Below, piece after piece: positions 1-64,000 of a DNA stretch of 64,000 nt. Source of the stretch: an uncultured virus (IMG/VR IMGVR_UViG_3300034378_000239) (Duplodnaviria; Heunggongvirae; Uroviricota; Caudoviricetes); the IMG/VR virus record IMGVR_UViG_3300034378_000239. The stretch is one strand, 5' to 3'. Positions within the stretch are counted from its first letter, which is position 1. Each line of letters begins with the position of its first letter. The translations under genes and the position numbers were made by a program. A model generated the notes under the pieces. That model was not told where the DNA came from. It saw nothing but the letters and a program-made list of their open reading frames with translations, and ran no database searches.

Positions 1-109
1 CCACAGGCCGGACACTTGGTCCTTTGCGCTTGGTAGTCGTATCGGGCTGCCAGAAGGACCCTGCGCTCGCCTCCGGGCGCCCCGGGGATGTTGACGATGT
101 CGCCTTCGT

Positions 110-340
110 TCATGGTCCCTCCTCGTCAGGGTTTCGATCCTCGGGCCTGGAGACGATCGTCTCGGACACCCCCTTGGCGGCCATCACGAGCTGGCCGGGC
201 GTGAAGTTTCCGCCGGACATGCCGAGGTTGCCGTAGTAGGGGTTGTCCACGAAGGGGATGCACTCGGTGTAGAGGTGGCAGCCGTAGCTGGGCTCCTCCT
301 GCTTGACGGTTTCCTCGGTCAGGTCCATCGGGTTGTTCAT
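110..340 (-). CDS. hypothetical protein
   Basis: ATG with upstream AAGGAGGA RBS; lies in a run of minus-strand small genes. Confidence 0.5.
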   Translation of the reverse strand: MNNPMDLTEETVKQEEPSYGCHLYTECIPFVDNPYYGNLGMSGGNFTPGQLVMAAKGVSETIVSRPEDRNPDEEGP

Positions 341-370
341 GCGCCTGGTCCTCCTTTTGGGGATCGATCC

Positions 371-709
371 TCACAGCGGGTCGTCCTCGTCATCGAACCG
401 ATCGGGGCCGCCGCGTTCGGCGTAGCCGGCGACCTCGACGCAGACGAGCTTTTCCTGGAACAGGTGCCAGACGAGGGAGTCGCCCTCCATGAGCCAGGTC
501 GAGACGTGGCGGAAGCCCTCGACGTCGGCCGGCTCGCCGGTGCCGAGGAGCCGGAAGCGGACCTCGACCTCGGGCATCTCGGTGTCGACGAGGGCCCACA
601 CGAACACGCCCTCTCGCTGAAGGCCGGTATGAAGGGCAAAGGCGCCCTGCGGCATCTTCAGGGCGAACTCACGGTCGGGAAAGATCGGGTACTTGTAGAT
701 CGTCTTCAT
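371..709 (-). CDS. conserved small phage protein (MKTIYKY...VWALVD...GTG...LVWHLF type)
   Basis: Motif pattern typical of a widespread phage hypothetical family. Confidence 0.75.
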   Translation of the reverse strand: MKTIYKYPIFPDREFALKMPQGAFALHTGLQREGVFVWALVDTEMPEVEVRFRLLGTGEPADVEGFRHVSTWLMEGDSLVWHLFQEKLVCVEVAGYAERGGPDRFDDEDDPL

Positions 710-715
710 GGGTCA

Positions 716-743
716 TCCTGCGGCTTTGCCGCGGTCACGTTTT
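716..743. repeat. 28-bp direct repeat copy 1 (TCCTGCGGCTTTGCCGCGGTCACGTTTT)
   Basis: Identical to 2003-2030; contains GCGGC-TTT-GCCGC hairpin. Confidence 0.9.
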
Positions 744-1058
744 GGTGGGAGAGCGATCCTTGTCGTTCAGGATCTCAAGCGCGACCTCAGACTCGGCCGC
801 GCGGATCAGGCTCAGGGCCAGATCCTTGCTCATGTTTCGGCGAAGCAGTTCCGCGGCGGCGATGAGCTTGTCCGCAGGCTCAAGAGCAGCGACACGATGG
901 AAGAGGCGCTTGGTGTCAGGGTCCATGTCCCACTCCGTTGGGGGAGGGATCCTTGGGATAAGCGGCGAAGCCTTCGAGGCGCTCGGCGCAGATTTCGAGA
1001 ATGCGTTTGTGGCCCTCGGCAAACTCCGGCTCGCGGTGGGCATCATCGCGCAGCGCAA
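735..1058 (-). CDS. hypothetical protein (true start probably internal, MDPDTK)
   Basis: Helical, protein-like C-terminal half; operon context. Confidence 0.45.
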   Translation of the reverse strand: MRCAMMPTASRSLPRATNAFSKSAPSASKASPLIPRIPPPTEWDMDPDTKRLFHRVAALEPADKLIAAAELLRRNMSKDLALSLIRAAESEVALEILNDKDRSPTKT

Positions 1059-1290
1059 AGCGTATGTCGGAGGCTATATTTCGTGCTTTCCGCACCATCA
1101 GCTCGGTACGGCCGCGCTCACGTTGGAGCAGTTTGGTGCCGCTCCTAAGGTTTCCGAGCGCGGCCTCCATCTCAGCCAGCGCGTCGTCCCGTTCCTGCTC
1201 GGCTAGGCCCGTACGCTTCTTCCAAGCCTCTAGCTCGTCCAGCACTTGTGCTAGTTCATCCGATACTCGCTGGGCGTCTTCGATGCTCAT
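916..1290 (-). CDS. hypothetical coiled-coil protein
   Basis: GAGGTG RBS before ATG; heptad-like composition. Confidence 0.6.
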   Translation of the reverse strand: MSIEDAQRVSDELAQVLDELEAWKKRTGLAEQERDDALAEMEAALGNLRSGTKLLQRERGRTELMVRKARNIASDIRFALRDDAHREPEFAEGHKRILEICAERLEGFAAYPKDPSPNGVGHGP

Positions 1291-1294
1291 GGTC

Positions 1295-1597
1295 TCACCT
1301 CTGTGGGGATTCGATCCTGCTTTGGGCCGAGCGCCGAAAGACCGCCAGCATTACCTCCACGAGCGAGGGCTCGCTGATCACGAAGCTCTCGCCCTTTGCG
1401 TCCGTCATGGTGGCCGTCGTGGTGCTGGCGGCCCGCTGGATGGTGATCGTCCGCCCCTCCGACGCCAACCCCTCGAACAGCCCGAGCACTACTCCGACGG
1501 TGAGGTGGTCGAGGATCATGCCGGACTCCTCCGCGATCAGCCTGGTCAGCTCGACGTATCTCTTGAGGACTTCCTCAGTCAGGTCTATTTGGTCCAT
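1295..1597 (-). CDS. hypothetical protein (start MDQIDL)
   Basis: AGGAGA RBS; protein-like composition. Confidence 0.5.
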   Translation of the reverse strand: MDQIDLTEEVLKRYVELTRLIAEESGMILDHLTVGVVLGLFEGLASEGRTITIQRAASTTTATMTDAKGESFVISEPSLVEVMLAVFRRSAQSRIESPQR

Positions 1598-1991
1598 CGG
1601 GCTTGTTCTCCTGTGGCGTTTCGATCCATCCGCGACAGCAGGCGACGTGGCTCCGCTCGACCACTTCGTCCTCGAAGCACTCGGCCCGAAGCGGGGCGAG
1701 GCGCGGCGGGAAGTAAACCGTCCCCCGACGCTTGGGGACACCGTAGCTCTCGTTCATGATCTGCTGCCAGTGCTCGGACTCGCCCTCACCTGCGCACAGC
1801 GGGCACGCTTCGGCCCGCGACGTCTCGGGTGCCCGCTCGTCAGTGCACGGGATGCCGTCGGGGCGGTGTACGGGGCAGAAGATCGGGCCGGCCGGATGGA
1901 AGTACCAGCCGATGGCCCGAAGGCCGATCGCGCCGCCCGTGCCGGTCGCCCGGCTATTGCAGCCCGGGTGCTCACACTCCCAGAGGTTCAT
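1575..1991 (-). CDS. Cys-rich hypothetical protein
   Basis: CEHPGC, CPVH, CPLC motifs; overlaps the recombinase stop. Confidence 0.55.
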   Translation of the reverse strand: MNLWECEHPGCNSRATGTGGAIGLRAIGWYFHPAGPIFCPVHRPDGIPCTDERAPETSRAEACPLCAGEGESEHWQQIMNESYGVPKRRGTVYFPPRLAPLRAECFEDEVVERSHVACCRGWIETPQENKPDGPNRPD

Positions 1992-2710
1992 GCGGATTTT
2001 CTTCCTGCGGCTTTGCCGCGGTCACGTTTTTGCAGGTCCGGGTGGCGCCCGGACGGCCCGGACCGGGCGAGAGGCCCGGGGGGCAGCTCGAATTCGGCGG
2101 ATTGGTGTCCGTCGGCAAACCGATCCTTGGCGTCGAGGGCGCGCTGGACGTCGTCGAGGGCGTGATCGAGCCCGAGCTGCCGCAGGTGCTCGTAGGTGCT
2201 GGCGATGCTCTGGTGTCCAAGCACGTACGACATGGAGGTGATGACGACTCCGTGACGCACCAGGCGCGCCGTGAAGCGGTATCTCAGGCCGTGGGCATGG
2301 ACCCGCTTCAGGATGCCGGCTCGTTCTCCAAGGCCGCTCAGTAGGCGCCGGACGTACGGGGCCGACAGAGGGCGTCCGTGGAGCCCACAGCACACCACGG
2401 CATCCCCGGGGATGCCGTGGCCGGCCCGGGCCTCCAGCCAGCTTCTCGTGGCTACCAGGGCCTCTGGTGAGGCCGGGATGACGCGCTCATGGCCTCCGTT
2501 CCCATGCCGAACATGGACCGTCTCCTCGGCCCACTCCACATCCCGCGGCTCCAGCGCCAGCACCTCCGAGATCCGGCACCCGGTCCCTTCCAGCAGCAGA
2601 ATCAGCGCGCGGTTGCGCAGCCCGACCGCGCTATCGTCGCACTGTGCCAAAAGCGCATCCGACTCCTCGTCGGTGAGCAGCTCGCGCGGCAACGTTCGTT
2701 TCGTCCCCAT
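1988..2710 (-). CDS. tyrosine recombinase catalytic-domain protein, possibly degenerate
   Basis: LRNRAL...TGCRISE, HAHGLR and LGH motifs; no N-terminal core-binding domain. Confidence 0.9.
   Translation of the reverse strand: MGTKRTLPRELLTDEESDALLAQCDDSAVGLRNRALILLLEGTGCRISEVLALEPRDVEWAEETVHVRHGNGGHERVIPASPEALVATRSWLEARAGHGIPGDAVVCCGLHGRPLSAPYVRRLLSGLGERAGILKRVHAHGLRYRFTARLVRHGVVITSMSYVLGHQSIASTYEHLRQLGLDHALDDVQRALDAKDRFADGHQSAEFELPPGPLARSGPSGRHPDLQKRDRGKAAGRKSA
2003..2030. repeat. 28-bp direct repeat copy 2
   Basis: Identical to 716-743; lies inside the 3' end of the recombinase gene. Confidence 0.9.
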
Positions 2711-3231
2711 CAGCAACCTCCTACGTGTGTCTTCCCGCACCGAACGCACTCATCCGCAGCACGCCCAGGAGCGTGGCCAGGGCGCTGGGGAACACCGAGC
2801 GGCCGACCTTGTCGACGTGCAGCGCGCCACAGGACGCACACCAGCGGTAGTCCGTCTTCGGCAGCCGGTACGTGCTCGACGCCATGCAGGAGGAGCATCC
2901 CAGCTCGCTGTCATCCAGGTCCGGGGCATAGTGCCCGGGCGGCGGCGGAGGAATCGGCGAGTCCGACAATCGCTTGTCTTTCATCTGCCGACCTCCCGGG
3001 ACCGCACTTTCCCTCGCCCAGAAATGGCCCGGTCCACCGCCCTCGTGACCGAATCGAGCATGAGCCGCCCGATGGCCTCGTGCATGTCTTCGAGCGTGCA
3101 GACTCTCGCCGTTCCGTTCTTCACGTCGACCAGGACGGTCGTCCCACAGTCGTAGACCAAGACGACGCACGTGTTGTGCGAGGCAGTGATCGCGTCATAG
3201 AGGTCGCCCGTGGGCAAGGATCGTTTCTCGT

Positions 3232-3495
3232 TCATTCCGTTCCTCCCGACTCCGACCACGACCCCGACCGCGACCACGACCGCGACCACGACCCCGACCG
3301 CGACCCCAACCACGACCACGACCCCGATCCCGACCCCGACCGCGACCGCGACCCCGACCCCGACCCCGCCCGCGACCGCGACCCCGACCACGACCGCGAC
3401 CGCGACCACGACCCCGACCGCGACCCCGACCACGACCACGACCCCGACCCCGACCGCGATCCCAGCCGCGCGGCTACCACTATTGCGGCGGTCAT
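3232..3495 (-). CDS. Ser/Gly/Arg/Trp low-complexity repeat protein, copy 1
   Basis: MTAAIVVAARL followed by (S-G/S-R/S-W)n; ATGA overlap with the upstream gene. Confidence 0.55.
   Translation of the reverse strand: MTAAIVVAARLGSRSGSGSWSWSGSRSGSWSRSRSWSGSRSRAGSGSGSRSRSGSGSGSWSWLGSRSGSWSRSWSRSGSWSESGGTE
3250..3460. repeat. degenerate hexamer tandem array (CGACCC/CGACCG/CGACCA)
   Basis: Directly visible. Confidence 0.95.
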
Positions 3496-3887
3496 TTTAC
3501 CTCGTGCGGCAACTCGCAGGGGTGGATCGTCACGTCAGACGTCGCGCCGACATTGACCGCGATGACACGCTCTCCGCCGACCGGCTCGATCTCCGAGTCC
3601 TTGGCGTTTTGCAGACCTCTCTGCGATGCCTCCGAGAAGCGCCCGTCGGTGCCGACGTAGGACGCCTCGGTCAGGATCAGCCATTCGCCGCGGCGCTCCT
3701 TGATCCGGCCCGTCGTGCTGTAGATCGCCCCGCGAACGTAGACCGCTGTGCCAACAGGGAACGGTAGCTCGTTGCCGTGCGAAACCGTGGTCTCGCCGAA
3801 CATGCCCAGCAGCTCGCGCATCTGGGGGATAAGTTCGCGCGCCCGAGCGATTGTGAGTGAATCGAAGTTGATGTCGTCCATTTCCAT
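3492..3887 (-). CDS. conserved phage protein (DUF6948-like)
   Basis: VGTAVYVRG..Y.TTGRI...EASYVGTDGRFSEA pattern; family commonly found next to SG-repeat ORFs. Confidence 0.7.
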   Translation of the reverse strand: MEMDDINFDSLTIARARELIPQMRELLGMFGETTVSHGNELPFPVGTAVYVRGAIYSTTGRIKERRGEWLILTEASYVGTDGRFSEASQRGLQNAKDSEIEPVGGERVIAVNVGATSDVTIHPCELPHEVK

Positions 3888-3931
3888 TCGTCCTTGTTTG
3901 TTGTTGTTGGTGTAATAGTGAAAAGCGCTCA

Positions 3932-4147
3932 CTACGACCTCGACCGCGACCGCGACCCCGACCGCGACCGCGACCACGACCCCGATCCCGACCCCGACTG
4001 CGACCCCGACCACGACCCCGATCCCGACCCCGACCCCGACCACGACCCCGACCCCGACCGCGACCCCGACCGCGACCGCGACCCCGACTCCGACCACGAC
4101 CCCGACCACGACCCCAGCCGCGCGGCTACCACTATTGCGGCGGTCAT
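3932..4147 (-). CDS. Ser/Gly/Arg/Trp low-complexity repeat protein, copy 2
   Basis: Same MTAAIVVAARLGS N-terminus as 3232-3495; ATGA overlap. Confidence 0.55.
   Translation of the reverse strand: MTAAIVVAARLGSWSGSWSESGSRSRSGSRSGSGSWSGSGSGSGSWSGSQSGSGSGSWSRSRSGSRSRSRS
3935..4114. repeat. degenerate hexamer tandem array, second block
   Basis: Directly visible. Confidence 0.95.
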
Positions 4148-4932
4148 TCCGCCACCGCTTCCCTTCTCGCCTTCAGGTCGGTGGCCGCCGCCTGCTCCAC
4201 GAACACCCCGGTCGTCTTCAGAAGCTTCACCAACAGCTCGCCGGCCGGCGTCAGCTCCCAGGTGTCGCAGATGTGGTCCTGGTAGCGCTGCACGTCCTCG
4301 ACGACGCTGCGCTCGGCTGCTTCTCCCCGCAGCACCCTGGTGCCGCGGTGACGCACGAGCCCACGCCGTTCGAGAGCGAGGACGGTGGTGTGGTTCAGGG
4401 GTTGGGCTAGGCCCATCGAGTGTCGGAACACCGACCGGTCGGGGTCGACCTGGTCCGCGACGGCGCAGAGTTGTTCCAGCATCGGCTGGGTGAGGACCAG
4501 GGCAAACCCGGTCCGCAGCGTCGAGCGGAGGAACAGGGCACGCCAAGCATCCGGGAGCGCCGGGACGGCGAAGCCGTCTTCGTCGCGTCTGCCGCCGTCG
4601 GCGGTAGACTCGAATCGGCCGCGGTCGGTCCGTCCCTTTTGGGCGCGGAACGCCTGGGTGATCCGGCTCTTGTGCACGCAGGTCGTCTTTCCAGCCCGTT
4701 TCCCGGTCGCCGCCACGCAGGGCTTCCCCGGCTTCGCTCCACAGTGCTCGCAGGTGAAGTCCTCGGTCTTGGGAAGCGGCGCCTGGGCCGACAGCTCCTC
4801 GAACCGCCGTAGCCGCGCTTCATGCCAGCCTCGCTTGACGTTGCAGCGGGCACCGGGCTCCACGCCGCACCTGGGGCACTCGACCAAAAGCGCGTCTGGG
4901 ATCGTGGGAATCTCAGGTTGTTTCTTGCTCAC
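4144..4932 (-). CDS. protein with two CxxC..PG..C..H..R zinc fingers and a winged-helix-like C-terminus
   Basis: CPRCGVEPGARC..WHEAR; CEHCGAKPGKPC..VHKSR; LERRGLV...WELTPAG. Confidence 0.75.
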   Translation of the reverse strand: MSKKQPEIPTIPDALLVECPRCGVEPGARCNVKRGWHEARLRRFEELSAQAPLPKTEDFTCEHCGAKPGKPCVAATGKRAGKTTCVHKSRITQAFRAQKGRTDRGRFESTADGGRRDEDGFAVPALPDAWRALFLRSTLRTGFALVLTQPMLEQLCAVADQVDPDRSVFRHSMGLAQPLNHTTVLALERRGLVRHRGTRVLRGEAAERSVVEDVQRYQDHICDTWELTPAGELLVKLLKTTGVFVEQAAATDLKARREAVAE

Positions 4933-4985
4933 GTCTCTCCTCCAGGATCGGTTCGCTCACCCTTCGGGACCTTCCGGCCTCCTCG

Positions 4986-5264
4986 TCACTTGAACGCCCT
5001 CTTGGCCGCGCGTTCGAGTTGGCGCTTGGTCTTCTTGGTGTTGACCGCGCCGCGGCCCTGGCCGACCTTCTTCTGGGCACGCGCCCAGGCGGCCGCGCGG
5101 CGGTTCATGCCCCGGCGGATCTGCTCGGAGAGTCGCTCCTTGGGATTTCGTTTGGTCGGCGGCCCGGCGAGCGTGTCGATGAGCACGTCGACCTTCTCGG
5201 TCAGGGTGTCCAGGCTCTCCTCGATCGAGCTGAGGCGTCGTTCAAGCTTCGCGTCACTCGCCAC
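4986..5264 (-). CDS. hypothetical basic protein
   Basis: Operon context; coiled-coil N-terminus. Confidence 0.55.
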   Translation of the reverse strand: MASDAKLERRLSSIEESLDTLTEKVDVLIDTLAGPPTKRNPKERLSEQIRRGMNRRAAAWARAQKKVGQGRGAVNTKKTKRQLERAAKRAFK

Positions 5265-5781
5265 GTGGGATCTCCTCGAGCAGGATCTGAAGCGTCTCGC
5301 GACGAACCTGCTTCTTGCTCAGGTAGAAGAGCCAGTACGCGCGCCACATGTGAGAGGCGATCTCCTCGGCGTGCTGCTCGAGCTGGTCTTGCGTGAGGCC
5401 CATGCGCTTTTCGGCCCGCAGCTGGAGCCGAAAGCACTGGACTTCGAGCGCCCAACGCCACTTGGCCCAGATGTAGAGGCGAAAGCAGCGGTCCCGCCAC
5501 TGGCGCATGTGGCCGACCTCGTGCCAGGAAAGCGACGCCTGCGCGAACGCCGGCATCTCGTCCCAGCTTTCGGGGTAAAGAAGCGCGCACCAAGGGAGCG
5601 TCGTGGCCTTCCTCGACCAGCGAACGCCACTGAGGATCTTGTGTCGCGCGCGAAAGCCGAGCTCGTCTCTGATCCTCTGCGTGGCCAAAAGGCCCACGAA
5701 CGGGTCGACCGGGATCTCGTCCGGGTCGAGGAGGTACTTGCCGCTTCGGGCGTAGCGAAGGTGTTTCCTTTTGAGTCTCAC
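5254..5781 (-). CDS. putative zinc metallopeptidase-like protein (HExxH)
   Basis: WHEVGHMRQW...LEVQCF. Confidence 0.65.
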   Translation of the reverse strand: MRLKRKHLRYARSGKYLLDPDEIPVDPFVGLLATQRIRDELGFRARHKILSGVRWSRKATTLPWCALLYPESWDEMPAFAQASLSWHEVGHMRQWRDRCFRLYIWAKWRWALEVQCFRLQLRAEKRMGLTQDQLEQHAEEIASHMWRAYWLFYLSKKQVRRETLQILLEEIPRGE

Positions 5782-6164
5782 TTTGGGCTCCTCAGGATCG
5801 GTACTCCGTGCTTCTCAGCGTACCAGATCGTCGAGGCGGTCCCCTTTCCGCCGGGGAAAGCGACAACGAATGATCCCGGAAAGCGGCAGACGTAGCGGAC
5901 CATCAGGCGGTTTCGCTCCGGCCCGGCCCACGGACGGTATTCCCCGTTGTGGCCCCGCCAGTGGGCCTCAAAGATCTTGACCGGGAGCTCGAGCGCCGAC
6001 GCGATCCGGCCGCCCCACGAGTCGTACCCGGTCGCGCCGCCGTGCACGACCTCGACCGCGCGGTGGCGGCGGAGGATCGTACGCAGCCAGAACGCCTCGG
6101 CATCGGTGGGCTGGCCGTTGCGGCTGCCGCAGACGAGCGCTCGTGGGCCGCGAGGGAGGTTCAT
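5778..6164 (-). CDS. SLOG/YspA-like (DUF2493) protein
   Basis: LVCGSR, VVHGGATGYD, AGPERN..M, VAFPGGKGT motifs. Confidence 0.9.
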   Translation of the reverse strand: MNLPRGPRALVCGSRNGQPTDAEAFWLRTILRRHRAVEVVHGGATGYDSWGGRIASALELPVKIFEAHWRGHNGEYRPWAGPERNRLMVRYVCRFPGSFVVAFPGGKGTASTIWYAEKHGVPILRSPK

Positions 6165-6802
6165 TGGTCGATCTCGCCTCGCTTGGGCATGACCGTCGCG
6201 CACCAGATCGAGCCGTCCTTGGCCTTGCCCCTTATCACGAAGGGCGAAAGCTCGTCGCCGAAGAAGCGAAGCTCGAGCGTGTCGCCGAGCACCGGAAGCA
6301 GCTTGGTGAGATCGGCGAGGTAGCGATGGCCGATCCGGATCCGAGAAAGCGGCGCCTCCTCCTCGTCATCGGGCTCGACCTCCTCGAACCTCGTGATCCG
6401 CTCGGGTACGTTTCCGGTCGTTCGTGCAGCCATCGTGAGGACGAGCCCATCGTCTTCCTGGTGGACCAAGGTGGCTACGGAGCGCCCCTCGGAAAGGACG
6501 ATCTCGGCCTGGTCCTGGTCGTCCATCACCCAAAAAAGCCGTTTGAGCAGCCCGCGCGAGAGCGTGACTTGTGTCTTGCCGCCGATCCCTTGGGCGCCCG
6601 GCGCCCTCACGGTCAGCATGCGGGCCCCGTTCGTGGCAGCGATCACGCCCGGTTCGTAAAGAAGGTAAACGCCTTGCATCCACATGCGACCGCCCGGGTC
6701 CTTGGTCGAAAACGTGAGGAGCGCGTGAAGCTCGGCGCGCGAAAGCGTCCAGGTCGGGATCTTGTCTCTCAGCTCCAGGATCACGCTTTTCCTTCCTTCC
6801 AC
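6161..6802 (-). CDS. DNA polymerase III beta-clamp-like protein (partial fold)
   Basis: GVYL...IAATNG.RM; YLADL...LELRF.....PFVI.....ATVMPKR. Confidence 0.65.
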   Translation of the reverse strand: MEGRKSVILELRDKIPTWTLSRAELHALLTFSTKDPGGRMWMQGVYLLYEPGVIAATNGARMLTVRAPGAQGIGGKTQVTLSRGLLKRLFWVMDDQDQAEIVLSEGRSVATLVHQEDDGLVLTMAARTTGNVPERITRFEEVEPDDEEEAPLSRIRIGHRYLADLTKLLPVLGDTLELRFFGDELSPFVIRGKAKDGSIWCATVMPKRGEIDQ

Positions 6803-6967
6803 TTCTTTCGAACCCAGCGCAGAAGCCGGTATCGGAACCCGGCCCTGCGCTCGAGTTCGCGGTGCGCCAGGCGGCCGATAAGCGATTTCGGCTCGGGGGC
6901 CTTCTTGAGCGGCTCGGCGAGGCGCTCGGCCTGCCTTTTGAGCCTGAGGACCTTGCCGAGGGTCTTC

Positions 6968-7324
6968 TCATCCACGAGGGCCCCCATTTCGGCGGGCAAA
7001 CCCCAAAAACGTCTCGCGGAGGGCGCCCCGCGGGAAGCCCTCCGAGGCAGCAAAGCGGTCGAGTTCATCGACTTCGGCCTCGTGGAGGGCATGGATCCCC
7101 GGAAGCGCCCCACGCGCCCTGGCGGCGGTGAAGATCTCCCTGACCCGAGCCTCGATCCTTCGGCGGGCATGAAAGCCCCAAACGGCTAGGGTCACGAAGA
7201 CGAGCGCGGCCAGGGCACTTAGCGGGTGCCCGCGAGTGATGCCTAGCGCCACGAAGGCCACGAGCGCCGCCATGGCCGCGGAGAGACGGCCGCGCGAAAG
7301 CGCGAGGCCGACCGGGCCGATCAC
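6968..7324 (-). CDS. putative membrane protein
   Basis: Two hydrophobic segments at the N-terminus. Confidence 0.5.
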   Translation of the reverse strand: MIGPVGLALSRGRLSAAMAALVAFVALGITRGHPLSALAALVFVTLAVWGFHARRRIEARVREIFTAARARGALPGIHALHEAEVDELDRFAASEGFPRGALRETFLGFARRNGGPRG

Positions 7325-7459
7325 GGCGAGTCTCCATGGAGCAAGAACACGAAGAACAGCACCAAGCAGATCCCCGCAACCACCGCGAACAGCATCATCG
7401 GCAGCTCGAGCGTGGGCTCCTCGTCCGGTAGCCGCGGCTTCATCTTCTCGGTCCTTTAC

Positions 7460-7765
7460 CTAGCCCCGATCCTTCTTTACAGGGGGCGCGTCCGCGGGTG
7501 CTTCCTCGGGCCCTGCGTCGGGGTCGCCGTAGGCTTTGTAGAGCACGTTGCGGATCTGGTATAGGGTGAAGCCTTGAACGACCGTGGCGAAGGCCAGGAC
7601 CTCGAGCGCGGCATCGCGCCGCTCGTTCACGGCGCCGCCTTGCTTGCCGATGAGGCCGAGCAGGCGCTCGGTGCAGTGCATCATGCCGTCTTCCGCGGCG
7701 CCGATGAACCTGAGCTCGCTCGGAATATCATCGTCTTCGGTGGGCTTTGTCTGTGGCTCTGGCAT
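7460..7765 (-). CDS. hypothetical protein (start MPEPQT)
   Basis: AAGGAGA RBS; first gene of the leftward operon. Confidence 0.55.
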   Translation of the reverse strand: MPEPQTKPTEDDDIPSELRFIGAAEDGMMHCTERLLGLIGKQGGAVNERRDAALEVLAFATVVQGFTLYQIRNVLYKAYGDPDAGPEEAPADAPPVKKDRG

Positions 7766-7784
7766 CACGTTCTCCTTTGCTCTC

Positions 7785-7921
7785 GATTCGAGCGGTTGAC
7801 TTACTTTACTTGCCAAGTCCCGTAAGTGCAAGCCCTCGGAGCGAGGTCTGCAAGGCCTTGATTTCGCGCGGTTTGGTTCCGGGTTTGGGAATTACCGGAA
7901 CCATGTGCTAGCCTCGCCGAA
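7785..7921. promoter_or_regulatory. divergent intergenic control region
   Basis: AT-richer gap between leftward and rightward operons; contains TTGACT. Confidence 0.45.
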
Positions 7922-8218
7922 ATGAGCACGAAACGAGAGCAAAGAAAGCCGCTTTGGACGAGCCCGACGCACGGAGTGAGCGTCGAGTGGCCGGACTGGG
8001 TGCCGATCCTTCAGGAGGACGAGCTCGAGTTTGTGAGCAGCACCGAATGGGCCCGCTCCGTGTTCCGCGATCCGCTTGCTCAGGGCGTCGTCCGGAAGCT
8101 GCTCGACGACGCCTTTCGAGAAGAGGGGTATTTGTGGACGGCACGCGCCGCGGCCAGGCAGTGGAAGACGGCCATGCGCGCCCTCGGCTACGTGGTCGAC
8201 GCGTGCGACTGGCGCTGA
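7922..8218 (+). CDS. hypothetical protein
   Basis: First gene of the rightward operon; protein-like composition. Confidence 0.55.
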   Translation: MSTKREQRKPLWTSPTHGVSVEWPDWVPILQEDELEFVSSTEWARSVFRDPLAQGVVRKLLDDAFREEGYLWTARAAARQWKTAMRALGYVVDACDWR

Positions 8219-8224
8219 GGGACC

Positions 8225-8437
8225 ATGGCACGGCAGTTCATCCGCATAGAGGTCGAACAGGACATGTTCGGGTATCGCGTGGACGTCAAGGAGTCCTCCT
8301 CGCAACATACCGCCGTCAGGATGCCGCCGCTTCCGAGCGCGAAGAACCTCGACGCCGACGCGGCCACTGAGGTCGTAAGAGCCGCCCTGGAAATGTGGTC
8401 GCGCTACGAGGTGGAGCAGGGCTGGACGGAGGAGTGA
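8225..8437 (+). CDS. hypothetical protein
   Basis: GAGGGA RBS; tight packing. Confidence 0.55.
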   Translation: MARQFIRIEVEQDMFGYRVDVKESSSQHTAVRMPPLPSAKNLDADAATEVVRAALEMWSRYEVEQGWTEE

Positions 8438-8441
8438 GGCC

Positions 8442-8654
8442 ATGAACGAAGCCCCAAAGCCCACCCAGGCGGCGCTGCAGCACATGAGCGAGGCAGCCGA
8501 GGCGGCCAAGGCATATCCGCCCGACACCCATCGCGCGGTCAGAACCCTCTGCGCGGTGCTCGTGCACTGCACCGGCGCCCTGGTTAGCGAGCTGGCCGAA
8601 ACCCGCGAGACCATCCACCGGTTCTGCCTTCAGCACGACCGTCTATATCGGTGA
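8442..8654 (+). CDS. hypothetical protein
   Basis: GGAG RBS; tight packing. Confidence 0.5.
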   Translation: MNEAPKPTQAALQHMSEAAEAAKAYPPDTHRAVRTLCAVLVHCTGALVSELAETRETIHRFCLQHDRLYR

Positions 8655-8684
8655 GCCTCGAATCTGCGAAAAAGGAACAGGACC

Positions 8685-9035
8685 ATGAAGACACCGATGA
8701 CGAAGGACGAGGCCAGAGAGGCGCTGGCCGTGTTCTTGGGCCAGAACCTCGACGAGGCGCTCCTTCGCGACCTCGCAGTCATGATCGACCATCTGAAGAG
8801 GCGGCCGCCGAGCCTGGTCCAGTTCGACCGCACCGTCTACAACTGCGACTCGGAGCGCTTCTACCGCCATGCGAAAGAGCTTTTCGACGTGCCGCTGGGC
8901 GCCCCCGCGTGGCTCGACAGGTTCGAGCACCTGATTCAGGACATCTGGGGCGAGCTCGGTCTCGATCCGGACGAGGACCCCGTGACACTGGTCAAGGATC
9001 GCTCGGAATTAGAAACAGGACCAAAGGGACCATGA
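8685..9035 (+). CDS. hypothetical protein
   Basis: AAGGA RBS; protein-like composition. Confidence 0.6.
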   Translation: MKTPMTKDEAREALAVFLGQNLDEALLRDLAVMIDHLKRRPPSLVQFDRTVYNCDSERFYRHAKELFDVPLGAPAWLDRFEHLIQDIWGELGLDPDEDPVTLVKDRSELETGPKGP

Positions 9036-9352
9036 CCACGAAGAAGAGGCACCTCGGACCGTGCCCCAAGTGCACCTGGACGGACATCCATGTTCAGTAC
9101 ATGAAGAAGCTTACGCCGCCCGCGCTCGCCCGGTTTTATTATGACTTCCGGGCGCAGACATCGAGGCCGATTGGATCGAAGTGGAAGCGGCGCCCGCGCA
9201 GCCCGGCACGACCCTGGTGGGCTACTGCGGCAAGACCGGCGAGACGATCCGCGTCTACATCGACAAGGACGGCGAGGCTTGCGATGAGAGCACGGTGAGG
9301 TTCTTGCTCACGAGAGGGGCCTCCTCGAGCCGCGCACACTGAAAGTGGGACC

Positions 9353-9724
9353 ATGCCGCGCAAAAAGAGCCTGTCGCCCCAGTTTTTGTACGACGAGGTC
9401 CTGGGCGCTCTCATCCGGTACAAGCGCGACCAGGCCGGGATCACGCAGCGAGAGCTTTCGGAGCGCCTCCACATGAGCCAGGCCACGCTCAGCCGCGTCG
9501 AGTGCGGCCAGTATTCGTGCCGGATCACGGAGCTTCGCCGGGTCGCGCGAGCCCTTGACACCTACGCGTACAAGCTGCTCGCGGAAACCGACGAGCTTTG
9601 TGCGCGGATCGAGATATTGGTGAAGGGCGCAGGGGTTCACGATGACAAGGGCACGGGCTGGTTCGCGGGCTCCGAGGCCGCGCGGGGCCTGGTGGCCGTG
9701 GTGATGAGCAGGAAGAAGAAGTAA
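9353..9724 (+). CDS. XRE-family HTH transcriptional regulator
   Basis: IRYKRDQAGITQRELSERLHMSQATLSRVECG. Confidence 0.9.
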   Translation: MPRKKSLSPQFLYDEVLGALIRYKRDQAGITQRELSERLHMSQATLSRVECGQYSCRITELRRVARALDTYAYKLLAETDELCARIEILVKGAGVHDDKGTGWFAGSEAARGLVAVVMSRKKK

Positions 9725-9757
9725 GACCATGTACACGTTTTCGGGACCGGTGAGACC

Positions 9758-10021
9758 ATGATAAAAGGCACCTGGGACGTCTACTACGAGGACAAGGAGC
9801 CGGACCGCGACCCGGACCTCCAGCAAGCGCGCGAAAACGACAAGGACGCGCTCGAACGAAGCTCGGACCGCCTCGCGATCGCGTCCGCGATCCCCGGCTG
9901 GGTGGTGTTTCAGGTCGCGGGCCGGGTCACGTGGCTGACCGAGGACATCGCTGGCGTCTTGGCGCGTGACCTCCAGAGGGCGCGAAAAGACGCGCTCGTG
10001 CCGGAAAGGATAGGGCGATGA
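9758..10021 (+). CDS. hypothetical protein
   Basis: ATGA overlap with the next gene. Confidence 0.5.
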   Translation: MIKGTWDVYYEDKEPDRDPDLQQARENDKDALERSSDRLAIASAIPGWVVFQVAGRVTWLTEDIAGVLARDLQRARKDALVPERIGR

Positions 10022-10257
10022 CCCGCTGGAACTATCTAGTGACGATCAAGGTTCAAGGGCCCGATCCGAAGAGGGGGCCGGATCTGAACACCAGCTTAGA
10101 ACTCGAAACCTGGCAGCCTGGCGACGGGTTCGCGGAGGCGCTGGACGCCGTGGTGAAGAAGGCGAACGCTGCCGCTCGCGCGCTCGACGAGGCCGCAGGG
10201 GCGCACCCCGAGGATCGCTCCGCGAACGAAGAGGGACCGGAGCCGGAAAAGCCGTGA
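10018..10257 (+). CDS. hypothetical protein
   Basis: 4-bp overlaps on both sides. Confidence 0.55.
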   Translation: MTRWNYLVTIKVQGPDPKRGPDLNTSLELETWQPGDGFAEALDAVVKKANAAARALDEAAGAHPEDRSANEEGPEPEKP

Positions 10258-10574
10258 AGCCCAGGCGGATCCAGCGCAAACGCACGAAGGGGTGGAAGAT
10301 GCCTCGGGGCGCGGTCTACGTCGGCAGGCCGACGAAGTGGGGAAACCAGTTCTACGAGGGGCATAGCGCCGTGCGGGCGGTGGCAGAGGTCTGCAGGAGC
10401 GAGGTCACGCCCGAGCTGGTCCTACTCGTGTTTCGAAACTGGGTGATGGCACCCGAGCAGCATCGCTTGAGGGAAGAGGCCAGGCGCGAGCTTCGGGGCA
10501 AGCCCCTTGTTTGCTGGTGCGCTCTCGAGCGTCCGTGCCACGCCGACACCTGGCTGGAGATCGCGAATGGCTAG
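10254..10574 (+). CDS. DUF4326-family protein
   Basis: RIQRKRTKGWKMP.GAVYVGRPTKWGN...LRGK.L.CWC...PCHAD. Confidence 0.9.
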   Translation: MKPRRIQRKRTKGWKMPRGAVYVGRPTKWGNQFYEGHSAVRAVAEVCRSEVTPELVLLVFRNWVMAPEQHRLREEARRELRGKPLVCWCALERPCHADTWLEIANG

Positions 10575-10650
10575 GCACTCCCTCGGATGGTTCTATGTTC
10601 CGATGCCCCGCTGGCTGCGCTTTTTGGTCCGCCTGTTCGCGAGGTGAAAG

Positions 10651-10920
10651 ATGCCGAGAAGCTTTCGAGTCTTTCGTGCGCTCACCGAGGTCAGAAGCCA
10701 CGTCGCCGGCCTCGCGGCCGAGCTCCGGACGCTCCGAGCCGAGCGCGACCGCGCCATCGCTCTCGGAAGCCGCCTGGCCAGCGCCCTTCGAGCCGAGATC
10801 GTCGTGTCCGAATCCTCGAAGTGCTCGATCGCGTCCGTTCGGGCCGAAAGCCACGAGGCGCTTTCGGGCTGGACCGCCCAGTTCGGATTGGACAAAAACG
10901 AGGAGGACCAAGGTGCATAG
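10651..10920 (+). CDS. hypothetical protein
   Basis: GAGGTG RBS; operon context. Confidence 0.45.
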   Translation: MPRSFRVFRALTEVRSHVAGLAAELRTLRAERDRAIALGSRLASALRAEIVVSESSKCSIASVRAESHEALSGWTAQFGLDKNEEDQGA

Positions 10921-11186
10921 CTACTGGTCGATCAGAAAGCTCCACATCCTCGTCGGCCTGCGCGAGCTCGAACGGCAGAGGTGCGCGGGGGCCTCGAGCG
11001 AGCTGTTCCCCGACCAGATCCCCGCCGCCAAGTCGCTCTATAACGAAGGCTACGTCTTCGTCAAACGAGTGGGCCGCGGCCGAGGCGGCAAGGGCGGAGG
11101 CACCATGGCCTCGCTCACGCCGAAGGGCCGCGAGACCGTGACCGACATCGTCCGCTTCCTCGAGCACAAAGGCGCCTGAGCACGAA

Positions 11187-11933
11187 ATGCCGACCAGGAT
11201 CGAGTGGGCGACCGAGACATGGTCACCGGTGACCGGCTGCACCAAGGTGAGCCCGGGATGCAAGAATTGCTATGCCCTGCGGATGACGAGGCGCCTTCGG
11301 GGCATGGGCCAAAAGAAGTACGCGCGCGGCCTTACGGTCGCGTGCCACGAAAGCGAGCTCGAAAAGCCGCTTCGGTGGCAAAAGCCGCGGTACGTTTTCG
11401 TGTGCTCGATGTCCGATCTCTTTCACGAGGACGTGCCCGATCCGTTTTTGCAGAAGGTCTTTCGGACCATGGACCTCGGAGGCCCGCTCGGGCACACGTT
11501 CTTCGTGCTCACCAAGCGCGCGAAACGAATGGCCGCGTTTCGCTACGAGGAGACATCCGACGGCCGCTGGCCCCATAACGTGTGGGCCGGGATCACCGCC
11601 GAGAACCAAGAGACCTACGACGACCGCGTGCGGAGCCTCGTCAAAACACCGGCGGTCATCAGATGGGCGAGCCTCGAGCCCCTGCTCGGCCCGATCAGCC
11701 TTCGGGCCACGGGCCGCTTGCACCCGAGCTGGGTCGTGGTCGGGGGTGAGACGGGCCCGGGCGCGAGGCCCATGGACCTCGATTGGGCGAGAGCACTCCG
11801 CGACGAATGTGCGGAGTCGGGGATCCCGTTTTTCTTCAAGCAGCTGGGCGGCCGGACGAAAAAGGGCGGACGCCTGCTCGACGGCAAGATCTGGAACGAA
11901 AGGCCCGGTGTGCTAGGATCCGGGCATGGCTGA
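11187..11933 (+). CDS. phage Gp37/Gp68-family (DUF5131) protein
   Basis: IEWATETWSPVTGCTKVSPGCKNCYA, SMSDLFH, LTKR, SLEPLL, WVVVGGETGPGARPM, PFFFKQ.GG. Confidence 0.95.
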   Translation: MPTRIEWATETWSPVTGCTKVSPGCKNCYALRMTRRLRGMGQKKYARGLTVACHESELEKPLRWQKPRYVFVCSMSDLFHEDVPDPFLQKVFRTMDLGGPLGHTFFVLTKRAKRMAAFRYEETSDGRWPHNVWAGITAENQETYDDRVRSLVKTPAVIRWASLEPLLGPISLRATGRLHPSWVVVGGETGPGARPMDLDWARALRDECAESGIPFFFKQLGGRTKKGGRLLDGKIWNERPGVLGSGHG

Positions 11934-12222
11934 GCAAAAACCGCTCAGGGTCCAGTACCAAAAGCTCTCGCCAAGGTGCCTGTACTGCGAAAGCAAGGTC
12001 ACGATCGTCCGCGTGACGCTCGCGCCGTCGGGCGAGCTCTACATGGCCACGCTCTGCGAGGAGTGCGCAAAAGGCGAGATGACCGCCGAAGTCCGTAGGC
12101 ACGGGCTCACCCACCTCGGCCAAGGCACGTTCGCGGCCGCGGAGTTCGTCTGGAACGTGGTCGAGCACCTCTTTCGTGCCCACCTCGAACCGGCGACGCT
12201 CGTTTCCAATGACCTCAACTGA
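11926..12222 (+). CDS. small CxxC/CxxC zinc-binding protein
   Basis: CLYC...LCEEC. Confidence 0.55.
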   Translation: MAEQKPLRVQYQKLSPRCLYCESKVTIVRVTLAPSGELYMATLCEECAKGEMTAEVRRHGLTHLGQGTFAAAEFVWNVVEHLFRAHLEPATLVSNDLN

Positions 12223-13201
12223 CGCCCTCGTTTTCGCGACCGTCCCGAAAACGGACCTGACGCGCGAGGAAGCCGGCGAGGTCCTCGGCGCATGGCTGCA
12301 AAATCGCGCTCGGGCCACGCGCGAATCCTACCGCCGCGACCTTTGCGATCTGGCCGCGCACCTCGGGGTCTCGGGGCCCGACGAGGCCTTCCGATTTCTT
12401 CTCGGCCTTTCGCCCGAACGCGCCCAGCTCACGGTGCTCCGCTACCTCGGCGCCATGCGTGACCGCGGCGTGTCCGCCGCCACCGCGAAAAGGCGGCTCT
12501 CGACACTCAGGTCGCTTCTGCGGGCCGCGAGAACCGTGGGCCTCATAGGCTGGCAACTCGAGGTCGAAGCGCCCCGCACCGCGCCCAGAGGGCCCGAGGG
12601 CCCGTCGCGGGACGAGATCCGAACGGCGCTCGAAACCATCGAAACATCGTACGAGGGCCGCGAGCAGGCCAGGCTTCGCCTCCTGGTCCGGCTGCTTCTG
12701 GACCTGTCGCTTCGTGCGAGCGAGCCCGGCACCGCGCTTTTCCCCGAAGACGTGGATCTCAAAGGGACCGCAAAGAAGCCGCACGGAGCGATCTGGGTGC
12801 TTCGCAAACGACGCGAGCGCAAGGAGCCCTGGGCGCTTTCGCGCCGTGCTCGCGAGGCCCTCGATGCCTGGCTCCTTTTGCGCGGCGAGGCCCCCGGCCC
12901 CCTGCTTTTGAGCTTCAACCACGGCGGCCAAAGGGCGCTCTCGGCCCGGGTCACGAGAAAGCTCGTGGCGGAGCTCGGGGAGATCGCCCGGGTCAGACTC
13001 TCACCCAACGGCCTCCGCCACGCCGCGAACACGATCGCGATGGCCGAGGGCCAAAAGGCGGGCTACACGCTGGACGAGATCATGCAATACAGCTCCCATC
13101 GCAATCCCCAGACGCTGCTCGCATACAAGGACCGGCTGCGCGATGCCCAGGGCGCCATCGCCGAGCTCGTGAGCGAATGTGCGTCCGGGCTCGAGGAGTA
13201 G
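12209..13201 (+). CDS. tyrosine recombinase/integrase (full length)
   Basis: T.ESYRRDL and SAAT.KRRLSTLRSL N-terminal domain; LRASE, NGLRH, SSH...QTLLAY catalytic motifs. Confidence 0.92.
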   Translation: MTSTDALVFATVPKTDLTREEAGEVLGAWLQNRARATRESYRRDLCDLAAHLGVSGPDEAFRFLLGLSPERAQLTVLRYLGAMRDRGVSAATAKRRLSTLRSLLRAARTVGLIGWQLEVEAPRTAPRGPEGPSRDEIRTALETIETSYEGREQARLRLLVRLLLDLSLRASEPGTALFPEDVDLKGTAKKPHGAIWVLRKRRERKEPWALSRRAREALDAWLLLRGEAPGPLLLSFNHGGQRALSARVTRKLVAELGEIARVRLSPNGLRHAANTIAMAEGQKAGYTLDEIMQYSSHRNPQTLLAYKDRLRDAQGAIAELVSECASGLEE

Positions 13202-13297
13202 TGCCATCAAAGGCGGCGCGAATGCGCTGGTATTCGGCGCGGATCTGGGGTAGAGGTATTCGCAAGGCACGATCCCCCAAAGGAGCATTCGCAAAAC

Positions 13298-13987
13298 ATG
13301 TACAGCGCAAAGACGAGACCAAGGCCGCAAGCGAAAAAGAAAGGACCGCGCACGCTCGGACGTACCGGCGGCGCCCCGAAGGCACCCGAAACCCCGAGCC
13401 CCGCCGAGACGCCCGCGCCGTCGCAGGGCTACGCGCGGTATCGGGAGTCCCGAACCATCGATCCGCCACGCGAGGGCGAGGTCACCGAGGTCCGGGAGAA
13501 AGCGCCCGGGGCCGAGCCCGCGGCCGCGCTCCAGGAGACGAAAGCCGATCCTGCAGCCGCGCCTTCGGACGAGCTCGAACGGCTCAAGACCCAAAACTAC
13601 AACCTCCGCCGCGAGGTCAGCGCGCTCAAGGACGCCTCGGACCGCTTCGAGTGCCCCGAGGGCTACTCGGTCGAGCTCACGAAGACCCAGGTGCCCATAA
13701 AGCGCCCCGAGTCCGGCGGCGAGTCGCCCGGAAACGCGAACATCTATCGCACCGTGGCCAGGCTCGAACGAGACGGCGAGGTCTCGTGGGAAACCGAGCA
13801 CCTCGACAGGACCCAGGCCATCAGAGCGTGCTGGCTGCATGCGCTCGACGCCCAACAGGCGGCCCACGAAAACGAGCTGCTTACGAACGAAAAGGACTTC
13901 GAGCGCCGCCTTGAGCAGCAAAGAAAGACCTTCGAGAGCAAGAAGAAAGCCGAAAAGAAGGGCCCCGCGACCGAGGCCAAGGGGTAA
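13298..13987 (+). CDS. hypothetical protein
   Basis: AAGGAG RBS; coiled-coil stretches. Confidence 0.6.
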   Translation: MYSAKTRPRPQAKKKGPRTLGRTGGAPKAPETPSPAETPAPSQGYARYRESRTIDPPREGEVTEVREKAPGAEPAAALQETKADPAAAPSDELERLKTQNYNLRREVSALKDASDRFECPEGYSVELTKTQVPIKRPESGGESPGNANIYRTVARLERDGEVSWETEHLDRTQAIRACWLHALDAQQAAHENELLTNEKDFERRLEQQRKTFESKKKAEKKGPATEAKG

Positions 13988-13992
13988 AGAAG

Positions 13993-14430
13993 ATGGCTGG
14001 CTCCCCCCTGCTCGGTCCGGACGGCAATCCAGTCGTCGAGATCAGCGGCACCCGGCCCTCGGACAGAAGCAAGCAGAAGAAGTGGAAGATCGGCGAGATC
14101 GAGAGCCCGCCGCTTCCGGGCAACCCCGAGGAACTCAATGCCGCGATGGAGACCGTGTGGAACGGCCCCAAGGGTGTAGCATTCGGGGCGAACATGCTCA
14201 CGCCGCTCGAGGCACTCTGCTTTCAGGCCACGTCGATCTTCGCGAAGAACGTCGAAAAGCGCCTCGCCAAGCTCGAGGAGGACGCCGGCCCGGTCATGCA
14301 GAAAAAGCGGCTCGCGAAGAGACTCGATAACTACGAGGCGCGGATCACCGTGCTCGAGGGCCGGATAAAGGGGCTTCAGAGCCTGGTCAGCGAGCTCGAA
14401 CGCGCGAAAAGGGAAGGGAAAAGCGCGTGA
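13993..14430 (+). CDS. hypothetical coiled-coil protein
   Basis: Operon context. Confidence 0.6.
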   Translation: MAGSPLLGPDGNPVVEISGTRPSDRSKQKKWKIGEIESPPLPGNPEELNAAMETVWNGPKGVAFGANMLTPLEALCFQATSIFAKNVEKRLAKLEEDAGPVMQKKRLAKRLDNYEARITVLEGRIKGLQSLVSELERAKREGKSA

Positions 14431-14684
14431 GAGCCATAGGGCAGCACGCGGTCATCGGCCCGAGGAAGCTGGCATGGGTCTGGCCCGTGGCGTCTTGCAA
14501 GTGGTGCGGCGAACTCGCCGAGGCGATCGGCGTGTTCATGGATCTGCACCTTCACCAGGTCGTGGTCGCATACAGCTGCGCGAAGCACACCGAGAACCTG
14601 GCCGCGCTCATCGACGGGCTTTCGGAGGGCGAGCTCGAGGCGCGCCACAAAAAGGACGCGCCGAGAAAGGAAGAGATGAACTGA
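14427..14684 (+). CDS. small Cys-containing hypothetical protein
   Basis: CKWC...SCAKH; overlaps neighbours. Confidence 0.5.
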   Translation: MRAIGQHAVIGPRKLAWVWPVASCKWCGELAEAIGVFMDLHLHQVVVAYSCAKHTENLAALIDGLSEGELEARHKKDAPRKEEMN

Positions 14685-14947
14685 TGGCGGACGAGATCGA
14701 AAACAGCGACGACACCGAGACGGTCTCGGGGCTCCGAACCGATGACGACGGGGTCCAGACCCACGACCTCGAGCTCCGACCGGTGAGGCAGAATGTGCCG
14801 TGCTCCGAGACCTGCTGCGAGCGCACGGCCAGGCTCGAGGTCAACGGGGCGCCGCTTTGTGACGTGTGCCTTCAGACCAAGCTCGGCCCCACGCGGATCT
14901 TCATCGGCATGTCCGCGCCGATCCCGGACAGCGGCAAGCCCTGCTAG
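14684..14947 (+). CDS. small zinc-finger-like protein (start MADEIE)
   Basis: TGATG coupling; CSETCC...LCDVC. Confidence 0.5.
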   Translation: MADEIENSDDTETVSGLRTDDDGVQTHDLELRPVRQNVPCSETCCERTARLEVNGAPLCDVCLQTKLGPTRIFIGMSAPIPDSGKPC

Positions 14948-15077
14948 CCGCAGGGCGATCCCCAAGGGGACCCCATCGGTTGCGGGGGTGGACAGGAGCG
15001 ATCCTTGGGGCTCAAATGCGGGCCTCGCACCCGCCCGGGGGCTTTCGCTCCGCTGTTCATTCCTAACCCTGTCGAGC

Positions 15078-15302
15078 TCAGACGCCGGCCCAGCGCCAGT
15101 CGAACTCGGCGAGCGCTGCTTCGCCCAGCTCGGTGAGGACCCACCGCCCCTCGTAATCCGTCACGAGGGGCTCAGGGCATCCGGGATGGTACCCGAGCAG
15201 CACGGGGTGAGGCACGAACTCGCGGCCGCGTCCGACCTTTTGGAGGCTCCGGCGGGCTCGGTAGGAGAGAAGGGGGATGATGTTTTCAATCTTGGTGTTC
15301 AT
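15078..15302 (-). CDS. hypothetical protein, winged-helix-like end (WVLTELG)
   Basis: GGAGGT RBS; 5' part duplicated near 17.0-17.1 kb. Confidence 0.5.
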   Translation of the reverse strand: MNTKIENIIPLLSYRARRSLQKVGRGREFVPHPVLLGYHPGCPEPLVTDYEGRWVLTELGEAALAEFDWRWAGV

Positions 15303-15417
15303 ACCCCTACCTCCGGTGAGCACCCCGAAGAGGCTCACGGGGCGCGCAAAAACCTCCTACATGTAGGTGGGGGCCTCATTTCATCTCGAAAAAGAGGAAC
15401 CGGCCCGGTCCCACCCT
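15198..15417. repeat. 220-bp direct repeat copy 1
   Basis: Nearly identical to 16996-17215. Confidence 0.95.
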
Positions 15418-15701
15418 CTTGCGGCCAGCGGAGGTAGCGGTGACCCACCAAGGCCCTCGACGATGGCTCCCCGCCTTCGCTCTCCAGAGGACACACACGA
15501 GGCTCCTGGGAACCAATCGCCCCGGGACGACGACCCTCGGCTTCCGAGTACAAAGCCAGCGACCAAGACCAAGGCGCCTGAGATGCGCCCCACCCGCGTC
15601 CCCTTCCTGAAGCTGATCGACGGCGGCGACTCGACGGATGGACCAAAAAATGGGAAATAGGCCGATTTTCATGCTGGGCTATTTCACCCACCACCCACTG
15701 A

Positions 15702-16295
15702 ATGGACTTCACGGTCCGCGCGTCGTATCGTGTGGACACGATGGAACAAAACCCGTTCGAAATCGCGCTTCCCACCCCCGACCCAGCGGTTGCTACGGGG
15801 CCTAGCGTTCGCCACCAGGCCCGCTACCGAGTCGCGCAGGCCGCGTATGAGGCCGAGTGCGAGGCTGCATCGCTGTTGCCTACTCACCGTGAGATCAAGG
15901 CCGCGAAGCGGGCCGCTAGGATCCGCCTCGATGAGGCGGTGCGGATCTCCTGCGAGCAGGAGGATCGCGAGATCGCCGAAGCCGCCCGCCGCGAGCACAC
16001 CAAGAGGACTGAGACGATGACACGCACCACCGACACCCCCACGTATCTCAACCATCCTGCCGACTGGCGCGCCCTCGCCGAATGGTGCGAGTGCCGCAAT
16101 ACCAGCGTTCCGGTCGGTTTGGCCATCCACCACGTCGCTCAGCGGCGCGGGCTCGACCCCGACACCGTATGGCACGGCGCTCCGCAGGATGCCGTGGAGG
16201 AGATCATGGAGCGGGCGTGGGCCATGGTCGACCCGAGCGACGGCATACTGCACTGGGGCGAGGAGTCGATGAGCCGCCCCACTGAGGCCGAGTAG
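15702..16295 (+). CDS. hypothetical protein with in-frame internal start at 16017 (MTRTT)
   Basis: Open frame; GAGGA RBS before the ATG at 16017. Confidence 0.5.
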   Translation: MDFTVRASYRVDTMEQNPFEIALPTPDPAVATGPSVRHQARYRVAQAAYEAECEAASLLPTHREIKAAKRAARIRLDEAVRISCEQEDREIAEAARREHTKRTETMTRTTDTPTYLNHPADWRALAEWCECRNTSVPVGLAIHHVAQRRGLDPDTVWHGAPQDAVEEIMERAWAMVDPSDGILHWGEESMSRPTEAE

Positions 16296-16590
16296 CCATG
16301 ACACGCACACGATACATCACGAGACACCATGATGGGCAGGGCATAGGCCCGCTCTCGACAGCTCGCCACACGAGCGAGCGGGCTGCGCGGGCCCGGGCAT
16401 GGCTGGACCAGGAGCCGCTAGCCCCGCCGCAGTAGCCCCGGGGTGCGACTCCCCGGGCGGGGCCCGGCCGAAGAGGCCGAAAAGGAGCACACAACCATGA
16501 CACGCACACGATACATCACGAGACACTATGATGAGGGCACGAGCCCGCTCTCGACAGCTCGCCACACGAGCGAGCGGGCTGCGCGGGCCT
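16296..16590. repeat. ~95-bp duplicated gene start (MTRTRYITRH) at ~16296 and ~16495
   Basis: CCATGACACGCACACGATACATCACGAGACAC...GAGCGAGCGGGCTGCGCGGGCC occurs twice. Confidence 0.9.
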
Positions 16591-16718
16591 GGGCCCGGCG
16601 CGCGCTCGGGTGCGACCGCCTGGCCCCATCCTGGCCAACAACACGGGGCGAGGGCCTCGGCTGCCCGGGCGACGAGGAGGATGCGCCCTGGGTGGAACTT
16701 GAAACGCTGGAGGACTGA
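16497..16718 (+). CDS. hypothetical protein
   Basis: AAGGAG RBS; intact copy of the duplicated start. Confidence 0.55.
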   Translation: MTRTRYITRHYDEGTSPLSTARHTSERAARAWARRALGCDRLAPSWPTTRGEGLGCPGDEEDAPWVELETLED

Positions 16719-16719
16719 A

Positions 16720-17008
16720 CGGAACGTCGCCCCCAAGAAGAACCTGGGCCGGCTGCGGAGCCTGTCCAAGCTAACGAGGGTGTGACATGGCAGGAAAGCG
16801 CAGAAAGAAGACGCCCATCGAGAAGCTTCGGGACATCGACTACGAGCTGCTCGCGAAGATGCAGAAGCATCAGCGCGGTGGCCGCTTCGGCACGACGCTC
16901 TACGGCGACCGCGAGCTCGGCAGGGCGCTGCGGCTGGCCGAGGCCGGCCTCGTGTACGTGCATGGTCCGAGCTGGCGCGGTGGCATGAAGACGTACAGCA
17001 CGGGGTGA
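16720..17008 (+). pseudogene. displaced, inverted fragment of the tag array: orphan ...KKNLGRLRSLSKLTRV* followed by MAGKRRKK... gene running into the 220-bp repeat
   Basis: CTGTCCAAGCTAACGAGGGTGTGACATG at 16762-16789 matches the array junction in opposite orientation. Confidence 0.7.
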
Positions 17009-17215
17009 GGCACGAGCTCGCGGCCGCGTCCGACCTTTTGGAGGCTCCGGCGGGCTCGGTAGGAGAGAAGGAGGATGATGTTTTCAATCTTGGTGCTCAT
17101 ACCCCTACCTCCGGTGAACACCCCGAAGAGGCTCACGGGGCGCGCAAAAACCTCCTACATGTAGGTGGGGGCCTAATTTCATCTCGAAAAAGAGGAACCG
17201 GCCCGGTCCCACCCT
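16996..17215. repeat. 220-bp direct repeat copy 2
   Basis: Nearly identical to 15198-15417. Confidence 0.95.
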
Positions 17216-17235
17216 TCGAGCGGAGCGACCCTCGG

Positions 17236-19677
17236 CTACCTTTGCGCCTTTTGCGTGGCCAAAACGACGGCCCCGAAAAGGTCGTCCGCGATCTCAGCCC
17301 ACGAGGGGGCCGCGGCGTCTGCGCATGCCGCCCTCATTTCGATCCGCAGGGCTTGGTCCTCGAAAAGCCTCGTCATCGCAGCCGAGAGGCGCTGGGCGCC
17401 ATCTGAAACGCCCGAAAGCCCGATAACGAGGCCGGTCCTTTCGTGCCGTACGAGCTCCTTGGGACCGCCCACGTCGCTCACGATGCAGGGAAGCCCCGAT
17501 GCCCTGGCCTCGAGCACGACGTTCCCGAACGTGTCTGTGAGCGAGGGGAACACGAACAGGTCGGCCGATGCGTAGGCCGTCTTGAGATCCTGGCCGCGCA
17601 AATAGCCCGTAAATACCACCTGGTGCCGTGCGTAACGTCTCCTCAGCGAGGCGAGCTCGGGCCCGTCCCCGACGATCGCGAGCTGGCTTTGCCTCGCGGC
17701 TTTCGAATTCGCTCTCGTGAGGACCCAGGCCTCCAGAAGCAGCCTTATGTTCTTTTCCGAGGAGATCCGCCCCACGTACAGAAACGTGAAGCACCTTCTT
17801 CCCCCATAACGGCGCCAAAACGAGGGATCCCGGTTGCCCGCACCGAAGCCCGGCCCGAGCCCTCGCCGGAGCACCGAGATCCTGTCTCTTTCGAGGCCGT
17901 GCTCGCAAAGCAGCTCGCGGTAGGCCGTGCTCGGCACCAGAACCCTGTCGCACCTGCCATAAAACCACTGCATCGCGTTCCAGGCCATGCGCTCGAAGCC
18001 CTCGTCCTTGGTCAGAGTCCCGACGTAGCGAGGGATGTCGGTGTGGTAGATCCCCACCGTGCGCAGGCGGAGAAGACGCGCGGCCAAAAGCCCCAAGAGA
18101 CCCATGGGCCCGGGCGTGGAGATGATGAGCTCGTCGAGCTTGGCCCGTTCGATGTATTCGAGCACCTCCAAAACCGGAGGGAAGCTGAGCTTCATCTCGG
18201 GGTACTCCGGGATCTCGAAAAGACCCACGGGAGCGAAGTTCTTGGCCCGGAAGGGCCCGCGCGGGTGGTCGGGAAGGCACGTCATCACCTGGACCCCGTA
18301 GCCGGCGCGAAAGGCCGCCTCGCTGACGTTCGCGATCGTGTGGGCGACGCCGTTTATGTCATTGAACGTGTCGGTAATCCAGCCGACCTGGTCCGAGCGC
18401 CGAAGGTGACCCGAGGCCCGCGGAAACCTCGCGACGACGTCCCGCAAAAAGGCGTCGTCCTTGTTCTGCGTGCGAAACGCGAACACATAGGGCGAGGTCG
18501 CGAGCAAAACCGGCACGACCGCGGAAAGGGCCTCGAAGCTCCGAAACAGATCGCCACGAAGGAATCTCCCGAGAGCGTTGCGCACGAACGTATGGCTGAG
18601 CCCGTGCGCCAGGCGGCAGCTCGTCCGAAACGTGTACGCCGAGTGGTCATCGGTGGGCTCGGCTTTCCGCTCGGTTTCGATGAGGTCGGAGACCTCGCGC
18701 ACGATCATCCTCTCGGTGCCGCTCAGCGCCTTTATCTTGCGCCTCACGAACCAGCTCCTCACTGCGCTCGCGATCCAGCTCCGCCTCTTCGGTTGGCGTG
18801 GCCTGAGGAGGCGCTCGAACACCCCCCGCATGAGCTTCGAATCGACGTCCTTTACGATTCGGGTCCTGTAGTAGTCGTACGCCACGTGATAAAACCCGTG
18901 CGCCAACCTGATCGAGCATCCCGCGGCCCCGGCCGCCTCGTGGCGCCCGTCTCGCAGAAAGCCGACATACTCCGAAGCGGTCCTCGCCCTGGGCGTCACG
19001 GTGTGTGCACAGGCGACGTAATGGCCGCTGTGGTCGTCGCTTCCCCCCGTGAAGAGCTTCTTTTGGGGGGTCGGCCCCCAAAACGAAAGGCCGTGACACT
19101 CGGCCATCCGCTCGATGTCGTGCGTCGTGAGCGAGGCGAGCACGATCCGAAGCGCATCGGCTTCGCGCATGCTTCTCGTGCCGTTTATGAGCTCGAACCG
19201 GTTGAACAAGACGAGCAGCTTCTCGAACTCGGCGACCGTCAGCCGGTCGCTCACGCGAAAAAACGGATGCGCGACGGTCGCGACGATGTCCTCGGTATGA
19301 AGGTAGTCGCGAAGCACGTAGATGTCCGCCCTCGTCGCCTCGATCCCCCGAAACTGCTCCTCGGTGATCCCGCTCGCCACGATGTGGACCTTGGCCTCGC
19401 TTTCGGGAAACATCGTGGTGATCTCGACGGAGATGAACGTGCGCGGAAGCGAGGCCAGCTTGAGGGCGCCCTCGATGCGGTCGTGGTCGGCAATCGTGAC
19501 GAAGTCCATCCCGGCGGCGCGCGCCTTGTCATAAAGTGCCCGCGGCTCGGTGAAGCACTCCGCGACTCCCACTCGCCTGAGCACCCACCCGGTCGGGTTG
19601 TCGGAGTAGCGACTGTGAACGTGCAGATCGGCCGCGGACCCCGAGGCCGTGCGAGCAGTGGGGCTCTTTGGGGGCAT
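17236..19677 (-). CDS. PHP-domain + GT4 (GT-B) glycosyltransferase fusion
   Basis: DLHVHSRYSD, TIADHD, GGSDDH (PHP); TDTF.DINGVA, YHTD, YVGRISSEKN, FVFPSLTDTFGNVVLEA.ASGLP (GT4). Confidence 0.93.
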   Translation of the reverse strand: MPPKSPTARTASGSAADLHVHSRYSDNPTGWVLRRVGVAECFTEPRALYDKARAAGMDFVTIADHDRIEGALKLASLPRTFISVEITTMFPESEAKVHIVASGITEEQFRGIEATRADIYVLRDYLHTEDIVATVAHPFFRVSDRLTVAEFEKLLVLFNRFELINGTRSMREADALRIVLASLTTHDIERMAECHGLSFWGPTPQKKLFTGGSDDHSGHYVACAHTVTPRARTASEYVGFLRDGRHEAAGAAGCSIRLAHGFYHVAYDYYRTRIVKDVDSKLMRGVFERLLRPRQPKRRSWIASAVRSWFVRRKIKALSGTERMIVREVSDLIETERKAEPTDDHSAYTFRTSCRLAHGLSHTFVRNALGRFLRGDLFRSFEALSAVVPVLLATSPYVFAFRTQNKDDAFLRDVVARFPRASGHLRRSDQVGWITDTFNDINGVAHTIANVSEAAFRAGYGVQVMTCLPDHPRGPFRAKNFAPVGLFEIPEYPEMKLSFPPVLEVLEYIERAKLDELIISTPGPMGLLGLLAARLLRLRTVGIYHTDIPRYVGTLTKDEGFERMAWNAMQWFYGRCDRVLVPSTAYRELLCEHGLERDRISVLRRGLGPGFGAGNRDPSFWRRYGGRRCFTFLYVGRISSEKNIRLLLEAWVLTRANSKAARQSQLAIVGDGPELASLRRRYARHQVVFTGYLRGQDLKTAYASADLFVFPSLTDTFGNVVLEARASGLPCIVSDVGGPKELVRHERTGLVIGLSGVSDGAQRLSAAMTRLFEDQALRIEMRAACADAAAPSWAEIADDLFGAVVLATQKAQR

Positions 19678-19748
19678 GCTGGCGGGGCTCGTTTCGTGAC
19701 GACGGGGCCTGTCCGCTTTGTTGCCATGGCGCCCCCTCGCTTTGTGCC

Positions 19749-20009
19749 TCATCGCGAGACATCATAGGGCCCGGCCCGCTTCCAATGAAGACCGGCCTCG
19801 TGCGCGCGAGCACCTTCGAGCGCAGCGCGCCACGTCGGCCCCCGGCCGAGAACCGACCACGAGTAGGGGTCGGCCCCACGCACCCCGACGTAGCGCACCA
19901 CGACCACGGCGTCCTCGGCCATGCCCCACGCGCGCTCCTCGAGCACGATCGCCCCGGGCCCGAACAGCTGGCGGGCCTCGGCTAAAGCCTCCTCCTGGGT
20001 GACTTCCAC
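19749..20009 (-). CDS. hypothetical protein
   Basis: Operon context. Confidence 0.45.
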   Translation of the reverse strand: MEVTQEEALAEARQLFGPGAIVLEERAWGMAEDAVVVVRYVGVRGADPYSWSVLGRGPTWRAALEGARAHEAGLHWKRAGPYDVSR

Positions 20010-20013
20010 GGGC

Positions 20014-20859
20014 CTACAGCCGCGCCAGCGCCCGTACCTTGGCCGGGTCCACCCGCACCGCCCGGGGCGTACTCTGCACTCTCTCCACCGGGTTTCGGCG
20101 CTTGCGACGCGCTGCCTTCTTCCGACGACGCTTGCGACGCGGGTTGTCCGGGGCCTCAGCGGCCGCTGGAGGCGGCGTGGGCCTCGGCGGGGCCTTGGCC
20201 CCAGCCGGTGCTCGCCGCTTCTGTGGGGCCGCAGGCGCAGCCTCGGCCGGGTTGCGACGGCGGCGGCGCTTGGTCCTCTTCTTGGTCGTCTTGCGCCGCT
20301 TGCGCCTGCGCGGGTTCTCCGCCTTTTCCGCCTTGGCCTTTGGCGCGGCCTCGGGCTCGGGGTTGACCTTTTTGCCCTTGGCCCGAGCAGTCCCGAGCGC
20401 TATGGCCGCCGCCCGGCTCGGGGCGATCCCCGCGGCCACGATCTTCTTTCCGCGCCGAAGCATCCAGCGATAGCTTCCCCGCATCTTGAACGTCGTCAAT
20501 TTGTACGCACCGATCGTCTTGGTCTGAGCCGCCGAGCTCTTCTTCGCACCCGAGCGCTTGGTGCGGCGCTTCGTGGTCTTTGTCTTCGTGACGCGCCTCT
20601 TCGTCTTCCGCTTTTTGGTCTTGCGCTTGGTCACGCGCTTTTTGGTCTTGCGCTTGCGCGCGCCCTTCTTCGCGGCCCGCGACCTGGCCGCCTTCTTGCG
20701 CGCCCTGGTCCGCGCGGCCTTCTTGCCCGCAGCGACCCGCTTCGCGCTCTTTCTCTTGGTCTTCCGCTTTGCGGTCTTCCGCTTCTTTGCGCGCCGCTTC
20801 TTTCTCGGATTGTAGGCGGCCATTCTGTAGCTCCCTTTCTTCTTCTTCGTGACTGCCAT
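20014..20859 (-). CDS. histone/protamine-like basic protein with six NP motifs (putative virion core DNA-binding protein)
   Basis: K/R/A/T-rich, KRKTKKR repeats; YNP, VNP, ENP, RNP, DNP, RNP; ends KVRALARL. Confidence 0.8.
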   Translation of the reverse strand: MAVTKKKKGSYRMAAYNPRKKRRAKKRKTAKRKTKRKSAKRVAAGKKAARTRARKKAARSRAAKKGARKRKTKKRVTKRKTKKRKTKRRVTKTKTTKRRTKRSGAKKSSAAQTKTIGAYKLTTFKMRGSYRWMLRRGKKIVAAGIAPSRAAAIALGTARAKGKKVNPEPEAAPKAKAEKAENPRRRKRRKTTKKRTKRRRRRNPAEAAPAAPQKRRAPAGAKAPPRPTPPPAAAEAPDNPRRKRRRKKAARRKRRNPVERVQSTPRAVRVDPAKVRALARL

Positions 20860-20866
20860 TTTGGAA

Positions 20867-21475
20867 TCAGTGCTCCAGTCCTCGTGAGGTCATCTTCAAC
20901 TTTCCGCCCCTCACGAGGATCACCTGGGGCGGATCGCCTTCCTTGCCGGCGACCCATGCCCTGGGCCCCGGAGAGTGGTAGTGCTGCCAGTCATCGGACT
21001 TCCCGAACGGGCTCCGATACACGATCCGGATCGCCGCGCCTTGCTGGCGAATACGCGGCGTCGGCACGGAGGACTCCACGCGCTTGGTCGCGCCGGGCTT
21101 GCCCCAGCGCCTGTTCCAGCGCGCGCTCGCCCGCCTGGCCTTTCGATCCAGGCCGAGATGCTCGATCCGCTCGAGACGCATCGAGCTCCTTTCGACCTTG
21201 GTCCCGGGCCACGAGTAGTAGGCCTGCAGCTCCTCGGACCAGTAGACCGTCGGCGCGCCGCCGAGCGTCCACTGGTGGACGATGAGCACGCCCGACGGCT
21301 TCATGACCTCGAGCGAGAGGAGCTTGCCGAGCACGGCCCCGGGATTGGGGCGCAGAACCTCGGGCGCGACCGGCGGCCGCATGCGAAACGTGCGCTCGGC
21401 AATGCGCGCCACCTTCCGAGCCTTGGCCGGCTCGTCATAGAACTGGATCGCAGAGTCGTAGAAGGCGGTGTCCAT
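20867..21475 (-). CDS. conserved viral protein of unknown function
   Basis: RPNPG motif; C-terminal I.Y.S.....W.H......VILVRGGKLKMTSRGL. Confidence 0.7.
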   Translation of the reverse strand: MDTAFYDSAIQFYDEPAKARKVARIAERTFRMRPPVAPEVLRPNPGAVLGKLLSLEVMKPSGVLIVHQWTLGGAPTVYWSEELQAYYSWPGTKVERSSMRLERIEHLGLDRKARRASARWNRRWGKPGATKRVESSVPTPRIRQQGAAIRIVYRSPFGKSDDWQHYHSPGPRAWVAGKEGDPPQVILVRGGKLKMTSRGLEH

Positions 21476-21477
21476 GG

Positions 21478-22377
21478 TCAGTCTCCGCACAGGCAGTCGC
21501 CCTCACCGACGTCGAGGACTTCCGCTGGAAAGAGGTCGAGCTGGCGGCGGAGCAGATCCGCACGCGTGAGCAAGGACGACACCGGCTGGTCCTTTCGGAA
21601 GGTCGCGCCGATCTTCGTCTCCTGCTCGATCCACCACGTCGCGAGCTCGGGGTGCGCGGTGATGATCTGCAGCCTCTTCTTTACGCCCTTCAGAAAACAG
21701 AGGTCGCAGTTGCTCTCGTATGGCTTGAGCCGAAGATCGAACGGGCTGCAGCGCCAGTACGCCATCACGTCGTCCTCGCAGACCCCGGCATCCACGAGGG
21801 GAAACTGGTACCACCACCGCTCGTTGCCCTCGCCACGTTGCAGCCTGACCATGCGGTGAACCTCGTCAGCGCGAACACCGATGACCATGCCCCAGTGCTC
21901 GTAGCCGCGAGCCCGCATCCACTTCTTGATCGGTCGGATCTTGAGCTCGGTGGTGCAAAACCGCGTGACGGGATTCGGAACGTAGCCACGGTCCTCGATG
22001 AGCTTTGCGAAGCCCCCGGGCCTTTCGACCCAGTGCACCGGGACGTTCCATTGCTTCGCGCAATCGCGCACGAAGTCGTAAGTCTCCTCGCGCTCCTTGT
22101 GCGTGTCCGCAAACAAGACGTGCACGTCCTTCGGCAGCTCGCCATCGTACTCATCCTTCTTGTCGGTGACGCGCCAGATCTTCCATCCGTACGACGTCCC
22201 GCCGTAGACCCACATCGTCTTTTTGCGCTTCTTCGCGTAGTACCCCGCGGAGATCACGGCACCGCTGAAGTCGCCCTCGCTCTTCGCCCGCAGCTTCATC
22301 GCGCGCAGCGAGCTGGTCGCCGCCCGGTCAACCCGGGGCGGTCCCAAAACGATCGTCTGCGGGTTCTTCTTCGGCAT
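21478..22377 (-). CDS. PAPS-reductase-family protein with a chimeric KKNP-type N-terminus
   Basis: VHVLFADTHKEREETYDFV, PNPVTRFCTTELKIRP, IGVRADE..R, SNCDLCFLK; canonical SGG PP-loop absent. Confidence 0.85.
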   Translation of the reverse strand: MPKKNPQTIVLGPPRVDRAATSSLRAMKLRAKSEGDFSGAVISAGYYAKKRKKTMWVYGGTSYGWKIWRVTDKKDEYDGELPKDVHVLFADTHKEREETYDFVRDCAKQWNVPVHWVERPGGFAKLIEDRGYVPNPVTRFCTTELKIRPIKKWMRARGYEHWGMVIGVRADEVHRMVRLQRGEGNERWWYQFPLVDAGVCEDDVMAYWRCSPFDLRLKPYESNCDLCFLKGVKKRLQIITAHPELATWWIEQETKIGATFRKDQPVSSLLTRADLLRRQLDLFPAEVLDVGEGDCLCGD

Positions 22378-22392
22378 GGATCGGTTCGCTAT

Positions 22393-23094
22393 CTATCCGC
22401 GACCGCGCCGACGGGCGATTTGGGGCACCCGCCGCGGAGGTACGATCGGCGGAGGAACTCTGGGAGGCTCCATCGGCCGGGGAGCACCCGGCGGCGGGAT
22501 CGGCACGGGGCGCCTGCCCCCAGGTGGCCTCGGAGGCTCCATCGGCCGGGGACCCGCGGGCACGGCCGGAACGCACCCGATGAACCGACCGCGAGCGTCA
22601 CGCGCGGCGCGTGTGCCCGGTGGACAAAGGACCGGAGGCCGCGGCTCATCACTTGGCGGCGTGGGACGCGGCACACCCGGAGGCCTGGGAGCTCCCTTGC
22701 AACCGAGGAAGTTGCCGGCCCAGTCGTAAAGCGGCCTCGTCCCGGGCGGGCAGAGCCTCTGCGCCGCCCCGACGCGGAGCCGAGCGCCCCCGCGACCCAA
22801 GGCGCGCGTTCGTCCACGTACCCGGGCGCCCCCGCTGGGCGTTTTGGGCCTTCGGCCCTCCCCCATGTTGTATCGGACGCATCGCATCATGGCGGTGGCG
22901 TCCTTTGGGTCGCCCATACAAACCTGCTTTCCGGTATCGGGATCGAGGGCGCACGCCCCACCACAGAGTTCGCAAGCTTCGCAGAAGGTCGTTGCCGTCG
23001 GAACCTGTCCGCTCCGCGCGCGCTGGAGTGCCGCGCCGATGCCGTAGCGGTCCCGGCAGTTGGGGTTGTAGTTTCTGCTTCCCATGCTGTACAT
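22393..23094 (-). CDS. Cys/Pro-rich protein with RDRYGIGAALQR motif
   Basis: AAGGAG RBS; N-terminus paralogous to 23541-23777; LCPPGTR x2 and RPMEPPR x2. Confidence 0.7.
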   Translation of the reverse strand: MYSMGSRNYNPNCRDRYGIGAALQRARSGQVPTATTFCEACELCGGACALDPDTGKQVCMGDPKDATAMMRCVRYNMGEGRRPKTPSGGARVRGRTRALGRGGARLRVGAAQRLCPPGTRPLYDWAGNFLGCKGAPRPPGVPRPTPPSDEPRPPVLCPPGTRAARDARGRFIGCVPAVPAGPRPMEPPRPPGGRRPVPIPPPGAPRPMEPPRVPPPIVPPRRVPQIARRRGRG

Positions 23095-23114
23095 GATGAC
23101 TCCTTTTACTGGTT

Positions 23115-23486
23115 TCAGAGTACCTCGAAGGTCCAGTACGTCGGCGCGGTCCCGGCCTTCGTGTAATGAAGCACGACCTCGTAAAACCCCTGCCTGAGGA
23201 AGCGAAGCTCGACGATGCCGGCCTTCGAATCGATGGCGATCTCGTAGTCGGTGCCCTCTTCGGCCGCGCCGCGCTTTTCCTCGCTCACCTGGACGCTTGT
23301 CGGCTTCGGATGCTGGGGCGCGAGGTAGACCTCCTTTTCGCGCCTGGCATCGTACGCCCCGGGCGCGAACGCGCTTTCGGCCGGCGGCGGCAAGGTCGGC
23401 TCGCCGGTCTCCTTCTTTCGGGTCGCCACGTAGGCGATCACGCCTCCGAGCACCATCGCGACGACCAATCCTGCTTGTGCGGCCAT
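23115..23486 (-). CDS. N-terminally membrane-anchored beta-rich protein
   Basis: Hydrophobic N-terminus followed by RKKE; AAGGA RBS. Confidence 0.7.
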   Translation of the reverse strand: MAAQAGLVVAMVLGGVIAYVATRKKETGEPTLPPPAESAFAPGAYDARREKEVYLAPQHPKPTSVQVSEEKRGAAEEGTDYEIAIDSKAGIVELRFLRQGFYEVVLHYTKAGTAPTYWTFEVL

Positions 23487-23540
23487 GTTCGTTGTTCCTT
23501 TCTCGGGATCGGTTCGCTACCTTCGCGGGACTCCATCCAT

Positions 23541-23777
23541 TCAGGGCATGATCACCCGCTGGCGCACGTACCTGCAGTTGTCGTAGCACTCCTGCCACTC
23601 GGGAAAGCCCCAGTGCGGGTACAGCCGGGACATGTTGTGGCACCATGCGGCGCAGCCGCCCTTCGTGCGACCGGCCGGCGCTTGAGGAGCTCGGGCCCGC
23701 GCGCGCTGAAGCGCCGCGCCTATGCCGTAGCGGTCCCGGCAGTTCGGACGGTAGGTTCTTGAGCCGATCGCGTACAT
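23541..23777 (-). CDS. small Cys-rich protein with RDRYGIGAALQR motif
   Basis: TGATG-coupled to the upstream tagged gene. Confidence 0.7.
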   Translation of the reverse strand: MYAIGSRTYRPNCRDRYGIGAALQRARARAPQAPAGRTKGGCAAWCHNMSRLYPHWGFPEWQECYDNCRYVRQRVIMP

Positions 23778-24259
23778 CACACCCTCGTGAGCTTGCTGAG
23801 CTTCTTGAGGTCGCCTCCAGCCGGATTTCGCCTGGCCCGGCGGCGACGTCTCGGTGGGTTCTCGAAAGCACGGTGCCCCCGATGCCGCAGGTTCATGACC
23901 GTGTGCATCGTCGTGCTCCGCTCGGCAAACGGCCGCCAATACTCCGCCTCGATCCATACGGAATCCGCCAGATTCTTCCGAATGAGCTCCTTTGCCGCCT
24001 TTATCGCGCCGGGCAGATCGAGGCCGAAGTCCTGGTAGTCGCCGAGCCACTCGTTTTCCTTGGCCGCATGAAGGAGAAGCCTCACCGAAAGCGCCCTGAT
24101 CCCCTTCTCGGTCTGCGCAGCCTTCTTGAGCTGCGCCCACGACACGGGTTTCCACGCATCCTTGTCGCTGCGATGAAGCTCGAAGTCACGGCGGCTGCCG
24201 ACTTCCTTCCGCTCATCGTGGTGGATGACTACGGGGTCCTCTTTCTTCTTTCTCGCCAT
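23777..24259 (-). CDS. LSKLTRV-tagged cargo protein
   Basis: Starts MARKKK; ends RRNPAGGDLKKLSKLTRV. Confidence 0.8.
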   Translation of the reverse strand: MARKKKEDPVVIHHDERKEVGSRRDFELHRSDKDAWKPVSWAQLKKAAQTEKGIRALSVRLLLHAAKENEWLGDYQDFGLDLPGAIKAAKELIRKNLADSVWIEAEYWRPFAERSTTMHTVMNLRHRGHRAFENPPRRRRRARRNPAGGDLKKLSKLTRV

Positions 24260-24287
24260 CTGGGATCGCTCTTTTGCCTTTTCGACT

Positions 24288-24617
24288 TCAGTCGCCGATG
24301 TGATCGGCGATCATCTCCTTGACCATGGCCTCGCAGGCCTTGCCCGTGGTCCCGTACGCGCCGTAGTGGCCATGGCCCTCGTGGTCCTTGAAATGCCCGC
24401 GCCAGCGGTAGGTGTTCGACTCCTCCATGGACATGTGCGAGCCGTCAGGACGCCGGAGCCCGGGAAGCACCTCGTTTGGACCGCTGTAGTAGCACCAGTA
24501 CGGAAAGCCGCGGTAGCCGCCCTCGATGCCGGCCCACTTCTTCCCGAACGAGAACTTAGAGGCCGCAAACAGCATGATGCCGCCCAAGATCACGAGAGGT
24601 AGCATGGGAGTCGCCAT
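24288..24617 (-). CDS. N-terminally membrane-anchored protein (untagged)
   Basis: Hydrophobic N-terminus; TGATG coupling. Confidence 0.7.
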   Translation of the reverse strand: MATPMLPLVILGGIMLFAASKFSFGKKWAGIEGGYRGFPYWCYYSGPNEVLPGLRRPDGSHMSMEESNTYRWRGHFKDHEGHGHYGAYGTTGKACEAMVKEMIADHIGD

Positions 24618-25270
24618 CACACCCTCGTGAGCTTCGTGAGCGCCCGAAGCCGGGACGGGTTTTCGGCCGGGCGCCGCCGGCCGCGCTCGCGCTTGGGCGC
24701 GCCCTCAGGGCGCCTCTTGACCTGCTTGCCGACCCAGATGAGCGCCTTGCCCTTGGTCTTGAAAGTCTTCTGTCGCTCATCGCCGTCCTCGTCTTCCCAG
24801 GTCACCCGGAACTTCGAAGGCTTGCAGGATCGGATCTCCTCAATCCTGTAACCAGCGATCTCCTCCTCCTCGAAAACCTCGGTTTCGGCCCGAGCGCCAA
24901 GGAGGAAGTTCGGCTTCGGGCCCTTGGGGTTCCCCCTCCCCGTCGCCCAGATGTAGTTCGACAGGATCCTCGAGCCGTACTTCCGCGCGCGCACGTGCTT
25001 ACGGGGCACCACGTTCCCCGCCTTGGTCTTTACGAGCTCGCCCTTCTTGTAGGGCCCCCGCGGCGCCGTGACCTTGACCTCCAAGTGACCCTCGCGCTCG
25101 GGCGACCCGGCCTGGACCCAGCCGTAGCCCCCCGTGATCACCCGAACGACCTTCACCGGCACCAGACCGGAAAACGTGTCCAGGTACGCCAGCGCGCCCG
25201 CGTAGTAGGTCTTCGCCGCCGCCACCCGCTGGCCATGCGTGAGCTCGAACGTGGGGTTTCTCTTCGCCAT
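24617..25270 (-). CDS. LTKLTRV-tagged cargo protein (two NP-delimited modules)
   Basis: MAKRNP...GRGNP...AENPSRLRALTKLTRV. Confidence 0.8.
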   Translation of the reverse strand: MAKRNPTFELTHGQRVAAAKTYYAGALAYLDTFSGLVPVKVVRVITGGYGWVQAGSPEREGHLEVKVTAPRGPYKKGELVKTKAGNVVPRKHVRARKYGSRILSNYIWATGRGNPKGPKPNFLLGARAETEVFEEEEIAGYRIEEIRSCKPSKFRVTWEDEDGDERQKTFKTKGKALIWVGKQVKRRPEGAPKRERGRRRPAENPSRLRALTKLTRV

Positions 25271-25635
25271 CACATCCTCGTCAGCTTGCTGAGCGCCCGA
25301 GAGCGGTCGGGAGCCGGGTTGAGGGTGGGGTTCTTCCGAGGGGCCAGGTCGAAGTCCTTGTTCTTCTTCGAACCTGTCGCCTGGGCAATGTTGGCCGCAA
25401 TCTCCATGGCCGTGATGACCCCACCGTACTTCCGACCCATCCAATCGTACCCATCACGAAGGATCCGATGCTCGCCGAATTCCTTGGGCTTCGTCACCGT
25501 GTAGGTGATGCCCCTGTGCTTGGCGACCATCCCCTTCGCCTTTTTGTACTTGAACCTGAGGGTCAACGTCCCGTCGGACGACTTCGCATCGTAGTCGTCC
25601 GGCACGTAGTACACCGGGTTGCGTTTGCGTGCCAT
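25270..25635 (-). CDS. LSKLTRM-tagged cargo protein
   Basis: MARKRNP...RKNPTLNPAPDRSRALSKLTRM. Confidence 0.8.
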   Translation of the reverse strand: MARKRNPVYYVPDDYDAKSSDGTLTLRFKYKKAKGMVAKHRGITYTVTKPKEFGEHRILRDGYDWMGRKYGGVITAMEIAANIAQATGSKKNKDFDLAPRKNPTLNPAPDRSRALSKLTRM

Positions 25636-26399
25636 CACACCCTCGTGAGCTTGCTGAGGCTCTTCAGCCGGCCGGGGTTCTTCTTGGGGTCCCGTTTCGC
25701 AGGGGGAGCGATCCTTTTGCTGGGGTTCTTCCGCTTCTGGCTGTCCCGAATGACCTTCTGCCGGAAGAGCTTGGCCTCGCGTACCGCCTCCGCGCGGGTG
25801 CGACCGCTCGGCCCCCACACAAACGGCTTGGGAAACGGCTTGCCAGCCTCGTCCAGAAACCTCGTCGAATATGAGCCACCGCGCGTGTAGGTGACCTCGA
25901 TCATATACGGCCTCGGGATCAGCTTCGTGGCCTTGGCCCGATGCAGGGTCGTTCCCTTTCCGTCGTCCGGGAACGGCCGCTTGCGCCCCCAACCGACCGG
26001 CGGCCTTCTCGCTGTGTTCCGTTTCATGGTCTTGCCCCTCTTCGGGTTCGAGCGAAGGCTCGAGCTGAGGTCGCTGATCAGTGAGCCGATCACGGCCTTC
26101 ATCGATGACTTGCGCACCATCGCGTAGATGTATCCGTCCACCTTCGCATTCCCGGAGGCCTCATTCTCCGCGCCGTAGAGCACCACGTAGATCTCGCGAG
26201 ACTCCCTCCCCTTGCGCTTCAGGTCACCCACGAACCAAAGCCCGTAATCCCACTGCCGGGGCATCGTCGCGTGGACCTCCCGCACGGTGAAGGTCCCCAC
26301 ACGCGTAAGCCCCTTCTTGAACATGCTGACGACCTTGGCTGGCTTGTATTCGGCCGGCAGGTACACCGCCAGCCGATCTTGTGGTTTGCGTCTTGCCAT
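25635..26399 (-). CDS. LSKLTRV-tagged cargo protein (two modules)
   Basis: MARRKP...RSNP...RKNP...KKNPGRLKSLSKLTRV. Confidence 0.8.
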   Translation of the reverse strand: MARRKPQDRLAVYLPAEYKPAKVVSMFKKGLTRVGTFTVREVHATMPRQWDYGLWFVGDLKRKGRESREIYVVLYGAENEASGNAKVDGYIYAMVRKSSMKAVIGSLISDLSSSLRSNPKRGKTMKRNTARRPPVGWGRKRPFPDDGKGTTLHRAKATKLIPRPYMIEVTYTRGGSYSTRFLDEAGKPFPKPFVWGPSGRTRAEAVREAKLFRQKVIRDSQKRKNPSKRIAPPAKRDPKKNPGRLKSLSKLTRV

Positions 26400-27019
26400 C
26401 ACACCCTCGTGAGCTTGCTGAGTGCCCGGAGCCGCCCCTTGTCGGGGTTCCTCTTGGGGGCCTTGGTCTTGGTCTCGGGGTTGCGGGAGCGGCCCGACTT
26501 TCCACCCGGAGCGATCCCTGGGTTCTCCCGCTCCACGAGCTGCTGGCCGAGCTTCCTCTGGTCGATGGCAAGAGCCGTGCGGCGTCCCTTGGCGGTCAAG
26601 CCGTAGCCCCATGCCGAGCGCTTCAAAAGGCCTCTCTTCGTAAGTTTCCTCGCCTCCCACTTGCCCGGGTCCACCTGTCCGTGCTTGAGGGCAAGCACGA
26701 GCACGTGCTTCTCGTCCAGCGTCAACCTCGTCGCGACCGTCTTCGGGTTGCGTTTGCTACGGGAAGCGATCTTCTTGCGGCGCGCCTTTCTCGAAGCGAG
26801 CTCGCCGCGGAGCCGCTTGAGCGTCTTCTCGATGTCCTTGATCTCCGAGCGGTGAAGTGCCTTCGCAACACGACCATCGGCCTTCTTGAGCATCGCCTTC
26901 TCATCGCGAAGCGCCTTTGCGTGGATCTTGACGAGTTCCTTCAGATCTTCATCTGAAGGACGAAGACCCAGGGTTGCGCGCCAACTCAGGTTCTTCTTGG
27001 GGTCTCGTTTTCGTGCCAT
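26399..27019 (-). CDS. LSKLTRV-tagged cargo protein (coiled coil + winged-helix-like module)
   Basis: KRNP..LTKRGLL....YGLTAKG..ENP..RNP..KRNPDKGRLRALSKLTRV. Confidence 0.8.
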   Translation of the reverse strand: MARKRDPKKNLSWRATLGLRPSDEDLKELVKIHAKALRDEKAMLKKADGRVAKALHRSEIKDIEKTLKRLRGELASRKARRKKIASRSKRNPKTVATRLTLDEKHVLVLALKHGQVDPGKWEARKLTKRGLLKRSAWGYGLTAKGRRTALAIDQRKLGQQLVERENPGIAPGGKSGRSRNPETKTKAPKRNPDKGRLRALSKLTRV

Positions 27020-27308
27020 CACACCCTCGTCAGCTTGCTGAGACTCCGCAGCCGGTCTGCGGCCGGGTTCTTCTTGGGTTTGGACGAGTCCCGTTTGGTG
27101 GGGGCCCAGTATTCGATGCCGCCCTCGGGGCCGTGAACATACGTCCCGGGGCTGAGCGGAACCGTCGGGCTAGGCAGCCCCTTGGGCATGCCGCATCCAT
27201 GGCCGCGGGCACGCACGTACGCTTGACGCGAATGGTCTTGCCGCCGCGCCGATAGGTGTAGCCCTTGCGCGTGTACGCCTTTCTCCTGACCGTGATCTTC
27301 CGTGCCAT
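27019..27308 (-). pseudogene. frame-split chimeric tagged gene
   Basis: MARKITVRRKAYTRKGY... frame differs from the frame carrying MPKGLP...KKNPAADRLRSLSKLTRV; the break lies near the edge of a 92-bp duplication. Confidence 0.65.
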
Positions 27309-27752
27309 GGGTGTTTCCCTAGATCTTCGAGAGCTCGCGGAGCCCTCTGCCTACGGGGTTGCGCCTCGGCGACGTCTTCCGTGCATGTGCCGCTCGCGGC
27401 TTCTTCGGGTTTTTCTTCTTTCCGATCCCGGCCGCCTTGGCTGCCCTGGGCAGCTCGAACATGTACCCCTTCGCCGCAAGATTCCGGATCCCGTTTAGGC
27501 GCTTTAGGATCTGAGAGCGCTGGGCGTAGAGCTTCCTCACGCTCGGGATCTTCGCGTCCGTCCCGAGCCACCAGTCGCTGAACTTCTCGTAGAAGTCCTC
27601 GGCGCTCTCGAGGTACGCCTGCGCGAGATTGATGGCTTCGGACGCACCCCAGAGCATGTCGGCCCAGTATTCGATGCCGTCCTCGGGGCCGTGAACATAC
27701 GTCCCGGGGCTGAGCGGAACCGTCGGGCCAGGCAGCCCCTTGGGCATGCCGC
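27103..27752. repeat. 92-bp direct repeat (27103-27194 and 27661-27752)
   Basis: Encodes GMPKGLP(S/G)PTVPLSPGTYVHGPE(G/D)GIEYWA in both genes. Confidence 0.92.
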
Positions 27753-27786
27753 CCTCCAAGTTCTTCTTCGGAGTCTTTTTTCGCAT
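27319..27786 (-). CDS. cargo protein with variant tag (RRNPVGRGLRELSKI)
   Basis: GAGGAG RBS; KKNP and RRNP motifs. Confidence 0.75.
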   Translation of the reverse strand: MRKKTPKKNLEGGMPKGLPGPTVPLSPGTYVHGPEDGIEYWADMLWGASEAINLAQAYLESAEDFYEKFSDWWLGTDAKIPSVRKLYAQRSQILKRLNGIRNLAAKGYMFELPRAAKAAGIGKKKNPKKPRAAHARKTSPRRNPVGRGLRELSKI

Positions 27787-27790
27787 CGTT

Positions 27791-28240
27791 TCACTCCTCG
27801 TCCCCGATGCCCGCGAGCTCGGCCACGCGGCGCTCGCTTTGGATCTGCTCATCGGACTTCTTGTCGGCCTCCTTGGCCTCGCGCAGCCAGCTCGGCGGCG
27901 CGGGCGGCTTGGGCGGCTCGGGCGGCTTGGGCGGCTCCCCGGCGAAGACGTTGACGGAAAGTGGACCGGCGAACGGGTTGGGTTGGCCGGGCACACCGAA
28001 GAGCGCCTGCATGGCCTGCTGCGCGGGGTTTTCCTTGGCCGCCTTGCGTTCCTTTTCCTCCTCCTTGTCCTTTTCCTTCATCTCGCGGTACTTGTCCACG
28101 GCCATCGCTCCGACGATCGCTCCGGCCGCTGCAGTCGCCGCGAACTTGGCGAAATCGAGCAGATGATTCTTCTTCTTGGTTCCGCCCTGGACGTCGTCAT
28201 CGCCCGACTGGCCGATCCGGCCTCCTTTTCCTCTGGCCAT
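27791..28240 (-). CDS. putative membrane-associated protein
   Basis: TAATG coupling; AATAAAGAIVGAMAV segment; Pro-rich tail. Confidence 0.65.
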   Translation of the reverse strand: MARGKGGRIGQSGDDDVQGGTKKKNHLLDFAKFAATAAAGAIVGAMAVDKYREMKEKDKEEEKERKAAKENPAQQAMQALFGVPGQPNPFAGPLSVNVFAGEPPKPPEPPKPPAPPSWLREAKEADKKSDEQIQSERRVAELAGIGDEE

Positions 28241-28638
28241 TACTTCTTCCTCCGCATTCTCCGCGTCTTTCGCTTGGCCCTCCGCTGCGCCCTCCGAACA
28301 CGCCCGCGCTGGAACCTCGCAAAGCTCTCGAGGTCGCCGACGAGCGCGCAGCCCTCCTCCTCGAGCTTCTTCCTCAGCCGCTCGACGGACTTTTTGGCCA
28401 GACGCTTGCCCTCGGTTTTGAGCCACTTGACCGCGAGCTTCCAGCGATTGATCCGAAAGGCGAGCCAACGTCTTCGCGCCCGCGACCGGGCCCTCTTGAA
28501 TCGGGCCTCGAACACGTCTATGCGCCCCTCCATGTAGTGAACGAGCTTGGTCCTGCCGTATTCGAGGTACCGCACCAGGACCCATCTTCCGATCGCCTTG
28601 GCGATCCGAACGAGCATCTCACGCTGACCGGTAGTCAT
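28240..28638 (-). CDS. basic helical hypothetical protein
   Basis: Operon context; GAGGG RBS. Confidence 0.6.
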   Translation of the reverse strand: MTTGQREMLVRIAKAIGRWVLVRYLEYGRTKLVHYMEGRIDVFEARFKRARSRARRRWLAFRINRWKLAVKWLKTEGKRLAKKSVERLRKKLEEEGCALVGDLESFARFQRGRVRRAQRRAKRKTRRMRRKK

Positions 28639-28648
28639 CTTTTTACCC

Positions 28649-29179
28649 TCATTCCTTTGCGCTTCCCACGCGAGCGCTGTCCCGAACGGTCCTCACGCGA
28701 TCCTCGGCCTCATCGAGAGCCTCGGGCCGATCTTCGGGCTTGACCCTGAGCTTCTTGGCGACCCGCTCGAGCAGATGCCGGTCGTAGCGGTCGCCCTCGA
28801 GCATGTACACGGCCAGGTCGGCGTCGTTTTGGCGCAGCAGCATGTGCACGTCGTCATTTTCGTGGCGGTCGACCGCGGCCTTGGCCTCGACCTGTCTCAT
28901 CCTCTCGTCGGTCCGCTCGATCACGGGGTCGATGTACTGGCCGACCTGTTTCTGGAAGTAGCCCTGTCCGGCGAACGAGAGCACCGCGAAGATCGCCATC
29001 ATCGCGGTCACGAACATCGTCGGATTGCGCTCGACCCAGACCTTCTTCTTGCCGTTTTCGGCGGCAATCACGGTCGTGAGCGCATGCACCGCCCGGACCA
29101 CCGACTCCGTCGACCCGAAATCCTCTCCCGGCGCGGGAAACTGGGGCTTTGCGGCGGGCTCCTCTTTCTTCGGTGGCAT
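28649..29179 (-). CDS. single-TM protein with coiled coil (lysis-accessory candidate)
   Basis: MFVTAMMAIFAVLSFAG TM segment; near the putative lysin. Confidence 0.6.
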   Translation of the reverse strand: MPPKKEEPAAKPQFPAPGEDFGSTESVVRAVHALTTVIAAENGKKKVWVERNPTMFVTAMMAIFAVLSFAGQGYFQKQVGQYIDPVIERTDERMRQVEAKAAVDRHENDDVHMLLRQNDADLAVYMLEGDRYDRHLLERVAKKLRVKPEDRPEALDEAEDRVRTVRDSARVGSAKE

Positions 29180-29201
29180 GGGCTCTCCTTCCGATCTCCA
29201 A

Positions 29202-29405
29202 TCAATGCGTTCTCGGAACCAGCGGCACGCTTTCGGGGTCGCGCGAGCTGTGCACGAGGCGGTCTATGGCCTCGAGCGTGGTTTTCAGACCCTTCAGGTG
29301 CGCTTCGGTCTCGTCGAGCTCCGAGACCACGGCCGCGCGCAGCTCGGCGAGGCGGTCCTCTAGCTCCTGAAGATCTTCGTTGTAGCGGCGTAGTGAGGTG
29401 CGCAT
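29202..29405 (-). CDS. small coiled-coil protein
   Basis: Heptad pattern; AAGG RBS. Confidence 0.5.
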   Translation of the reverse strand: MRTSLRRYNEDLQELEDRLAELRAAVVSELDETEAHLKGLKTTLEAIDRLVHSSRDPESVPLVPRTH

Positions 29406-29412
29406 GACCTTT

Positions 29413-30213
29413 CTAGATCCTGCCGTCTGCCTGAAGTGTCGCGCGAAGCACGGCGGCGAAGCCCGGGTAGCGTCGGACGCTCACGCCGCGCAGATGAAGC
29501 TTTTGATCCACCCCGAACCCCTTGGTCTCGCGGATCGCCTCCATGAAACGCTCGTGGATCGCCTTGCGCGTCGGATTCGATAGCGGCTTTTTGGCCAGCG
29601 TGTGGGTGTTCATGCCGGCGCGAGCGCGAGCCCAGTTGACGGCGCCCCACTTGGTGCGCAGCCGGTAGACGAGATCGGCCGTGAACGCGGCAGCGAACGG
29701 GACATCGAACACCCGGGCCGGATCCATGTCGCGCCCGACCTTGTCGTGGGTCGAAAGCGCGGTCACGGGCATGAGCCCCTGCGGGCCACCGGTGTACGCC
29801 CAACGCTTCGAGAGCCGCGAGCCCTCGCACGGCTCGGGACGCCAGGGGTTATCCAAAAAGCGGGTCTCGTAGTTGACCTTGTAGTCGCAAAGAAGACCGA
29901 GGGCCCGTTTCGCCTCCCGCGGGTCATCGTTGATCGCACCGGGGATCCCCCGGCTCTCGGTGTGGGCCGCGGCTATGAGAAAGTCACGAAGGCCCGGGAT
30001 CCGGGCGGCGCGCTCGGCCGCCTCGGCCGAGCGGATGATCCTCTGCCACTCCTCGTCGATCGAAAGCGGCGGAAACGAGGCCGCCCGAAAGACCTCCTCG
30101 GGCAGATCCCCAGGACGTGCGCCGCCCTCGTCCTCCGGTCCGAACAGGGTCTTGCGAGCACCGAGTACGAGCGTTCCTGCGAGGGCGAAGGCGGGCACTA
30201 CCCAGGGGGCCAA
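29413..30213 (-). CDS. lytic transglycosylase/lysozyme-like protein with N-terminal membrane anchor
   Basis: IAAAHTESRG..GA and GGPQGLMPVTA resemble SLT motifs I and II. Confidence 0.7.
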   Translation of the reverse strand: MAPWVVPAFALAGTLVLGARKTLFGPEDEGGARPGDLPEEVFRAASFPPLSIDEEWQRIIRSAEAAERAARIPGLRDFLIAAAHTESRGIPGAINDDPREAKRALGLLCDYKVNYETRFLDNPWRPEPCEGSRLSKRWAYTGGPQGLMPVTALSTHDKVGRDMDPARVFDVPFAAAFTADLVYRLRTKWGAVNWARARAGMNTHTLAKKPLSNPTRKAIHERFMEAIRETKGFGVDQKLHLRGVSVRRYPGFAAVLRATLQADGRI

Positions 30214-30216
30214 AGC

Positions 30217-30585
30217 TCACTCCTCCTTTTTTTCCTCCGACTCGGTCGCCTCCGTGGTGATCGAGCTGTCCTTCTTCTTGCCCGACCGCGAGAGCTTGCG
30301 GAAGACGCTGAAGACCTCGGTCGCGGCCGTGGCCAGCGCGCGATCGGAGAGGTTCTCGATGAACCCGCCGACGCCGCCGTCCGCACCATCCTCGTCCGCG
30401 TCGGCGTCGACCTCGGCATTGGCACCAGCCGGCTCGCTTTCGGCCTCCTCGAGAAACGAAAGCGCGGCCCTGCCCACGGCGAGCGCGGTCTGGTCAGCGG
30501 TCTCGCTCTTCGCGATCACGCGGATCTTGGCCTTTCGCTTGACGACGTAGCCGCCGTCCTCCGCCTTTTGCAATTCGAGCTTCAT
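30217..30585 (-). CDS. hypothetical protein
   Basis: AAGGA RBS; operon context. Confidence 0.55.
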   Translation of the reverse strand: MKLELQKAEDGGYVVKRKAKIRVIAKSETADQTALAVGRAALSFLEEAESEPAGANAEVDADADEDGADGGVGGFIENLSDRALATAATEVFSVFRKLSRSGKKKDSSITTEATESEEKKEE

Positions 30586-30654
30586 GTGGGGGATCGTCCT
30601 TTCTGGTACCTCTTTCGATTGAGTGTGTGTACCGCCCCCACAGTAGCAGATCCC

Positions 30655-31362
30655 CTAATCGGCCGCATGAAGGGCCGCAAACGTCAGCCCGGCAACCGCC
30701 AGCACCGCGACGCCGAAGATCCCGGCGGTGCCCGCCGTCTTGAACATATCCTTGGTGTTTTCGACCATCTCATCGGCGCTCTCGGCGACCTCCTCGCGAA
30801 GCGTGGGCAACTCGCCCGGCGCCGACTTCCCGAACGCCTCCTGTTTGGCGACCATGAGAAACTCGGCGAGACGATTCCACGGCATGATGTCCCGCCACCA
30901 GGCCCAAAGCTCCCGATAGTATTCGAGGGCCGCGACGAACTGATTTCGGACCATCGCGACCTGGGTCACGTCGGACCGCGTGATCACCCAGCCGTCCGCC
31001 CTTTTCGTCCACGTGGGCTCGAAAAGCGGCTCGGGGAAGTCGGGGTCGAACCGCCCGTAAAGGAGCGGGTCGAGCACGAAGCGCTTTACGTCCTCGGGCG
31101 GGTCGTTTATGTGGCGAAAGTAGAAGAGCAAGCGCGAATTGAATCGCGAAAGCTCCTTCATCGGGCCGACGAGGTGCCTCGTCTGCGACGTCGCGATCGT
31201 ATCGTCGATCTTGAGCCGGACCTTGGCGGCCTCGTTCCACATTCCGTGCGTGCAGTAGAGCACGTACCAAAGCGCGGTCATGGACGGGAACTTCTCGTAG
31301 ATCCCACGCAGGATGTTTGTCCACATGACCACGTTTACAGGCGCGAAGCTCCGGTCTGCCAT
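30655..31362 (-). CDS. C-terminally membrane-anchored protein
   Basis: GGAGGAG RBS; ends AGIFGVAVLAVAGLTFAAL. Confidence 0.65.
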   Translation of the reverse strand: MADRSFAPVNVVMWTNILRGIYEKFPSMTALWYVLYCTHGMWNEAAKVRLKIDDTIATSQTRHLVGPMKELSRFNSRLLFYFRHINDPPEDVKRFVLDPLLYGRFDPDFPEPLFEPTWTKRADGWVITRSDVTQVAMVRNQFVAALEYYRELWAWWRDIMPWNRLAEFLMVAKQEAFGKSAPGELPTLREEVAESADEMVENTKDMFKTAGTAGIFGVAVLAVAGLTFAALHAAD

Positions 31363-31399
31363 GGGGATCTCCTCCCCAGCAGCATACCACAGGAGTCCC

Positions 31400-32326
31400 C
31401 TAGCCGTGGCGTGCGAGGTAGTCCGAGTAGGTGAGGCCGAGGCCCTCGTCGAGCGAGACCTCGGGTACCCAGCCGAGCGCGCGCATGCGCGTCGAGTCGG
31501 TGACCTTGCGCGGCGTGCCATCGAGCTCGCCTGAAAAGCCGATCTCTCCGTCAAAACCCGTCAAATTCGCCACTTTTGCCGCGAGGTCGGAGATGCTCAG
31601 CTCGTCGCCCGAGCCGACGTTCACCGGACCGAGGCGGCTATAGCGCTCCATGGCGAGCACACATGCCAAGGCGACGTCATCGACGTAGGTGAGCTCCCGG
31701 AGCGCGGCGCCGGTGCCCCAAAGCGTCACGCGGCCGCGGCCCTTCTTTCGTGCATGATGGAACCTGCGAATGAGCGCAGGGATCACGTGCGAGCTCTCGG
31801 CATCGTAGGTGTCGCCCGGACCGTAGAGATTCGAGGGCTGGACCGAGATGAAGTTCGCACCGTGCTGGCGGCGATACGCATCACAGAGCTCGATGGCCGC
31901 AATCTTCGCGATCGCGTACGCGCGATTCGTGTCCTCGAGCGGCCCGGATAGAAGCGCCTCCTCTTTCATGGGCTGGTCGCAAAGCCGCGGGTAAATGCAC
32001 GAGCTCCCGAGCATGAGGAGCTTCTTGGTCCCGAAGAGGTGCGCGCACTCGATGACGTTCGAGGCGATCTGGAGGTTTTTGTGCAGGAACTCGGCCGGGC
32101 GCGTCTTGTTCGCGAGGATCCCCCCGACCACGCCAGCGGCCACGAAGACCAGGGCGGGCCTCTCCTCGTCGAACCATTCCATGGTCTGGTGCTGGTCGGT
32201 GAGGTCGAGCGCGGCGTGGCCCCTCCCGATGATGTCTTTGTACCCGAGCTCGCGCAGCTTGCGACAGATCGCAGAGCCGACCATGCCGGTATGGCCAGCG
32301 ACGTAGACCTTGACATCACGATCCAT
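31400..32326 (-). CDS. fcl: GDP-L-fucose synthase
   Basis: VAGHTGMVGSAI, VGGILAN, LGSSCIYP, YAIAK, NLYGPGD, SHVIPALI, WGTG..LRE. Confidence 0.95.
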   Translation of the reverse strand: MDRDVKVYVAGHTGMVGSAICRKLRELGYKDIIGRGHAALDLTDQHQTMEWFDEERPALVFVAAGVVGGILANKTRPAEFLHKNLQIASNVIECAHLFGTKKLLMLGSSCIYPRLCDQPMKEEALLSGPLEDTNRAYAIAKIAAIELCDAYRRQHGANFISVQPSNLYGPGDTYDAESSHVIPALIRRFHHARKKGRGRVTLWGTGAALRELTYVDDVALACVLAMERYSRLGPVNVGSGDELSISDLAAKVANLTGFDGEIGFSGELDGTPRKVTDSTRMRALGWVPEVSLDEGLGLTYSDYLARHG

Positions 32327-32557
32327 TCCGGGCTCCTTTCCTTGGGTCCTTGCCGAGCCCCACCCGGACGACGGCCTCGCCCACTCTTCGCACGAGTTCG
32401 TCGCGTGGCATCCCGCGTTCGCTCCAACCAAGCACGATTCGTTCGTTCGCCGTGAGCCCCGGTGGCGGAAAGACCGTGACGTAAAGGGCGCCCTCTTCCT
32501 CGATCGCCCATACGTGGACCGGATACGGACAAAGCCCGTCGGGAACGAGGGCGGCCC

Positions 32558-33589
32558 CTACGTCCTTTCCTCGCGCCTTTTTTTCTCCCATTTCGCCAGC
32601 TCCAGATCGTGCATGACCATCTCGCGCACCAGCTCCTCGAACGAAACTCGCGGCTCCCAGCGGAGCTCGGTCACGGTCTCGACGATGTCGCCGCAAAGGA
32701 AATCGACCTCGGTCGGCCTGAGATAGCGCGGATCGATCCGAATGTAGTCCGAGGCCCTAAGGTCCAAAAAACCGAACGCGACGTCGGCGAGCTCCCTCAC
32801 CGAATGCGAGACGCCGGTGGCGACTACCCAGTCGCGCGGCACATCATGCTGCACGATCCGCCAGATCGCGTCGGCGTAGTCGCGCGCATGGCCCCAGTCG
32901 CGCTTCGCGTCGAGATTGCCGAGGAAGAGCACATCCTGCAGCCCAAGCTTGATCCTGGCCGCGGCCATCGTGATCTTCCGCGTCACGAAGGTCTCGAGGC
33001 GCCTGGGCGACTCGTGATTGAACAGGATCCCGTTCGCGATGTGAAGCCCGTACCCTTCGCGGTAGTTCTGGGCCAAGTGGTACGCGAACGTCTTGGCCGC
33101 CGCGTATGGCGATCGCGGCTGAAACGGCGTTTTGACCGACTGCGGCGGCGGTGAGCCCCCGAACATCTCCGAGCTCGACGCCTGATAAAACCGCGGCCTC
33201 TTGCCGCTTCTGACCTGGTACCAGCGCATGGCCTCGAGCATGCGAAGCGCCCCGAGCGCGACGGTGTCGGCGGTGTACACTGGCTGGTCGAACGACACGC
33301 GAACGTGCGACTGCGCGGCGAGGTTGTAGATCTCGTCGGGCTCGACGTCGCCGATGATGCGCTCGAGCGATGAGGCATCTTGAAGGTCACCATAGTGAAG
33401 AACCAGGCGCCGGTTCGAAACATGCGGACCTTGGTACAGATGCTCGATCCGCTCGGTCGCAAACGTGCTCGTCCGCCTTATGATTCCATGCACGGAGTAG
33501 CCGAGCTGAAGGAGAAGGTCGGCAAGGTAGGAGCCGGTCTGCCCCGTGATGCCGGTGATCAGCGCGGTTTTCGTGGCCACGACGCGCAT
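32558..33589 (-). CDS. gmd: GDP-mannose 4,6-dehydratase
   Basis: [74 protein letters not shown]. Confidence 0.97.
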
Positions 33590-33609
33590 GGTACACTCCG
33601 CAAAGCCTC

Positions 33610-34587
33610 ATGCCCATCGAAAAAGCCCTCCTCGCCACCATCAACTATGACCATCCGCAACGGGGGATGCTCGATGCTTTCGTGAAGGTCTTCGGGGCCC
33701 CAAACGTGGTCGATTGCGACTACTTCCATTCGGGCGGCGAGAAGCCCGACGACATGCTCGTCCGAATGGCGAGGCAACATAGGCCCGACTGGATCTGGCT
33801 GCAGCTTCAGGATTCGAGCAAGATCACCGCGGACGCGATCAAGCAGATCCGCGCCGAGCTGCCCCAGACCGTCGTGACCCACTGGACGGGAGATCTCAGG
33901 CCGCAGGTCTCGCACTACCTCGGGACGATCTGCGAGGTCACGCACGCTACGTTTTGCTCGTCCGTCGGCCAGATCGACCTCTTCAAGAAGGCGGGGGCCT
34001 CTTTCTGCCAATACGTCCAGATCGGCCTCGACTGGGACGAGGACGTGGCCGCGCCCGAAAAGCCGCCGCCTTTTCCGATCCCCGACGTCGTCTTCTGCGG
34101 CGGCTACTACGGCGACTCGTTCCCGGGCACGAAGCAGCGCGTCGATGCGATCCTGGCGCTCAAACGCGCAGGCATCGGGATCGGCGTGGTCGGACAGGGA
34201 TGGTCGGCCGGCGGCTACAACGTGCTCGGGCACTGCCACGTCAAGGAGCAGATCCACGTCTGGCGCGCGGCCAAGATCTGCCTGAACGTCAACCACTACA
34301 ACGACATCCCGCTCTACTACTCCGACCGGCAGCTCATCGCCATGGCGAGCGGGCGCCCGACCGTGTGCCACTACGTCCCCAAGCTCGAGTTCGAGTTCCA
34401 AAACTGGACCCACTGCGTCTGGTACCGGAACACGAACGAGCTCGTCGAGATCGTCCAGGCTCTCCTTCGTGACCCGGAGATGAGGCAGCGCATCGGAGCC
34501 TGCGGCAAGAAAGAGGTCGTCCAAAACCACACTTGGGAGGCGCGGATCCGCGTGCTCCTTCCCACGATCGAGGAACTCAGACCATGA
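33610..34587 (+). CDS. CgeB-like (GT-B) glycosyltransferase
   Basis: DVVFCG, AKICLNVN, YYSDR...MASG, L..P..R.RIG..G...V..NHTW..R. Confidence 0.85.
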   Translation: MPIEKALLATINYDHPQRGMLDAFVKVFGAPNVVDCDYFHSGGEKPDDMLVRMARQHRPDWIWLQLQDSSKITADAIKQIRAELPQTVVTHWTGDLRPQVSHYLGTICEVTHATFCSSVGQIDLFKKAGASFCQYVQIGLDWDEDVAAPEKPPPFPIPDVVFCGGYYGDSFPGTKQRVDAILALKRAGIGIGVVGQGWSAGGYNVLGHCHVKEQIHVWRAAKICLNVNHYNDIPLYYSDRQLIAMASGRPTVCHYVPKLEFEFQNWTHCVWYRNTNELVEIVQALLRDPEMRQRIGACGKKEVVQNHTWEARIRVLLPTIEELRP

Positions 34588-35582
34588 CGAAGCCCCTTCG
34601 TGTGCTCATCACCGGAGCCTGCGGCTTCATCGGGCACCACGTCGCGCGCGCCATGGTCGATGCCGGCCACGAGGTCGTCGCCCTCGACTGCCTCGATGAA
34701 ACCAGCTCGCTCGACCGCCTGCGGGACTTTCACGATCACGAGCGCTTTCGGTTCGTGTGGCACGACTTGAAGTCGCCGATCAACGACCTCGTGGCCTCGC
34801 TGCTCGGCGACATCAACGCCATCTTTCATCTGGCCGCATCGACCCACGTCGACCGCTCGATCCAGAACTCGATGCCGTTCGTGCTCGACAACGTCGTCGG
34901 CACCGGTCACCTGCTCGAGTACGCGAGATCGCTTCCTGACCTCGTTCTCCTCCTCAACTTCTCGACCGACGAGGTCTTTGGGCCGGCGCCCGAGGGCGTG
35001 GCCTACAAGGAGAACGACCGCTACGACCCGCGCAACCCATACTCGGCGACCAAGGCGGCGGCCGTCGAGCTCGCCCATGCCTACGCCAACACCTACGGCC
35101 TACCGGTGATCACGACGCACTGCATGAACGTGTTCGGCGAGCGTCAGCACCCCGAGAAGTTCGTGCCCCTCATCATCCGCCTTCTTCTGCTCGACGCCCC
35201 GGTCCAGATCCACGCGAGCCCCGACAAAACTGCGCTCGGCTCGCGCTTCTACATCCATGCCGGCGCCGTCGCCAGCCTCATGGTTCAGATCCTCGACCGC
35301 GTCCGCGGTCACGAGTGGCTGCCACCGGACAAGCTGAACATTCCCGGCGAACGCGAGGTCGACAACCTCGCCCTGGCCCGGATGGTCGCCGACTGCGTCG
35401 GCAAGAAGCTTCACTACCAGCTCGTCGACTTCCACTCCACCCGGCCCGGCCACGACCTTCGTTACGCCCTCGACGGCGAGAAGATCGAAAAGCTTGGGTT
35501 CTCGATGCCGTCGAGCTTCGCGGACTCGCTTCGCGCCACGGTTTCATGGTACTTGGCCAACAGGAACTGGCTGCTCCTTTGA
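34584..35582 (+). CDS. rfbB: dTDP-glucose 4,6-dehydratase-like NAD-dependent dehydratase
   Basis: ITGACGFIG, HLAASTHVDRSI, STDEVFG, NPYSATKA, NVFGERQHPEKFVP, RPGHDLRYALD. Confidence 0.9.
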   Translation: MTKPLRVLITGACGFIGHHVARAMVDAGHEVVALDCLDETSSLDRLRDFHDHERFRFVWHDLKSPINDLVASLLGDINAIFHLAASTHVDRSIQNSMPFVLDNVVGTGHLLEYARSLPDLVLLLNFSTDEVFGPAPEGVAYKENDRYDPRNPYSATKAAAVELAHAYANTYGLPVITTHCMNVFGERQHPEKFVPLIIRLLLLDAPVQIHASPDKTALGSRFYIHAGAVASLMVQILDRVRGHEWLPPDKLNIPGEREVDNLALARMVADCVGKKLHYQLVDFHSTRPGHDLRYALDGEKIEKLGFSMPSSFADSLRATVSWYLANRNWLLL

Positions 35583-36385
35583 CAGGCGCCACCGACATCG
35601 TTTTCGCCCGGACCAGACATCAGTACGACTCCTACATCGACTTCTGGTCCCTGGTCGAGCTCTCCGAGTTTTCGACGTGCTTCATCGACGAGATCCGGAT
35701 CGACGAGGCGAAGTGCTTCATCTTCACGCCATGGAACGGCGAGGTCGACCCCCACCTTCAGGCCGAGCTTTCGAGTGGGCGAGACAAGAAGGCGACGCTC
35801 GCCTGGTGGTGCCTTGAGCGCTTCGACGGGATGCCGGTGCCTTATCAGGATGCCCTTGAGCAAGCCGCCGCCTTCGTGGACGAGATGTGGGTCAGCGACC
35901 GCTGGATCTCGTCCTTCGATGAGCGCCTCAAATACGTTCCGCTCGGCAGCCACCCCGGCCTCGGCAACCCGCGCCTCGATCCCGTCTACGACTTCACCCA
36001 CCAAAGCTATGCCTGGGGCCGAAGACAGAGCATGTACAACACGCTTCGGGGCATGGGGCTTCGCGAAGGTCCGAGCACCTGGGGCGACGAGCGGGACGCC
36101 GTCCTTCGCCGCAGCCGACTCGTCCTCAACCTCCAGCAGTACCCGGATCCCGTGACCGCGCCGCTTCGCTTCGCGCTGGCAGCGGCCTACGGCCTTCCCG
36201 CCGTCTCGGAAACGATCAAGGACCCTCACCCGCTCGAGGGCATCGTCTCCTGCGCCGACTACGATGAGATCCCCGCGCTCGTGCGAGCGGTGCTCGCTCA
36301 TGGTGGCGAGAAGATGGCCGAGGATCTCCACGCGCGCCTTTGCGTCGAGCTCACGTTCCGAAAAGGAGTCGAGGGGGCGGTGTGA
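35579..36385 (+). CDS. putative glycosyltransferase (GT-B-like)
   Basis: WGDERDAVLRRSRLVLNL...LRFALAAAYGLPAVSE. Confidence 0.7.
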   Translation: MTGATDIVFARTRHQYDSYIDFWSLVELSEFSTCFIDEIRIDEAKCFIFTPWNGEVDPHLQAELSSGRDKKATLAWWCLERFDGMPVPYQDALEQAAAFVDEMWVSDRWISSFDERLKYVPLGSHPGLGNPRLDPVYDFTHQSYAWGRRQSMYNTLRGMGLREGPSTWGDERDAVLRRSRLVLNLQQYPDPVTAPLRFALAAAYGLPAVSETIKDPHPLEGIVSCADYDEIPALVRAVLAHGGEKMAEDLHARLCVELTFRKGVEGAV

Positions 36386-37299
36386 GCGCGGTTCACCCAG
36401 AGACCGGCCGAGCGTACATCGCCGTCATGCCGAGCGACGGCGCGTTTACGGACATCTGGTCGTGCTATGAGGCCGTGGCGGCACGATGCGCTTGGCTAAG
36501 TGTGATCAGGCCGTCGCTCTTTTTGGATCTCTTGCTCGCGCGCAGAGACGAGCCGACTCTGTTCGTTCACTGGGCACCGAGCATGGTGGCGCCAGCGTCC
36601 CTCCCGGAGGACCGCAAGGCGCTCGTCTTCGCCGTCTACTCCGAAGCCCTCGACGAGGACGAGCGCGTCATGCTCCCCGACCACGTACGTGACTGGCGCA
36701 ACTTCGCCGTGCTCGCCCCCAGGCTCGATGGGGTCTTTGCTCACACCCCGGATATGGTGAGCTCGATCGCGAGGCGGCTTGCGCGGCCGAGCTTCCTGCT
36801 TCCGGTCGGCTGGGATCCGGTCATGGGCACCCCCAGGTGGCAAAGGCCCAAGGACCACGAGGCCCTGTTCGCGGGCTCGATGATCGGGCGCCGGGCCCGA
36901 CTCGTCCCACTTCTCGCAAAGCACCTTGCGCTCACCATCTTGCACGGCGTGTACGGCAAGAACATGAACGACGCGATGAACAGCGCGAAGACGACGCTTT
37001 ACATCGCCCACAGCGATGTCCAGTCGTACAGCACCTGGCGGATCTGGCAAGCACTCGCCTCGTCATCCATGCTGGCCACCGAGGTCGGCGACTGGTGGCC
37101 GCTTTCCTCCTCGCTCTGCTTTTCGCTCCCCAAGCTGCGCCCGGGCAACGTCTCGGATGTCGCGCGCATGATCGGCTCGATCACGCGCGAAGAAGCCGTG
37201 GGCTGCGCCATGGCGCTCCACGACACACTTCGCCATTTCACCACGAGCTTTTGCCTCGATGAGTACGTCGTGAGAGAAACCGCGGAGATCACCAGATGA
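36382..37299 (+). CDS. putative glycosyltransferase (GT-B-like)
   Basis: LFAGSM..RR, GVYG....AMNSAKTTL.I...RIWQAL. Confidence 0.7.
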   Translation: MSAVHPETGRAYIAVMPSDGAFTDIWSCYEAVAARCAWLSVIRPSLFLDLLLARRDEPTLFVHWAPSMVAPASLPEDRKALVFAVYSEALDEDERVMLPDHVRDWRNFAVLAPRLDGVFAHTPDMVSSIARRLARPSFLLPVGWDPVMGTPRWQRPKDHEALFAGSMIGRRARLVPLLAKHLALTILHGVYGKNMNDAMNSAKTTLYIAHSDVQSYSTWRIWQALASSSMLATEVGDWWPLSSSLCFSLPKLRPGNVSDVARMIGSITREEAVGCAMALHDTLRHFTTSFCLDEYVVRETAEITR

Positions 37300-38411
37300 C
37301 CAGGCGCGCGCCGTCCATACCGCTCTTTCGCGTCTTCATGGCGCCCGAGGCCCCCGCTGCCGTCGAGCGCGTTCTTCTTTCTGGCCAGGTCGGCGAGGGG
37401 CCGGTCGCTGGGGCGTTTGAGCGCGAGCTCGGCTCGTTCTTCGGAATGCCTGTGCTCGCCGTGAACTCGTGCACCTCCGCGATCTCGCTCGCGCTTCGGC
37501 TTCTTGAGATCGGCCCGGGCGACGAGGTGATCACCAGTGCCCAGACCTGCGCGGCCACCAACTGCCCGATCGTGACGGCCGGAGCCACTCCCGTGTTCGT
37601 GGACATCGACCCGAGAAGCGGGCTCATCGACCCCGATGACGTGAGGCGAAACCTCACCGGCCGCACCATGGCCATCGTCGCCGTGGACTGGGCGGGCCAT
37701 CCGTGCGACTACGAGGCTCTTCGAGGCTTTGGCCTGCCCATCATCGAGGATGCTGCTCATGCCGTGGGCTCGAGGATCGGCGAGCGCCACGTTGCCGAAG
37801 CGGGCGGCGACCTCGTGTGCTTCTCGTTTCAGGCGATCAAGCACCTCACCACAGGCGATGGCGGCGCTTTGGTCACGCATGACGATGAGCTGCGGACGCG
37901 AGCACGCCTCCTCCGCTGGTACGGGCTCGACCGCGAGGCCAACGTTCGATTCCGGTTCGAGCAGGACATCGAAAGCGCTGGCTACAAGTTCCATATGAAC
38001 GACATCGCAGCCGCGATCGGGCGCGCCAACCTCAAACACCTTCCCGACATCCTTCGCCGACACCGCGTGAACGCGGGCCTTCTTCGCGAGTGCCTAAGGG
38101 GCGTGCCCTACATCGAGCTTCCGCCCTTCGACCAAGGCAGTAGCTGGTGGCTCTTTACGATCCGCATCGGACGCCCCGGCTCGTTCATCCAGCTCATGGC
38201 CAAACGCAGCATCGCGTGCTCGCCCGTTCACGCGAGAAACGACCGGCTCACGGCGTTTCGCGATGTCGGCCGGATGTCCCAACACCTTGCGGGCCTCGAT
38301 GACTTTTCGAGCCGTCAGGTGTCGATCCCGGTCGGCTGGTGGCTCGACCCCGTCGACATCGAGGCCGTCGCGGAGGCTGCCTCCGAATGCGCAAGGCCCC
38401 AAAAGGCATGA
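37296..38411 (+). CDS. DegT/DnrJ/EryC1/StrS sugar aminotransferase
   Basis: NSCTSAI.LAL, IIEDAAHA.G, FSFQAIKHLTTGDGG, GYKFHMNDIAAAIG. Confidence 0.95.
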   Translation: MTRRAPSIPLFRVFMAPEAPAAVERVLLSGQVGEGPVAGAFERELGSFFGMPVLAVNSCTSAISLALRLLEIGPGDEVITSAQTCAATNCPIVTAGATPVFVDIDPRSGLIDPDDVRRNLTGRTMAIVAVDWAGHPCDYEALRGFGLPIIEDAAHAVGSRIGERHVAEAGGDLVCFSFQAIKHLTTGDGGALVTHDDELRTRARLLRWYGLDREANVRFRFEQDIESAGYKFHMNDIAAAIGRANLKHLPDILRRHRVNAGLLRECLRGVPYIELPPFDQGSSWWLFTIRIGRPGSFIQLMAKRSIACSPVHARNDRLTAFRDVGRMSQHLAGLDDFSSRQVSIPVGWWLDPVDIEAVAEAASECARPQKA

Positions 38412-38857
38412 CCGTGCGCCCGGCCACGAGCGTCTTCGACGCGCTCGCCATGCGCCGGGTCCGCAACACGTGTCGCGCGTTCATGACGCGCGACCAGAGC
38501 CGGATCTCCGTCCTTCGCCAGCTCCGGTGGTGGTTCGCGAGGCCGCCCTCCGTGCATGCTTACGTCGCCGACTATCAGGGCGACACCATCGGATACGGCC
38601 TTCTCGTCGAGGACCTCGGACGCGCCTGGCTGACCGGAGGCCTCATCCCAAGCGAGCGAAGCCGCGGCTTCGGCACCGAGGTCTTCCGCTTTCTCGCGCA
38701 CGAGGCCGGGCGGCTCAGGCTCACGCCGTATCTCGAGGTTCGGGCGTCGAACCTCGCTGGACGTCGCGTCTACAAGAAGCTCGGCTTCGTCGAGATCAGG
38801 CGCAGCGGCGACATCCTCACCATGAGAACCAGGCCGTGCCCCGAGTCAACTACGTGA
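38408..38857 (+). CDS. GNAT-family acetyltransferase
   Basis: RSRGFGT, LEVRASN...RVYKKLGF. Confidence 0.85.
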   Translation: MTVRPATSVFDALAMRRVRNTCRAFMTRDQSRISVLRQLRWWFARPPSVHAYVADYQGDTIGYGLLVEDLGRAWLTGGLIPSERSRGFGTEVFRFLAHEAGRLRLTPYLEVRASNLAGRRVYKKLGFVEIRRSGDILTMRTRPCPESTT

Positions 38858-39717
38858 TCGCTTGCTGGATGGGCCAGCGTATGCGCGAAGACCCGCGCCA
38901 GTTCTCCGATCGTTCGTTCTTTCTTCGTACTCACCTTGAGCGCCTATGCGAGCTCGAGCACCGCCTCGACCAGATCACCGTGGTCTTGGCCTTGGGCGGC
39001 GAGGCCGAGCACGAGGCATACGCGCGTGAGCTCACCAAGGTGGGTGATACTCCTGTGGTCGTCCTGACCCGCGCGAACGAGTGCTACAGCTACGGGTCGT
39101 GGGAACACGCGTTTTTGACCTTCCGAGACTCATTCAGCCACTACGTTTTCATCGAGGACGACTACGTTCCGTGCTTCGATCACTTCGACGAGCGTCTCAT
39201 CGACATCGTCGAGCGCAAGCGCACCTACGTGTGCGGGCTCCACGCTTGGCGGCAAACCCACGCGGCAATCAGCAACGCCATCGTCACGAGCGAACTTCTC
39301 GCGGATGTTCTCACGGGCAGTTTCCTTCGCGACGTGAGGGGAATGCCGCGCCCGAGCGACGGTTTCTACTCCCAGCTCATGTGGTCGCGCTGCTTCTACG
39401 AGCGTGGCTACGTCATCGAGGACTGGACCGACGAGCACTCCTCGCCGTTTTGGAACGGCTGGGAGATCCGTTGGTACGGACACCCGTCGTTGCCGTGCAT
39501 GATGGTCCCGATCCAGGCCACCGGGCGTGACATCAGCATTGCAGACGGTGTATCCTGCAGGCTCAATGCAGCCATGACGACCTCCGGCAAGGTGACCCCG
39601 AGTGCCCCCGATGATCAGGCGATGTGGGACGAGTTTTTGTCTCGTGGTTTGGACGACAGTCGCTGGGCGTTCCCGCCCATGGCCTCGAAGCCGTTTTACT
39701 GGTACGACAGCGACTGA
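38836..39717 (+). CDS. putative GT-A glycosyltransferase
   Basis: N..YSYGSW, YVFIEDDYV (DxD-like). Confidence 0.7.
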   Translation: MPRVNYVIACWMGQRMREDPRQFSDRSFFLRTHLERLCELEHRLDQITVVLALGGEAEHEAYARELTKVGDTPVVVLTRANECYSYGSWEHAFLTFRDSFSHYVFIEDDYVPCFDHFDERLIDIVERKRTYVCGLHAWRQTHAAISNAIVTSELLADVLTGSFLRDVRGMPRPSDGFYSQLMWSRCFYERGYVIEDWTDEHSSPFWNGWEIRWYGHPSLPCMMVPIQATGRDISIADGVSCRLNAAMTTSGKVTPSAPDDQAMWDEFLSRGLDDSRWAFPPMASKPFYWYDSD

Positions 39718-40286
39718 TGCACCCGGCCAACGCAGCATTTTGGCGCGAAGTCGCCCGTATGTACCCCGATGACTTTTGCAACAAGCGGGTGGGCGAATTC
39801 GGCAGCTACAACATGAACGACCCCGACAATCTGCCCCGCTCGCTTTGCATCGACTGCGACTACGTCGGGATCGACTGGCGAGCCGGCCCGAACGTCGATC
39901 ATGTCTCGCTTGCGCACGAGGTCGAGCTTTCACCCTTCGACACCGTGGTCTCGGCCTCGATGCTCGAGCACGACCCGTACTGGGACATGAGCATCACACG
40001 CATGATCGAGCTTCTTCGCCCGGGCGGCCTCTTCGCCCTGAGCTGGGGCGCCGCAGGCAATCCACACCACTGCGCGGCCGAAGCCCCCGACGGCGAGTTC
40101 CATCCCCTGCCGGCCCGGTACGTACTCGACAAACTCGCGAGCCTCGGGGTCTGCGTGCGCCTCTTCGCGTACGAAACGCGATGGGGTGGGACCACCGGCG
40201 AGGTCGCGCTCGTCGCGTTCAAGCCCGACATCGATGACTTCGTCCTCGGCGACGACCAAGTCTACATGCCCCAGGAACAACCATGA
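39717..40286 (+). CDS. class I SAM-dependent methyltransferase-like protein
   Basis: EFGSYN, YVGID...GPNVD, FDTVVS.SMLEHDP.W, LLRPGG. Confidence 0.85.
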   Translation: MHPANAAFWREVARMYPDDFCNKRVGEFGSYNMNDPDNLPRSLCIDCDYVGIDWRAGPNVDHVSLAHEVELSPFDTVVSASMLEHDPYWDMSITRMIELLRPGGLFALSWGAAGNPHHCAAEAPDGEFHPLPARYVLDKLASLGVCVRLFAYETRWGGTTGEVALVAFKPDIDDFVLGDDQVYMPQEQP

Positions 40287-40903
40287 TCCTCATCACAGGA
40301 ACAGGACGAAGCGGCACCACGGTCTTCACCCAAGCGCTGGCCAAGGCCGGGGTGGATGTCGGGCCGTACTCTGCGTTTGCCGAGCACCTCGAAGCCATCG
40401 CCATCAATCGCATCATCATGAGCGCGCGCGGCCACCTGGCCTGGGAACGCGTGGGTGAGATGGTCCAGCTCATCGGGCACGGCATCGCGAAGGTCCCAAA
40501 CCCGGCCTTGAAGCAAACCGGGCTCTGCCACACGCTCGACGTGTGGTGGGCGACCCGCAAGGACATCCAAGTCATCGTCTGCCACAGGCGCCTCGACAAC
40601 GCCAAGCGCAGCTTCGTGCACCAGTCGAGTCCCATGCGCCAAGATCTCGCGGCCACCGCCTGGCCGCCATGCACGAACGAGGTCGCAACCGATGCGTGGA
40701 TGGCGTTTTCCTTCGGCCAGCTCATGGACATCCTTTACACGAACGCGATTCCCCACCAGTTCTTCCGCTTCCCCGAGGACCTTGCGAACCCAGGGGCGGC
40801 CTGGGACCGCATGGCCCCGGTGCTCAAATCCGTGATCGGACGGGACTCCTTCATCGGAGGCATGAACGCGGTCGTCGACCCCTCGCTCGTGCATTTTACG
40901 TAA
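40283..40903 (+). CDS. sulfotransferase-like P-loop protein, paralog 1
   Basis: ILITGTGRSGTT (5'-PSB-like), VIVCHR.L. Confidence 0.7.
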   Translation: MILITGTGRSGTTVFTQALAKAGVDVGPYSAFAEHLEAIAINRIIMSARGHLAWERVGEMVQLIGHGIAKVPNPALKQTGLCHTLDVWWATRKDIQVIVCHRRLDNAKRSFVHQSSPMRQDLAATAWPPCTNEVATDAWMAFSFGQLMDILYTNAIPHQFFRFPEDLANPGAAWDRMAPVLKSVIGRDSFIGGMNAVVDPSLVHFT

Positions 40904-40919
40904 CGCTGGCTTTTGCGCC

Positions 40920-41540
40920 ATGCTCGTGATCACCGGCACCGGTCGCAGCGGCACGTCGCTGCTCATCAGGACGCTTGCTCACGCTGGCATCAAGACCGGC
41001 CCCATGGAACCGGTGTTCGGCGAACACGTACCAGCGCTGGCGATCGACCGCGCCGTGCTCGAGCGCCGCGGTTACTTGCCCTGGACAGACCTCGATGCCG
41101 TCGCCGAGAGCGTCCGCGCGCGGGTTTTGGCGGTCGAGGCAGAGGCCCTAAAGGACACCGCGCTCTGCCACACCCTCGATGTGTGGTGGCGGATCCGACA
41201 GGACCTCAGGCTCATCGTATGTCATAGACGACTGGACAAGGTCACGAAGAGCTTCCTTGCCGCCTATCCCGAGGGGCAACGCGAACTCGTGCCGATCGGC
41301 TACCCGCCCTCGATCGGTGACGTCCCTCACGACTCCTGGATGCCCCTCGCGTTCGGGCTGCTCATGGACGTCGTCATCGCGAACCGGATCCCCCACGGGT
41401 ACTTCTACTTTCCCGACGACATCGCGGATCCGAACGCGGCGTGGGACCGACTCGCTTTTCTTCTCGCGCCGATCATCGACCGCGCGGCGTTCGCTCATGC
41501 CCTTGGCGCCGTCGCCGACCCTGCTCTGGTCCACTGGTGA
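40920..41540 (+). CDS. sulfotransferase-like P-loop protein, paralog 2
   Basis: LVITGTGRSGTS; colinear with 40283-40903 (LCHTLDVWW, IVCHRRLD, FP.D.A.P.AAWDR). Confidence 0.7.
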   Translation: MLVITGTGRSGTSLLIRTLAHAGIKTGPMEPVFGEHVPALAIDRAVLERRGYLPWTDLDAVAESVRARVLAVEAEALKDTALCHTLDVWWRIRQDLRLIVCHRRLDKVTKSFLAAYPEGQRELVPIGYPPSIGDVPHDSWMPLAFGLLMDVVIANRIPHGYFYFPDDIADPNAAWDRLAFLLAPIIDRAAFAHALGAVADPALVHW

Positions 41541-41543
41541 GGG

Positions 41544-42185
41544 CTAGCGGGCGCGCATCATCTCGCTGGCCCTGCCGATGACATCTTCCCAAGGCGGAAG
41601 CGTCAGCGCCTTTTGGACCTCGCAGATCCCGAAGCCGGTGTGATGCAGGTGATCGAGGCGCTCCTTGCGGTCAATGATGATCTCCCAGAGCACGCCCATC
41701 TCGTCCCCCGCCATCTGAAGGCCCACGTCATCGAAGAGTATGAGGCCGCCGTCGCGAACGAGCGGCCTGTACAGCGCGTACTCGCCGAAGGCCTGGTTGA
41801 AGGTGTGGTTGCCGTCCACGAACAGCCAGTCGAACGGCGCGAACCGCAGCACGTGCTCGAACGCAACGCCGCTGTTCAGCGTGAGAGCGGTGATGTTTCT
41901 CGTGGGCAGCCTAGCCACGAAGTCGGCGCTTTCGGGGTTTATGTCGAGCGTCACGAGCCGGCACTCCTCGCTGCCCGCAGCCATCGCGGCCGCCGACCAG
42001 CCCCTGTCCGTCCCGATCTCGAGGACCGCCTTCGGCCCGAGAGCGCGCGCGATCTCGTAGAGCGCACGGAAGTACCGCGCGGCCGGATCGTTCGCGTGCG
42101 GCAGATCCAAGAGCCATCTCGGCCTCGTGTCCGGGATCTCGTCAAGCGACCGCGCCACCCGCACGGCTTCATCGAGGTCGCTCAC
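41544..42185 (-). CDS. class I SAM-dependent methyltransferase (Methyltransf_24-like)
   Basis: VLEIGTDRGWS, FDWLFVDGNHT, VRDGGLILFDD. Confidence 0.88.
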   Translation of the reverse strand: MSDLDEAVRVARSLDEIPDTRPRWLLDLPHANDPAARYFRALYEIARALGPKAVLEIGTDRGWSAAAMAAGSEECRLVTLDINPESADFVARLPTRNITALTLNSGVAFEHVLRFAPFDWLFVDGNHTFNQAFGEYALYRPLVRDGGLILFDDVGLQMAGDEMGVLWEIIIDRKERLDHLHHTGFGICEVQKALTLPPWEDVIGRASEMMRAR

Positions 42186-42943
42186 CAGATCAGCTCCCGG
42201 TCCCGGTACGGATGGTCGCCCATGAGCTCGCAGACCTTCGCGAGCACACGAGGCGGCGTGGGCTCGGCTTTGTGCCACAGGTTGTTCACGCAGGGGTGGA
42301 GATCTCCATCTTCGGGCTTCCAGTTCGCGAAGCGCGTAAACCACCCCGGCCGAAGCTCGGCCTGATGGCCGTGGCAACTCCACTTGTAGCGCATGGTCGC
42401 TTCGCACTGCGCGTACCCGAAGTGGTAGATCGGGCACTCCTGGGGGTCGAGATAGGCATCGACGTTAAGCGGGTGCCGCAGATCCACGATCCGGACCGGC
42501 GTGAACTGATCGTGAACCATGTAGCGCCACGACCGGAAGAAGTTCGCGAAGCGGCACATCCACCTGCCCGCCCGGTTTTGCTCCTCGACGCGCGCGAGGC
42601 ATGCACAAAGCGTCTCCGGATCCCAGATCTCGTCGGCGTCGACCACGAGCACGGTGCTTGCGCCCATGTCGCGCGCGAGATCGAGGCCGGCCTTGCGATG
42701 GAGCGCCTCGGTGCCCCACGTTCCCGGGACCCAGCGCACCGTCTTTTTGGCGAAGCGAAGCGCCTGGGCTTTCAGCTCTTCCTCGGTGTCCGGGTTCGGG
42801 ATGTCTCCGCGAAACCCGAAGCTCGGGGACGGCGTGTAGAGGATCGCGATCTCGTCCACGGCGTCCTGGATCGAACGGATCGACCAGGCCAGGTATTCCT
42901 TGCCGTAGTGGAGAACGTAGTACGCGAGCCTCACGTGTGGCAT
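42182..42943 (-). CDS. GT2-like glycosyltransferase
   Basis: SIRSI...VDEI, LVVDADEIW, IYHFGYA. Confidence 0.85.
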   Translation of the reverse strand: MPHVRLAYYVLHYGKEYLAWSIRSIQDAVDEIAILYTPSPSFGFRGDIPNPDTEEELKAQALRFAKKTVRWVPGTWGTEALHRKAGLDLARDMGASTVLVVDADEIWDPETLCACLARVEEQNRAGRWMCRFANFFRSWRYMVHDQFTPVRIVDLRHPLNVDAYLDPQECPIYHFGYAQCEATMRYKWSCHGHQAELRPGWFTRFANWKPEDGDLHPCVNNLWHKAEPTPPRVLAKVCELMGDHPYRDRELIW

Positions 42944-43605
42944 CTAAACGAAAGTACCACGTCATCCATCGGCCCGTTTTGACAGCCAGGGGAAAAGGGG
43001 GTGTTGTCGATGATGACTTCGGCGGGGCCCGCGGGCTTGATGTACGACGCGCAACCAGTGAAGGATTCCGGTTCCGGTTTCCAAGCGCCGCACGGGCCGA
43101 ACGCCAGCACCTCACCCTTGATCGTGATGGTTCTGGCCGAGGCCCAGTTTGAGGTGACGAACGTCGCGCAAAGATCGGCCTCCTCGCCAGCGGTCCCGGG
43201 GAAGTCGTCGAAGTCGAGGTCGAATGTCTGCGTGATGCCCGCGCTGAAGCTGCCAATAGGCACTTCGACCGGCTCGCAGCCCGCGCTCGTGGTCTCACCT
43301 GAGGTCGCCCCTGTGGCGTCCGTCTCGGTGCCGGGGCCATTGGTCCCGGCGCTGGTCGGGCCGCTCTCGGAGCCCGTGAGGCTGTCTGGGCCGGTGGTTT
43401 CCGTGGTTTCCGTGGTTTCTTCGGAGCCGGTGTCAGTAGGATCGGTCTCGGTCGTGTTTGGGGCCGTCGAGCTGCCTAAGCCCGTGGCGTCGGTATCTCC
43501 GCTTCCTTGGGCGCTGGTAGCGCCGGGGTCGGAGAAACAAGCGCCAAGAGGCACAAAGGGCGCGCACAGCGCAACCGATAGAACGAAATGAACGCGAAAG
43601 CTCAT
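42931..43605 (-). CDS. putative lipoprotein with Thr/Ser/Gly-rich linker and small C-terminal beta domain
   Basis: Signal peptide ending LGAC; TET/TGS-rich tract. Confidence 0.7.
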   Translation of the reverse strand: MSFRVHFVLSVALCAPFVPLGACFSDPGATSAQGSGDTDATGLGSSTAPNTTETDPTDTGSEETTETTETTGPDSLTGSESGPTSAGTNGPGTETDATGATSGETTSAGCEPVEVPIGSFSAGITQTFDLDFDDFPGTAGEEADLCATFVTSNWASARTITIKGEVLAFGPCGAWKPEPESFTGCASYIKPAGPAEVIIDNTPFSPGCQNGPMDDVVLSFRCHT

Positions 43606-43636
43606 GATGAGAGAAACGACGCGTGCGCCCCGCGGT

Positions 43637-45307
43637 TTATTCGGGCCCCTCGACGAGATGACCATCACGAATGAGCACGGTCTGGCTGTCCCTACGCACG
43701 ACCGGCTCCTCTTTCGGCTCTTTTGGCTCCTCTTTTGGAGGAGGAGATGGAGCAGCCAGCGGTGGGGTCGGCATGGGAGCGGGGGGAGGCTCGGCCTTCC
43801 TCCCGGGCTTTCGCTCTATTTTGACTCCCCTCGCGCGTACGGCATGAAACCTGGCGAGCTCGGCGCGGGTCACGTTCGGGTCGGGGCCGTCGGGCCTGAG
43901 CATGTCCTCGTCCTTCCACCTGCGCCAGAACAACTGATTGTCCGCCTTGGCGTTTTGGTTGTTGAGGGACCGAAGCCCGTCGTTCACGCGAAGGTCGCTC
44001 CACCTCGAGCCCTCGGGCCGAAGGACCCGAAGGCCGAGCTTGTGAACCCAACACGAAAGCTCGGTGTCCGCACCGTAGGTGTGATAGCACGGCGACCACA
44101 GGCCGCCCGTGATCTCGATGATCGCCTCGGCCAGCGTGCGCGTCACGATCCCGAGGTTGGCGAAGGGCTTTCCGTGCACGTGCTCGAGCGACATGTTGGT
44201 GTTGTCGCGCACGTTGAACGGGCACGCGACCTGGCCCACGCCGGGCTCGTACAGCGCGGACACGGCCCGGGCCATGGCGTCTTTATCGACCGCGACCACG
44301 TCATCGTTCCAGTACGCGACCGCGTGGCCGCGCGAGACGTGAAACCCCTTGTTGAAGGCCTTGACCGCGCCCTCGCGCACGCGCTCGCCCAAAAGCACCA
44401 CGTCGGGCTGGGCGGCGAGCCATTCGCGCGAGCCGTCGGTCGAGCCAGCGTCGCAAACCACCAGCTCGTACGAAAGGCCGCCCATGGTCTGGCGCAGGCT
44501 CGCGATGCAGCGCGTGAGGTGCCAGATCCGGTTGTAGGTCCCGAAGATCACGCTGAGATCGGGAGTACGGGGGCTTTCTGGGACGGTCATTGTTGCTCCC
44601 ACTAGGGTCTTGGCGAACTCGAAGAGCTCCAGATCCGGGCGCAGAAGCTTTTCGAGCCGGGCCTTGAGCCTGCCTTCGGGCACAAAGGGTGATAACAAGC
44701 GCGGCAGAAGCGGCGGCATTCTGGGCCACGAAAACCTCTCCTTGCAGCACGCGAGCATGGCTTTTAAATCGTCGGAAAAGCCGATCGCGGTGAAGTGGGT
44801 CGCGAGGTGGTGCTTGGCCTGCTCGATGCTCTTCTTGGTCGGGCGACCTCCTTTGAGCAGGCGGTCGTCGCCCGCAAGGTAGCGCGTGAGCACGTTGAGC
44901 ATGCGCGGGTCGGGGTCGCGGAGCCACTTCTTTACGGCCGCGGGGCGTTCGGCGTCCGGCGTCTTGCCCACGACCACGTTCATGAGCATCTCGATCGGGT
45001 GGCCGAGGAGCGTCACGTAGCGCATACGCCTTTGGAGCCTGCGCTCGAGACCGAGGGGCATGTGGCCGTAGATCACGCGAAACAGGTGCTGTTCGAAGTA
45101 GGTGTGGGCCCGGTACTTCTTCACCGCCTCGTCGAGCGTGCATGCCCCGAGCGCCTTGGCCTTGCCGCCGCCGTACGCTGCATCGAGGGCCGCCGCCATG
45201 GAGTCGCTGTCAGTGCCGGGGAACGTCAAAAAGCACAGGATCGGCTCGTAGCACTCCTCGGGCATCTGATGCAGCCGCAGCGGCGGCACCAGGGCCTTGG
45301 CAGCCAC
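43637..45307 (-). CDS. degenerate sulfotransferase-like domain fused to GT2 glycosyltransferase
   Basis: AAGGAGGAG RBS + GTG; FLTFPGT, IYGHM, YVTLL.HP.E, DLELFEFAK; then SVIFGTYNR, VCDAGSTDGS, WNDDV. Confidence 0.8.
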   Translation of the reverse strand: MAAKALVPPLRLHQMPEECYEPILCFLTFPGTDSDSMAAALDAAYGGGKAKALGACTLDEAVKKYRAHTYFEQHLFRVIYGHMPLGLERRLQRRMRYVTLLGHPIEMLMNVVVGKTPDAERPAAVKKWLRDPDPRMLNVLTRYLAGDDRLLKGGRPTKKSIEQAKHHLATHFTAIGFSDDLKAMLACCKERFSWPRMPPLLPRLLSPFVPEGRLKARLEKLLRPDLELFEFAKTLVGATMTVPESPRTPDLSVIFGTYNRIWHLTRCIASLRQTMGGLSYELVVCDAGSTDGSREWLAAQPDVVLLGERVREGAVKAFNKGFHVSRGHAVAYWNDDVVAVDKDAMARAVSALYEPGVGQVACPFNVRDNTNMSLEHVHGKPFANLGIVTRTLAEAIIEITGGLWSPCYHTYGADTELSCWVHKLGLRVLRPEGSRWSDLRVNDGLRSLNNQNAKADNQLFWRRWKDEDMLRPDGPDPNVTRAELARFHAVRARGVKIERKPGRKAEPPPAPMPTPPLAAPSPPPKEEPKEPKEEPVVRRDSQTVLIRDGHLVEGPE

Positions 45308-45345
45308 CCGCTCCTCCTTGTGCCACCAGCGGCTGCGAAGGCCCA

Positions 45346-45744
45346 CTAACCCGCCTTCGCTTCCTCGGCCTCCTGTTCGTCGCTCGCTTCCTCTTTTCCG
45401 ACCGCAGCATGAAGCGCTCCGAGCACCTTGACCGACACTCCCTCCATCCAAAGCGCTGCCACGCACGTCTCGCACAGCGCGAATTCGTCGGTATCGAGCT
45501 CGATCCCCAGATCCGAGCTCTCGAGGCGCGCACAGAGCCGGCTTCTCTTGAGGAGCACGTCCGGCGGCTCGGTCTGCCTGCGACCGCCGCCGCCCTGGAT
45601 CAGCTCGCCGAGCTGCGCCTCGGAAAGCGCCTGCAGAAGAAACGAGCGCAGGTTGCGGGGGCGGTTGTTCTGACCGGGTCGATCGTCGATGCCGACCGGG
45701 TCGCCGTTCCATTGCTTGGGAATGTCCGTTAGCCGAAGCTGCAT
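45346..45744 (-). CDS. hypothetical protein
   Basis: GGAGAG RBS; protein-like composition. Confidence 0.55.
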   Translation of the reverse strand: MQLRLTDIPKQWNGDPVGIDDRPGQNNRPRNLRSFLLQALSEAQLGELIQGGGGRRQTEPPDVLLKRSRLCARLESSDLGIELDTDEFALCETCVAALWMEGVSVKVLGALHAAVGKEEASDEQEAEEAKAG

Positions 45745-45818
45745 CTCTCCGATTCCTCCGTGGGGGATCCGGAGTGTCCCAAAAAAACGGCCCGGGTGTC
45801 AACGAAGGCGCGGCGTCG

Positions 45819-46121
45819 CTACCACTCGCAGCTCCCCGTTACATCATCGCCGCAATAGTACGAAGACTGGCCGATCGCCGCCCCCGAGGGCCAGATCACC
45901 GCGCACGTATAGGTCGACGTGGCGGCGCAAAGCGCCTCGTACTTGCGGACGCGTCGCCTGTGCCACCATCGGCGCAGGCGTCCCACGCGTCCGACCATAG
46001 ACCTGTGATAGTACGCCCACAGGCAAGGCCTGTGCTCCCTCTCGACGCGCTCATCCTCGATGCGCTCGCCGATGACTCCGGCCAGCTCCAGAACGGCGTC
46101 GATGAGCGCCCCGGTATTCAC
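45819..46121 (-). CDS. hypothetical protein
   Basis: GTGA overlap with the upstream gene. Confidence 0.45.
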   Translation of the reverse strand: MNTGALIDAVLELAGVIGERIEDERVEREHRPCLWAYYHRSMVGRVGRLRRWWHRRRVRKYEALCAATSTYTCAVIWPSGAAIGQSSYYCGDDVTGSCEW

Positions 46122-46330
46122 GCTCGCGGCCTTTCTTCGGATGGCCGCGGCGCGCTGGCGAGCGCGCTACGGCGAACCTCGATGTGCTCCAGTGAATCCA
46201 CGCGCTTTTCGATGCCTTCCACGTAGGTCCGAAGGTCGCGCAGCTTGCCGCGCAGGTCAATCCAGACCCACAAAAGCAGCGCGGTGGCCGAACCATCGAG
46301 CGCCGGTGAGAGAGCGTCTCCGAGTTCCAT
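46118..46330 (-). CDS. small TM + coiled-coil protein (holin-like candidate)
   Basis: ATALLLWVWI followed by heptads; AGGAGA RBS. Confidence 0.5.
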   Translation of the reverse strand: MELGDALSPALDGSATALLLWVWIDLRGKLRDLRTYVEGIEKRVDSLEHIEVRRSALASAPRPSEERPRA

Positions 46331-46338
46331 GGGGTCTC

Positions 46339-46917
46339 CTAGGTGCTCGTGTCGAACTTCCACTGCAGGGTGACGTACACGTTCGATGGTGCGTTTGTGG
46401 GGTCTACCGAGACCGCGAGGCGCTGGCCGGCGGAAAAAGTCGCGCCCGAGAACACGAACTTGTACGAGGTATCATCAAGAAGCCCGGTCTCGGTCTTGCT
46501 CGCGGTTGGGGTTGTGTTGCCGTCAAGGTGGAGCCCAATCGTGGTGTTGCCGGGGTTGCCGGAAAGGACGTGGTAGTACGCCGCGACCAGCTCCCCGTCG
46601 TGAGGAGCGATGAACTCGTGGTCGCGCCCGATGCTCCCTCCCCACTCGCTAGCACCAGTACCGATCCATCCGACGTAGTGCTTGGTAGAACCAGGAGCGC
46701 TGTCGAAGTGGACCGAGTACCAATACGCGTCCGTTACCGAGGGGTTGACGAGGTCGTGATCGACGCCGGCGTCATCGGTAAACTGCGCTGTGCTCGGCGC
46801 ATCGTCCTTGACCCAGTATTTTCCAAAGCCAGCGCCGGGCGCACCACCGGGCACAGAAGACGCCTCGGTGAACTGTACGGCGCCTGTCACGTAGATGATG
46901 TGGAATCGTTCGGCCAT
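46339..46917 (-). CDS. beta-rich virion/spike-like protein
   Basis: TAATG-coupled to the fibre gene; ends TFSAGQRLAVSV....VYVTLQW. Confidence 0.65.
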   Translation of the reverse strand: MAERFHIIYVTGAVQFTEASSVPGGAPGAGFGKYWVKDDAPSTAQFTDDAGVDHDLVNPSVTDAYWYSVHFDSAPGSTKHYVGWIGTGASEWGGSIGRDHEFIAPHDGELVAAYYHVLSGNPGNTTIGLHLDGNTTPTASKTETGLLDDTSYKFVFSGATFSAGQRLAVSVDPTNAPSNVYVTLQWKFDTST

Positions 46918-49331
46918 TACTCGATCTCCACGCGCCAGTCGGATGCAGTCTCTTTGATCACGGTGTACGTGGTCGGAGCACCGACCATCGTGAAAGGTGC
47001 GGCCCCCCCGTTCACGGTATCACCGCCGGTCGTGTCGAATCTCACGCTGCCAGCACGGGCGACGCTGATCCGGATCCTGTATTTCCAACCGATCGCGCCG
47101 GTCGGCGCCGTGAGGTCGTTGTTCCCGGCGGCCGGCTCCTCGACGATGATGTACTCCTCGTTATCGAGCGCGGAAGAGGCGTCGCCGACATTGAGGACGC
47201 CGACGACGTGGTGGCCCGAATACGTCCGCTGGAAAAAGGAGGAACTCGTACCGAGGTCCCGCCCCATGGTGCCTTCGGGCCTAAACGCGAGGACCTCAAA
47301 GTGATAGCGCGGGTTGTTATTCGAATAATAGATGGCTTTGTCGCCGGAGCAGTCCAGGTAAAAGAAGTTGTCGAGGGCCCCCGAGACGTTGGTTGCTCCG
47401 ATCCTGGCGAACCGCTGGGTGCAAACCGTGATGCCATGGTTATCGGTGGCGAGGTCCCCGAACACGCCGTCGTCCGCGTTGGCGTTCGCATCCGTAATCG
47501 CCGCCGCGCCAGCCTTGAGCCGTGCCGGCATGAGCCAGTCGCCCGTAGCGCCGTCGTACGTCGTGGTGTTGGGGCCGTTGACCGTGAACGTGATGTCACC
47601 GTCGGTCCCACCACCTGTGCGGTCGCCAGCAGTGAGCGCGATGTTTCCGCCGTTGGCGTTTCCTCCGGCGCCCGCGTCACCGGCGTTTATCGCCACGCTG
47701 CCGCCCGCGCCACCAGTCCCCGCGGCCGCGTCCCCTCCGGGCCGCGCGGTTAGGGTCAGGTTTCCGCCCGCGCCGCCAATGGCATCGGCCGGCGTATCTC
47801 CGCCATCTCCGGATTCGATGAGGACCGAACCGCCCGCGCCGCCGTTGGCGTTCGTGGAGTTGCCTCCGTCACCTGCAATGGCCGAAAGTGCACCGCCCGC
47901 GCCGCCCGCGAACACGCCCGCCGTGTTGTTGCCCCCGTCGCCCGCGGTTATGGCCGTCGCGCCCCCGCTTCCCCCGATGGAGTTGTTCGACGTGGCGCCG
48001 TCTCCGGCGTGCACGTCCATCGCGCCCCCGTTTCCAGCCTGCGTGGCGCCTGCGCCGGCGAGGAGCTGTGTCGCGCCCCCGTTTCCGCCCGTGGTGCTAC
48101 CCACACCGCCGTTTCCGGCAACCAGATCGAGAGGACCGCCGTTGCCGCCGGTGACGGCGCCTCCGCCACCGCCAGTACCGCTCGCGATGTCCACTCCCCC
48201 CCCCGTCCCGCCGACGCTCGCGCCACCGCCCGTGCTTGCTCCACCGACACCCGCAGCTACGGTACATGTTCCGCCACCTCCGCCGGTCGCACCGGCGAAG
48301 CTCGTCGCGCCACCCGCGCCGCAATCGAGGTTGGCGTCGCTACCGACGCCCCCGTTCCCCGTGGTGCTTGCTCCGCCGGCTACGCCAGTGAGATCGATGT
48401 CGCCCGCGTTTCCACCCGCGCCCGGCGTCCCGATCGTGAGCGTCAACGTGCCGCTTGCTGCCCCCGCATTCGCGCTCGGGCCGGTCGTGAGCGTGATCGT
48501 GCCTCCGCCTATGGCGCCGCCAGCACCAGCGGCCCCAGCGTCGATCGCAACCGCGCCAGCTGCACCGCCTGTCGCGCCGCTTCCTCCAGCGCCCGCGGCG
48601 AGCGTCAGCGCACCACCTGCTCCTCCTGTGCTTGCACCACCTCCCGTGGCGTTTCCACCGCCCAGCGCCCCGATTTGGACCCCACCTCCCGCCCCGCCTG
48701 TTCCACCTGCCGCAGACGAGGCCCCCCCGGTCCCGGAAGTGAGGGTAATCCCTCCTCCGGCCCCGCCCAGCGCAGTCCCAGCCCCGCCCGCGCCGCAAGC
48801 GACCTGGAACGGGCCGCTTGCTCCCCCTGTCGCGCCCGTGCCCCCTGCTCCCGAAACGAACTGGACACCGCCTCCTTGACCTCCCGTGCTGGCGCCCCCC
48901 CCGGTCGAGTTGCCTCCGGCGCCGGGTGCCACGAGCGCGTTCCCCCCGCGACCACCGGTGGACCCCGCGTTCGATGTCGCGCCCCCGTTCCCGGTGATGA
49001 GAAGATAGTCGCTGCCGGTACCGCCGTTTGCAGTCGTGCTCGCGCCGCCGGCCGCACCGGTCAGCACGAGATCCCCGGCGTTCGAATCCGTTCCGGTCGC
49101 CCCGATGGTGAGCGTGAGGTTTCCGCTCGACGAGCCCGCATTCGTGGTGGCGCCCGACACCAGCGGCAACACGCCACCAGCGCCCGTCGTGCTGTCCTCG
49201 CCGCGGATCGTGTCTCCCGAAGTGATGACGGGATCCGTGCCGCCGGACACGTTCCCGTTGTTGAGGGTCTGCGCCCAAGTCTGGTTTCCGAGCGGGATCC
49301 CGGAGACGTGTTGTATTCCGCAGCCGCCCAT
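46917..49331 (-). CDS. Gly-rich repetitive fibre/spike protein
   Basis: Many GG.V.I.AG.GG repeats; non-repetitive C-terminal head. Confidence 0.8.
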   Translation of the reverse strand: MGGCGIQHVSGIPLGNQTWAQTLNNGNVSGGTDPVITSGDTIRGEDSTTGAGGVLPLVSGATTNAGSSSGNLTLTIGATGTDSNAGDLVLTGAAGGASTTANGGTGSDYLLITGNGGATSNAGSTGGRGGNALVAPGAGGNSTGGGASTGGQGGGVQFVSGAGGTGATGGASGPFQVACGAGGAGTALGGAGGGITLTSGTGGASSAAGGTGGAGGGVQIGALGGGNATGGGASTGGAGGALTLAAGAGGSGATGGAAGAVAIDAGAAGAGGAIGGGTITLTTGPSANAGAASGTLTLTIGTPGAGGNAGDIDLTGVAGGASTTGNGGVGSDANLDCGAGGATSFAGATGGGGGTCTVAAGVGGASTGGGASVGGTGGGVDIASGTGGGGGAVTGGNGGPLDLVAGNGGVGSTTGGNGGATQLLAGAGATQAGNGGAMDVHAGDGATSNNSIGGSGGATAITAGDGGNNTAGVFAGGAGGALSAIAGDGGNSTNANGGAGGSVLIESGDGGDTPADAIGGAGGNLTLTARPGGDAAAGTGGAGGSVAINAGDAGAGGNANGGNIALTAGDRTGGGTDGDITFTVNGPNTTTYDGATGDWLMPARLKAGAAAITDANANADDGVFGDLATDNHGITVCTQRFARIGATNVSGALDNFFYLDCSGDKAIYYSNNNPRYHFEVLAFRPEGTMGRDLGTSSSFFQRTYSGHHVVGVLNVGDASSALDNEEYIIVEEPAAGNNDLTAPTGAIGWKYRIRISVARAGSVRFDTTGGDTVNGGAAPFTMVGAPTTYTVIKETASDWRVEIE

Positions 49332-49346
49332 TTACAACTTCCTTTC

Positions 49347-49778
49347 CTACTCGGGGAAGTCGCCCACGGCCCAGAAAACCTCGTATTCGAGATACCAGTC
49401 CATCACCTGGTTCGTGTAGTCCTCGCTGTTCGGGACTCCCGTGACCACGAAGTTCACGCCGCCGGCCGTTGCGGCAACGGTCCCCGCCGCGGGCGTCAGG
49501 CTCACTCCGGATCCTATGTACCTGGTCACGATTGCGACCGCGCCCAAAAGGCCGTTCGCGCCCTCGCGAATGAGGTCACACTCGTTGACCTGAGACACGG
49601 CCCAGGCTTGGGCCGCGACCGGAAGCCCACGGGCGGTGCCCTGAAAGTGGCAGTTCTTGACGACCACGCCCACCCCCTGCGGGATCAGAAGCGTGTCGAT
49701 GACCACCGCCTGGTTCGCGGTCGTGGTCGCCTCGCTGCGTACGTAGTGCTTTTTTCTGTAGCTTGCTGCGACTGGCAT
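49347..49778 (-). CDS. beta-rich putative virion protein
   Basis: AGGAGA RBS; structural-module context. Confidence 0.65.
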   Translation of the reverse strand: MPVAASYRKKHYVRSEATTTANQAVVIDTLLIPQGVGVVVKNCHFQGTARGLPVAAQAWAVSQVNECDLIREGANGLLGAVAIVTRYIGSGVSLTPAAGTVAATAGGVNFVVTGVPNSEDYTNQVMDWYLEYEVFWAVGDFPE

Positions 49779-49788
49779 CTCGTCTCCT

Positions 49789-50160
49789 CTAGCTCGGCAG
49801 CTCGATCGGGACGAGCTGCACGTTCACCACGAGCGTGCCCGTGGCCGCCTTGCCCACGGTGGTGAAGCGCAGCTCCCACGCTGCCGTCGCCGTTCGCGGC
49901 ACGGGGATCCTGCAGCCCAAGTCGCCGAAGCCCGTCTCGGCCGTCTCGTTTATGATGTCCAGCCTCTCGGTCGCCGCGCCGCCGGGAAACTGAAGCCAGC
50001 AGTGAAAATCGTGGGCCGCACCGTCGTTCGCGTAACCGATGTTGTATATGATGAACGTGTCGTTCATCCGGGCCGACAGATCGATCCCGACCTGGGCCTC
50101 GAAATCGATGGTGGTATTGAACTGAACCGCGCCGGCTACTGTTGCGATCAGGCTGGTCAT
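49789..50160 (-). CDS. beta-rich putative virion protein (jelly-roll-like size)
   Basis: Alternating beta-strand pattern; ends WELRFTT.....TLVVNVQL. Confidence 0.6.
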   Translation of the reverse strand: MTSLIATVAGAVQFNTTIDFEAQVGIDLSARMNDTFIIYNIGYANDGAAHDFHCWLQFPGGAATERLDIINETAETGFGDLGCRIPVPRTATAAWELRFTTVGKAATGTLVVNVQLVPIELPS

Positions 50161-50180
50161 GGCGTTTCGCCCTCGTTACC

Positions 50181-50915
50181 CTAGGGGCCCACTTCTCCGC
50201 CCGGTGTTCTTCTGGCGCCGTGAAGGCCGCCCCTTCGGCCCGGCGTGCCCCGAAGCTCTCCCTCCCTCAGTTCCGGGCCGAGCTCGCGCTCGAGCTCGGC
50301 GAAGAGAGCCTCACCGGCGGCGTCTTGGGTCGCAAAGTCCCTCTTGCCGCCGCCGCCCGCGGGCGAGCGGTAGACGTAAAAGAAGCTTCCGGCCGGAGTC
50401 TCGTAGATCCGCCACTCGGCCAGAGCCTTTCGCCCCTCGTACAGATCCGTATCCACGACGTGGTTCGTGGTCGTGATCCCCCAGTCGTCCTTGCGAATGG
50501 TCGGATCATCGGGCGGCTCGGGCTCGGGCTCGTCTTCGGGGATCTCGGAAAGCGGCTCGCCGGTTTCGGGATGGACCTCGGGCCCGAGCTCGTGCTGAAG
50601 CTCGGCCCAGAGCGCCTCGCCGGCCTCGTCCTGCTCGGGAAAGCCACTGCCCCCGCCGTCCTTTTCGGCCGTACGCCACTCGAACAGGAAGTAGCCCTCG
50701 GGGTCCTCGTAGATCCGCCAGCGCGCCTCACCGAGCTGCCCGACATAGGTCCCGGAGTCCGCGAGCGTGTTGTTCTCGGAGATCCCCCAGTCGTCCTCGC
50801 CGGTGACATCTTCGTCTTCGACCCTGACGTCGCGTTTCTTCTTGGTCATCGCGATCGCCGCGATCGCGCCGAGACCGACGAGCAGAAAGAAAGCTGGTCC
50901 CATGACGGAGCTCAC
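50181..50915 (-). CDS. membrane-anchored protein with a tandem-duplicated ~73-aa domain
   Basis: N-terminal TM + KKKR; DDWGI...WRIYE.P.G.F...GGG...F..QD.AGEAL.AEL..ELGPE twice. Confidence 0.75.
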   Translation of the reverse strand: MSSVMGPAFFLLVGLGAIAAIAMTKKKRDVRVEDEDVTGEDDWGISENNTLADSGTYVGQLGEARWRIYEDPEGYFLFEWRTAEKDGGGSGFPEQDEAGEALWAELQHELGPEVHPETGEPLSEIPEDEPEPEPPDDPTIRKDDWGITTTNHVVDTDLYEGRKALAEWRIYETPAGSFFYVYRSPAGGGGKRDFATQDAAGEALFAELERELGPELREGELRGTPGRRGGLHGARRTPGGEVGP

Positions 50916-50919
50916 CTTT

Positions 50920-51315
50920 CTACGGGGACGGGGTGTAGCGTACGAGGACCTCGCGGCCCTCGGGGCGACCGAGCAGCGTGAACTGCAGCCTGACCATCCA
51001 CGGCCCGGGCTGATCGGTGGCGACCAGCGTGTACGTCACCACGCCCCGGTCGGCGATCACCCCGATGTCGAGCATGTCCGGGAGCGGATACGGGCACCCT
51101 TCCTGCGGACAGCGCACCAGGAGGCCCCACTGCTCGCGCACCCCGGAAAGCACGACCTCGACCGCATCCCCCGCCCGGAGGCTGACCTCTTGCTCGGTCG
51201 TGCGCAGGTCCTCGTAGTGGATCTGGTGGGTCTTCGGCCCCTTGTCCTCTTTCTTCGCCCCCCGAAGAACGAGGAAGGCCACGGCTGCGATTGCAAAGAG
51301 TGTGATTGGTTCCAT
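50920..51315 (-). CDS. N-terminally membrane-anchored beta-rich protein
   Basis: MEPITLFAIAAVAFLVLRGAKK. Confidence 0.7.
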   Translation of the reverse strand: MEPITLFAIAAVAFLVLRGAKKEDKGPKTHQIHYEDLRTTEQEVSLRAGDAVEVVLSGVREQWGLLVRCPQEGCPYPLPDMLDIGVIADRGVVTYTLVATDQPGPWMVRLQFTLLGRPEGREVLVRYTPSP

Positions 51316-51346
51316 CTTGTCTTTCTCCGTAGTTCTCCGAGGCGTC

Positions 51347-51775
51347 CTAGCCTCCGGGCACGCGCCACGTCATCGAGCACTCGCGTACGAGCTTTCTCCC
51401 TTTTTTGACCCAGCGACACCTCGAGCCGTGCGCGCACTCCCAGAAGCCGCCTGGAAAAATGCAGCAAAGGCGTCCCCTGTAGTAGAAGCAGTAACTCCCC
51501 GACCTCGGCCGCCTGTCTCCACCGAGGCCCGTGGCCGCGGCGGGCGAGGCCCCCGCTCGCGCCGAGGTCATGAGCCCGATCCGGTAGCGCTGAAGCGCGG
51601 CACCAAGACCGTGCCGGTCGCGCCCGTTCATCCTCGCGCCCGTACGCGCGAGCACGAACGGATCGCGAATGTCCGAGACGCACTTTTCCGCCACGCACAC
51701 CTGATGCGGCGCGCAATCGCGCGAGACTCTGCACGCCTTGCCCCTTCCCAGGCTCTTCGCTCTTGCTCGCTTCAT
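51347..51775 (-). CDS. Cys-rich protein with RDRHGLGAALQR motif
   Basis: EB-like C.VSRDC....VC....C module; motif shared with the 22.4-23.8 kb genes. Confidence 0.65.
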   Translation of the reverse strand: MKRARAKSLGRGKACRVSRDCAPHQVCVAEKCVSDIRDPFVLARTGARMNGRDRHGLGAALQRYRIGLMTSARAGASPAAATGLGGDRRPRSGSYCFYYRGRLCCIFPGGFWECAHGSRCRWVKKGRKLVRECSMTWRVPGG

Positions 51776-51784
51776 GATTTCTCC

Positions 51785-52669
51785 TCACGAAAGCACGGCC
51801 AGCACCTCGGGGGGCGGCTCGGTCTTGGGCCGTCCGTCGGCCCAGTTCCCATCGGGGCACACGAGCGTCCCCTCCATGACGCGCGCGACCGGAAACCAGA
51901 AAAGCCCGTAGCTGTTCGCGCCGGGAACGCCCAGACTGCTCCCCGCCTTGGTGTAATCGATCGTACGGTCGGGAAAGCGCCCCGCGTACATCTCGGCGAG
52001 CGCGTTTTCGTGCCGGGGCAAAAAGGCCTTCGACACGACCTGAAGGCCCTCGTCGGTCTGGACCGCGGTGTAGCGCGGAAACAGCTTGTTTTCGGGATCC
52101 CAGGGCGTGCCGTAGTACGTGAGGTTCCATTCGGATCCGGTCACACATCGGATCGCCGGCGCATTGAGGGGGTCGCCGCTTCGCGTTCCGAGCGCGCTCC
52201 TCACCAGCGCGGTGATGTTGTCGCCCTTTATGATCTGATAGAACGTGCCCCAGCGGGGGCGCCTCGGCTTGGCCACGTACGGCTTTATGACCTCGCCGGG
52301 GCTTTTGGGCTCGGGGCACGCGCCCTCGGGTAGCGCATCGAGGCGCTCGCGCACGCGGTCCTCGAGCTCGTCCCAGATGCACTGGACCGCCTCGTTCGCG
52401 CCCATCGGCGGCACCCAGGGCGGCGACTTCGGCCAGCCGATCGCGGTGCCGTCGGGAAGCTTGGGGTAAACGACGTCGGCGGTGGCCGCGGTCAGCTCGC
52501 CGATCGTGCAGATCCCGGCCTCGATGCCCGCGCTTATCGCCTGATCGATCTCCTCCTCGAGCCACTCGAACGGCGGACAGATCTCTCCTGGCGGCGCCTT
52601 CTTTTTCTTGCCCAGAAGCAGCATCAAAAGGATTGTGCCAATCGGCAGAGCTTCAGGTCCAATGGGCAT
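51785..52669 (-). CDS. membrane-anchored protein with LysM-like motif
   Basis: ILLMLLLGKKKK; FYQIIKGDNITALV. Confidence 0.65.
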   Translation of the reverse strand: MPIGPEALPIGTILLMLLLGKKKKAPPGEICPPFEWLEEEIDQAISAGIEAGICTIGELTAATADVVYPKLPDGTAIGWPKSPPWVPPMGANEAVQCIWDELEDRVRERLDALPEGACPEPKSPGEVIKPYVAKPRRPRWGTFYQIIKGDNITALVRSALGTRSGDPLNAPAIRCVTGSEWNLTYYGTPWDPENKLFPRYTAVQTDEGLQVVSKAFLPRHENALAEMYAGRFPDRTIDYTKAGSSLGVPGANSYGLFWFPVARVMEGTLVCPDGNWADGRPKTEPPPEVLAVLS

Positions 52670-52708
52670 CGTCTTTTCCTTTCCCTTTATTCCTCTTGCT
52701 CGTTTTGC

Positions 52709-53131
52709 TCATGAGAGCCACGCTCCCGCCTCCGGATCGAACACGCGACCCGTGCTCGTGTGGACGGTCGTGTGGAAGATCCCCCGGTCATTGGTGGTGA
52801 CCTCGACGCTTGCGCCCGGATCGCCGTACTTCTCGCGCAAAAGCGCACAAAGAGCGGACGCGATGTCGATGCACGTGCCTTGCCGGGACGCGAGGAGCCT
52901 GACGATCCCCTTGACCGGCTGGCAGCCGCGCACTCCCTTTGTCGACCGACAGGAAGGCGGCGGAATGTAGCGCACACCATCGAGGTCGGCCGCGAAAAAT
53001 CCCGGATCGCCGCGGATCTCGAGCACGTTCATTTGCACGAGCATCTCGCACAGGATCGTCAAAATCGCGACCTCGTGCTCGTCGTCGTCGTCGAGCGCGG
53101 TGTAGCGCAGCCTGATCTCGCGCGTGGGCAT
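52709..53131 (-). CDS. transglutaminase-like cysteine protease candidate
   Basis: GTCIDIASALCA...FHTTV....GRVFDP (Cys-His-Asp order); TGATG coupling. Confidence 0.7.
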   Translation of the reverse strand: MPTREIRLRYTALDDDDEHEVAILTILCEMLVQMNVLEIRGDPGFFAADLDGVRYIPPPSCRSTKGVRGCQPVKGIVRLLASRQGTCIDIASALCALLREKYGDPGASVEVTTNDRGIFHTTVHTSTGRVFDPEAGAWLS

Positions 53132-54048
53132 CAGATCTCGAGCTCCCACACGAGCGTCACGACGCGGTCGTTTTGGTTGTCGGCAGCGGGATTGAGGCAG
53201 ACCACCCGCGCCGGCCCCGGAACCTCGATGTGGTCGACGCGGCGGCCCGCGGGAAGCGTGATCTCTCCGATGTTCGCGGCCGCGATGTCGGCCATCGTGC
53301 GGAAGAACGGCGTGAGCAGGTTTCCGGCGTTAGTCTGATACATGGTCAGCCGGACCGCGCCGGCGGGTACGGGTACGTGCGTGTTCACGTTTCCCGCAGC
53401 CAGCAGATACACGTACGTGTCCGTGAGGATCTGGTCTCCGGGCGGACAGGGCGCAGGCGCCAGCCAGGCGCCCACGAACGTGTCGAGCACGAGGCCGCTC
53501 TGGAGGCTTCCGGCCGACTGCTGCGAGTTCGGGTGGACCACGAACCCGGTCGGCGCCAGCACGTCCAGGGTGACCTTGCATGCGACCACCCCGAACCTCA
53601 CGCCCGCGCCGATGTCGAACACGCGCTCGGTGCCCCCGGCCGCCCCGTAGAAACGCACCCGTCCCTTCAGGTGGGTGTGATGCTGCGCCGTGCTCAGCTG
53701 GGTCTCGTTCTGCGCAGTCAGGTTCTCACCGTTTCGCGCGTTCTCACGCGCCCACATGGAAAGCTCCCACTGGAGGGCGATGTTCGGGTCGAGGCCCATT
53801 CGCGCGAGCTCGGGCGAGCTCAAGATCAGCCTGTCGGTCATCGTGGGGGTCGCGGCCGAGCCTATGAGCCCCCACGAGCTGAAAATTTGAAAGTCGTTCT
53901 CCCAGCGTTGGCACGGGATCTTGGTCGGAAACGGCCCGGGAAAGTCGCAGTGCTCCGCGGGCAGCTCGGCGACCTCGGCCGCGCGCTCGGGCAGCCTCGC
54001 CAGCGCCGGATACGTTCTGCCGCTACCTCTCGAGCTCGGGTACCTCAT
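53131..54048 (-). CDS. beta-rich virion protein, jelly-roll capsid/penton candidate
   Basis: ~305 aa of beta-strand patterns, no TM; next to the protease candidate. Confidence 0.55.
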   Translation of the reverse strand: MRYPSSRGSGRTYPALARLPERAAEVAELPAEHCDFPGPFPTKIPCQRWENDFQIFSSWGLIGSAATPTMTDRLILSSPELARMGLDPNIALQWELSMWARENARNGENLTAQNETQLSTAQHHTHLKGRVRFYGAAGGTERVFDIGAGVRFGVVACKVTLDVLAPTGFVVHPNSQQSAGSLQSGLVLDTFVGAWLAPAPCPPGDQILTDTYVYLLAAGNVNTHVPVPAGAVRLTMYQTNAGNLLTPFFRTMADIAAANIGEITLPAGRRVDHIEVPGPARVVCLNPAADNQNDRVVTLVWELEI

Positions 54049-54055
54049 CGTCCAA

Positions 54056-54805
54056 TCAGTCCTTTCCGGGCCATCTGCAGACCTGGTGCTCGCCGGGCCC
54101 CATCGGTCCGCCGGTGCGGCCCCAGTGGTCCTCGCGCTGGTAGGCGCGCGAGATCTCACCGTCGTGGATCACCGTGTCCAAAAGCGCACCGATGTCCACG
54201 ATCGGGACGCGCCGCTCGGGCGCTTGGCGATCCCAGTAGCGGTGCACGATCGTGTTTGCGCCCGGGCCAGCGGCGACCAGGATCGGGCGCCTTTCCTCGA
54301 GCAGCGAGCTCACGATTTGGTCCTCGTGCCACCCGGGATTCACCGCGATGTTCGGGGGGACCTCGTGGTCGGCCTCGGGGCCGCAGGTCACGAGCGCCGA
54401 CCCGTTTCTGTAGATCGATGAAAAGCCCGCAAACGCCGCATCGTAGTTGATCCAGCCGAAGAGCTCCGCGAAGGTCTGGCGACAAAGCGGGATCTTCATG
54501 CGCTCGACGCAGAACTCGCGGCCGAGCCAGTCGCAGCGGCGGCAGTTCACACCGATGCAGTAGCCTTCGAGGTCGGTCTCGAGCGCGGCCAAGAGCGCTG
54601 CGCGAAACCTCGGAACCAGGGCCTTGACATCCCAGCTTTCGTACTCACCTTCGACCCGCTTTTGATACTCGCGCTCGGGCGGCGGGAGCCTCAGCATCGA
54701 GGCCTCACCATCGCCGTAGCGCACGAGCGCAAACGGCTCCATGCGCTCGATGCCGTCGAGCACCGCTTTGAGGTCCGTCCTCATTTCCTGGGCAAAGGTG
54801 ATCAT
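54056..54805 (-). CDS. GT-D-fold (DUF1792-like) glycosyltransferase
   Basis: FALVRYGDGE; LVAAGP.A; IVDIGALLD. Confidence 0.8.
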   Translation of the reverse strand: MITFAQEMRTDLKAVLDGIERMEPFALVRYGDGEASMLRLPPPEREYQKRVEGEYESWDVKALVPRFRAALLAALETDLEGYCIGVNCRRCDWLGREFCVERMKIPLCRQTFAELFGWINYDAAFAGFSSIYRNGSALVTCGPEADHEVPPNIAVNPGWHEDQIVSSLLEERRPILVAAGPGANTIVHRYWDRQAPERRVPIVDIGALLDTVIHDGEISRAYQREDHWGRTGGPMGPGEHQVCRWPGKD

Positions 54806-54845
54806 CCGGTCCGAAAAACATGGTGAGGAGAAAAGCAAGCAAGAG

Positions 54846-54878
54846 GAAAAGCCCGGCGCCCCCAAGGGGCGCCGGGCA
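54846..54878 (-). terminator. rho-independent terminator after the capsid candidate
   Basis: GCCCGGCGCCCC-TTG-GGGGCGCCGGGC-TTTT on the minus strand. Confidence 0.85.
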
Positions 54879-54886
54879 CCGTGGCG

Positions 54887-55618
54887 CTAGACGAGCAGAG
54901 GCACGCCAGCGATCCCCCACAGGTTCACGAATACGTGGACCCTGACCGTGTTCGGGTTGAAGAACGTCATGGTCAGCAGCTGGTTGTTCTGCGACCCGAA
55001 CTTCCTCCAGTCTACGCACTCGATCTCTTTCTCGAATCCGTAGATCAGAGTCCAGACGCCGAAGGACTGGACGGTCTGCGACGCACGCCGCATGTTGGGC
55101 TCCTGGCCGGACCGGGAGTCCTGCAGAAGCACCATGAGCGGCGTGCCCGGGTTGATGATCAGGGTGGGCGTGGTCGTGCTGACCTCGAACGCGATGACGG
55201 CAATGTAGTACGGGATGAAGAAGTCCGCGTCACCGGCATCGACCGCGAGGTTTCCGAACGCGTTGCTTGCGATCCCCGCGGTCCCGAGCGAGTTGATCCC
55301 GATCACGTGGCAGTCGCAACGTGGCGGGATCGGCTTGCAGATCTGCCCCGGGCGCTGGGTGGTCAGACGACCGTGGCCCGCGTCCGTGGGAGAGTCCCCC
55401 CAGTTCGGGGTGCACGGATCGCCCTCACCGGTGCGCGCGCGAACGCGCTGCATCGAGCTCAGGCCGCCCTCCTGCCACGACCCGACGTTGTAGCGGCCGC
55501 CGTAGCGTGCCCTGTACCCCCTCGCCCCGATCCTGTACTCGTCGAGCTGTTTTTCGACGAGGCGCAGATTCTCCTTCATGAACGCTCTGCGCTGTGCGAT
55601 TCCGTCAAAAGGAGGCAT
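54887..55618 (-). CDS. candidate major capsid protein (single jelly-roll-like) with N-terminal extension
   Basis: Strong AAGGAGGGG RBS, own terminator, beta-rich C-terminal ~140 aa ending LTMTFFN....VHVFVNLWG. Confidence 0.55.
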   Translation of the reverse strand: MPPFDGIAQRRAFMKENLRLVEKQLDEYRIGARGYRARYGGRYNVGSWQEGGLSSMQRVRARTGEGDPCTPNWGDSPTDAGHGRLTTQRPGQICKPIPPRCDCHVIGINSLGTAGIASNAFGNLAVDAGDADFFIPYYIAVIAFEVSTTTPTLIINPGTPLMVLLQDSRSGQEPNMRRASQTVQSFGVWTLIYGFEKEIECVDWRKFGSQNNQLLTMTFFNPNTVRVHVFVNLWGIAGVPLLV

Positions 55619-55794
55619 TCGCCCCTCCTTCTTCTCTTCTCGTTTCGGCCTTTCGGCCGTGTCTACACGTTTCCGCGATTCGGGAAGCGCGGTCCCCTGC
55701 GCCACTACCACGGGCGACCCAAGCTCGGACCCCCGGGTCCGAGTGGGCCGCCTCTCCTCGGGCGCTCGAACGAAACTCTTGATCGTGGCTTCGA

Positions 55795-56202
55795 TCACTC
55801 CTTCTTGTTGCCGATCTCGAAGCCCTTGGTACCGAGCCAGTAGCTGAGCACGCCAGCGCCCATGGAGCGCATGGCGCCCGCGAAGCCCTTGGGCACGATC
55901 GGCGTGAGCGAAAGGACGACCAGGCCGGCTCCGATCACGGACTCGCGATCGAGACCGAACCACTGCAGGTCCTCCTCCTCGTTGAAGTCGGGCTCGGCCG
56001 CGGTCTGTCCGTTCCACCAGCCGACCGCGAACGCGGAGCCGCCGGAGAGACCGATCCGCATCGCCTCCTCGGTGATGACCTTGCCCTTCTCCTTGAACTT
56101 GTTGATCTTCGCCGTTGCGTTCCGACGAAGCTTGAGCAACCCGGCAGCGAGCTCTTCCTTGGTGTACTCGTTCGGGTTGATGAGCGCCTGAGACGATGCC
56201 AT
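55795..56202 (-). CDS. multi-pass membrane protein (putative virion membrane protein)
   Basis: AAGGAGAG RBS; Gly-rich hydrophobic segments; first gene of the leftward operon. Confidence 0.7.
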   Translation of the reverse strand: MASSQALINPNEYTKEELAAGLLKLRRNATAKINKFKEKGKVITEEAMRIGLSGGSAFAVGWWNGQTAAEPDFNEEEDLQWFGLDRESVIGAGLVVLSLTPIVPKGFAGAMRSMGAGVLSYWLGTKGFEIGNKKE

Positions 56203-56269
56203 GTCGACTCTCTCCTTTTGGTTGGCTTTCTGTGCGCCCTCGGCGCACGGTTTGGGCAACCCCTTGGGG

Positions 56270-56420
56270 CCGCACTGACAAATGCAACTTTGCGTCACTT
56301 TGGCGGCCGTTTGCAACTATTTGTAGCATTGTGGATTTTATGGACGCCGTAAGTCATTGACATTGCAGGTCAATACCACTTCCGTCCATGGTTTTGTCGT
56401 AGCTATGATATGTGTCTTTC
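56270..56420. promoter_or_regulatory. AT-rich divergent promoter region
   Basis: Marked GC drop; TTGACA at 56357; TATGAT at 56404; separates the structural operon from the + strand gene. Confidence 0.55.
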
Positions 56421-57818
56421 ATGGTGATGACCCCGGAATTCGACTACGACGCGATCGAGCAGGACGTATCCGCGCCCCGCAATCTGGTCTCGCGCCTTGC
56501 TCAGCTCCACCGGTCGCTCAAGCGCGTCGTGCTCAAGGTCGTGCTCGAGAACGTGAAGACACCCAAGCGAGTGAACTCGCTCACGTTCGATGCTTTTCCG
56601 CCAGCGGAGGAGGCCGACGAGATCGCCGAAAAGCTCACCGCGATGGCAACCGCGGACGTGGACGAGCACGAGCTCCCCCCACGCATGTACGAGGCGATGT
56701 GCGACCTCCAAACCTCCGGAGGCACCAAGAAGAAGCCCAAGTACATTCGGTTCAAGATCGACGTCGAGGGCATGGCGCGAGATGCCACGGACGAGTCCGA
56801 GGCCGAAACGATCGTGCGCGCGGCCATGACCTTCATTGAGGTCGTGACCGAGCAGAACAAGGAGCTGCACTCGACGCTCATCGACAACACCAAGATCGTC
56901 CGCGAGGCCACGCTCCCGCTTCAGGCGACCATGAAGGAAATGGGCGAGATCGTCGCCAACGCGTATCGCCTAGCCTCGTATGCCCAGTTCCTCGTCATGG
57001 AGATGCAGCGCCAGGACAAGGAGCTCGAGATCTCGGCCGAGAAATGGAAGGAGGGCATGGGCCTGCTCAAGGAGGTCATGCCCAAGATCGTCAAAAAGAA
57101 GCTCGAGCGGCTCGAAAAGAAGCTCGGGCTCGACAAGGACGAGCGCGACGAGGACGAGGGCGAAAAGAAGAAGGGCGAAAAGAAGAAGGACGAAAAGAAA
57201 AAGGACGACGACGAGGGAGGCGACGATGAGGAGATCGAGCGCGACGAAAACGGCCGCGTCGTGATCCGCATGGCCGGTGCGTGCCGCGACTTCGGGTCAT
57301 CGATCGAGCCGGGCCAGTGGGCCAAGCTCAGAAAGGCTCTCGAGAGCGAGCACTTCGAGCTGTTCGAAAAGGTCGTCGGGATCGAGGAGGGCAGAGACGA
57401 TGAAGCGCTCGAGCTCGTGCTTGCGCTTTCGAAGGTCATGGATCGGCCGTCGATCAAGCTCGAGCTGGGCATGATCTTCACGGCCCAGCAGGTCGGCGTG
57501 ATCACCTCGATTGTGAAGGTCGCCTACGCCAAGAAGGAGGAGGCGGAAACGGGCAAAAAAGGCGCAAAGGACGCGAAAAGCGCAGACGCCCCGCCCTCGG
57601 CCCCTCCCAGCGCCGCCAAGCAGCCCGAGTCCGACGAGGGGCAAGGGGACCCGGACGAGGACGCAGCGCCCCAGGAGGCCGCAGAGGAACCCGAGGAGGG
57701 CGATGCTGGCGAGACCGAGGACGAGGAAGGCGACGAACCCGGGGACGAAGACGAAACCGCGACGAAAGCGCCGAAATCGAGGCGAAAGAAGCGGCGCACG
57801 CGCGGCAGAACGAGGTAG
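56421..57818 (+). CDS. large helical protein with charged low-complexity tracts
   Basis: Long ORF with GC3-biased codons; D/E/K-rich. Confidence 0.8.
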   Translation: MVMTPEFDYDAIEQDVSAPRNLVSRLAQLHRSLKRVVLKVVLENVKTPKRVNSLTFDAFPPAEEADEIAEKLTAMATADVDEHELPPRMYEAMCDLQTSGGTKKKPKYIRFKIDVEGMARDATDESEAETIVRAAMTFIEVVTEQNKELHSTLIDNTKIVREATLPLQATMKEMGEIVANAYRLASYAQFLVMEMQRQDKELEISAEKWKEGMGLLKEVMPKIVKKKLERLEKKLGLDKDERDEDEGEKKKGEKKKDEKKKDDDEGGDDEEIERDENGRVVIRMAGACRDFGSSIEPGQWAKLRKALESEHFELFEKVVGIEEGRDDEALELVLALSKVMDRPSIKLELGMIFTAQQVGVITSIVKVAYAKKEEAETGKKGAKDAKSADAPPSAPPSAAKQPESDEGQGDPDEDAAPQEAAEEPEEGDAGETEDEEGDEPGDEDETATKAPKSRRKKRRTRGRTR

Positions 57819-57920
57819 TCGTGTCTTTTTGTCACACGAAAAACCGGGCCTGGTGGATAGGTCGTGACATCACGACAGTCGGCTCGGTTCGTCCGAAATC
57901 GAGATATCTAACGCTGTAAA

Positions 57921-58214
57921 GTCGAGTAGGTCGAGTAGGTCGAGTAGGCTGATTCACCCTACTCGACGTCGTATCTCCCCGAATACTACGTTTACAACAG
58001 CGTTCCCAGCTGTCAGTCGAGTACGTCGAGTAGAAATTAAAATCTTAACGCGCGAGAAAAAAAGAAGAGAATTTACAATTTATATATATAGGGGTACAAA
58101 GCTACTCGACCTACTCGACTTGACATTGTTTTCGGGGTACCAGGTGGGTCTGGCGTGCCGAATTCGCATGTCGAGTAGACCAACGCTACTCGACACCTAC
58201 TCGACCTACTCGAC
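57921..58214. other. putative replication origin: 12 GTCGAGTAG 9-mer iterons around an AT-rich core
   Basis: Forward copies at 57921, 57930, 57939, 58016 (variant), 58025, 58170; reverse at 57959, 58102, 58111, 58186, 58197, 58206; AT core ~58034-58091. Confidence 0.85.
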
Positions 58215-58219
58215 GCCAG

Positions 58220-61030
58220 TTATGCGTCGTGTGTCGGGTTTAGTATCTCCACGCACCAGACGTGTGAGTTTCGATACCTGACAGGCACGAGGCGTCGTCT
58301 TTCGAAAACGCGCTTGGTGAATCTGCGAAGATTGCGCGAAATGACGATGGGCGTCAATTTCGGTGCGATGACCTGGAGCGTCTCCTCGATGGCGGCGAGG
58401 GTTTCGCGCAGGCCCGGGGGCGGCTCGGAGACGAGCTCGAGCACGCGAGCGATCGTGCAGCCGGCGAGTTGCTGGCCGTCCTTGGTGAGCACGGTTTGGC
58501 CGTAGGGGCCCGCGGCGAGCTCGTGCCAGAGCCGAAGCAGGATCGGCATGGCGCTGGCTTCTTCTTCGGCCAGATCGGACAGCTCGCCGCGGGTGAGGCC
58601 GGGGTCGGGTTGGCCGCAGAACACGATCGCCTCGCGTACGAGGTCGGACCAGGGCTGAAACGATCCCCAGGGAATGGAGTCCGGGCTTTTCGGGCCGCCC
58701 GCGACGCAAAAGGCACGAAGCACGGTGAGGGCCGCACGGACGAGCCGCGACCGTTCCCTTTTCACGTACGAAAGCAGGTCGGGGTGAGCGAAGCCCGATC
58801 TTTCCTCGGGGTGCTCGAGCTCGCTTTCGAGGCGAACGTGAAGCGATCGCCTAGCGGTGTCGCCGCGGACGCGGACGTTGTTGCCGGTCGCGTACCAGCA
58901 CGCCAAAAGCGGGATCCGGACCATCTTGTTCTTGCCGAGCGCGCGGTCGGACCAGTACGTGCCGGTGAGCGCGGCGTCGAGCGCCGAGGTCCCGAGGACC
59001 TTGGCGACGTTGTCGATGAGGATCAGGCGGTCGCCCTCCATGGTGACCGAGGTGATCCTCTTTCGTTCCTCCTCCTCGTCCTTGGACTGGTTCATGCGGG
59101 CCATGGATCGACCCGTGACGATCTCGCCGATCACGTCGGAAAGGAGGGTCTTGCCGCAGCCGCGGACATTGCCGTCGATGATCACCATGGGGCACGGTCC
59201 CTCGAACGCGAACCGTGCGAACGGTGTGAGCAGCCCGGCGATCCAGGCCGAGGCGTGGCGAGACGATGCGAGCGGGAAGTCGCGGATCACCTCGACGAGC
59301 TCGGCGTACGCGGCCACGGCATCCTTTTGCGAGGGCCTTTCGGGCACCGGCAGAAAGTGCGCGGACGGGGCGTAGAAGATCCCGGTCTGGTCATCGTAGC
59401 CCGGGGCATCAAGCACGGTGCCGTCGGGGCGGAGCACCGGGCTTTCGGCCACGGCCCAGAGCTGACGGATCCCGGGCCACACGCCGCGCGTATGCACGTC
59501 CTTTTCGACCCAGGGCGGCGCGTGCGTGAGCACGAGCTCGCCCTCCTTGTTGTATTTTTTCCAGATGATGCTTTCGGCCATCATCGACCGGACCTGGGGC
59601 TCGGGGAGCGCGACGATCACGGGCGACCCCTTCGCCCTCTTGACGGGCCGGCTGGTTTCGGACGATACGATCATCGAGAGCGCGCCGGCGCGGGCGTAGA
59701 GGTCGGGGCGTCTGACGAGCGCGCGGATCGCCTGGTCGGCGACCTCGCGTTCCTCGGTGGTGATGATGATCGTGGGGCGCCCGGGCTTTTTGCCCCCTTT
59801 GCCGCCTCCGCCTTCGTCTTTGCCCTCGACGACGCGAAGGTCCGGAAGGCTCGCGTCGTCCTCGGGGGGGGCCTCGGCCGGGGCCTCGGCCTCGCCGCGC
59901 AGCTCAGGCGGGATGTCGGTGTCGCCTGGTGGTGGTGGGGGGGGCTCGTCCTCGCCGAGCTCGGGGCCCTGGGGCATGGCGCCTGACACGTGCCTCGTAC
60001 GTGGTCCCGCAGGTTGCGAAGGGGGTGCGTACCGATCCTCGGGCGGTGGCGGCGGCGGGACCTCGTCCCCTATGGGCGGCGCCTCGGGGCGTTCGTGCTC
60101 GACGTAGGTGATCGGGTCGCGCTCGCGCTCCTCATCGAGCCGATACCCGAACGGCTGGTCTCTGCGCTCGTGGATCGCCTTGAGCTTGCGCCAGAGCTCG
60201 TGTTCGTCCCACGGCGGGTCGCAGCGGCCGTTCCATACCAGGAGGATCTGCCAGAATTCGCAGGGCTCGAGCCCGAAGTCACCGCCTATGCCGCAGACGC
60301 CATTGGTCGCCTTCCAGCCACCCCGGCCCTCGATCGCCGGGGCCACGCGCTCCATGAACGCCTCGCAGCGCAGTAGCCTGCGCTCCATGGAGTGGTCGCC
60401 GAGCGAAAACGAAAGCGTCTTCTTGGCTGGCGGCCGGGCTTCGAGGAGGATCGCCTCGGGCACGGGCGCGAGCGGCGTTCCCCAGTTCTCCCAGGTGTAG
60501 AGGTTTCCCGAGCGGTGAAGCGAAGGCGGCGCGACCACGAAGTTTCCGCCCTGGGCGAGGAGGTCGAGCCCCGGCCGGAACTTGATCCGCGTGCGGATCT
60601 GCCCGTCGTCGCAAAGAAAGTAGAAGTGGCGGCCACCACCGCCGGTCTTTGCGATGAGCGTTTCGGGGAGCGGGCCGCGCTCGTGCTCGAAGGCACGAAG
60701 CGCCTCGTCGCCGCCGTCTTTCACATCGAGGTCGAGGACCACGAAGTGCGAGCGCGCGCCGCCCGGGGCGAGCGCAATTCCGGCATCGGGTACGCGATTC
60801 CAGTGCGCCCTGACCACGCGTTCGTCTCGGGTCGCATCGTGGACGCCGTGGCGGGTGTCGGGGTGCTTGCCGAGTTGGGTGCAGCTCGGGCGCCCGCACG
60901 AGCACCGGCCTTCGATGATCCGGTGGAGCGGCAAGACGAGCCAACCGCGCCGAGCGTATTCGAGCGCGATCTCAAGGTGCGATCCCGGAATCTGCGGCAT
61001 CGGCGCGGCGTGCTGTTTATGCGCCGTCAC
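58220..61030 (-). CDS. bifunctional primase-polymerase fused to a P-loop helicase-like domain
   Basis: YARRGW.VLPL, GKHP...HG..DAT.D, VLDLD, TGGGGRHFYF, VVAPPSLH.SG..Y.W; PriCT-like WN.RC.PPW; GCGKT, ILIDNV, ATGNN. Confidence 0.92.
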   Translation of the reverse strand: MTAHKQHAAPMPQIPGSHLEIALEYARRGWLVLPLHRIIEGRCSCGRPSCTQLGKHPDTRHGVHDATRDERVVRAHWNRVPDAGIALAPGGARSHFVVLDLDVKDGGDEALRAFEHERGPLPETLIAKTGGGGRHFYFLCDDGQIRTRIKFRPGLDLLAQGGNFVVAPPSLHRSGNLYTWENWGTPLAPVPEAILLEARPPAKKTLSFSLGDHSMERRLLRCEAFMERVAPAIEGRGGWKATNGVCGIGGDFGLEPCEFWQILLVWNGRCDPPWDEHELWRKLKAIHERRDQPFGYRLDEERERDPITYVEHERPEAPPIGDEVPPPPPPEDRYAPPSQPAGPRTRHVSGAMPQGPELGEDEPPPPPPGDTDIPPELRGEAEAPAEAPPEDDASLPDLRVVEGKDEGGGGKGGKKPGRPTIIITTEEREVADQAIRALVRRPDLYARAGALSMIVSSETSRPVKRAKGSPVIVALPEPQVRSMMAESIIWKKYNKEGELVLTHAPPWVEKDVHTRGVWPGIRQLWAVAESPVLRPDGTVLDAPGYDDQTGIFYAPSAHFLPVPERPSQKDAVAAYAELVEVIRDFPLASSRHASAWIAGLLTPFARFAFEGPCPMVIIDGNVRGCGKTLLSDVIGEIVTGRSMARMNQSKDEEEERKRITSVTMEGDRLILIDNVAKVLGTSALDAALTGTYWSDRALGKNKMVRIPLLACWYATGNNVRVRGDTARRSLHVRLESELEHPEERSGFAHPDLLSYVKRERSRLVRAALTVLRAFCVAGGPKSPDSIPWGSFQPWSDLVREAIVFCGQPDPGLTRGELSDLAEEEASAMPILLRLWHELAAGPYGQTVLTKDGQQLAGCTIARVLELVSEPPPGLRETLAAIEETLQVIAPKLTPIVISRNLRRFTKRVFERRRLVPVRYRNSHVWCVEILNPTHDA

Positions 61031-61610
61031 CGTCGAGGCGATCTCTCGGCTCGAGGTCCTTGGATGTCCTGAGAGTCTCGCTTACGCGTCTTTGCCACGG
61101 TGCCTCCTGGGGGAGGGGAGGGGGAGGATTGAAATGGGGCGAAGAAAGCGGGGCTAGGGCCTCTGTGGCGACAGGAGGCATCGAGCCGGGCCCGCCCCGC
61201 AGAGGCCCGGCGCTTCGCGGGCCAGCTCGGCTTTACGCCAGCCCGGAACTCGCGCGACTCGTACCGACAGCCGGTCATCGCCATGACCGGGCGACCCTAG
61301 CAGGGGGCGAAATGGGGCGCAAGAACTGGCGATCCGCGGGCGCGCGACAATGCGCATAGTGCGACGAGAAAAGGTGAGGCCCGAAGGGTCCATGAAGCGA
61401 ACCCTCCGGGCCTCGAGCGCACCCCGTCACGGCCGTTTGGAAAGGACAGACACGATGCCGGGGTGCGCAAGCTCGGTCATAGCTTGCGCCTGAGCTCGCT
61501 TTCGATCCGCTCGAGGCGCCCGTCGATGCTCTGGAGCAGCTCGGCGATGATGCCGAGCGCGCGGATCAGCTGGAGGAGGTAGCCCTCCAGCTTGTCCATC
61601 CACCGAAATC

Positions 61611-61844
61611 TCACGCGGCCCTCCTCGCCTCCTCGATCTGCCTCTGCCAGACCCGCTCGTACACGAGTTCCTCGACCTCATTGGCGCGGCGGCCGAGCAC
61701 GCGCTCGAGCGCCTCGCGATGCGTGGGCCAGAGGTAGTAGGGGATCACCCGGTGGCGCCTGGGATCGAGGCCGCAGGCGAGGTCCTCCGCTGCGCCGGCC
61801 TTTGCGGCGGCGCGAATGATCGTCGCAGTCGTTTCAGTGTTCAT
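61611..61844 (-). CDS. hypothetical protein (start MNTETT)
   Basis: AAGGA RBS. Confidence 0.5.
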   Translation of the reverse strand: MNTETTATIIRAAAKAGAAEDLACGLDPRRHRVIPYYLWPTHREALERVLGRRANEVEELVYERVWQRQIEEARRAA

Positions 61845-61976
61845 GGGTTTAGTTGGTCCTTTCCGACCCCGCGCCAGGAGTCGCACCTGGCAACCCGCGT
61901 GTCCGAGAGCAGATGTATCGCGCTTCCCTCCGTTTGTTGCGGGTTCCACTGGGGCGGGGCAGATCACGCTTCTTCA

Positions 61977-62231
61977 CTAGAGCTCCTTTATGAGCGCGAT
62001 CAGCCTTTCGCGGAGCTCGGTTTTGACCTTCTGCTCGCGGGCCCAGAGTTCGGGGTTGTCGACGATGTGCGGCGTGGCGCGTGAGACACCTTTGAGCTGC
62101 AGGATCGCGGCAACGAGCGGCTGCACGTCATCGATGCGGTAGTCGTCCTTGAGCGCGACGGTGATGGCGTTGGTGACGGGCCTTCTGTCGGTTAGGGTGA
62201 TCGTTCTCTTCTTGGGTTCCGTGGTGTTCAT
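61977..62231 (-). CDS. hypothetical protein, possibly chimeric
   Basis: AAGGA RBS; ITVALKDD.R.DD..PLV.AI.QLKGV pattern seen in small phage proteins. Confidence 0.6.
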   Translation of the reverse strand: MNTTEPKKRTITLTDRRPVTNAITVALKDDYRIDDVQPLVAAILQLKGVSRATPHIVDNPELWAREQKVKTELRERLIALIKEL

Positions 62232-62450
62232 GGTGGTTTCCTTGGTGGCCCTGGTTCGTCAAGCGGGGTAGGGCCGGGTTCCCCGCGACGGCCCCGCGGG
62301 GCCGTTTCGCCTAGTCGGTCTCCTCCAGGTGTGCCGCAACGGCGCGGCCGAGCTTCCCATATCGAAGTCTTCGGTTTCTTCTCCACCTCCACGAAGTGTA
62401 TGAATTTATAACGCATATCTGTTAACCTCCGTTCTTGTTAACCACTCGCG

Positions 62451-62714
62451 TCACGTTGGTTTCGTGTTGATAATTGGCGATTCCTGAACAGCAATCAAAT
62501 CCCGCAAATGTTTCGCATTTCCATGTTCCCCTATCGACTCGTACAATCGGATACAGACTTCAACATCTTCCCGGCTTCCACGAAAATCGTACAACCGATA
62601 AATGGCAGCAAGCTCCGACTCCGACAAATCGGTAATAGTGCTTAGACCCCGCATATGACCAGCCCCAATCGCATATTCCAACGTCATAACAACCTCCATT
62701 TTTGTTTCTGGCAA
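62451..62714 (-). CDS. hypothetical protein in a low-GC patch
   Basis: Open frame with AT-rich codon usage unlike its flanks. Confidence 0.5.
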   Translation of the reverse strand: MPETKMEVVMTLEYAIGAGHMRGLSTITDLSESELAAIYRLYDFRGSREDVEVCIRLYESIGEHGNAKHLRDLIAVQESPIINTKPT

Positions 62715-62795
62715 TATTCACTCATCGAAACACGCTGACGGTTCCGCGCAAAATCCTGACCTGCCCGGTGATGTAGCGGCACGCCTTGCCATTGA

Positions 62796-63710
62796 TTAGT
62801 CCCTCCTGAAATACGACCCGTGCCGGTCCAGCCACGTCTGGAGCGCGTGCTTACTCATCTCCGCGCTCTCGGCTGACACGCGGAAAATCGGCTCCGCGCG
62901 GGTCGCCTCCGACTGGAGGAACACCGAACATCGGAATCGAACCAGCGGGTCTGACGACTCGATGCGAGTGACCGTCAGCAACATGTCGTCGCCATCCTCG
63001 TATTCGAATCCACCCTGGCCGTCCTGGTGCCATTCGATGGGCTCTGGCGTGGCCACCTCTGCGGCAGGCACGAGCACCATTGGCGTCAGCGTGCCGTCGT
63101 CTTCGATGCGACAGATTTTATCAGTCCTCACAGCTCTCCTCCTGTTAACCGTTCGAGTCCGCAATGCCTTGGTTCGCCGGCCGCAGAACCTCTCATCGCC
63201 GCGTCGGTTGACGCGATAGGCTCGCTTGACGATTCCGGCATCCACAAGCGCGTCGCGGTCTAGGTCAGCACCGCAGCGCAGGGCATGAGCATCGTCGGCC
63301 GATAGCCCACGCGCGATCTCTGCGGGGTCGGGGGTGCGTGTCATCGGTCTAGTCCTCCTGTAGCTGCGCTCGCGGCGGGCGGCTTCGGCGACCGCCTCGT
63401 CCAGGGTCTCTGCGCCGAGCAACGTGGCGGAGCCCGGCTCTGAGCACCACTCGGAGTACGCATTGGGGTCGCCGCCGAGATCGCGCCGGCCGAGCTCGAG
63501 CGCCGAGCTGTCGGCGACGTGGTAGTACTCGCCGGTTTCGCCCGCGAGATAGACGACCCCGTCGGAGACGACGGCGGACTCGTGGCAACCCAGGATGCCG
63601 GCCGCGGCGTACCAAGCGGCCCGGTCGTCTCCGCTGAGGTCGTCCGGAACCTCGACGGTCCCGGTCCATCCGTGGCCTGTGTGATGCTGAGGTGTGGTCT
63701 TGCGTGTCAT
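62796..63710 (-). CDS. hypothetical protein, apparently several fused small-gene modules (internal start 63344)
   Basis: MTRKTT start; AGGAGGA RBS + MTRTPD in frame at 63344. Confidence 0.55.
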   Translation of the reverse strand: MTRKTTPQHHTGHGWTGTVEVPDDLSGDDRAAWYAAAGILGCHESAVVSDGVVYLAGETGEYYHVADSSALELGRRDLGGDPNAYSEWCSEPGSATLLGAETLDEAVAEAARRERSYRRTRPMTRTPDPAEIARGLSADDAHALRCGADLDRDALVDAGIVKRAYRVNRRGDERFCGRRTKALRTRTVNRRRAVRTDKICRIEDDGTLTPMVLVPAAEVATPEPIEWHQDGQGGFEYEDGDDMLLTVTRIESSDPLVRFRCSVFLQSEATRAEPIFRVSAESAEMSKHALQTWLDRHGSYFRRD

Positions 63711-64000
63711 GGTCCTGTTTTTCTTGGGAAGCGATCCTCGAGATGCGCCTCGAGCTTGCGCTCGAGCTCGCTGTCGAGGTCGTACGAGGCCCTGTGGATG
63801 GTCTCGAGGTCGATGCCCCAAAGCTCCTTTGCGCCCTCGGCGAGCAGGGTCGCGAAGTGGTCACCGTGGCGCTCACCAGCGGGTGCGGCGACGTGACACA
63901 GCTCGTGGAGCAAGAGTGCGAGCACGAGATGCCGGGGACACCGGCAGCCGAGTTCGAGGACGACGCGGAATCCGTTCGCCCGGCCGGAGCGGTAGGTCTC
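63707..64000 (-). CDS. HExxH metallopeptidase-like (SprT-like) protein, 5'-truncated by the window
   Basis: LLLHELCH......HGDHF. Confidence 0.65.
   Translation of the reverse strand, partial: ETYRSGRANGFRVVLELGCRCPRHLVLALLLHELCHVAAPAGERHGDHFATLLAEGAKELWGIDLETIHRASYDLDSELERKLEAHLEDRFPRKTGP

Follow-up and report, generated by a model that had tools for sequence, protein, structure and literature searches.

A peptide fixed in a small family of basic, Cys-rich viral proteins is probably an assembly or trimming tag

Three basic, Cys-rich proteins (A, B and C) encoded in the window, by which we mean the whole 64,000-nucleotide stretch of DNA analysed here, carry a common peptide that sequence comparison supports as a conserved, functional protein element and that is probably a tag for assembly or trimming. 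The tag, 13 residues long, is fixed in all known members of the family, and an apparently related element lies on a shell-like protein. At a probability of roughly 40%, our preferred reading is that the peptide is a docking arm for particle assembly, perhaps trimmed later. The virus itself is undescribed, and is probably a tailless, membrane-containing virus of bacteria with a genome of about 77 kb. No relatives of the group were found in IMG/VR, INPHARED or PLSDB, no tailed-phage genes were found in these 64 kb, and Pfam and PHROGs scans of the window, which takes in all but about 13 kb of the 76,985-base contig, recognised no packaging ATPase. Short peptide tags for particle loading or trimming are known from T4 and adenovirus; to our knowledge none has been described from a tailless jelly-roll virus of bacteria. 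If the peptide is a docking or cutting tag, it could be used to load foreign proteins into such particles and would offer a testable entry to the assembly of these uncultured viruses. Should it prove no more than a family signature, three genes gain a modest annotation.

We searched the six-frame translation of the window with the regular expression RDR[YH]G[IL]GAALQR and obtained exactly three matches, all on the minus strand (Table 1), confirming that the peptide noticed in a sequence-only reading of this DNA is common to the three Cys-rich proteins. Three matches in one window is far past chance. As a check, a back-translated DNA pattern for 11 residues of the motif was run on IMG/VR, where it found no stretch, and on 596 Gb of reference genomes, where it found three: two in frames with a stop codon close by (at L002, one stop upstream of the match) and one within an unrelated glycosyltransferase. 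The motif codons of A and C show seven synonymous and two non-synonymous differences (7 of the 9 differing codons being synonymous), those of B and C five and two, and those of A and B three and none. Since the copies differ mostly at synonymous sites, the constraint acts on the protein and the motif is not a DNA repeat. The sequence-only reading had proposed a motif search in relatives, and there the block proved invariant: D-R-[YH]-G-[ILV]-G-A-A-L-Q-R-[AY]-R is kept in all 10 known family members, three from this window and seven from metagenomes. The remainder diverges, whole-protein identity between the A, B and C types dropping to 36-49% notwithstanding the invariant block.

Table 1. Positions of the genes, modules and motif copies in the window
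Feature	Position	Strand	Details
Gene A	22393..23094	-	233 aa, pI 11.3, 11 Cys; from ORF, translation and composition
Module of A, N-terminal	23014..23094	-	residues 1-27; invariant block RDRYGIGAALQR at 23020-23055
Motif in gene A	23020-23055	-	regex match
Degenerate motif copy 2 in A	22762..22806	-	residues 97-111, R-A-L-G-R-G-G-A-R-L-R-V-G-A-A
Gene B	23541..23777	-	78 aa, pI 10.0; from ORF; GC3 0.84
Module of B	23697-23777		
Motif in gene B	23703-23738	-	regex match
Gene C	51347..51775	-	142 aa, pI 10.8, 10 Cys; from ORF
Module of C	51572-51658	-	residues 40-68; motif internal, residues 52-63
Motif in gene C	51587-51622	-	regex match
Cys-His-Asp transglutaminase-fold protein	52709..53131	-	140 aa; protease candidate of the earlier reading
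Capsid candidate	54887..55618	-	243 aa; 64 homologues; jelly-roll-like fold
Capsid arm segment, Y-R-I-G-A...R-Y-N-V-G-S	55478-55537	-	residues 28-47

By sequence A, B and C are paralogues, always with the order of a module of about 27 residues, a linker whose length and sequence vary between members, and a Cys-rich domain; the Cys domains of the three types are not alignable with one another. All three proteins are very basic (pI 10.0-11.3), and their genes are set among those for small proteins with an N-terminal membrane helix, adjoining shell-like genes. A and B both start M-Y-x-[MI]-G-S-R-x-Y-x-P-N-C-R-D-R-Y-G-I-G-A-A-L-Q-R-A-R and diverge afterwards, so the common MY.(M/I)GSR.Y start described earlier is seen in the translations. 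The order in A is N-terminal module, Cys-rich domain, basic linker, two CPPGTR...GC loops and a Pro-rich tail, with an AAGGAG Shine-Dalgarno site 7 nt upstream of the ATG; its homologues are P0006 (72% over 110 aa) and P0007 (50% over 142 aa). The basic linker, between two domains, holds a second, degenerate copy of the motif, which is kept in all three A-type proteins and reads V-G-A-A-F-Q-R at this place in P0006; in a single BLASTP comparison, A 89-109 aligned to the motif-bearing stretch of C at E 0.18. The ATG of gene B, preceded by GAGG, overlaps the TGA that ends the LSKLTRV-tailed gene upstream; module and variable linker are followed by two predicted helices with a C-x3-C in each, and three orthologues have 62-73% identity. 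In C, whose start has an AGGAGA Shine-Dalgarno site 6 nt upstream, an N-terminal four-Cys knot-like segment comes ahead of the module, an Ala/Gly linker and a C-terminal Cys-rich domain. The copy in C is internal, as had been noted, and Y-R-I-G-L follows it directly (51572-51586). Orthologues of C are P0005 (79% identity over 114 aa) and P0080, and its Cys-knot Pfam matches are weak (E 0.014-0.06), every one below cut-off.

Module copies are found at the N-terminus or at a domain junction and are followed by a variable linker, the position expected of a processing or docking site. A low-confidence AlphaFold2 model of the gene B product (mean pLDDT 60.5) has strands at residues 2-4 and 7-9 and a helix at 19-28, suggesting a module built as a short hairpin (Y-x-[IM]-G-S-R-x-Y), a loop and a short helix (R-D-R-Y-G-I-G-A-A-L-Q-R-A-R); by our own reading of the sequence, G18, A22 and A26 would share one face of that predicted helix. 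The earlier suggestion that the motif marks a second protein class is borne out as to a conserved functional element, but, rather than being unrelated to one another, its bearers form one small paralogous family plus perhaps a capsid arm. The paralogy, together with the tiny size of the family (a profile search of 1.84 billion representative proteins gave five matches), is what would be seen if the peptide were only a family signature, that is, an ordinary structural element of three paralogues such as a helix packed against the Cys-rich domain, or an aid to metal binding or disulfide formation. We consider this unlikely: variable linkers part the block from those non-alignable Cys domains, and the module is found mid-protein in C and twice in A.

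Another way to view the peptide is through the capsid candidate, for which fold likeness makes a capsid role a proposal of middling strength. Its start is backed by an AAGGAGG site and by the starts of its homologues. The model, of low confidence (mean pLDDT 63.9), predicts a helix at residues 7-27, a disordered arm to about residue 100 and a beta-sandwich at 104-238, an arrangement that would match that of a jelly-roll coat protein bearing a disordered arm. VIA-align matches it to jelly-roll capsids at Z 7.6-5.5 (EhV-201 7.6, HCIV-1 7.0, VP17 and VP16 5.5), the best having an rmsd of 3.0 over 108 residues, with the tool's own caution line at 8. BFVD gave seven matches at E <= 0.001, with a TM of about 0.3, led by coat proteins of luteo-, tombus- and circo-like viruses; Foldseek against the PDB gave none at E <= 0.001, and searches of INPHARED, PLSDB and IMG/VR found no sequence match. 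The predicted beta-sandwich of about 140 residues would likewise resemble that of single-jelly-roll capsids (VP16/VP17 of P23-77, HCIV-1, HHIV-2, and small RNA and ssDNA virus coats), and the disordered basic arm ahead of it recalls the arm-bearing members of that class. The genome of P23-77 is 17 kb, against about 77 kb here.

The sequence-only reading had pointed to a related YRIGA and YNVGS in this protein. Both are literally present, as Y-R-I-G-A at residues 28-32 (55523-55537) and R-Y-N-V-G-S at residues 42-47 (55478-55495), but their kinship with the motif is only moderately supported. An aromatic/Arg-x-[IV]-G-[AS] element is conserved in the N-terminal arm across the capsid-candidate family, whose arms also have R-Y repeats, and in many homologues the arm ends in (D/E)RYGVGA(A). 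Of the 64 homologues, 14 have RYGVG exactly and 33 have one or more [YF]-x-[IVLM]-G, the arm of the other 31 being without it; the window's own arm has the degenerate copy R-Y-N-V-G-S and no A-A-L-Q-R. When residues 2-21 of B were scanned ungapped against 62,525 20-mers, the capsid arm scored 48, the best outside A and B, followed by paralogue C at 41 and the next background match at 30. Smith-Waterman comparison with 42 capsid homologues gave z > 2 over shuffled-target controls in 24; against shuffled-query controls 15 of the 42 exceeded and 27 had z < 2. The summed score was 1432, compared with 1062 +/- 82 in query-order permutations, which control for composition and of which 0 of 300 reached 1432. 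These alignments match the family's D-R-Y-G-I-G-A-A to the [DE]-R-Y-G-V-G-A-A of distant capsid homologues. A doublet pattern, designed post hoc, singles out three of 81 proteins, namely A, B and the capsid protein (expected 0.04).

Profile tests of the same link were not significant. With hhalign, the peptide family and the capsid family matched at a probability of 1.35% over 8 columns; a family-module HMM placed the capsid ORF only 32nd of 495 ORFs (E 9.5); and the reverse HMM, from 23 capsid arms, placed B second (E 0.2) and A outside the best 12. A link between peptide and capsid arm is partly supported, by order-specific similarity above shuffled controls. If the peptide were only a family signature, the arm likeness would be a by-product of Arg/Tyr/Gly-rich low complexity; the profile results fit that account, and the permutation test, in which composition is controlled, goes against it. 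It is quite improbable, in our view, that the Arg/Tyr-rich module is a basic anchoring arm binding the viral membrane surface or DNA directly, much like the nucleic-acid-binding Arg-rich arms of small jelly-roll coat proteins, in which case neither a protein partner nor cutting would be involved. Basic N-terminal arms are borne by the luteo-, tombus- and circo-like coat proteins that gave the best fold matches in BFVD, and the pI values, the R-Y repeats of the capsid-family arms and the single N-terminal membrane helix in proteins of many neighbouring genes all agree with anchoring, but charge-driven binding does not need an invariant G-I-G-A-A-L-Q.

Under the docking reading, the peptide would be the core of an arm module that marks out a small family of paralogous proteins, basic and Cys-rich, encoded in particle-gene blocks, and a looser form of it ([FY]-x-[IV]-G-A, R-Y repeats, then R-Y-G-V-G-A) would close the disordered N-terminal arm of the shell-like protein. 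In the nascent particle the module would attach to one shared site, the small proteins being built in through mimicry of the shell protein's own arm, with a flexible linker tethering the variable Cys-rich cargo domain behind it. A, B and C would then be present in particles. The tag might be trimmed later by the neighbouring Cys-His-Asp enzyme, in the manner of the T4 capsid targeting sequence (CTS). In the account of PMC3012670, the CTS of internal proteins IPI-IPIII is a short conserved peptide that loads diverse small proteins into the assembling head. The likeness would be that of a short conserved peptide common to several small proteins; unlike the T4 tag, which sits on otherwise diverse proteins, the present one is carried by paralogues, is also internal and occurs twice in one protein. 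T4, a tailed phage whose head is of the HK97 type, has the tag strictly at N-termini, and its serine-type prohead protease removes the CTS after loading. By contrast, the neighbouring enzyme here is a Cys-His-Asp transglutaminase-fold protein, and a putative relative of the peptide lies on the shell-like protein itself.

That enzyme, the product of 52709-53131, has G-T-C-I-D at 52865-52879, His at residue 120 and D-P at residues 132-133, and Cys87, His120 and Asp132 are invariant in all six aligned sequences. Its Pfam match to Transglut_core (E 0.012, 16.4 bits) is below the cut-off of 23; hmmscan at E <= 1 gave this model only, with no Peptidase_C93 or adenain model, and there was nothing in NCBIfam and no PDB sequence match at E <= 10. 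Look-alikes in the ESM Atlas are small viral proteins, some clusters carrying PF01841. The enzyme and C-type homologues occur on contigs identical in length and source (3260 and 20433), as do the enzyme and capsid homologues (4737 and 11894), which suggests that its gene neighbourhood is conserved.

A conserved enzyme in the same gene block, with homologues on such shared contigs, and motif copies at N-termini or domain borders before variable linkers would also be found if the peptide were a pure maturation cut site, the enzyme cutting at or beside G-A-A to take short leaders off A and B, split A and C between domains and remove the capsid arm. G-A-A is present in all 10 family members, and PMC10990149 describes LapG, a transglutaminase-like cysteine protease, as cutting LapA at a di-alanine. 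We nevertheless find this doubtful. Thirteen fixed residues are more than known cut sites require, which favours a docking arm over a pure cut site, and the window's capsid arm lacks A-A. The first [IM]-G-S of A and B falls at residues 3-6, so a cut there would take off almost nothing. Small viral proteins of the enzyme's fold are common and have no known role, and, as set out above, it matches no Peptidase_C93 or adenain model. Neither of the generic patterns, G-[ILVMF]-G (36 against 29.4 +/- 5.4, with 41 of 300 shuffles reaching 36) and R-x-x-[ILV]-G-[AS], shows enrichment among the proteins of the window.

LapG and DvhG, in the description of PMC10990149, are bacterial cysteine proteases of transglutaminase-like fold with a Cys-His-Asp triad; they cut adhesins at a di-alanine, and the invariant A-A of the substrate site lies close to a helix. 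The resemblance here is in the triad and in an invariant G-A-A inside a predicted helix; the viral enzyme, however, is a 140-aa protein whose sequence has neither signal peptide nor membrane helix, whereas LapG is periplasmic, acts on a giant adhesin and is under c-di-GMP control. A broader scheme, also unlikely, is a lineage of large tailless jelly-roll viruses with a peptide code, in which the same R-Y-G-[IV]-G-A-A arm on the shell protein and the accessory Cys-rich proteins would dock and a LapG-like Cys-His-Asp enzyme, recruited as virion maturation protease, would then cut G-A-A. If true, it would give bacterial viruses an equivalent of adenovirus and poxvirus maturation with an unrelated protease fold.

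The earlier comparison with adenoviral maturation cysteine proteases did not hold. PMC3386624 describes AVP (adenain) as a virion cysteine protease that cuts several minor capsid and core proteins at motifs containing Gly, with the consensus (M/I/L)XGX-G or (M/I/L)XGG-X. Small basic proteins are indeed among AVP substrates, but Pfam scans of about 100 window ORFs found no clan CE (adenain/Ulp-like) protease, and we rejected an adenain-type assignment for 52709-53131 in favour of the Transglut_core match and the transglutaminase-like look-alikes. A regex search of A, B, C, the capsid candidate and seven homologues never placed the adenain consensus inside the motif; its sole three matches fall in the Cys-rich domains.

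The peptide RDR[YH]G[IL]GAALQR, which the sequence-only reading had noticed in three Cys-rich proteins, gives three regular-expression matches in the six-frame translation of the window, all on the minus strand and one in each of the genes that we call A, B and C (see the table). The products of A and B have their first 27 residues in common and diverge thereafter (16/20 identical, E 1e-9 in a single BLASTP comparison), and in C the block is internal (residues 52-63), both as that reading had described; in C, Y-R-I-G-L follows it. All three genes are preceded by a Shine-Dalgarno site (AAGGAG in A, GAGG in B, AGGAGA in C), GC content at third positions is 0.74-0.84, and B begins with an ATG that overlaps the upstream gene's stop codon. 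Between A and C, 9 of the 12 motif codons differ (7 synonymously), compared with 7 of 12 between B and C (5 synonymously) and 3 of 12, all synonymous, between A and B. We conclude that A, B and C are real genes and that constraint acts on the protein.

Coordinates of the motif-bearing genes and other features of the window. Membrane-helix proteins have a hydrophobic helix and then a Lys/Arg cluster; for LSKLTRV-tailed ORFs the coordinates are those of the tail.
Feature	Coordinates	Strand	Size	Remarks
A	22393-23094	-	233 aa	motif 23020-23055
B	23541-23777	-	78 aa	motif 23703-23738
C	51347-51775	-	142 aa	motif 51587-51622
Capsid candidate	54887-55618	-	243 aa
Cys/His cluster of capsid candidate	55307-55378	-
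Cys-His-Asp protein	52709-53131	-	140 aa
Second shell candidate (putative)	53131-54045	-	304 aa	beta-rich; no family match
Repeat protein	46917-49331	-	804 aa	no family match
Membrane-helix protein	23115-23486	-
Membrane-helix protein	24288-24620	-
Membrane-helix protein	29413-30213	-
Membrane-helix protein	50181-50915	-
Membrane-helix protein	50920-51315	-
Membrane-helix protein	51785-52669	-
LSKLTRV-tailed ORF	16762-16782	+
LSKLTRV-tailed ORF	23780-23800	-
LSKLTRV-tailed ORF	24617-24634	-
LSKLTRV-tailed ORF	25638-25658	-
LSKLTRV-tailed ORF	26402-26422	-
LSKLTRV-tailed ORF	27022-27042	-
Sugar-nucleotide/glycosylation block	31400-45802		~14 kb	GDP-mannose 4,6-dehydratase, epimerases, DegT aminotransferase, GNAT acetyltransferase, methyltransferases, several glycosyltransferases
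Further GT4 protein	17236-19752		838 aa

In a library of 1.84 billion representative proteins, the family profile had 5 matches at E <= 0.001: the own cluster of B, the C-type protein P0005, the A-type proteins P0006 and P0007, and a marginal repeat protein, P0008. A cluster look-up supplied a full-length C-type orthologue, P0080. Orthologues of B (n=3) show 62-73% identity and whole proteins of the A, B and C types 36-49%, and D-R-[YH]-G-[ILV]-G-A-A-L-Q-R-[AY]-R is kept in 10/10 family members, so that the conservation among homologues on which the earlier proposal depended does hold and the peptide is a real, conserved feature. What had been taken as the mark of a second protein class thus stands as a conserved shared peptide, but not as a free-floating one, since A, B and C are a small paralogous family.

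The family layout is a module of about 27 residues containing the block, joined to a Cys-rich domain by a linker whose length and sequence both vary. A low-confidence model of B (mean pLDDT 60.5) has strands at residues 2-4 and 7-9 and a helix at 19-28 spanning I-G-A-A-L-Q-R-A-R, with two helices beyond the module that carry a C-x3-C each. C has an additional N-terminal four-Cys segment, and its sub-threshold Cys-knot matches in Pfam were all that Pfam, PHROGs and NCBIfam returned for the three proteins. In A-type proteins a second, degenerate copy, R-A-L-G-R...R-L-R-V-G-A-A (V-G-A-A-F-Q-R in P0006), separates the first Cys domain from the C-terminal part and is kept in 3/3. A module HMM run against 495 six-frame ORFs of the window found A, B and C only. 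The repeat protein P0008 (profile E 6.3e-4 over the whole library, 4 matched stretches) and a second of its type, P0081, are eukaryote-looking marine transcript proteins of 298 and 318 aa without a Pfam match, having an N-terminal M-G-x-C, a C-a-a-X-like C-terminal end and about six tandem repeats S-R-D-E-F-G-[LFPS]-G-A-T-S-Q-R-T-R-G. These resemble the viral R-D-R-Y-G-I-G-A-A-L-Q-R-A-R, a likeness that may be chance or convergence.

As a DNA pattern, the 11-residue core had 0 matches in IMG/VR and 3 in 596 Gb of reference genomes, all by chance: for two of them the frame has a stop codon close by, and the third lies in an actinomycete glycosyltransferase (stretch L004, 10001-10032, minus strand) that happens to contain D-R-H-G-V-G-A-A-L-Q-R, so the core alone, out of context, is not diagnostic. 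Among the matches listed in a metagenome scan there was only L001, an out-of-frame chance match in tryptophan-synthase-like genes. Scans of IMG/VR returned no relative of the motif family, the capsid family or the second shell candidate, and tblastn against INPHARED and PLSDB no match for either shell candidate or the Cys-His-Asp protein; these three virus and plasmid collections thus yielded no relatives of this virus group. A search for sequencing runs on 51347-55618 listed none, and neither the motif nor a virus of this kind was found described in the full-text literature (bioRxiv supplements and subscription journals being outside its scope).

The motif-like elements attributed to the capsid candidate are literally there, Y-R-I-G-A at residues 28-32 and V-G-S within R-Y-N-V-G-S at residues 42-47, in the disordered N-terminal part that we call the arm. 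When residues 2-21 of B were scored ungapped against 62,525 20-mers, the capsid arm scored 48, the best outside A and B, compared with 41 for paralogue C and a background maximum of 30. Local alignments reached z > 2 in 24/42 capsid homologues against shuffled targets and in 15/42 against shuffled queries, and the summed score over the 42 homologues was 1432 vs 1062 +/- 82 for shuffled queries, a value reached by 0/300 permutations; the alignments match D-R-Y-G-I-G-A-A of the family to [DE]-R-Y-G-V-G-A-A of the capsid homologues. A doublet pattern, written after its three targets had been seen, occurs among 81 proteins only in A, B and the capsid protein (expected 0.04). Comparison of the family with the capsid family by hhalign gave a probability of 1.35% over 8 columns, the family HMM ranked the capsid ORF 32nd (E 9.5), and a reverse HMM from 23 capsid arms placed B second, yet at E 0.2. 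Exact RYGVG is present in 14/64 capsid homologues, and the arms of 31/64 have no [YF]-x-[IVLM]-G at all. Weighing these results, we regard the capsid arm as probably, though not assuredly, related to the A/B module, and it is improbable that the block is a signature of the family alone which the capsid protein resembles by chance. A generic Gly-hydrophobic-Gly virion tag was rejected for this window, as neither G-[ILVMF]-G (36 vs 29.4 +/- 5.4; 41/300 shuffles reach 36) nor R-x-x-[ILV]-G-[AS] (7 vs 4.0 +/- 2.1; 56/500 shuffles reach 7) is enriched in window proteins.

Homologues of the capsid candidate number 64, and the contigs that carry them reach 77 kb, or 84 kb with one cluster member. An AAGGAGG site supports the start of the candidate, as do the starts of its homologues, and the original gene call (P0082, 303 aa) begins further upstream; a 176-base gene-free stretch with this strong site precedes the gene. 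Modelled with AlphaFold2 from a 42-row alignment (mean pLDDT 63.9), the product shows a helix at 7-27, nothing confident at 25-101 and a beta-sandwich at 104-238. The sandwich resembles jelly-roll capsid proteins: its VIA-align Z values, every one below the caution line of 8, were 7.6 for EhV-201, 7.2 for PBCV-1, 7.1 for STMV, 7.0 for HCIV-1 and 5.5 for P23-77 VP17 and VP16. At E <= 0.001 Foldseek gave no match in the PDB and 7 matches were found in BFVD, coat proteins of small plant and circo-like viruses first. In the family alignment the arm is variable save for [FY]-x-[IV]-G-A, an R-Y repeat run and a nearly invariant V-G. Just before the sandwich, alignment A5 of the capsid family has an invariant G-H-G-R ... 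C-x-P-x-P-P-[RK]-C-[DE]-C-H-V, which could be a metal or disulfide site. Three paralogue pairs (P0036/P0050, P0032/P0045 and P0046/P0072) lie on contigs of equal size (75566, 59226 and 76973 respectively), so some relatives seem to carry two capsid copies, one with and one without the R-Y-G-V-G arm; the window holds one copy only.

The Cys-His-Asp protein had been suggested as a protease for cleavage at the motif, by comparison with adenoviral and related maturation proteases. It is not an adenain: Transglut_core alone matched it (E 0.012, below the cut-off), no PDB sequence did, and its ESM Atlas look-alikes are transglutaminase-like, being small viral protein clusters of which some bear PF01841 (in 13-100% of members), with TM 0.73 to one such cluster. 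Nor do the motif copies fit the adenain consensus. Cys87, His120 and Asp132 are invariant in 6/6 sequences, the protein and its 5 homologues (45-84% identity). Contig size and source coincide between its homologues and C-type genes at 3260 and 20433 bases, and between its homologues and those of the capsid candidate at 4737 and 11894 bases; this suggests, but does not prove, a neighbourhood conserved in relatives. Among characterised enzymes of this fold whose site is defined, the nearest are LapG and DvhG, which cut at di-alanine according to PMC10990149, a site to be set beside the invariant G-A-A of the module family. A complex prediction for the Cys-His-Asp protein (6-row alignment) with B-family residues 1-36 (9 rows) scored 0.01 (mark 0.32), which speaks neither for nor against an interaction. 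The peptide could be a cut site and nothing more, a reading supported by the positions of its copies, its di-alanine and the adjoining enzyme, but with 13 invariant residues, a near-terminal first element and a degenerate capsid copy we find this rather unlikely.

Instead we tentatively favour, with a probability of about 0.4, a putative docking arm. The length of the invariant block, the predicted hairpin plus helix, the small-residue face of that helix, the tether-like linkers and the related element on the arm of a jelly-roll protein point to an assembly-binding peptide. Such a peptide would bind a common site during particle assembly, the small Cys-rich proteins would imitate the arm of the shell protein, and the docking tag might be trimmed after assembly. 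Its closest precedent is the T4 capsid targeting sequence, as described in PMC3012670. That the peptide is a basic arm binding membrane or DNA seems very unlikely. Two further identities were rejected. A RiPP leader and core (a conserved leader, a variable Cys-rich core and a PAPS-reductase-like gene directly downstream of A) is contradicted by the internal module in C, by the 233 residues of A with the module twice, and by its sharing with the capsid arm; for a Tat, Sec, lipoprotein or pilin signal, reading the sequences by eye showed neither a hydrophobic core nor a twin arginine in register. Shared peptide tags on particle proteins are already known as a kind; new here are the motif sequence, its placement on shell-like and accessory proteins, and the fold of the adjoining enzyme.

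The contig is 76,985 bases long, and the window takes in 64 kb of it, with 60-70% GC across 2-kb intervals. Among the genes that could be recognised are two integrases, a RusA-like resolvase, DUF5131 and a primase-polymerase/helicase; no recognisable family of terminase, portal, HK97-type capsid, tail or packaging ATPase came up in the window. C, the two shell-like genes, the Cys-His-Asp gene and the gene for the Gly-rich 804-aa protein form a co-directional block. Interspersed with A, B and C are small proteins whose sequence opens with one membrane helix and Lys residues behind it, an opening typical of particle-membrane proteins of membrane-containing phages. The gene content would fit a tailless, membrane-containing virus. 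One membrane-helix protein (29413-30213) has a lytic transglycosylase-like motif, seen by eye and without a family match. The 804-aa protein, mainly Gly/Ala/Thr/Ser-rich repeats with a non-repetitive C-terminal part, may be a fibre or spike. The putative second shell protein, an obvious candidate whose gene is flanked by those of the Cys-His-Asp protein and the capsid candidate, has only weak ESM Atlas look-alikes (scores of 0.85 or lower), and its start is uncertain because the ORF extends upstream to 54159, overlapping 54056-54865. The six ORFs of what had been named the LSKLTRV class share a basic tail at the C-terminus, which reads ...K-K-N-P...L-[RK]-x-L-[ST]-K-L-T-R-V up to the stop codon; 5/6 sit together in a single co-directional run, and B shows translational coupling to one of them. 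Sugar and glycosylation genes make up an unusually large part of this roughly 77-kb mobile genome.

What the first reader, a model, noticed from the sequence alone, without database searches (positions are those of the whole stretch)
23775..27786. Array of unrelated cargo genes sharing a C-terminal NP..RLxxLSKLTRV tag: candidate virion-loading or sorting system
Seen: six minus-strand genes with no visible similarity in their bodies end in nearly the same peptide: DLKKLSKLTRV (23777), RLRALTKLTRV (24617), RSRALSKLTRM (25270), RLKSLSKLTRV (25635), RLRALSKLTRV (26399), RLRSLSKLTRV (27019). A seventh ends GLRELSKI (27319). Each tag follows a basic xxNP motif, and nearly all proteins start MA(R/K)(K/R). 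The membrane-anchored gene inside the array (24288-24617) has no tag. Codons vary synonymously (CTC/CTG, and TCC/CTA in the 16.77 kb copy) and upstream residues vary conservatively, pointing to selection on the peptide. Inference: the tag is a portable address, for example for packaging diverse effector or DNA-binding proteins into the virion core for delivery at infection. Alternatively it is a degron: T-R-V-COOH fits the class I PDZ-ligand consensus, and Tsp/Prc and HtrA proteases read hydrophobic C-termini through PDZ domains. I know of no described system with this tag.
Basis: partly seen in the sequence, partly recalled or inferred. Interest (0 to 1): 0.95.

Follow-up and report, generated by a model that had tools for sequence, protein, structure and literature searches.

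The report
Shared C-terminal tail on unrelated proteins
An uncultivated virus-like mobile element and a few metagenomic relatives end more than a dozen unrelated small proteins in the same positively charged tail (…NP-x-RLRxLSKLTRV), an undescribed portable peptide that probably docks them to one common, still unidentified partner.

Summary
Seven ORFs in the window end in ...L[ST]KLTR[VM]-stop: six on the minus strand at 23.8-27.1 kb and one on the plus strand at 16.78 kb. An eighth ends in the shorter GLRELSKI. A profile of the tail scores only these seven among 1065 window ORFs.

Database searches found 11 more proteins with the full tail and one with the short form. They appear to lie in dense arrays on five or six short JGI metagenome contigs. 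The tail is at the extreme C-terminus in all but one of them (…KLTRIP). The bodies are heterogeneous (one is a GNAT acetyltransferase) and are shuffled as modules.

I found a second shared feature. The modules are bracketed by basic "NP" hinges: 49 NP dipeptides against about 6 expected. A protamine-like protein nearby uses the same pattern.

The last three codons of the tail also carry the Shine-Dalgarno sequence of the next gene, so peptide and DNA constraints overlap. No DNA of relatives could be fetched.

Best reading: a real, portable docking tail, most likely for incorporation into the element's nucleoprotein or particle. Neither the partner nor the function is shown. A degron and a pure DNA-junction by-product remain rivals. 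I class it as a new variant of a known kind of system.

The parts
23777..24259 (-). A1, 160 aa, ends ...RRNPAGGDLKKLSKLTRV; its stop overlaps the next ATG (TGATG)
   Evidence: stored as P0002
24288..24617 (-). A2, 109 aa, N-terminal hydrophobic segment, no tail; its ATG overlaps the stop of A3
   Evidence: no Pfam, PHROG or NCBIfam hit
24617..25270 (-). A3, 217 aa, two modules plus tail ...AENPSRLRALTKLTRV
   Evidence: N-module = P0007 (72% identity), C-module = P0015 (70% identity)
25270..25635 (-). A4, 121 aa, ends ...NPAPDRSRALSKLTRM
   Evidence: stored as P0001
25635..26399 (-). A5, 254 aa, ends ...KRIAPPAKRDPKKNPGRLKSLSKLTRV
   Evidence: the same extended tail sits on an unrelated body in P0008
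26399..27019 (-). A6, 206 aa, ends ...PKRNPDKGRLRALSKLTRV
   Evidence: its N-part recurs inside P0012
27019..27308 (-). A7: tail frame 27019-27189 (56 aa as called, P0010) plus an upstream MARKITV... ORF in another frame; the coding frame switches near 27215
   Evidence: GC3 frame plot, sequence
27319..27786 (-). A8, 155 aa, short tail variant ...RRNPVGRGLRELSKI
   Evidence: ortholog P0009 (86% identity) keeps GLRELSKI
16443..16785 (+). Plus-strand copy: tail ...APKKNLGRLRSLSKLTRV (stop 16783-16785) in ORF 16528-16785; upstream body ORF 16443-16718 is in another frame; next ATG lies 1 nt after the stop
20014..20859 (-). Protamine/H1-like protein (P0085, 281 aa, 41% K+R); all 6 Asn lie in NP; ends ...RRNPVERVQSTPRAVRVDPAKVRALARL. 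Probably part of the same system
54887..55618 (-). Beta-sandwich (jelly-roll-like) protein; candidate particle protein in the same long minus-strand gene block

Best explanation
The tail is a real, portable C-terminal peptide module kept by selection on the protein. It consists of a flexible, strongly cationic linker punctuated by basic NP hinges (...[KR][KR]NP...PKKNP-x1-3-), followed by a short terminal element, RLRxL[STN]KLTRV-COOH.

I infer that it docks a fast-changing set of small proteins to one common partner made by the element. These proteins include enzymes (GNAT) and many very basic proteins. The most likely partner is the element's condensed DNA or nucleoprotein core, or the inside of its particle. 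The proteins would then be incorporated and delivered with the genome, as the T4 capsid-targeting sequence does for internal proteins and the encapsulin loading peptide does for cargo.

The same DNA has a second job. Its last codons (ACG AGG GTG TGA TG) carry the Shine-Dalgarno sequence and start of the next gene. The conserved junction (KKNP - tail - stop/start - MARKRNP) probably serves as a recombination point that shuffles, fuses and splits cargo modules.

Shown: the tail, its C-terminal position, its spread on unrelated and reshuffled bodies, the NP pattern, and the charge.
Inferred: a common partner, particle or nucleoprotein targeting, and the role of NP as a hinge, DNA-binding turn or processing site.
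For: (1) Specificity. Only the 7 window ORFs match the tail profile. In 1.84 billion representatives there are 13 hits at E<=0.001, all ending on the last residue.

(2) Relatives. 11 non-window proteins carry the full tail and 1 carries the short form.

(3) Heterogeneous, shuffled bodies. With the last 20 aa removed, 7 of 171 protein pairs are similar at E<1e-3, and those 7 are module sharings. A3 = P0007 module + P0015 module. P0016 = a new coil + the whole P0011 body. P0008 and P0018 carry the extended tails of A5 and A1 on other bodies. P0014 is a GNAT.

(4) Peptide-level signal. Ser is encoded by AGC in five copies and by TCC in one, Leu by CTC/CTG/CTA/CTT. pN/pS is 0.63 over 11 codons and 0.38 over the last 7. 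The RLRx part varies in DNA but not in peptide (alignment).

(5) Overlapping stop-start junctions do not need the tail. Tail-less junctions occur at 28240 (TAATG), 53133 and +14682 (TGATG).

(6) One copy lies on the other strand, in another gene block (16.78 kb).

(7) The last 32 aa carry a net charge of +6 to +15 in 19 of 19 proteins, while the bodies range from -13 to +30.

(8) NP pattern. 49 NP dipeptides against 6.2 expected, and 0 of 5000 shuffles reach the observed count. Non-array ORFs of the window have 28 against 20 expected. In P0085, which is 41% K+R and lies 3 kb downstream on the same strand, all 6 Asn are followed by Pro.

(9) The array is co-oriented in one long minus-strand block with a jelly-roll-like protein, a Gly-rich fibre-like protein and small membrane proteins.

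(10) Precedent. T4 internal proteins are diverse and share only a targeting sequence (PMC3012670, passages). Encapsulin cargo proteins share a C-terminal loading peptide (PMC7355545, passages).
Against: No partner was identified, and there are no virion or expression data.

The particle type is unknown. No capsid, portal, terminase, packaging ATPase or protease family was detected in the window. The beta-sandwich protein matches capsid jelly rolls only at Z 6-7.7, alongside GOLD and discoidin domains. Foldseek gave no hit at E<=0.001 in the PDB or BFVD libraries.

The 28-nt DNA core is nearly identical in all 7 copies and includes the next gene's ribosome-binding site. AGG, which makes up 17% of Arg codons, is used in 7 of 7 copies. 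Part of the conservation is therefore at the DNA level. The pN/pS values rest on few sites and on non-independent copies.

All 7 tails abut a downstream start codon. Two of the 7 tails need a frame change to join their upstream body. One relative ends ...TRIP, not ...TRV. About 13 kb of the 76,985-nt contig lies outside the window.
Confidence: 0.45

Rival explanations
1. By-product of a DNA or RNA junction element. A conserved cassette at gene boundaries serves translational coupling (SD plus overlapping stop/start) and/or homologous recombination between cassettes. The peptide is merely what the fixed frame encodes.
For: The core CTCAGCAAGCTSACGAGGGTGTGATGG is near-identical in 7 of 7 copies and contains GAGG 5 nt before the ATG. 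All 7 tails abut a start codon. The rare AGG codon is used in 7 of 7 copies. Bodies are exchanged at the tail. Direct repeats CCCAAGAAGAACC flank some junctions (alignment).
Against: Synonymous recoding occurs, including AGC to TCC. The peptide is conserved upstream of any plausible ribosome site, where the DNA varies. Tail-less overlapping junctions exist. There is no conserved RNA structure (-1.56 kcal/mol, 0 covarying pairs) and no Rfam hit. The divergent relative P0019 keeps ...RLTALNKLTRV. Internal fusion junctions drop the tail, while the new C-terminus keeps it (P0016).
Confidence: 0.15
2. C-terminal degron or PDZ ligand. The free ...[ST]-[KR]-[VMI]-COOH end is read by a PDZ protease (Prc/Tsp, HtrA) or an AAA+ unfoldase, which limits the lifetime of potentially harmful effector proteins.
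For: Strictly terminal position in 18 of 19 proteins. TRV, TRM and the short form SKI all fit the recalled class I PDZ pattern [S/T]-x-hydrophobic-COOH. Cargo includes enzymes (GNAT).
Against: P0018 ends TRIP. Conservation extends about 30 aa upstream (NP hinges, PKKNP), far more than a terminal degron needs. No PDZ or protease family was found in the window. The PDZ and ClpX motifs are recalled, not tested.
Confidence: 0.12
3. Short linear motif for a hub that is not the particle. The tails bind a host factor, or one another. P0085 ends in a similar VRALARL. This would assemble mixed complexes on DNA during infection.
For: Leu at every third residue with flanking basic residues. A similar ending on the protamine-like P0085. 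Very basic bodies.
Against: No test was possible. The similarity of the P0085 ending is short and could be chance.
Confidence: 0.12
4. Export or modification tag: a positively charged C-terminal secretion signal (type IV-like), or an acceptor peptide for the element's many glycosyltransferases.
For: Cationic C-termini are used by type IV secretion substrates (recalled). The window encodes at least five glycosyltransferase-like proteins plus GDP-sugar enzymes, and the tail has conserved Ser/Thr.
Against: No secretion-system gene was detected in the window. There is no evidence linking the glycosyltransferases to the array, which lies 3-18 kb away.
Confidence: 0.06

Closest known systems
Capsid targeting sequence (CTS) of phage T4 internal proteins (IPI-III, Alt)
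   Same: A diverse, fast-evolving set of small proteins, including enzymes, shares only a short conserved terminal peptide that addresses them to the particle interior (PMC3012670, passages read). The genes are clustered.
   Different: The T4 CTS is N-terminal and is cut off by the prohead protease (recalled). Here the conserved element is C-terminal, is preceded by cationic NP hinges, and no protease or HK97-type head genes were detected. Particle incorporation is not shown.
Encapsulin cargo-loading peptide (CLP)
   Same: Body, then flexible linker, then a short conserved C-terminal peptide, on unrelated cargo proteins encoded next to each other. The peptide alone suffices for loading (PMC7355545, passages read).
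   Different: No encapsulin or HK97-fold shell gene was detected in the window. The sequence differs from the recalled CLP consensus (Gly/Ser/Leu-rich). The tail here is strongly basic, and the cargo genes number 8 or more and are shuffled.
Start-associated sequences of cluster K mycobacteriophages (recalled, no paper seen)
   Same: A conserved DNA word, including the ribosome-binding site, lies immediately upstream of many start codons in one orientation.
   Different: Those lie in intergenic DNA. Here the word is translated as the end of the upstream protein, shows synonymous recoding, and is conserved as a peptide in relatives.
Adenovirus core proteins (pVII, pX/mu, pVI C-terminal peptide) (recalled)
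   Same: Very basic DNA-condensing proteins and short basic terminal peptides associated with the packaged genome. Precursors are punctuated by short conserved motifs.
   Different: No homology. Cleavage at NP is only my conjecture. The host domain is different.

Membership tests
T4-type capsid targeting sequence | Conserved leader at the N-terminus of internal proteins | tested here: not met
   The strongly conserved element is at the C-terminus. An N-terminal MA[RKT]K[KR]xNP occurs in only about 8 of 19 proteins.
T4-type capsid targeting sequence | Removal by a prohead protease encoded by the virus | tested here: inconclusive
   No protease family was found in the window by Pfam, PHROGs or NCBIfam. 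About 13 kb of the contig is unseen.
T4-type capsid targeting sequence | Tagged proteins present inside virions | not testable with these tools
   No proteomics is available. No sequencing run was listed.
Encapsulin cargo-loading peptide | Short conserved C-terminal peptide after a flexible linker on unrelated cargo | tested here: met
Encapsulin cargo-loading peptide | Adjacent HK97-fold encapsulin shell gene | tested here: inconclusive
   No such family was detected among the window proteins scanned. The only structural candidate modelled is a beta-sandwich.
Class I PDZ ligand / C-terminal degron | [S/T]-x-hydrophobic at the free C-terminus (recalled consensus) | tested here: met
   TRV, TRM or SKI in 18 of 19 proteins; P0018 ends TRIP.
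Class I PDZ ligand / C-terminal degron | A PDZ-domain reader and effect on stability | not testable with these tools
   No PDZ family was found in the window. The host is unknown.
Start-associated / translational-coupling DNA element | Conserved DNA with SD directly upstream of start codons | tested here: met
   GAGG lies 5 nt before the ATG in 7 of 7 copies. TGATG overlap in 6 of 7.
Start-associated / translational-coupling DNA element | Conservation explained by DNA alone (no peptide-level selection) | tested here: inconclusive
   pN/pS is 0.38-0.63 with synonymous recoding, and the peptide is conserved in relatives. No DNA of relatives could be fetched.
Membrane-targeting amphipathic helix (MinD/FtsA type) | High alpha-helical hydrophobic moment of the terminal segment | tested here: not met
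   muH(100 deg) is about 0.5, and about 30% of shuffles reach it. Periodicity peaks at 115-120 deg, and mean hydrophobicity is negative.

The most novel reading that the evidence does not exclude
A previously unrecognised lineage of virus-like elements (60-80 kb, jelly-roll-like protein, absent from IMG/VR) uses a modular cargo system. The C-terminal RLRxLSKLTRV tail loads an interchangeable set of effector enzymes and DNA-binding proteins onto a protamine-like nucleoprotein core for delivery with the genome. The basic NP motifs that bracket every module are maturation cleavage sites. This makes gene fusion and fission neutral, which would explain the rampant module shuffling.
Probability: 0.15. 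Interest if true: 0.85.

Novelty: new variant of a known kind. Interest (0 to 1): 0.62.

Why it matters
Terminal address peptides are how phages and protein compartments load diverse cargo, for example the T4 CTS and encapsulin CLPs. They are also useful tools for packaging foreign proteins.

This would be a new C-terminal, cationic version in a lineage whose particle genes current viral catalogues do not recognise. It comes with two unusual properties. One is a strict NP punctuation of modules. The other is a junction that both encodes the tail and starts the next gene.

If the partner is found, the array becomes a ready list of the element's host-directed effectors (GNAT, and possibly ART- and nucleotidyltransferase-like enzymes), and the tail becomes a candidate loading handle.

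If it turns out to be a DNA-level artefact, it is still a clear example of how a coupling or recombination cassette can impose a peptide on many proteins.

Tried and rejected
DNA of relatives. Degenerate tail patterns were scanned in IMG/VR (15 and 9 loci), JGI metagenome contigs (4 loci) and GTDB representative genomes (65 loci). All were single matches without tail context.

Relatives of the beta-sandwich protein. None in IMG/VR, in the phage records or in the plasmids.

No whole genome is held for the window. Sequencing runs: none was listed.

RNA element. No Rfam family, no tRNA, no conserved structure.

Membrane-targeting helix: not supported.

Promoter and terminator scan of 19.5-32 kb: 0 promoter-like sites; terminator-like sites were not clearly above the shuffled sequences.

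AlphaFold2 of A3 with a 3-sequence alignment failed (mean pLDDT 44), so no cargo fold was obtained.

PDB sequence search with A6: 0 hits. Atlas search: only unnamed viral clusters for the beta-sandwich protein. For A5 there was only a weak resemblance to a nucleotidyltransferase-like model, below the bar for naming a family.

hhalign of the beta-sandwich family against 53131-54048: no similarity.

Co-folding of the tail with 54887-55618 could not be run.

Literature. 'KLTRV' anywhere in the full text gave 2 papers, both unrelated by title and abstract. That was my only search for the tail itself. A search for a described virus group gave nothing relevant in the listing.

Our-findings look-ups by place and by sequence were empty.

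Full report
OBSERVATION. A six-frame search for the tail core found eight matches. Seven of them are followed at once by a stop codon. Six are on the minus strand (stops at 23777, 24617, 25270, 25635, 26399, 27019) and one is on the plus strand (stop 16783-16785). The eighth is internal and unrelated.

The DNA of the seven copies is close to CTCAGCAAGCTSACGAGGGTGTGATGG. In six copies the TGA overlaps the ATG of the next gene (TGATG). In the plus-strand copy the ATG follows the stop after one base. A profile of the tail scores 42.5-63.1 bits on these seven ORFs and at most 7.5 bits on the other 1058 window ORFs of 30 aa or more. With tails removed, BLASTP sees no similarity among A1, A3, A4, A5, A6 and A8. 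A7 shares a short N-terminal piece with A8. None of the array proteins matches Pfam, PHROGs or NCBIfam.

WHAT THE ELEMENT IS. No genome is held for the window. The protein database records a contig of 76,985 nt for the window's own proteins, so about 13 kb is unseen. The window encodes:
- two integrase-like proteins, a repressor-like HTH protein, a RusA-like resolvase and a PrimPol-helicase;
- a PAPS-reductase-like protein;
- a large GDP-sugar and glycosyltransferase cluster.

No recognisable terminase, portal, HK97 capsid, packaging ATPase or protease was found. From about 56 kb down to about 17 kb nearly all genes are on the minus strand. In order they are small N-terminally hydrophobic proteins, an 804-aa Gly-rich fibre-like protein, the sugar genes, the array, and a protamine-like gene.

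The product of 54887-55618 has 64 database homologues at 43-91% identity, on contigs up to 77-84 kb, and several contigs hold two copies. An AlphaFold2 model built from 37 sequences gives a beta-sandwich (residues 100-240, pLDDT 75-91; overall 63). Its best structural match is a capsid protein of the membrane-containing archaeal virus HCIV-1 (6h9c_Z, Z 7.7, rmsd 2.7 Å, 108 residues). Other viral jelly rolls follow, among them PBCV-1, STMV and P23-77 VP17 (Z 6.1). GOLD and discoidin domains score the same, and Z below 8 can be a mere common fold. Foldseek gave no hit at E<=0.001 in the PDB or BFVD libraries. A virus-like element with a jelly-roll particle protein is therefore plausible but not shown. 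The family is absent from IMG/VR, from the phage records and from the plasmids.

RELATIVES. Searching 5.8 billion protein clusters with the tail alignment gave 3 non-window proteins, and 11 after adding new tails to the alignment. An exhaustive HMM search of 1.84 billion representatives gave 13 hits at E<=0.001, 6 from the window and 7 from elsewhere. Every match ended on the last residue of its protein.

In all, 11 non-window proteins carry the full tail (P0007, P0008, P0011-P0019) and P0009 carries the short GLRELSKI form. All are JGI metagenome proteins. Relatives therefore have dense arrays too. This grouping is an inference from lengths, not from contig names. One tail is not strictly terminal (P0018...KLTRIP). 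P0019 is more divergent (...GRLTALNKLTRV, E = 2 but visibly the same tail).

BODIES ARE HETEROGENEOUS AND SHUFFLED. Among 19 family proteins with the last 20 aa removed, 7 of 171 pairs are similar at E<1e-3, and all seven are module sharings.
- A3 is the P0007 module followed by the C-terminal module of P0015.
- P0016 is a new helical part fused to the whole body of P0011. Its junction reads ...YNPGTKTMKKQNPL..., that is, hinge - remnant - start motif, with the tail gone.
- P0012 joins a new N-part to the N-part of A6.
- P0008 and P0018 carry the extended tails of A5 and A1 on other bodies.

P0014 is a GNAT acetyltransferase (Pfam E 4e-10). P0008 has a weak match to RNA 2'-phosphotransferase (E 0.017, far below the family cut-off). 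A5 shows a weak resemblance at model level to small nucleotidyltransferases. The last two are leads only.

A SECOND SHARED FEATURE: BASIC NP HINGES. The 19 proteins hold 49 Asn-Pro dipeptides against 6.2-6.3 expected. Half of all Asn are followed by Pro, and 0 of 5000 shuffles reach 49 (maximum 16). Other ORFs of the window have 28 against 20 expected, with 8.5% of Asn followed by Pro.

The NP motifs usually read [KR][KR]NP. They sit near the N-terminus (MARKRNP), at every module junction, and 11-14 residues before the C-terminus. The last 32 residues carry a net charge of +6 to +15 in 19 of 19 proteins, while the bodies range from -13 to +30.

Three kb downstream on the same strand, 20014-20859 encodes a 281-aa protein with 41% Lys+Arg. 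All six of its Asn lie in NP, and it ends ...RRNPVERVQSTPRAVRVDPAKVRALARL. It uses the same pattern and looks like a DNA-condensing protein. What NP does is open. It could be a hinge, an SPKK-like DNA-binding turn, or a processing site. Asn-Pro autocleavage is known to me from reovirus mu1 and FlhB (recalled, not tested).

PEPTIDE OR DNA? Both constraints are present.

For a DNA role:
- the last codons ACG AGG GTG TGA TG provide GAGG 5 nt before the next ATG;
- AGG makes up 17% of Arg codons in the window yet is used in 7 of 7 tails;
- all seven tails abut a start codon.

For peptide selection:
- Ser is encoded by AGC in five copies and by TCC in one, and Leu by four codons;
- the RLRx part varies in DNA while keeping the peptide;
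- pN/pS is 0.63 over 11 codons and 0.38 over the last 7, though with few sites and non-independent copies;
- overlapping stop-start junctions exist without the tail at 28240 (TAATG...RRMRRKK), 53133 and +14682;
- the junction has no conserved RNA structure and no Rfam match;
- one copy lies in another gene block on the other strand;
- relatives keep the peptide on new bodies, and fused genes keep it only at the new C-terminus.

The decisive test needs the relatives' DNA, and I could not fetch it. Pattern scans of IMG/VR, JGI contigs and GTDB genomes returned only chance matches. My single metagenome scan demanded a TGA stop.

Two tails are problematic. GC3 frame plots show that the coding frame changes shortly before the tail in A7 (near 27215) and in the 16.7 kb gene (near 16650). 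These are frameshifted genes, assembly errors, or very short tagged ORFs of 56 and about 34 aa.

MECHANISM. The terminal 11 residues have Leu or Val at every third position. Their alpha-helical hydrophobic moment is unremarkable: about 30% of shuffles reach it, and the periodicity peaks at 115-120 degrees. A MinD-type membrane anchor is therefore not favoured.

The architecture is body, then cationic flexible linker, then a short invariant end, on many unrelated and partly enzymatic proteins. This is that of a docking peptide read by one partner. The closest known systems are the T4 capsid targeting sequence and the encapsulin loading peptide. [quoted passage not shown] For encapsulins, the loading peptide is a C-terminal peptide sufficient for loading (PMC7355545, passages).

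Several features point one way: the extreme positive charge, the protamine-like neighbour with the same pattern, and co-orientation with the candidate particle genes. I therefore rate tethering to the element's nucleoprotein or particle as the most likely use (0.45 including the peptide claim). The claim that the tail is a genuine protein-level module I hold at about 0.8.

The rivals are:
- a DNA-junction by-product (0.15);
- a C-terminal degron or PDZ ligand (0.12). TRV, TRM and SKI fit the recalled class I pattern and TRIP does not;
- a hub motif for a host factor or for tail-to-tail assembly (0.12);
- an export or glycosylation tag (0.06).

The planned co-fold of the tail with 54887-55618 never ran because the queue was full.

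NOVELTY. I found nothing in print on this tail, but my only search for it was 'KLTRV' in full text, which gave 2 unrelated papers. Earlier notes of this scan describe other arrays with shared terminal peptides in other elements. They are unchecked AI notes and none concerns this tail. The kind of system, a terminal address peptide on diverse cargo, is known. New here are the C-terminal cationic form, the NP-bracketed modules with frequent fusion and fission, the dual-use junction, and the lineage, which is invisible to viral catalogues. I class it as a new variant of a known kind, interest 0.62.

Noticed in passing
window 20014-20859 (-): Protamine/histone H1-like protein: 281 aa, 116 K+R. All 6 Asn are followed by Pro. 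Its end (...DPAKVRALARL) resembles the tail.
   Followed up: partly
window 27150-27330 (-) and 16440-16790 (+): In two tagged genes the GC3-supported coding frame changes shortly before the tail (A7 near 27215; the plus-strand gene near 16650). These could be a frameshift, an assembly error or very short tagged ORFs. The plus-strand gene is also preceded by a truncated duplicate (MTRTRYITRH..., 16298-16435).
   Followed up: partly
window 23541-23777 (-), 22393-23091 (-), 51347-51775 (-): Another shared module. Two Cys-rich proteins just downstream of the array start MY[AS][IM]GSR.Y.PNCRDRYGIGAALQRAR. A similar DRHGLGAALQRYR lies inside a third Cys-rich protein in the structural block.
   Followed up: no
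window 54887-55618 (-): Beta-sandwich protein family with 64 database homologues on contigs up to about 84 kb, often two copies per contig. It is absent from IMG/VR, the phage records and the plasmids. This may mark an uncatalogued lineage of virus-like elements.
   Followed up: partly
window 46917-49331 (-): 804-aa protein made largely of Gly-rich GGxGG-type repeats with a globular C-terminal part. It is fibre- or spike-like and has no family hit.
   Followed up: no
window 31400-45802: About 14 kb of GDP-sugar synthesis genes (GDP-mannose 4,6-dehydratase, epimerases, DegT aminotransferase), methyltransferases and glycosyltransferases, inside the long gene block of a mobile element.
   Followed up: no
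window 15078-15338 (-) and 16900-17136 (-): Two ORFs with near-identical N-terminal halves (VSLFGV[LF]TGGRGM[NS]TKIENII.LLSYRARR), flanking the plus-strand tagged gene. They may be a repeat.
   Followed up: no
window 2981-4109 (-): Two adjacent ORFs begin with long (V/G/A)-repeat stretches (VVVVGVAVGVVVAVAVVVGV...).
   Followed up: no

Follow-up and report, generated by a model that had tools for sequence, protein, structure and literature searches.

A repeated stop-start junction encodes the end of a shared C-terminal tail in a putatively shuffled gene array of an uncultured virus

What is the role of a 26-bp sequence that recurs at the borders of neighbouring small genes in an uncultured virus? 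The initial annotation of the window (the whole stretch of DNA that was analysed, 64,000 nucleotides) saw in it a recombination junction by which whole genes, automatically tagged and translationally coupled, would be added, deleted or reordered. Our analysis supports this interpretation in part. The locus is best explained as a hyperplastic gene array: its small genes are coupled in translation and belong to a phage-like element of 77 kb with a G+C content of about 65%. The repeat read as a DNA junction is real, but it is primarily a selected protein tail: the junction is the end of a C-terminal tail of 17 to 40 aa, not a DNA repeat alone. The genes and their borders are the following.

27794..28638, minus strand: g0 (132 aa, 34% K+R) and g1 (149 aa, starting MARGKGG..), coupled by TAATG; both lie upstream in the leftward gene string and carry no tag
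27322..27786, minus strand: g2, 155 aa; two motifs of the KKNP type, tail in a short variant, ..RRNPVGRGLRELSKI
stop at 27319-27321, minus strand: degenerate junction at the g2|g3 border, ending ..GLRELSKI
27022..27308, minus strand: g3, a chimaeric, frame-broken cassette with head MARKITVRRKAY.. in the g3a frame
27017..27042, minus strand: junction g3b|g4, one mismatch (CTG for CTC); CTGA also ends the g3a frame
26402..27019, minus strand: g4, 206 aa, with head MARKRDPKKN, a coiled-coil-like module, an extra module (by eye, with a winged-helix look) and the tail
26397..26422, minus strand: junction g4|g5, exact
25638..26399, minus strand: g5, 254 aa, with an extended tail RIAPPAKRDPKKNPGRLKSLSKLTRV common to P0007 and P0012
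25633..25658, minus strand: junction g5|g6, exact
25273..25635, minus strand: g6, 121 aa, with head MARKRNP and tail ..NPAPDRSRALSKLTRM
25268..25293, minus strand: junction g6|g7, two mismatches, tail end LSKLTRM, Shine-Dalgarno element GAGGA
24620..25270, minus strand: g7, 217 aa, module X joined to module Y at GRGNPKGPKPN, then the tail
24615..24640, minus strand: junction g7|g8, two mismatches, LTKLTRV
24291..24617, minus strand: g8, 109 aa, junction-started, without the tail; by eye, a hydrophobic helix at the N terminus
23780..24259, minus strand: g9, 160 aa, with head MARKKKEDP, no junction upstream, and tail RRNPAGGDLKKLSKLTRV
23775..23800, minus strand: junction g9|g10, exact
23544..23777, minus strand: g10, 78 aa, Cys-rich, junction-started, without the tail; its first 81 nt are repeated at 23014-23094 (80% identical)

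The six minus-strand matches to the junction, at 23775, 24615, 25268, 25633, 26397 and 27017, are spaced 840, 653, 365, 764 and 620 bp apart, as originally described. Three are exact, one has a single mismatch and two have two mismatches, and 100 dinucleotide shuffles yielded zero matches (chance expectation 0). What the junction was said to encode also held, with a correction to the peptide: in the frame of the upstream gene it reads LSKLTRV in four of the six copies, LTKLTRV in one (24615) and LSKLTRM in another (25268). The Shine-Dalgarno-like element is GAGGG in five copies and GAGGA in the sixth, and the overlapping TGATG is found in all six, every such ATG being the start of the next ORF. 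The stretch ACG AGG GTG TGA TG thus combines the final tail codons, the Shine-Dalgarno sequence, the stop and the next start in one piece, and a crossover within it would keep both reading frames. Conservation extends beyond the 26-mer, over about 45 nt upstream (PKKNP..RLRxL) and about 20 nt downstream (MA[RK][RK].NP); most array proteins start MA(R/K)(R/K)xNP, and the tail consensus is (K/R)(K/R)NP-x(2-4)-RLRxLSKLTRV, in which the linker between NP and RLR is also rendered -x-.

Evidence that this conservation concerns the protein comes in part from a seventh copy of the junction, which is dispersed and inverted.

16731..16789, plus strand: seventh junction, ..PKKNLGRLRSLSKLTRV, TGA, C, ATG (MAGKRRKK..)

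A repeat search aligns this copy with the array junction over 55 nt at 85% identity; its coding end is at 16782, followed by TGA at 16783-16785, one C and an ATG at 16787. The frame shifts into the tail frame near 16650, so that the seventh tail is not in the frame of the gene before it (MTRTRY.., 16497-16718). Compared with the exact array core, the core of this copy has three synonymous codons (CTG, TCC and CTA) and no non-synonymous one, and the Ser codon has switched family, from AGC to TCC. Within the array, the four codons preceding the core gave, over 15 pairs, 16 identical, 15 synonymous and 29 non-synonymous comparisons, many of the last being conservative multi-base changes (CGG/AAG, GCA/AGC). 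These codon patterns indicate that the tail is maintained as a protein sequence. The core itself is far more uniform, with 87 of 105 codon comparisons identical and Arg written AGG in six of six tails, vs. 17% of Arg codons in 12 genes of the window. The last eight codons of the tail are frozen as DNA because they also carry the GAGG Shine-Dalgarno element, the TGA and the overlapping next ATG, and this initiation and restart role alone, without gene conversion, can account for the frozen synonymous sites.

It is unlikely that the junction is a translation signal only, comparable to a start-associated sequence, in which RNA (the A-rich tract, GAGG and the TGATG restart) would be the selected object and the peptide a functionless passenger. 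The frozen synonymous sites and the rare AGG codon would fit, as would the 13-bp repeat with a Shine-Dalgarno core found before starts in cluster K mycobacteriophages, as presented in the available sections of PMC3203893. Two tails, in g3 and in the 16.7-kb copy, stand behind frame-broken bodies, which means that a junction does not depend on a functional tagged protein for its persistence and favours a nucleotide-level role. However, a signal of this kind does not explain why 11 to 17 upstream codons are conserved through synonymous and conservative multi-base replacements, why every difference in the dispersed copy is synonymous, or why g2 and its orthologue P0015 (84% identical, same ending) retain GLRELSKI without GAGG. 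Nor does it explain tail subtypes of 20-27 aa that are common to several contigs.

Tails of this kind on foreign proteins came to light through profile searches. A first profile of eight tails, searched against 1.84 billion representatives at E<=1e-3, gave nine matches, six being the window's own and three foreign; a second, of 11 tails against 5.8 billion proteins at E<=1, gave 16, of which seven were own and nine foreign. The foreign proteins lie on contigs reported as 6394 bp (four proteins), 1994 bp (three), 3124 bp (one) and 1692 bp (one), "same contig" meaning here an equal reported size, and four of the nine, with database E values of 0.023 to 0.67, were accepted by their visible tails and pairwise homology. 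The initial annotation had named fixed gene content and order across relatives, with breakpoints unrelated to the junction, as the finding that would speak against shuffling; the nine proteins instead have other bodies and other combinations of domains, together with the same tail subtypes. In an all-against-all BLASTP comparison, alignments were mostly confined to the tails, and three tail subtypes are scattered over unrelated bodies. For example, the g9 tail is common to P0013 and P0016, the bodies of which are both unrelated to g9, and a homologue search with the g5 body returned nothing but g5 itself. One tailed protein, P0009, is a GNAT acetyltransferase (PF00583, 40.3 bits, cut-off 20.7, E 4.3e-10), a match absent from every other tailed protein in the same Pfam scan. 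P0007, for which that scan gave no family, weakly matches RNA 2'-phosphotransferase chains (E 0.2-0.25) and falls in an Arr-family cluster (feature score 0.93), which provides a lead, and only that, to an ADP-ribosyltransferase fold.

Several bodies are themselves mosaics. Module X of g7 (residues 4-116) is 72% identical to P0008 and module Y (residues 109-217) is 69% identical to P0011, such that g7 is X+Y, P0008 is X+tail and P0011 is Z+Y+tail. Similarly, the coiled-coil-like (CC) module of g4 (residues 3-92) is 46% identical to residues 81-179 of P0014, g4 being CC+extra and P0014 W+CC. The mosaic pairs are g7/P0008, g7/P0011, g4/P0014, g5/P0007, g5/P0012 and g9/P0013. Judged from the proteins, related elements combine whole bodies, single domains and tail subtypes differently, with borders at the KKNP linkers and the tails. 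An ordinary paralogous family, whose tandem duplicates diverged in their bodies and kept the tail as slowest remnant with no shuffling, is quite improbable. It would account for tandem genes of similar size with a common head and tail and a uniformly basic character (pI 10-11.4 for the tagged proteins), and also for the weak similarity of g4 and g5 beyond the tail (37% over 93 aa, E 8.5e-6), which means that not all bodies are unrelated. However, divergence alone cannot produce X+Y, X alone, Z+Y, CC+extra and W+CC, or a single GNAT among the scanned tailed proteins, and identical tail subtypes of 20-27 aa occur on unrelated bodies across contigs while orthologous bodies are only 70-84% identical. 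One more protein of the window shows what may be a distant version of this head/linker/tail style.

20017..20859, minus strand: hyperbasic protein, 281 aa, 41% K+R, with two [KR][KR]NP motifs, ending ..DPAKVRALARL; by eye, it has more -NP- motifs in basic context

How such exchanges might occur is suggested by short identities between the heads, linkers and pre-tails of the array.

26989..27010, minus strand: 22-nt AAACGAGACCCCAAGAAGAACC in the g4 head, matching a 22-mer of the g5 pre-tail
25676..25697, minus strand: 22-nt AAACGGGACCCCAAGAAGAACC in the g5 pre-tail (KRDPKKN)

The 22-mer of the g4 head also contains a 13-mer, CCCAAGAAGAACC, that recurs in phase in the g3b pre-tail (27066-27078), and KKNP linkers flank the junction on both sides with identical codon phase. 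The conserved DNA of heads, linkers and tails, with identities of 13-26 nt and up to about 55 nt at 85%, could provide the homology on which general recombination of the host or phage acts, with no dedicated recombinase. A crossover inside the core would move whole genes and retain tail and coupling, and one between a pre-tail PKKN and the PKKN of the next gene's head, in the same phase, would remove the stop-restart core and create an in-frame fusion. The proteins, which are very basic, would in this way be assembled from exchangeable modules spaced by Lys/Arg-Asn-Pro linkers. Breakpoints, as judged from the proteins, lie at the KKNP linkers flanking the junction and inside genes, through domain fusion or splitting, and not only in the 26-mer. 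Possible scars are visible in g3, where the frame passes from g3a to g3b near 27225 and g3b (P0003, 56 aa) repeats residues 14-42 of g2 at 93% identity and then continues as the tail; a 120-nt duplication (88%, repeat search) underlies g3, and both features are consistent with recombination. Module borders at KKNP linkers and tail subtypes on unrelated bodies support cassette shuffling, probably by general recombination. Of the whole-gene shuffling first proposed, the varied content and the mosaic proteins support the principle, but the borders also fall at KKNP linkers and within genes.

The integron-like part of the proposal was not supported. Two tyrosine recombinases are present in the window, as noted at the outset, and neither could be tied to the repeat.

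1991-2749, minus strand: tyrosine recombinase
12083-13198, plus strand: tyrosine recombinase

The first scored 58.3 bits against the integron integrase model TIGR02249 (cut-off 265) and 43 against NF011946 (cut-off 435), and the second had no integron-integrase match whatever. The consensus fold of seven junctions (-1.56 kcal/mol, six predicted pairs, none of the six covarying) has no conserved hairpin, and the repeat search detected no inverted repeat within a junction. A consensus scan for promoters of the sigma-70 type found none in 22000-31000 (shuffle mean 1.0), and no minus-strand junction has a terminator-like site. An integron was rejected, there being no IntI-type recombinase adjoining the array and no attC-like hairpin. 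A dedicated integron-like system, in which the junction is the site of one tyrosine recombinase, could draw on the two recombinases and on directly repeated sites between promoterless genes. It is nonetheless highly improbable, with recombinases that score far under the cut-offs and lie 10-25 kb from the array, a site that has no conserved inverted repeat or hairpin and sits inside coding sequence constrained as protein, and protein-inferred borders that fall at internal linkers as well.

What the tail does is a more tentative matter, our best guess being that it may be a shared tag by which these proteins dock onto, or are targeted to, a single partner. AlphaFold2, run on the 45 C-terminal residues of g5 together with 11 tails, predicted coil followed by one short helix (PGRLKSLS) right after NP, at a mean pLDDT of 67. 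A delivery or packaging role for small effector-like proteins, comparable to that of the T4 internal-protein targeting peptide, is what we prefer; the window yielded no recognisable capsid, portal, terminase or protease gene, which makes a virion role an analogy only. It is doubtful, by comparison, that the same architecture carries a tail with another job, i.e., a C-terminal degron, a membrane or DNA anchor, or a peptide for a PDZ-like pocket. The tail may resemble the basic ClpX tag at the C terminus of MuA and the membrane helices of MinD and FtsA. The last three residues are [ST]-x-[VMI] in all window tails, the short g2 variant included, and T-R-V, T-R-M and S-K-I are each compatible with [ST]-x-hydrophobic-COOH; the linker ahead of the tail is very basic and probably disordered, and several neighbouring genes resemble small membrane proteins by eye. 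However, the helical hydrophobic moment is not above that of shuffles (fraction reaching it 0.17-0.43 for five of six tails), and P0013 ends in ..LTRIP, at odds with the C-terminal pattern.

The closest analogues of the array are the PeSL cassettes of T4-type phages, the SAS of cluster K mycobacteriophages and the T4 internal-protein targeting peptide. As the available sections of Arbiol et al. (2010, PMC2839356) describe them, PeSLs (promoter-early stem-loops) are short conserved units between ORFans of a hyperplastic region, in which neighbouring copies recombine so that whole ORFans are deleted, inserted or replaced with no dedicated recombinase; mini-circles were demonstrated, and the authors themselves draw the comparison with integrons. 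Like a PeSL, the array junction ends in the Shine-Dalgarno sequence and start of the next gene and flanks ORFans. Unlike the PeSL of those sections, which is intergenic with a sigma-70-like promoter and a terminator stem-loop, it is a coding tail with TGATG coupling, no promoter-like site in our scan and no conserved stem-loop. SAS/ESAS, in the portion of Pope et al. (2011, PMC3203893) available, are asymmetric short repeats a few bp before many starts, the cluster K SAS being 13 bp, GGGATAGGAGCCC, and 3-7 bp before the start codon. They too contain a Shine-Dalgarno core and sometimes the upstream stop, and precede genes of different families, in the non-structural portion of a phage genome of high G+C. 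Their sequence differs from the junction, only position and Shine-Dalgarno content being alike, and that portion does not report them as a shared peptide, whereas here 11-17 upstream codons are conserved in a protein-like manner.

T4 internal proteins, according to the available part of PMC3012670, are diverse, basic and fast-evolving, have only a capsid targeting sequence in common, and include members that counter host defences. In the sequences that we inspected, MKTYQEFIAEA is present on both ipII and ipIII. As in the array, a terminal peptide is common to otherwise diverse small basic proteins, but the T4 peptide is N-terminal and the array tail is C-terminal and doubles as the region of the next start. 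The T4 targeting peptide is removed by the prohead protease. T4 offers a further parallel in e.5, e.4 and e.3, which have FV-x-[ED]-[CS]-R near their ends (absent from e.2 as annotated), with the start of e.3 inside the tail of e.4: small accessory neighbours with unlike bodies have a common end motif, and the next start lies in or just after it, although motif and phage group are different. With integron cassettes, the array shares a one-way order, promoterless genes, a repeated site and the plug-in logic proposed for it, but it has no IntI, attC hairpin or Pc/attI, and its site is coding. Finally, the polyvalent proteins of phages and conjugative elements are, in the available text of Iyer et al. 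(2017, PMC5512222), large one-piece polypeptides with 2-15 domains each; they likewise bring together numerous small domains of unlike kinds, GNATs and ARTs among them, in variable ways and are thought to be delivered early, whereas the units of the array are for the most part encoded by genes of their own and end in a common tail, fusions being limited to some of them.

Taken together, a shuffled array of coupled genes with a selected tail, rearranged by general recombination and using the tail as a tag, would be the best explanation of this locus, and we put its probability at roughly 0.55. The locus is probably a real gene-shuffling hot spot, of a kind already known in other phages.

The repeated 26-bp unit described by the initial annotation, which had claimed six minus-strand copies at spacings of 840, 653, 365, 764 and 620 bp, was recovered in full, with three exact copies, a single-mismatch copy and two copies that differ at two positions; 100 shuffles gave no match. 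Its further claim that tail end, Shine-Dalgarno (SD) element, stop and start lie in one junction also holds when the minus strand is read directly. At every junction, TGA follows the tail and overlaps the ATG of the next gene, and GAGG lies five bases 5' of that ATG. The upstream gene ends in LSKLTRV at four of the six junctions and once each in LTKLTRV and LSKLTRM, and g2 ends in a shorter tail variant, ..GLRELSKI. A seventh copy, found on the plus strand by six-frame peptide search, has its coding end at 16782, followed by TGA, one C and an ATG at 16787. As a side observation, CTG-for-CTC variants in two copies (27017-27042 and 25268-25293) create a second-frame TGA (..GCTGAC..), which at g3|g4 is the stop of the g3a frame.

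Gene string around the array, from a minus-strand reading (coding parts, stop codons left out)
28638-28243, minus strand: gene g0
28240-27794, minus strand: gene g1
27786-27322, minus strand: gene g2
27308-27022, minus strand: gene g3
27019-26402, minus strand: gene g4
26399-25638, minus strand: gene g5
25635-25273, minus strand: gene g6
25270-24620, minus strand: gene g7
24617-24291, minus strand: gene g8
24259-23780, minus strand: gene g9
23777-23544, minus strand: gene g10

The repeat is constrained as both protein and DNA, in different parts, and is mainly a protein tail. Upstream (5') of the 26-mer, the encoded proteins align as (K/R)(K/R)NP-x(2-4)-R-L-R-x-L, and the four codons preceding the core, compared over 15 array tail pairs, are identical in 16 comparisons, synonymous in 15 and non-synonymous in 29, with many replacements that are conservative yet multi-base (CGG/AAG, GCA/AGC/AGT). 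The plus-strand copy reads CTG TCC AAG CTA ACG AGG GTG versus CTC AGC AAG CTC ACG AGG GTG in the array, i.e., three synonymous differences, including a serine codon-family switch, and no amino-acid change; such synonymous-only divergence is what purifying selection on the peptide would look like. Within the array, the seven core codons are nearly frozen (87 of 105 comparisons identical), and all six tails use AGG for Arg, a codon that accounts for 17% of Arg in a set of twelve genes of the window. The fixed ACG AGG GTG TGA TG is explained by SD and restart function, which accounts less well for the fixed CTC AGC AAG; the latter may owe its uniformity to homogenisation by recombination.

The tail also occurs on foreign proteins. 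An eight-tail profile searched against 1.84 billion representatives gave nine matches at E<=1e-3 (six own and three foreign), and an eleven-tail profile, run against proteins of 15-273 aa in a 5.8-billion set, picked up 16 at E<=1, of which seven are the window's own and nine foreign. Four of these nine lie at E 0.023-0.67 and were accepted on visible tails and pairwise homology. Among larger proteins (274-2000 aa), none of the 8000 candidates scored carried the tail, a limited sample and hence weak evidence. Foreign proteins whose reported contig sizes are equal (e.g., 6394 bp) likely come from the same contig. The recurrence of the tail on proteins encoded by other contigs led us to drop an assembly artefact as the source of the repeat. 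One foreign protein, P0009, is a GNAT acetyltransferase above the Pfam cut-off, and another, P0007, gives weak leads to an ADP-ribosyltransferase fold (RNA 2'-phosphotransferase, E 0.2; Arr cluster feature score, 0.93). For g5, the sole match among 5.8 billion proteins is g5 itself, on a contig of 76,985 bp.

Foreign tailed proteins, by reported contig size
6394 bp: P0007, P0009, P0011 and P0013
1994 bp: P0008, P0012 and P0014
3124 bp: P0015
1692 bp: P0016

Comparison of these proteins by BLASTP reveals mosaic bodies. Residues 4-116 of g7 are 72% identical to residues 22-132 of P0008, directly after which comes the P0008 tail, and residues 109-217 of g7 are 69% identical to residues 92-197 of P0011, whose N-terminal half differs; because of these two alignments, we describe g7 as modules X+Y, P0008 as X and P0011 as Z+Y. 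The modules meet at GRGNPKGPKPN in g7 and at SDKKNP in P0011. Similarly, residues 3-92 of g4 are 46% identical to residues 81-179 of P0014, with an extra module placed between the shared part and the tail in g4 and in front in P0014. By eye, the P0014 joint (..KSNPRIASRRKQDPKPNKLSWRALFG) looks as if the first part of an extended tail (NPRIAPPAKRDPKKNP..) had been joined to a head of the g4 type (MARKRDPKKNLSWRA). Orthologous bodies are 70-84% identical (84% for g2/P0015, 81% for P0013/P0016), and all-against-all BLASTP beyond these pairs aligned little except tails, the exception being a weak g4/g5 match (93 aa, E 8.5e-6). Tail subtypes cut across bodies in the BLASTP set. As judged from these alignments, content among relatives is variable and mosaic.

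Tail subtypes and the proteins that carry them
RIAPPAKRDPKKNPGRL[KR]SLSKLTRV: g5, P0007 and P0012
RRNPAGGDLKKLSKLTR[VI]: g9, P0013 and P0016
NPSRLR[AK]L[TS]KLTRV: g7, P0011 and P0009

A six-frame search of the whole window gives 15 occurrences of the basic linker motif [KR][KR]NP: 11 are in the array, and three of the others lie just downstream on the array strand, two in a 281-aa protein and one at the N terminus of a PAPS-reductase-like protein. The latter (21481-22377, minus strand; phrog_424, E 2.8e-44) begins with MPKKNP, the head motif of the array. At the DNA level, the 22-mer AAACG[GA]GACCCCAAGAAGAACC is present in the g5 pre-tail and the g4 head, and CCCAAGAAGAACC (<=1 mismatch) has six occurrences, including the pre-tail of g3b, the tailed frame of g3 (27066-27078), and the g4 head (26989-27001), which lie on either side of the g3|g4 junction and share a codon phase. 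Pre-tail and next head both have the PKKN codons, in matching phase, so the core between them could be deleted or inserted: a crossover between pre-tail PKKN and next-head PKKN would take out the stop-restart core and join both genes into one reading frame, and the opposite event would yield two tagged genes from one two-domain gene. Among tailed proteins, fused as well as unfused forms occur, which fits this presumed linker crossover. The underlying mechanism would be general homologous recombination at tracts that are identical over 13-26 nt, or 85% identical over as much as 55 nt. RecA has its lower limit near 25 bp, and phage single-strand annealing proteins can act on tracts of about this length.

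The mechanism that we infer here from sequences resembles the PeSL mechanism of T4-type phages, which has experimental support: there, repeated regulatory cassettes cross over, ORFans are deleted or inserted and rare mini-circles arise, all without a dedicated recombinase (PMC2839356). The initial annotation had envisaged a plug-in cassette array, integron-like or accordion-like and without attC sites. Cassette shuffling gains support from the mosaic and variable proteins of relatives, and the integron-like part is not supported, the two tyrosine recombinases of the window being generic and no conserved RNA structure having been found at the junctions; Rfam gave no match anywhere in the window.

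Two of eight tails sit behind frame-broken bodies. The first belongs to g3, a chimaera in which GC3 is highest in the MARKITV.. frame to ~27235 and then in a second frame from ~27220, which encodes a copy of g2 residues 14-42 (93% identical) and the tail. At the plus-strand copy, the tail frame becomes the one favoured by GC3 from near 16650 on, and the upstream gene's frame runs on for ~70 nt to its stop. These broken frames could reflect sequencing error, decay after recombination or recoding. Programmed +1 frameshifting at both places was considered and dropped, the GC3 frame switch being its only sign. Separately, 220-nt direct repeats (15198-15417 and 16996-17215, 98% identical), each with a palindrome (CCTCCTACATGTAGGTGG) and the first part of a small ORF on the minus strand, surround a 1.6-kb segment containing an ORF (15702-16295), two MTRTRY.. 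mini-genes, the seventh junction and a MAGKRRKK gene. This arrangement looks like a duplication or the insertion of a circle by a single crossover. Within it, the MTRTRYITRH.. gene start is tandemly duplicated (16296-16403 and 16495-16599, 91-97% identical), the copies being 45 and 73 aa.

The window has a G+C content of 62-70% and encodes, besides the recombinases, DUF5131 (Gp37/Gp68), an HTH protein, the PAPS-reductase-like protein and a primase-polymerase/helicase, with a RusA-like PHROG match; the DUF5131 and primase genes have their best matches in phages. Calling the element phage-like is our interpretation, because family searches (including Pfam, PHROGs and NCBIfam) recognised no capsid, portal, terminase, protease or other virion gene in the window. 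Several loci in the window deserve mention in their own right. A sugar-nucleotide/glycosylation cluster of ~14 kb (31403-45838) comprises a GDP-mannose 4,6-dehydratase, epimerases, a DegT aminotransferase, a GNAT, methyltransferases and GT2/GT1-like transferases. An 804-aa protein (46920-49331, minus strand), mostly Gly/Ala/Thr/Ser-rich repeats with a non-repetitive C-terminal part and no Pfam or PHROG match, looks by eye like a phage tail fibre. An 838-aa protein (17239-19752, minus strand) has GT4 glycosyltransferase domains in its C-terminal half, with one Pfam match ("GT4 in conflict systems", PF20706), and at its N terminus the residues HVHSRYSD look, by eye, like a PHP-type histidinol-phosphatase motif. 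The 281-aa protein (20017-20859, minus strand), for which no family match was found, is 41% Lys+Arg with internal periodic repeats of 12-27 nt, has -NP- motifs in basic context, ends in ..VRALARL, and looks histone-like or protamine-like by composition. Finally, g10 and an ORF at 22396-23100 (minus strand), which is Cys- and Pro-rich with repeated LCPPGTR.. and PRPMEPPR units, have a common 81-nt start (80% identical; MY.(I/M)GSR.Y.PNCRDRYGIGAALQRAR).

Searches for related loci gave little. Junction patterns, exact and degenerate, found no genuine relative in viral, genome and metagenome contigs, the six loci picked up by these scans (L001-L006) being rejected as chance matches in AT-rich or unrelated DNA. 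Neither blastn of 23500-28700 against phages nor a search of viral contigs with the primase-helicase, P0013 and P0015 as queries returned a match. The contig collections lack this lineage, since the window's own contig was not found there either. No array gene has a significant match in Pfam, PHROGs or NCBIfam. An AlphaFold2 model of g7 without alignment was unusable (mean pLDDT 35.3), and g5 had no usable feature match in the Atlas, where all structure rows have TM <0.5 by query and the nucleotidyltransferase-like ones among them are a lead at most.

What might the tail do? AlphaFold2 predicts for the last 45 residues of g5, with the eleven-tail alignment, a coil followed by a short helix, PGRLKSLS, right after NP (mean pLDDT 67, moderate confidence). 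Reading the tail as an amphipathic helix was rejected, the hydrophobic moment being not above shuffles. By analogy with T4 internal proteins, we favour a putative common docking or targeting tag; the tail could instead be a degron, anchor the proteins to membrane or DNA, or serve as a PDZ-type C-terminal ligand. T4 e.5, e.4 and e.3 have FV-x-[ED]-[CS]-R near their ends, with the e.3 start inside the e.4 tail, although e.2 as annotated lacks the motif. The present locus looks like another case of this arrangement, one high in G+C, and adds the fusing and splitting of domains at linkers in which the junction flanks recur. Polyvalent proteins, which include GNAT and ART domains (PMC5512222), offer a second analogy.

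Another reading, to which we assign a probability of roughly 15%, would make head (MA-R/K-R/K-x-NP) and tail (KKNP..RLRxLSKLTRV) removable handles on plug-in effector domains and have the locus toggle between a polyprotein and separately tagged genes. Its tail would direct every domain to a common destination, which might be the particle or some other shared receptor; the basic-NP linkers would be processing or boundary sites, so that a domain works alike as its own gene or fused; and recombination between in-phase PKKN codons would remove or insert the stop-restart core of 60-80 nt. A literature search over a limited collection of papers found no published description of coding junction tags or gene-splitting linkers. 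If the tag reading holds, one sequence would serve as address tag, as ribosome hand-over to the next gene and as homology for gene swapping, giving a mobile element a simple means to express and address small proteins even as their set changes. The tail-bearing proteins of this phage group, including the GNAT and the possible ADP-ribosyltransferase-like protein, would then probably share a destination or partner, and the tail of 11-17 residues could be used as bait for that partner or as a tag for sending foreign cargo. A shared end tag may be a general property of the accessory regions of phages, and one that has been under-described.
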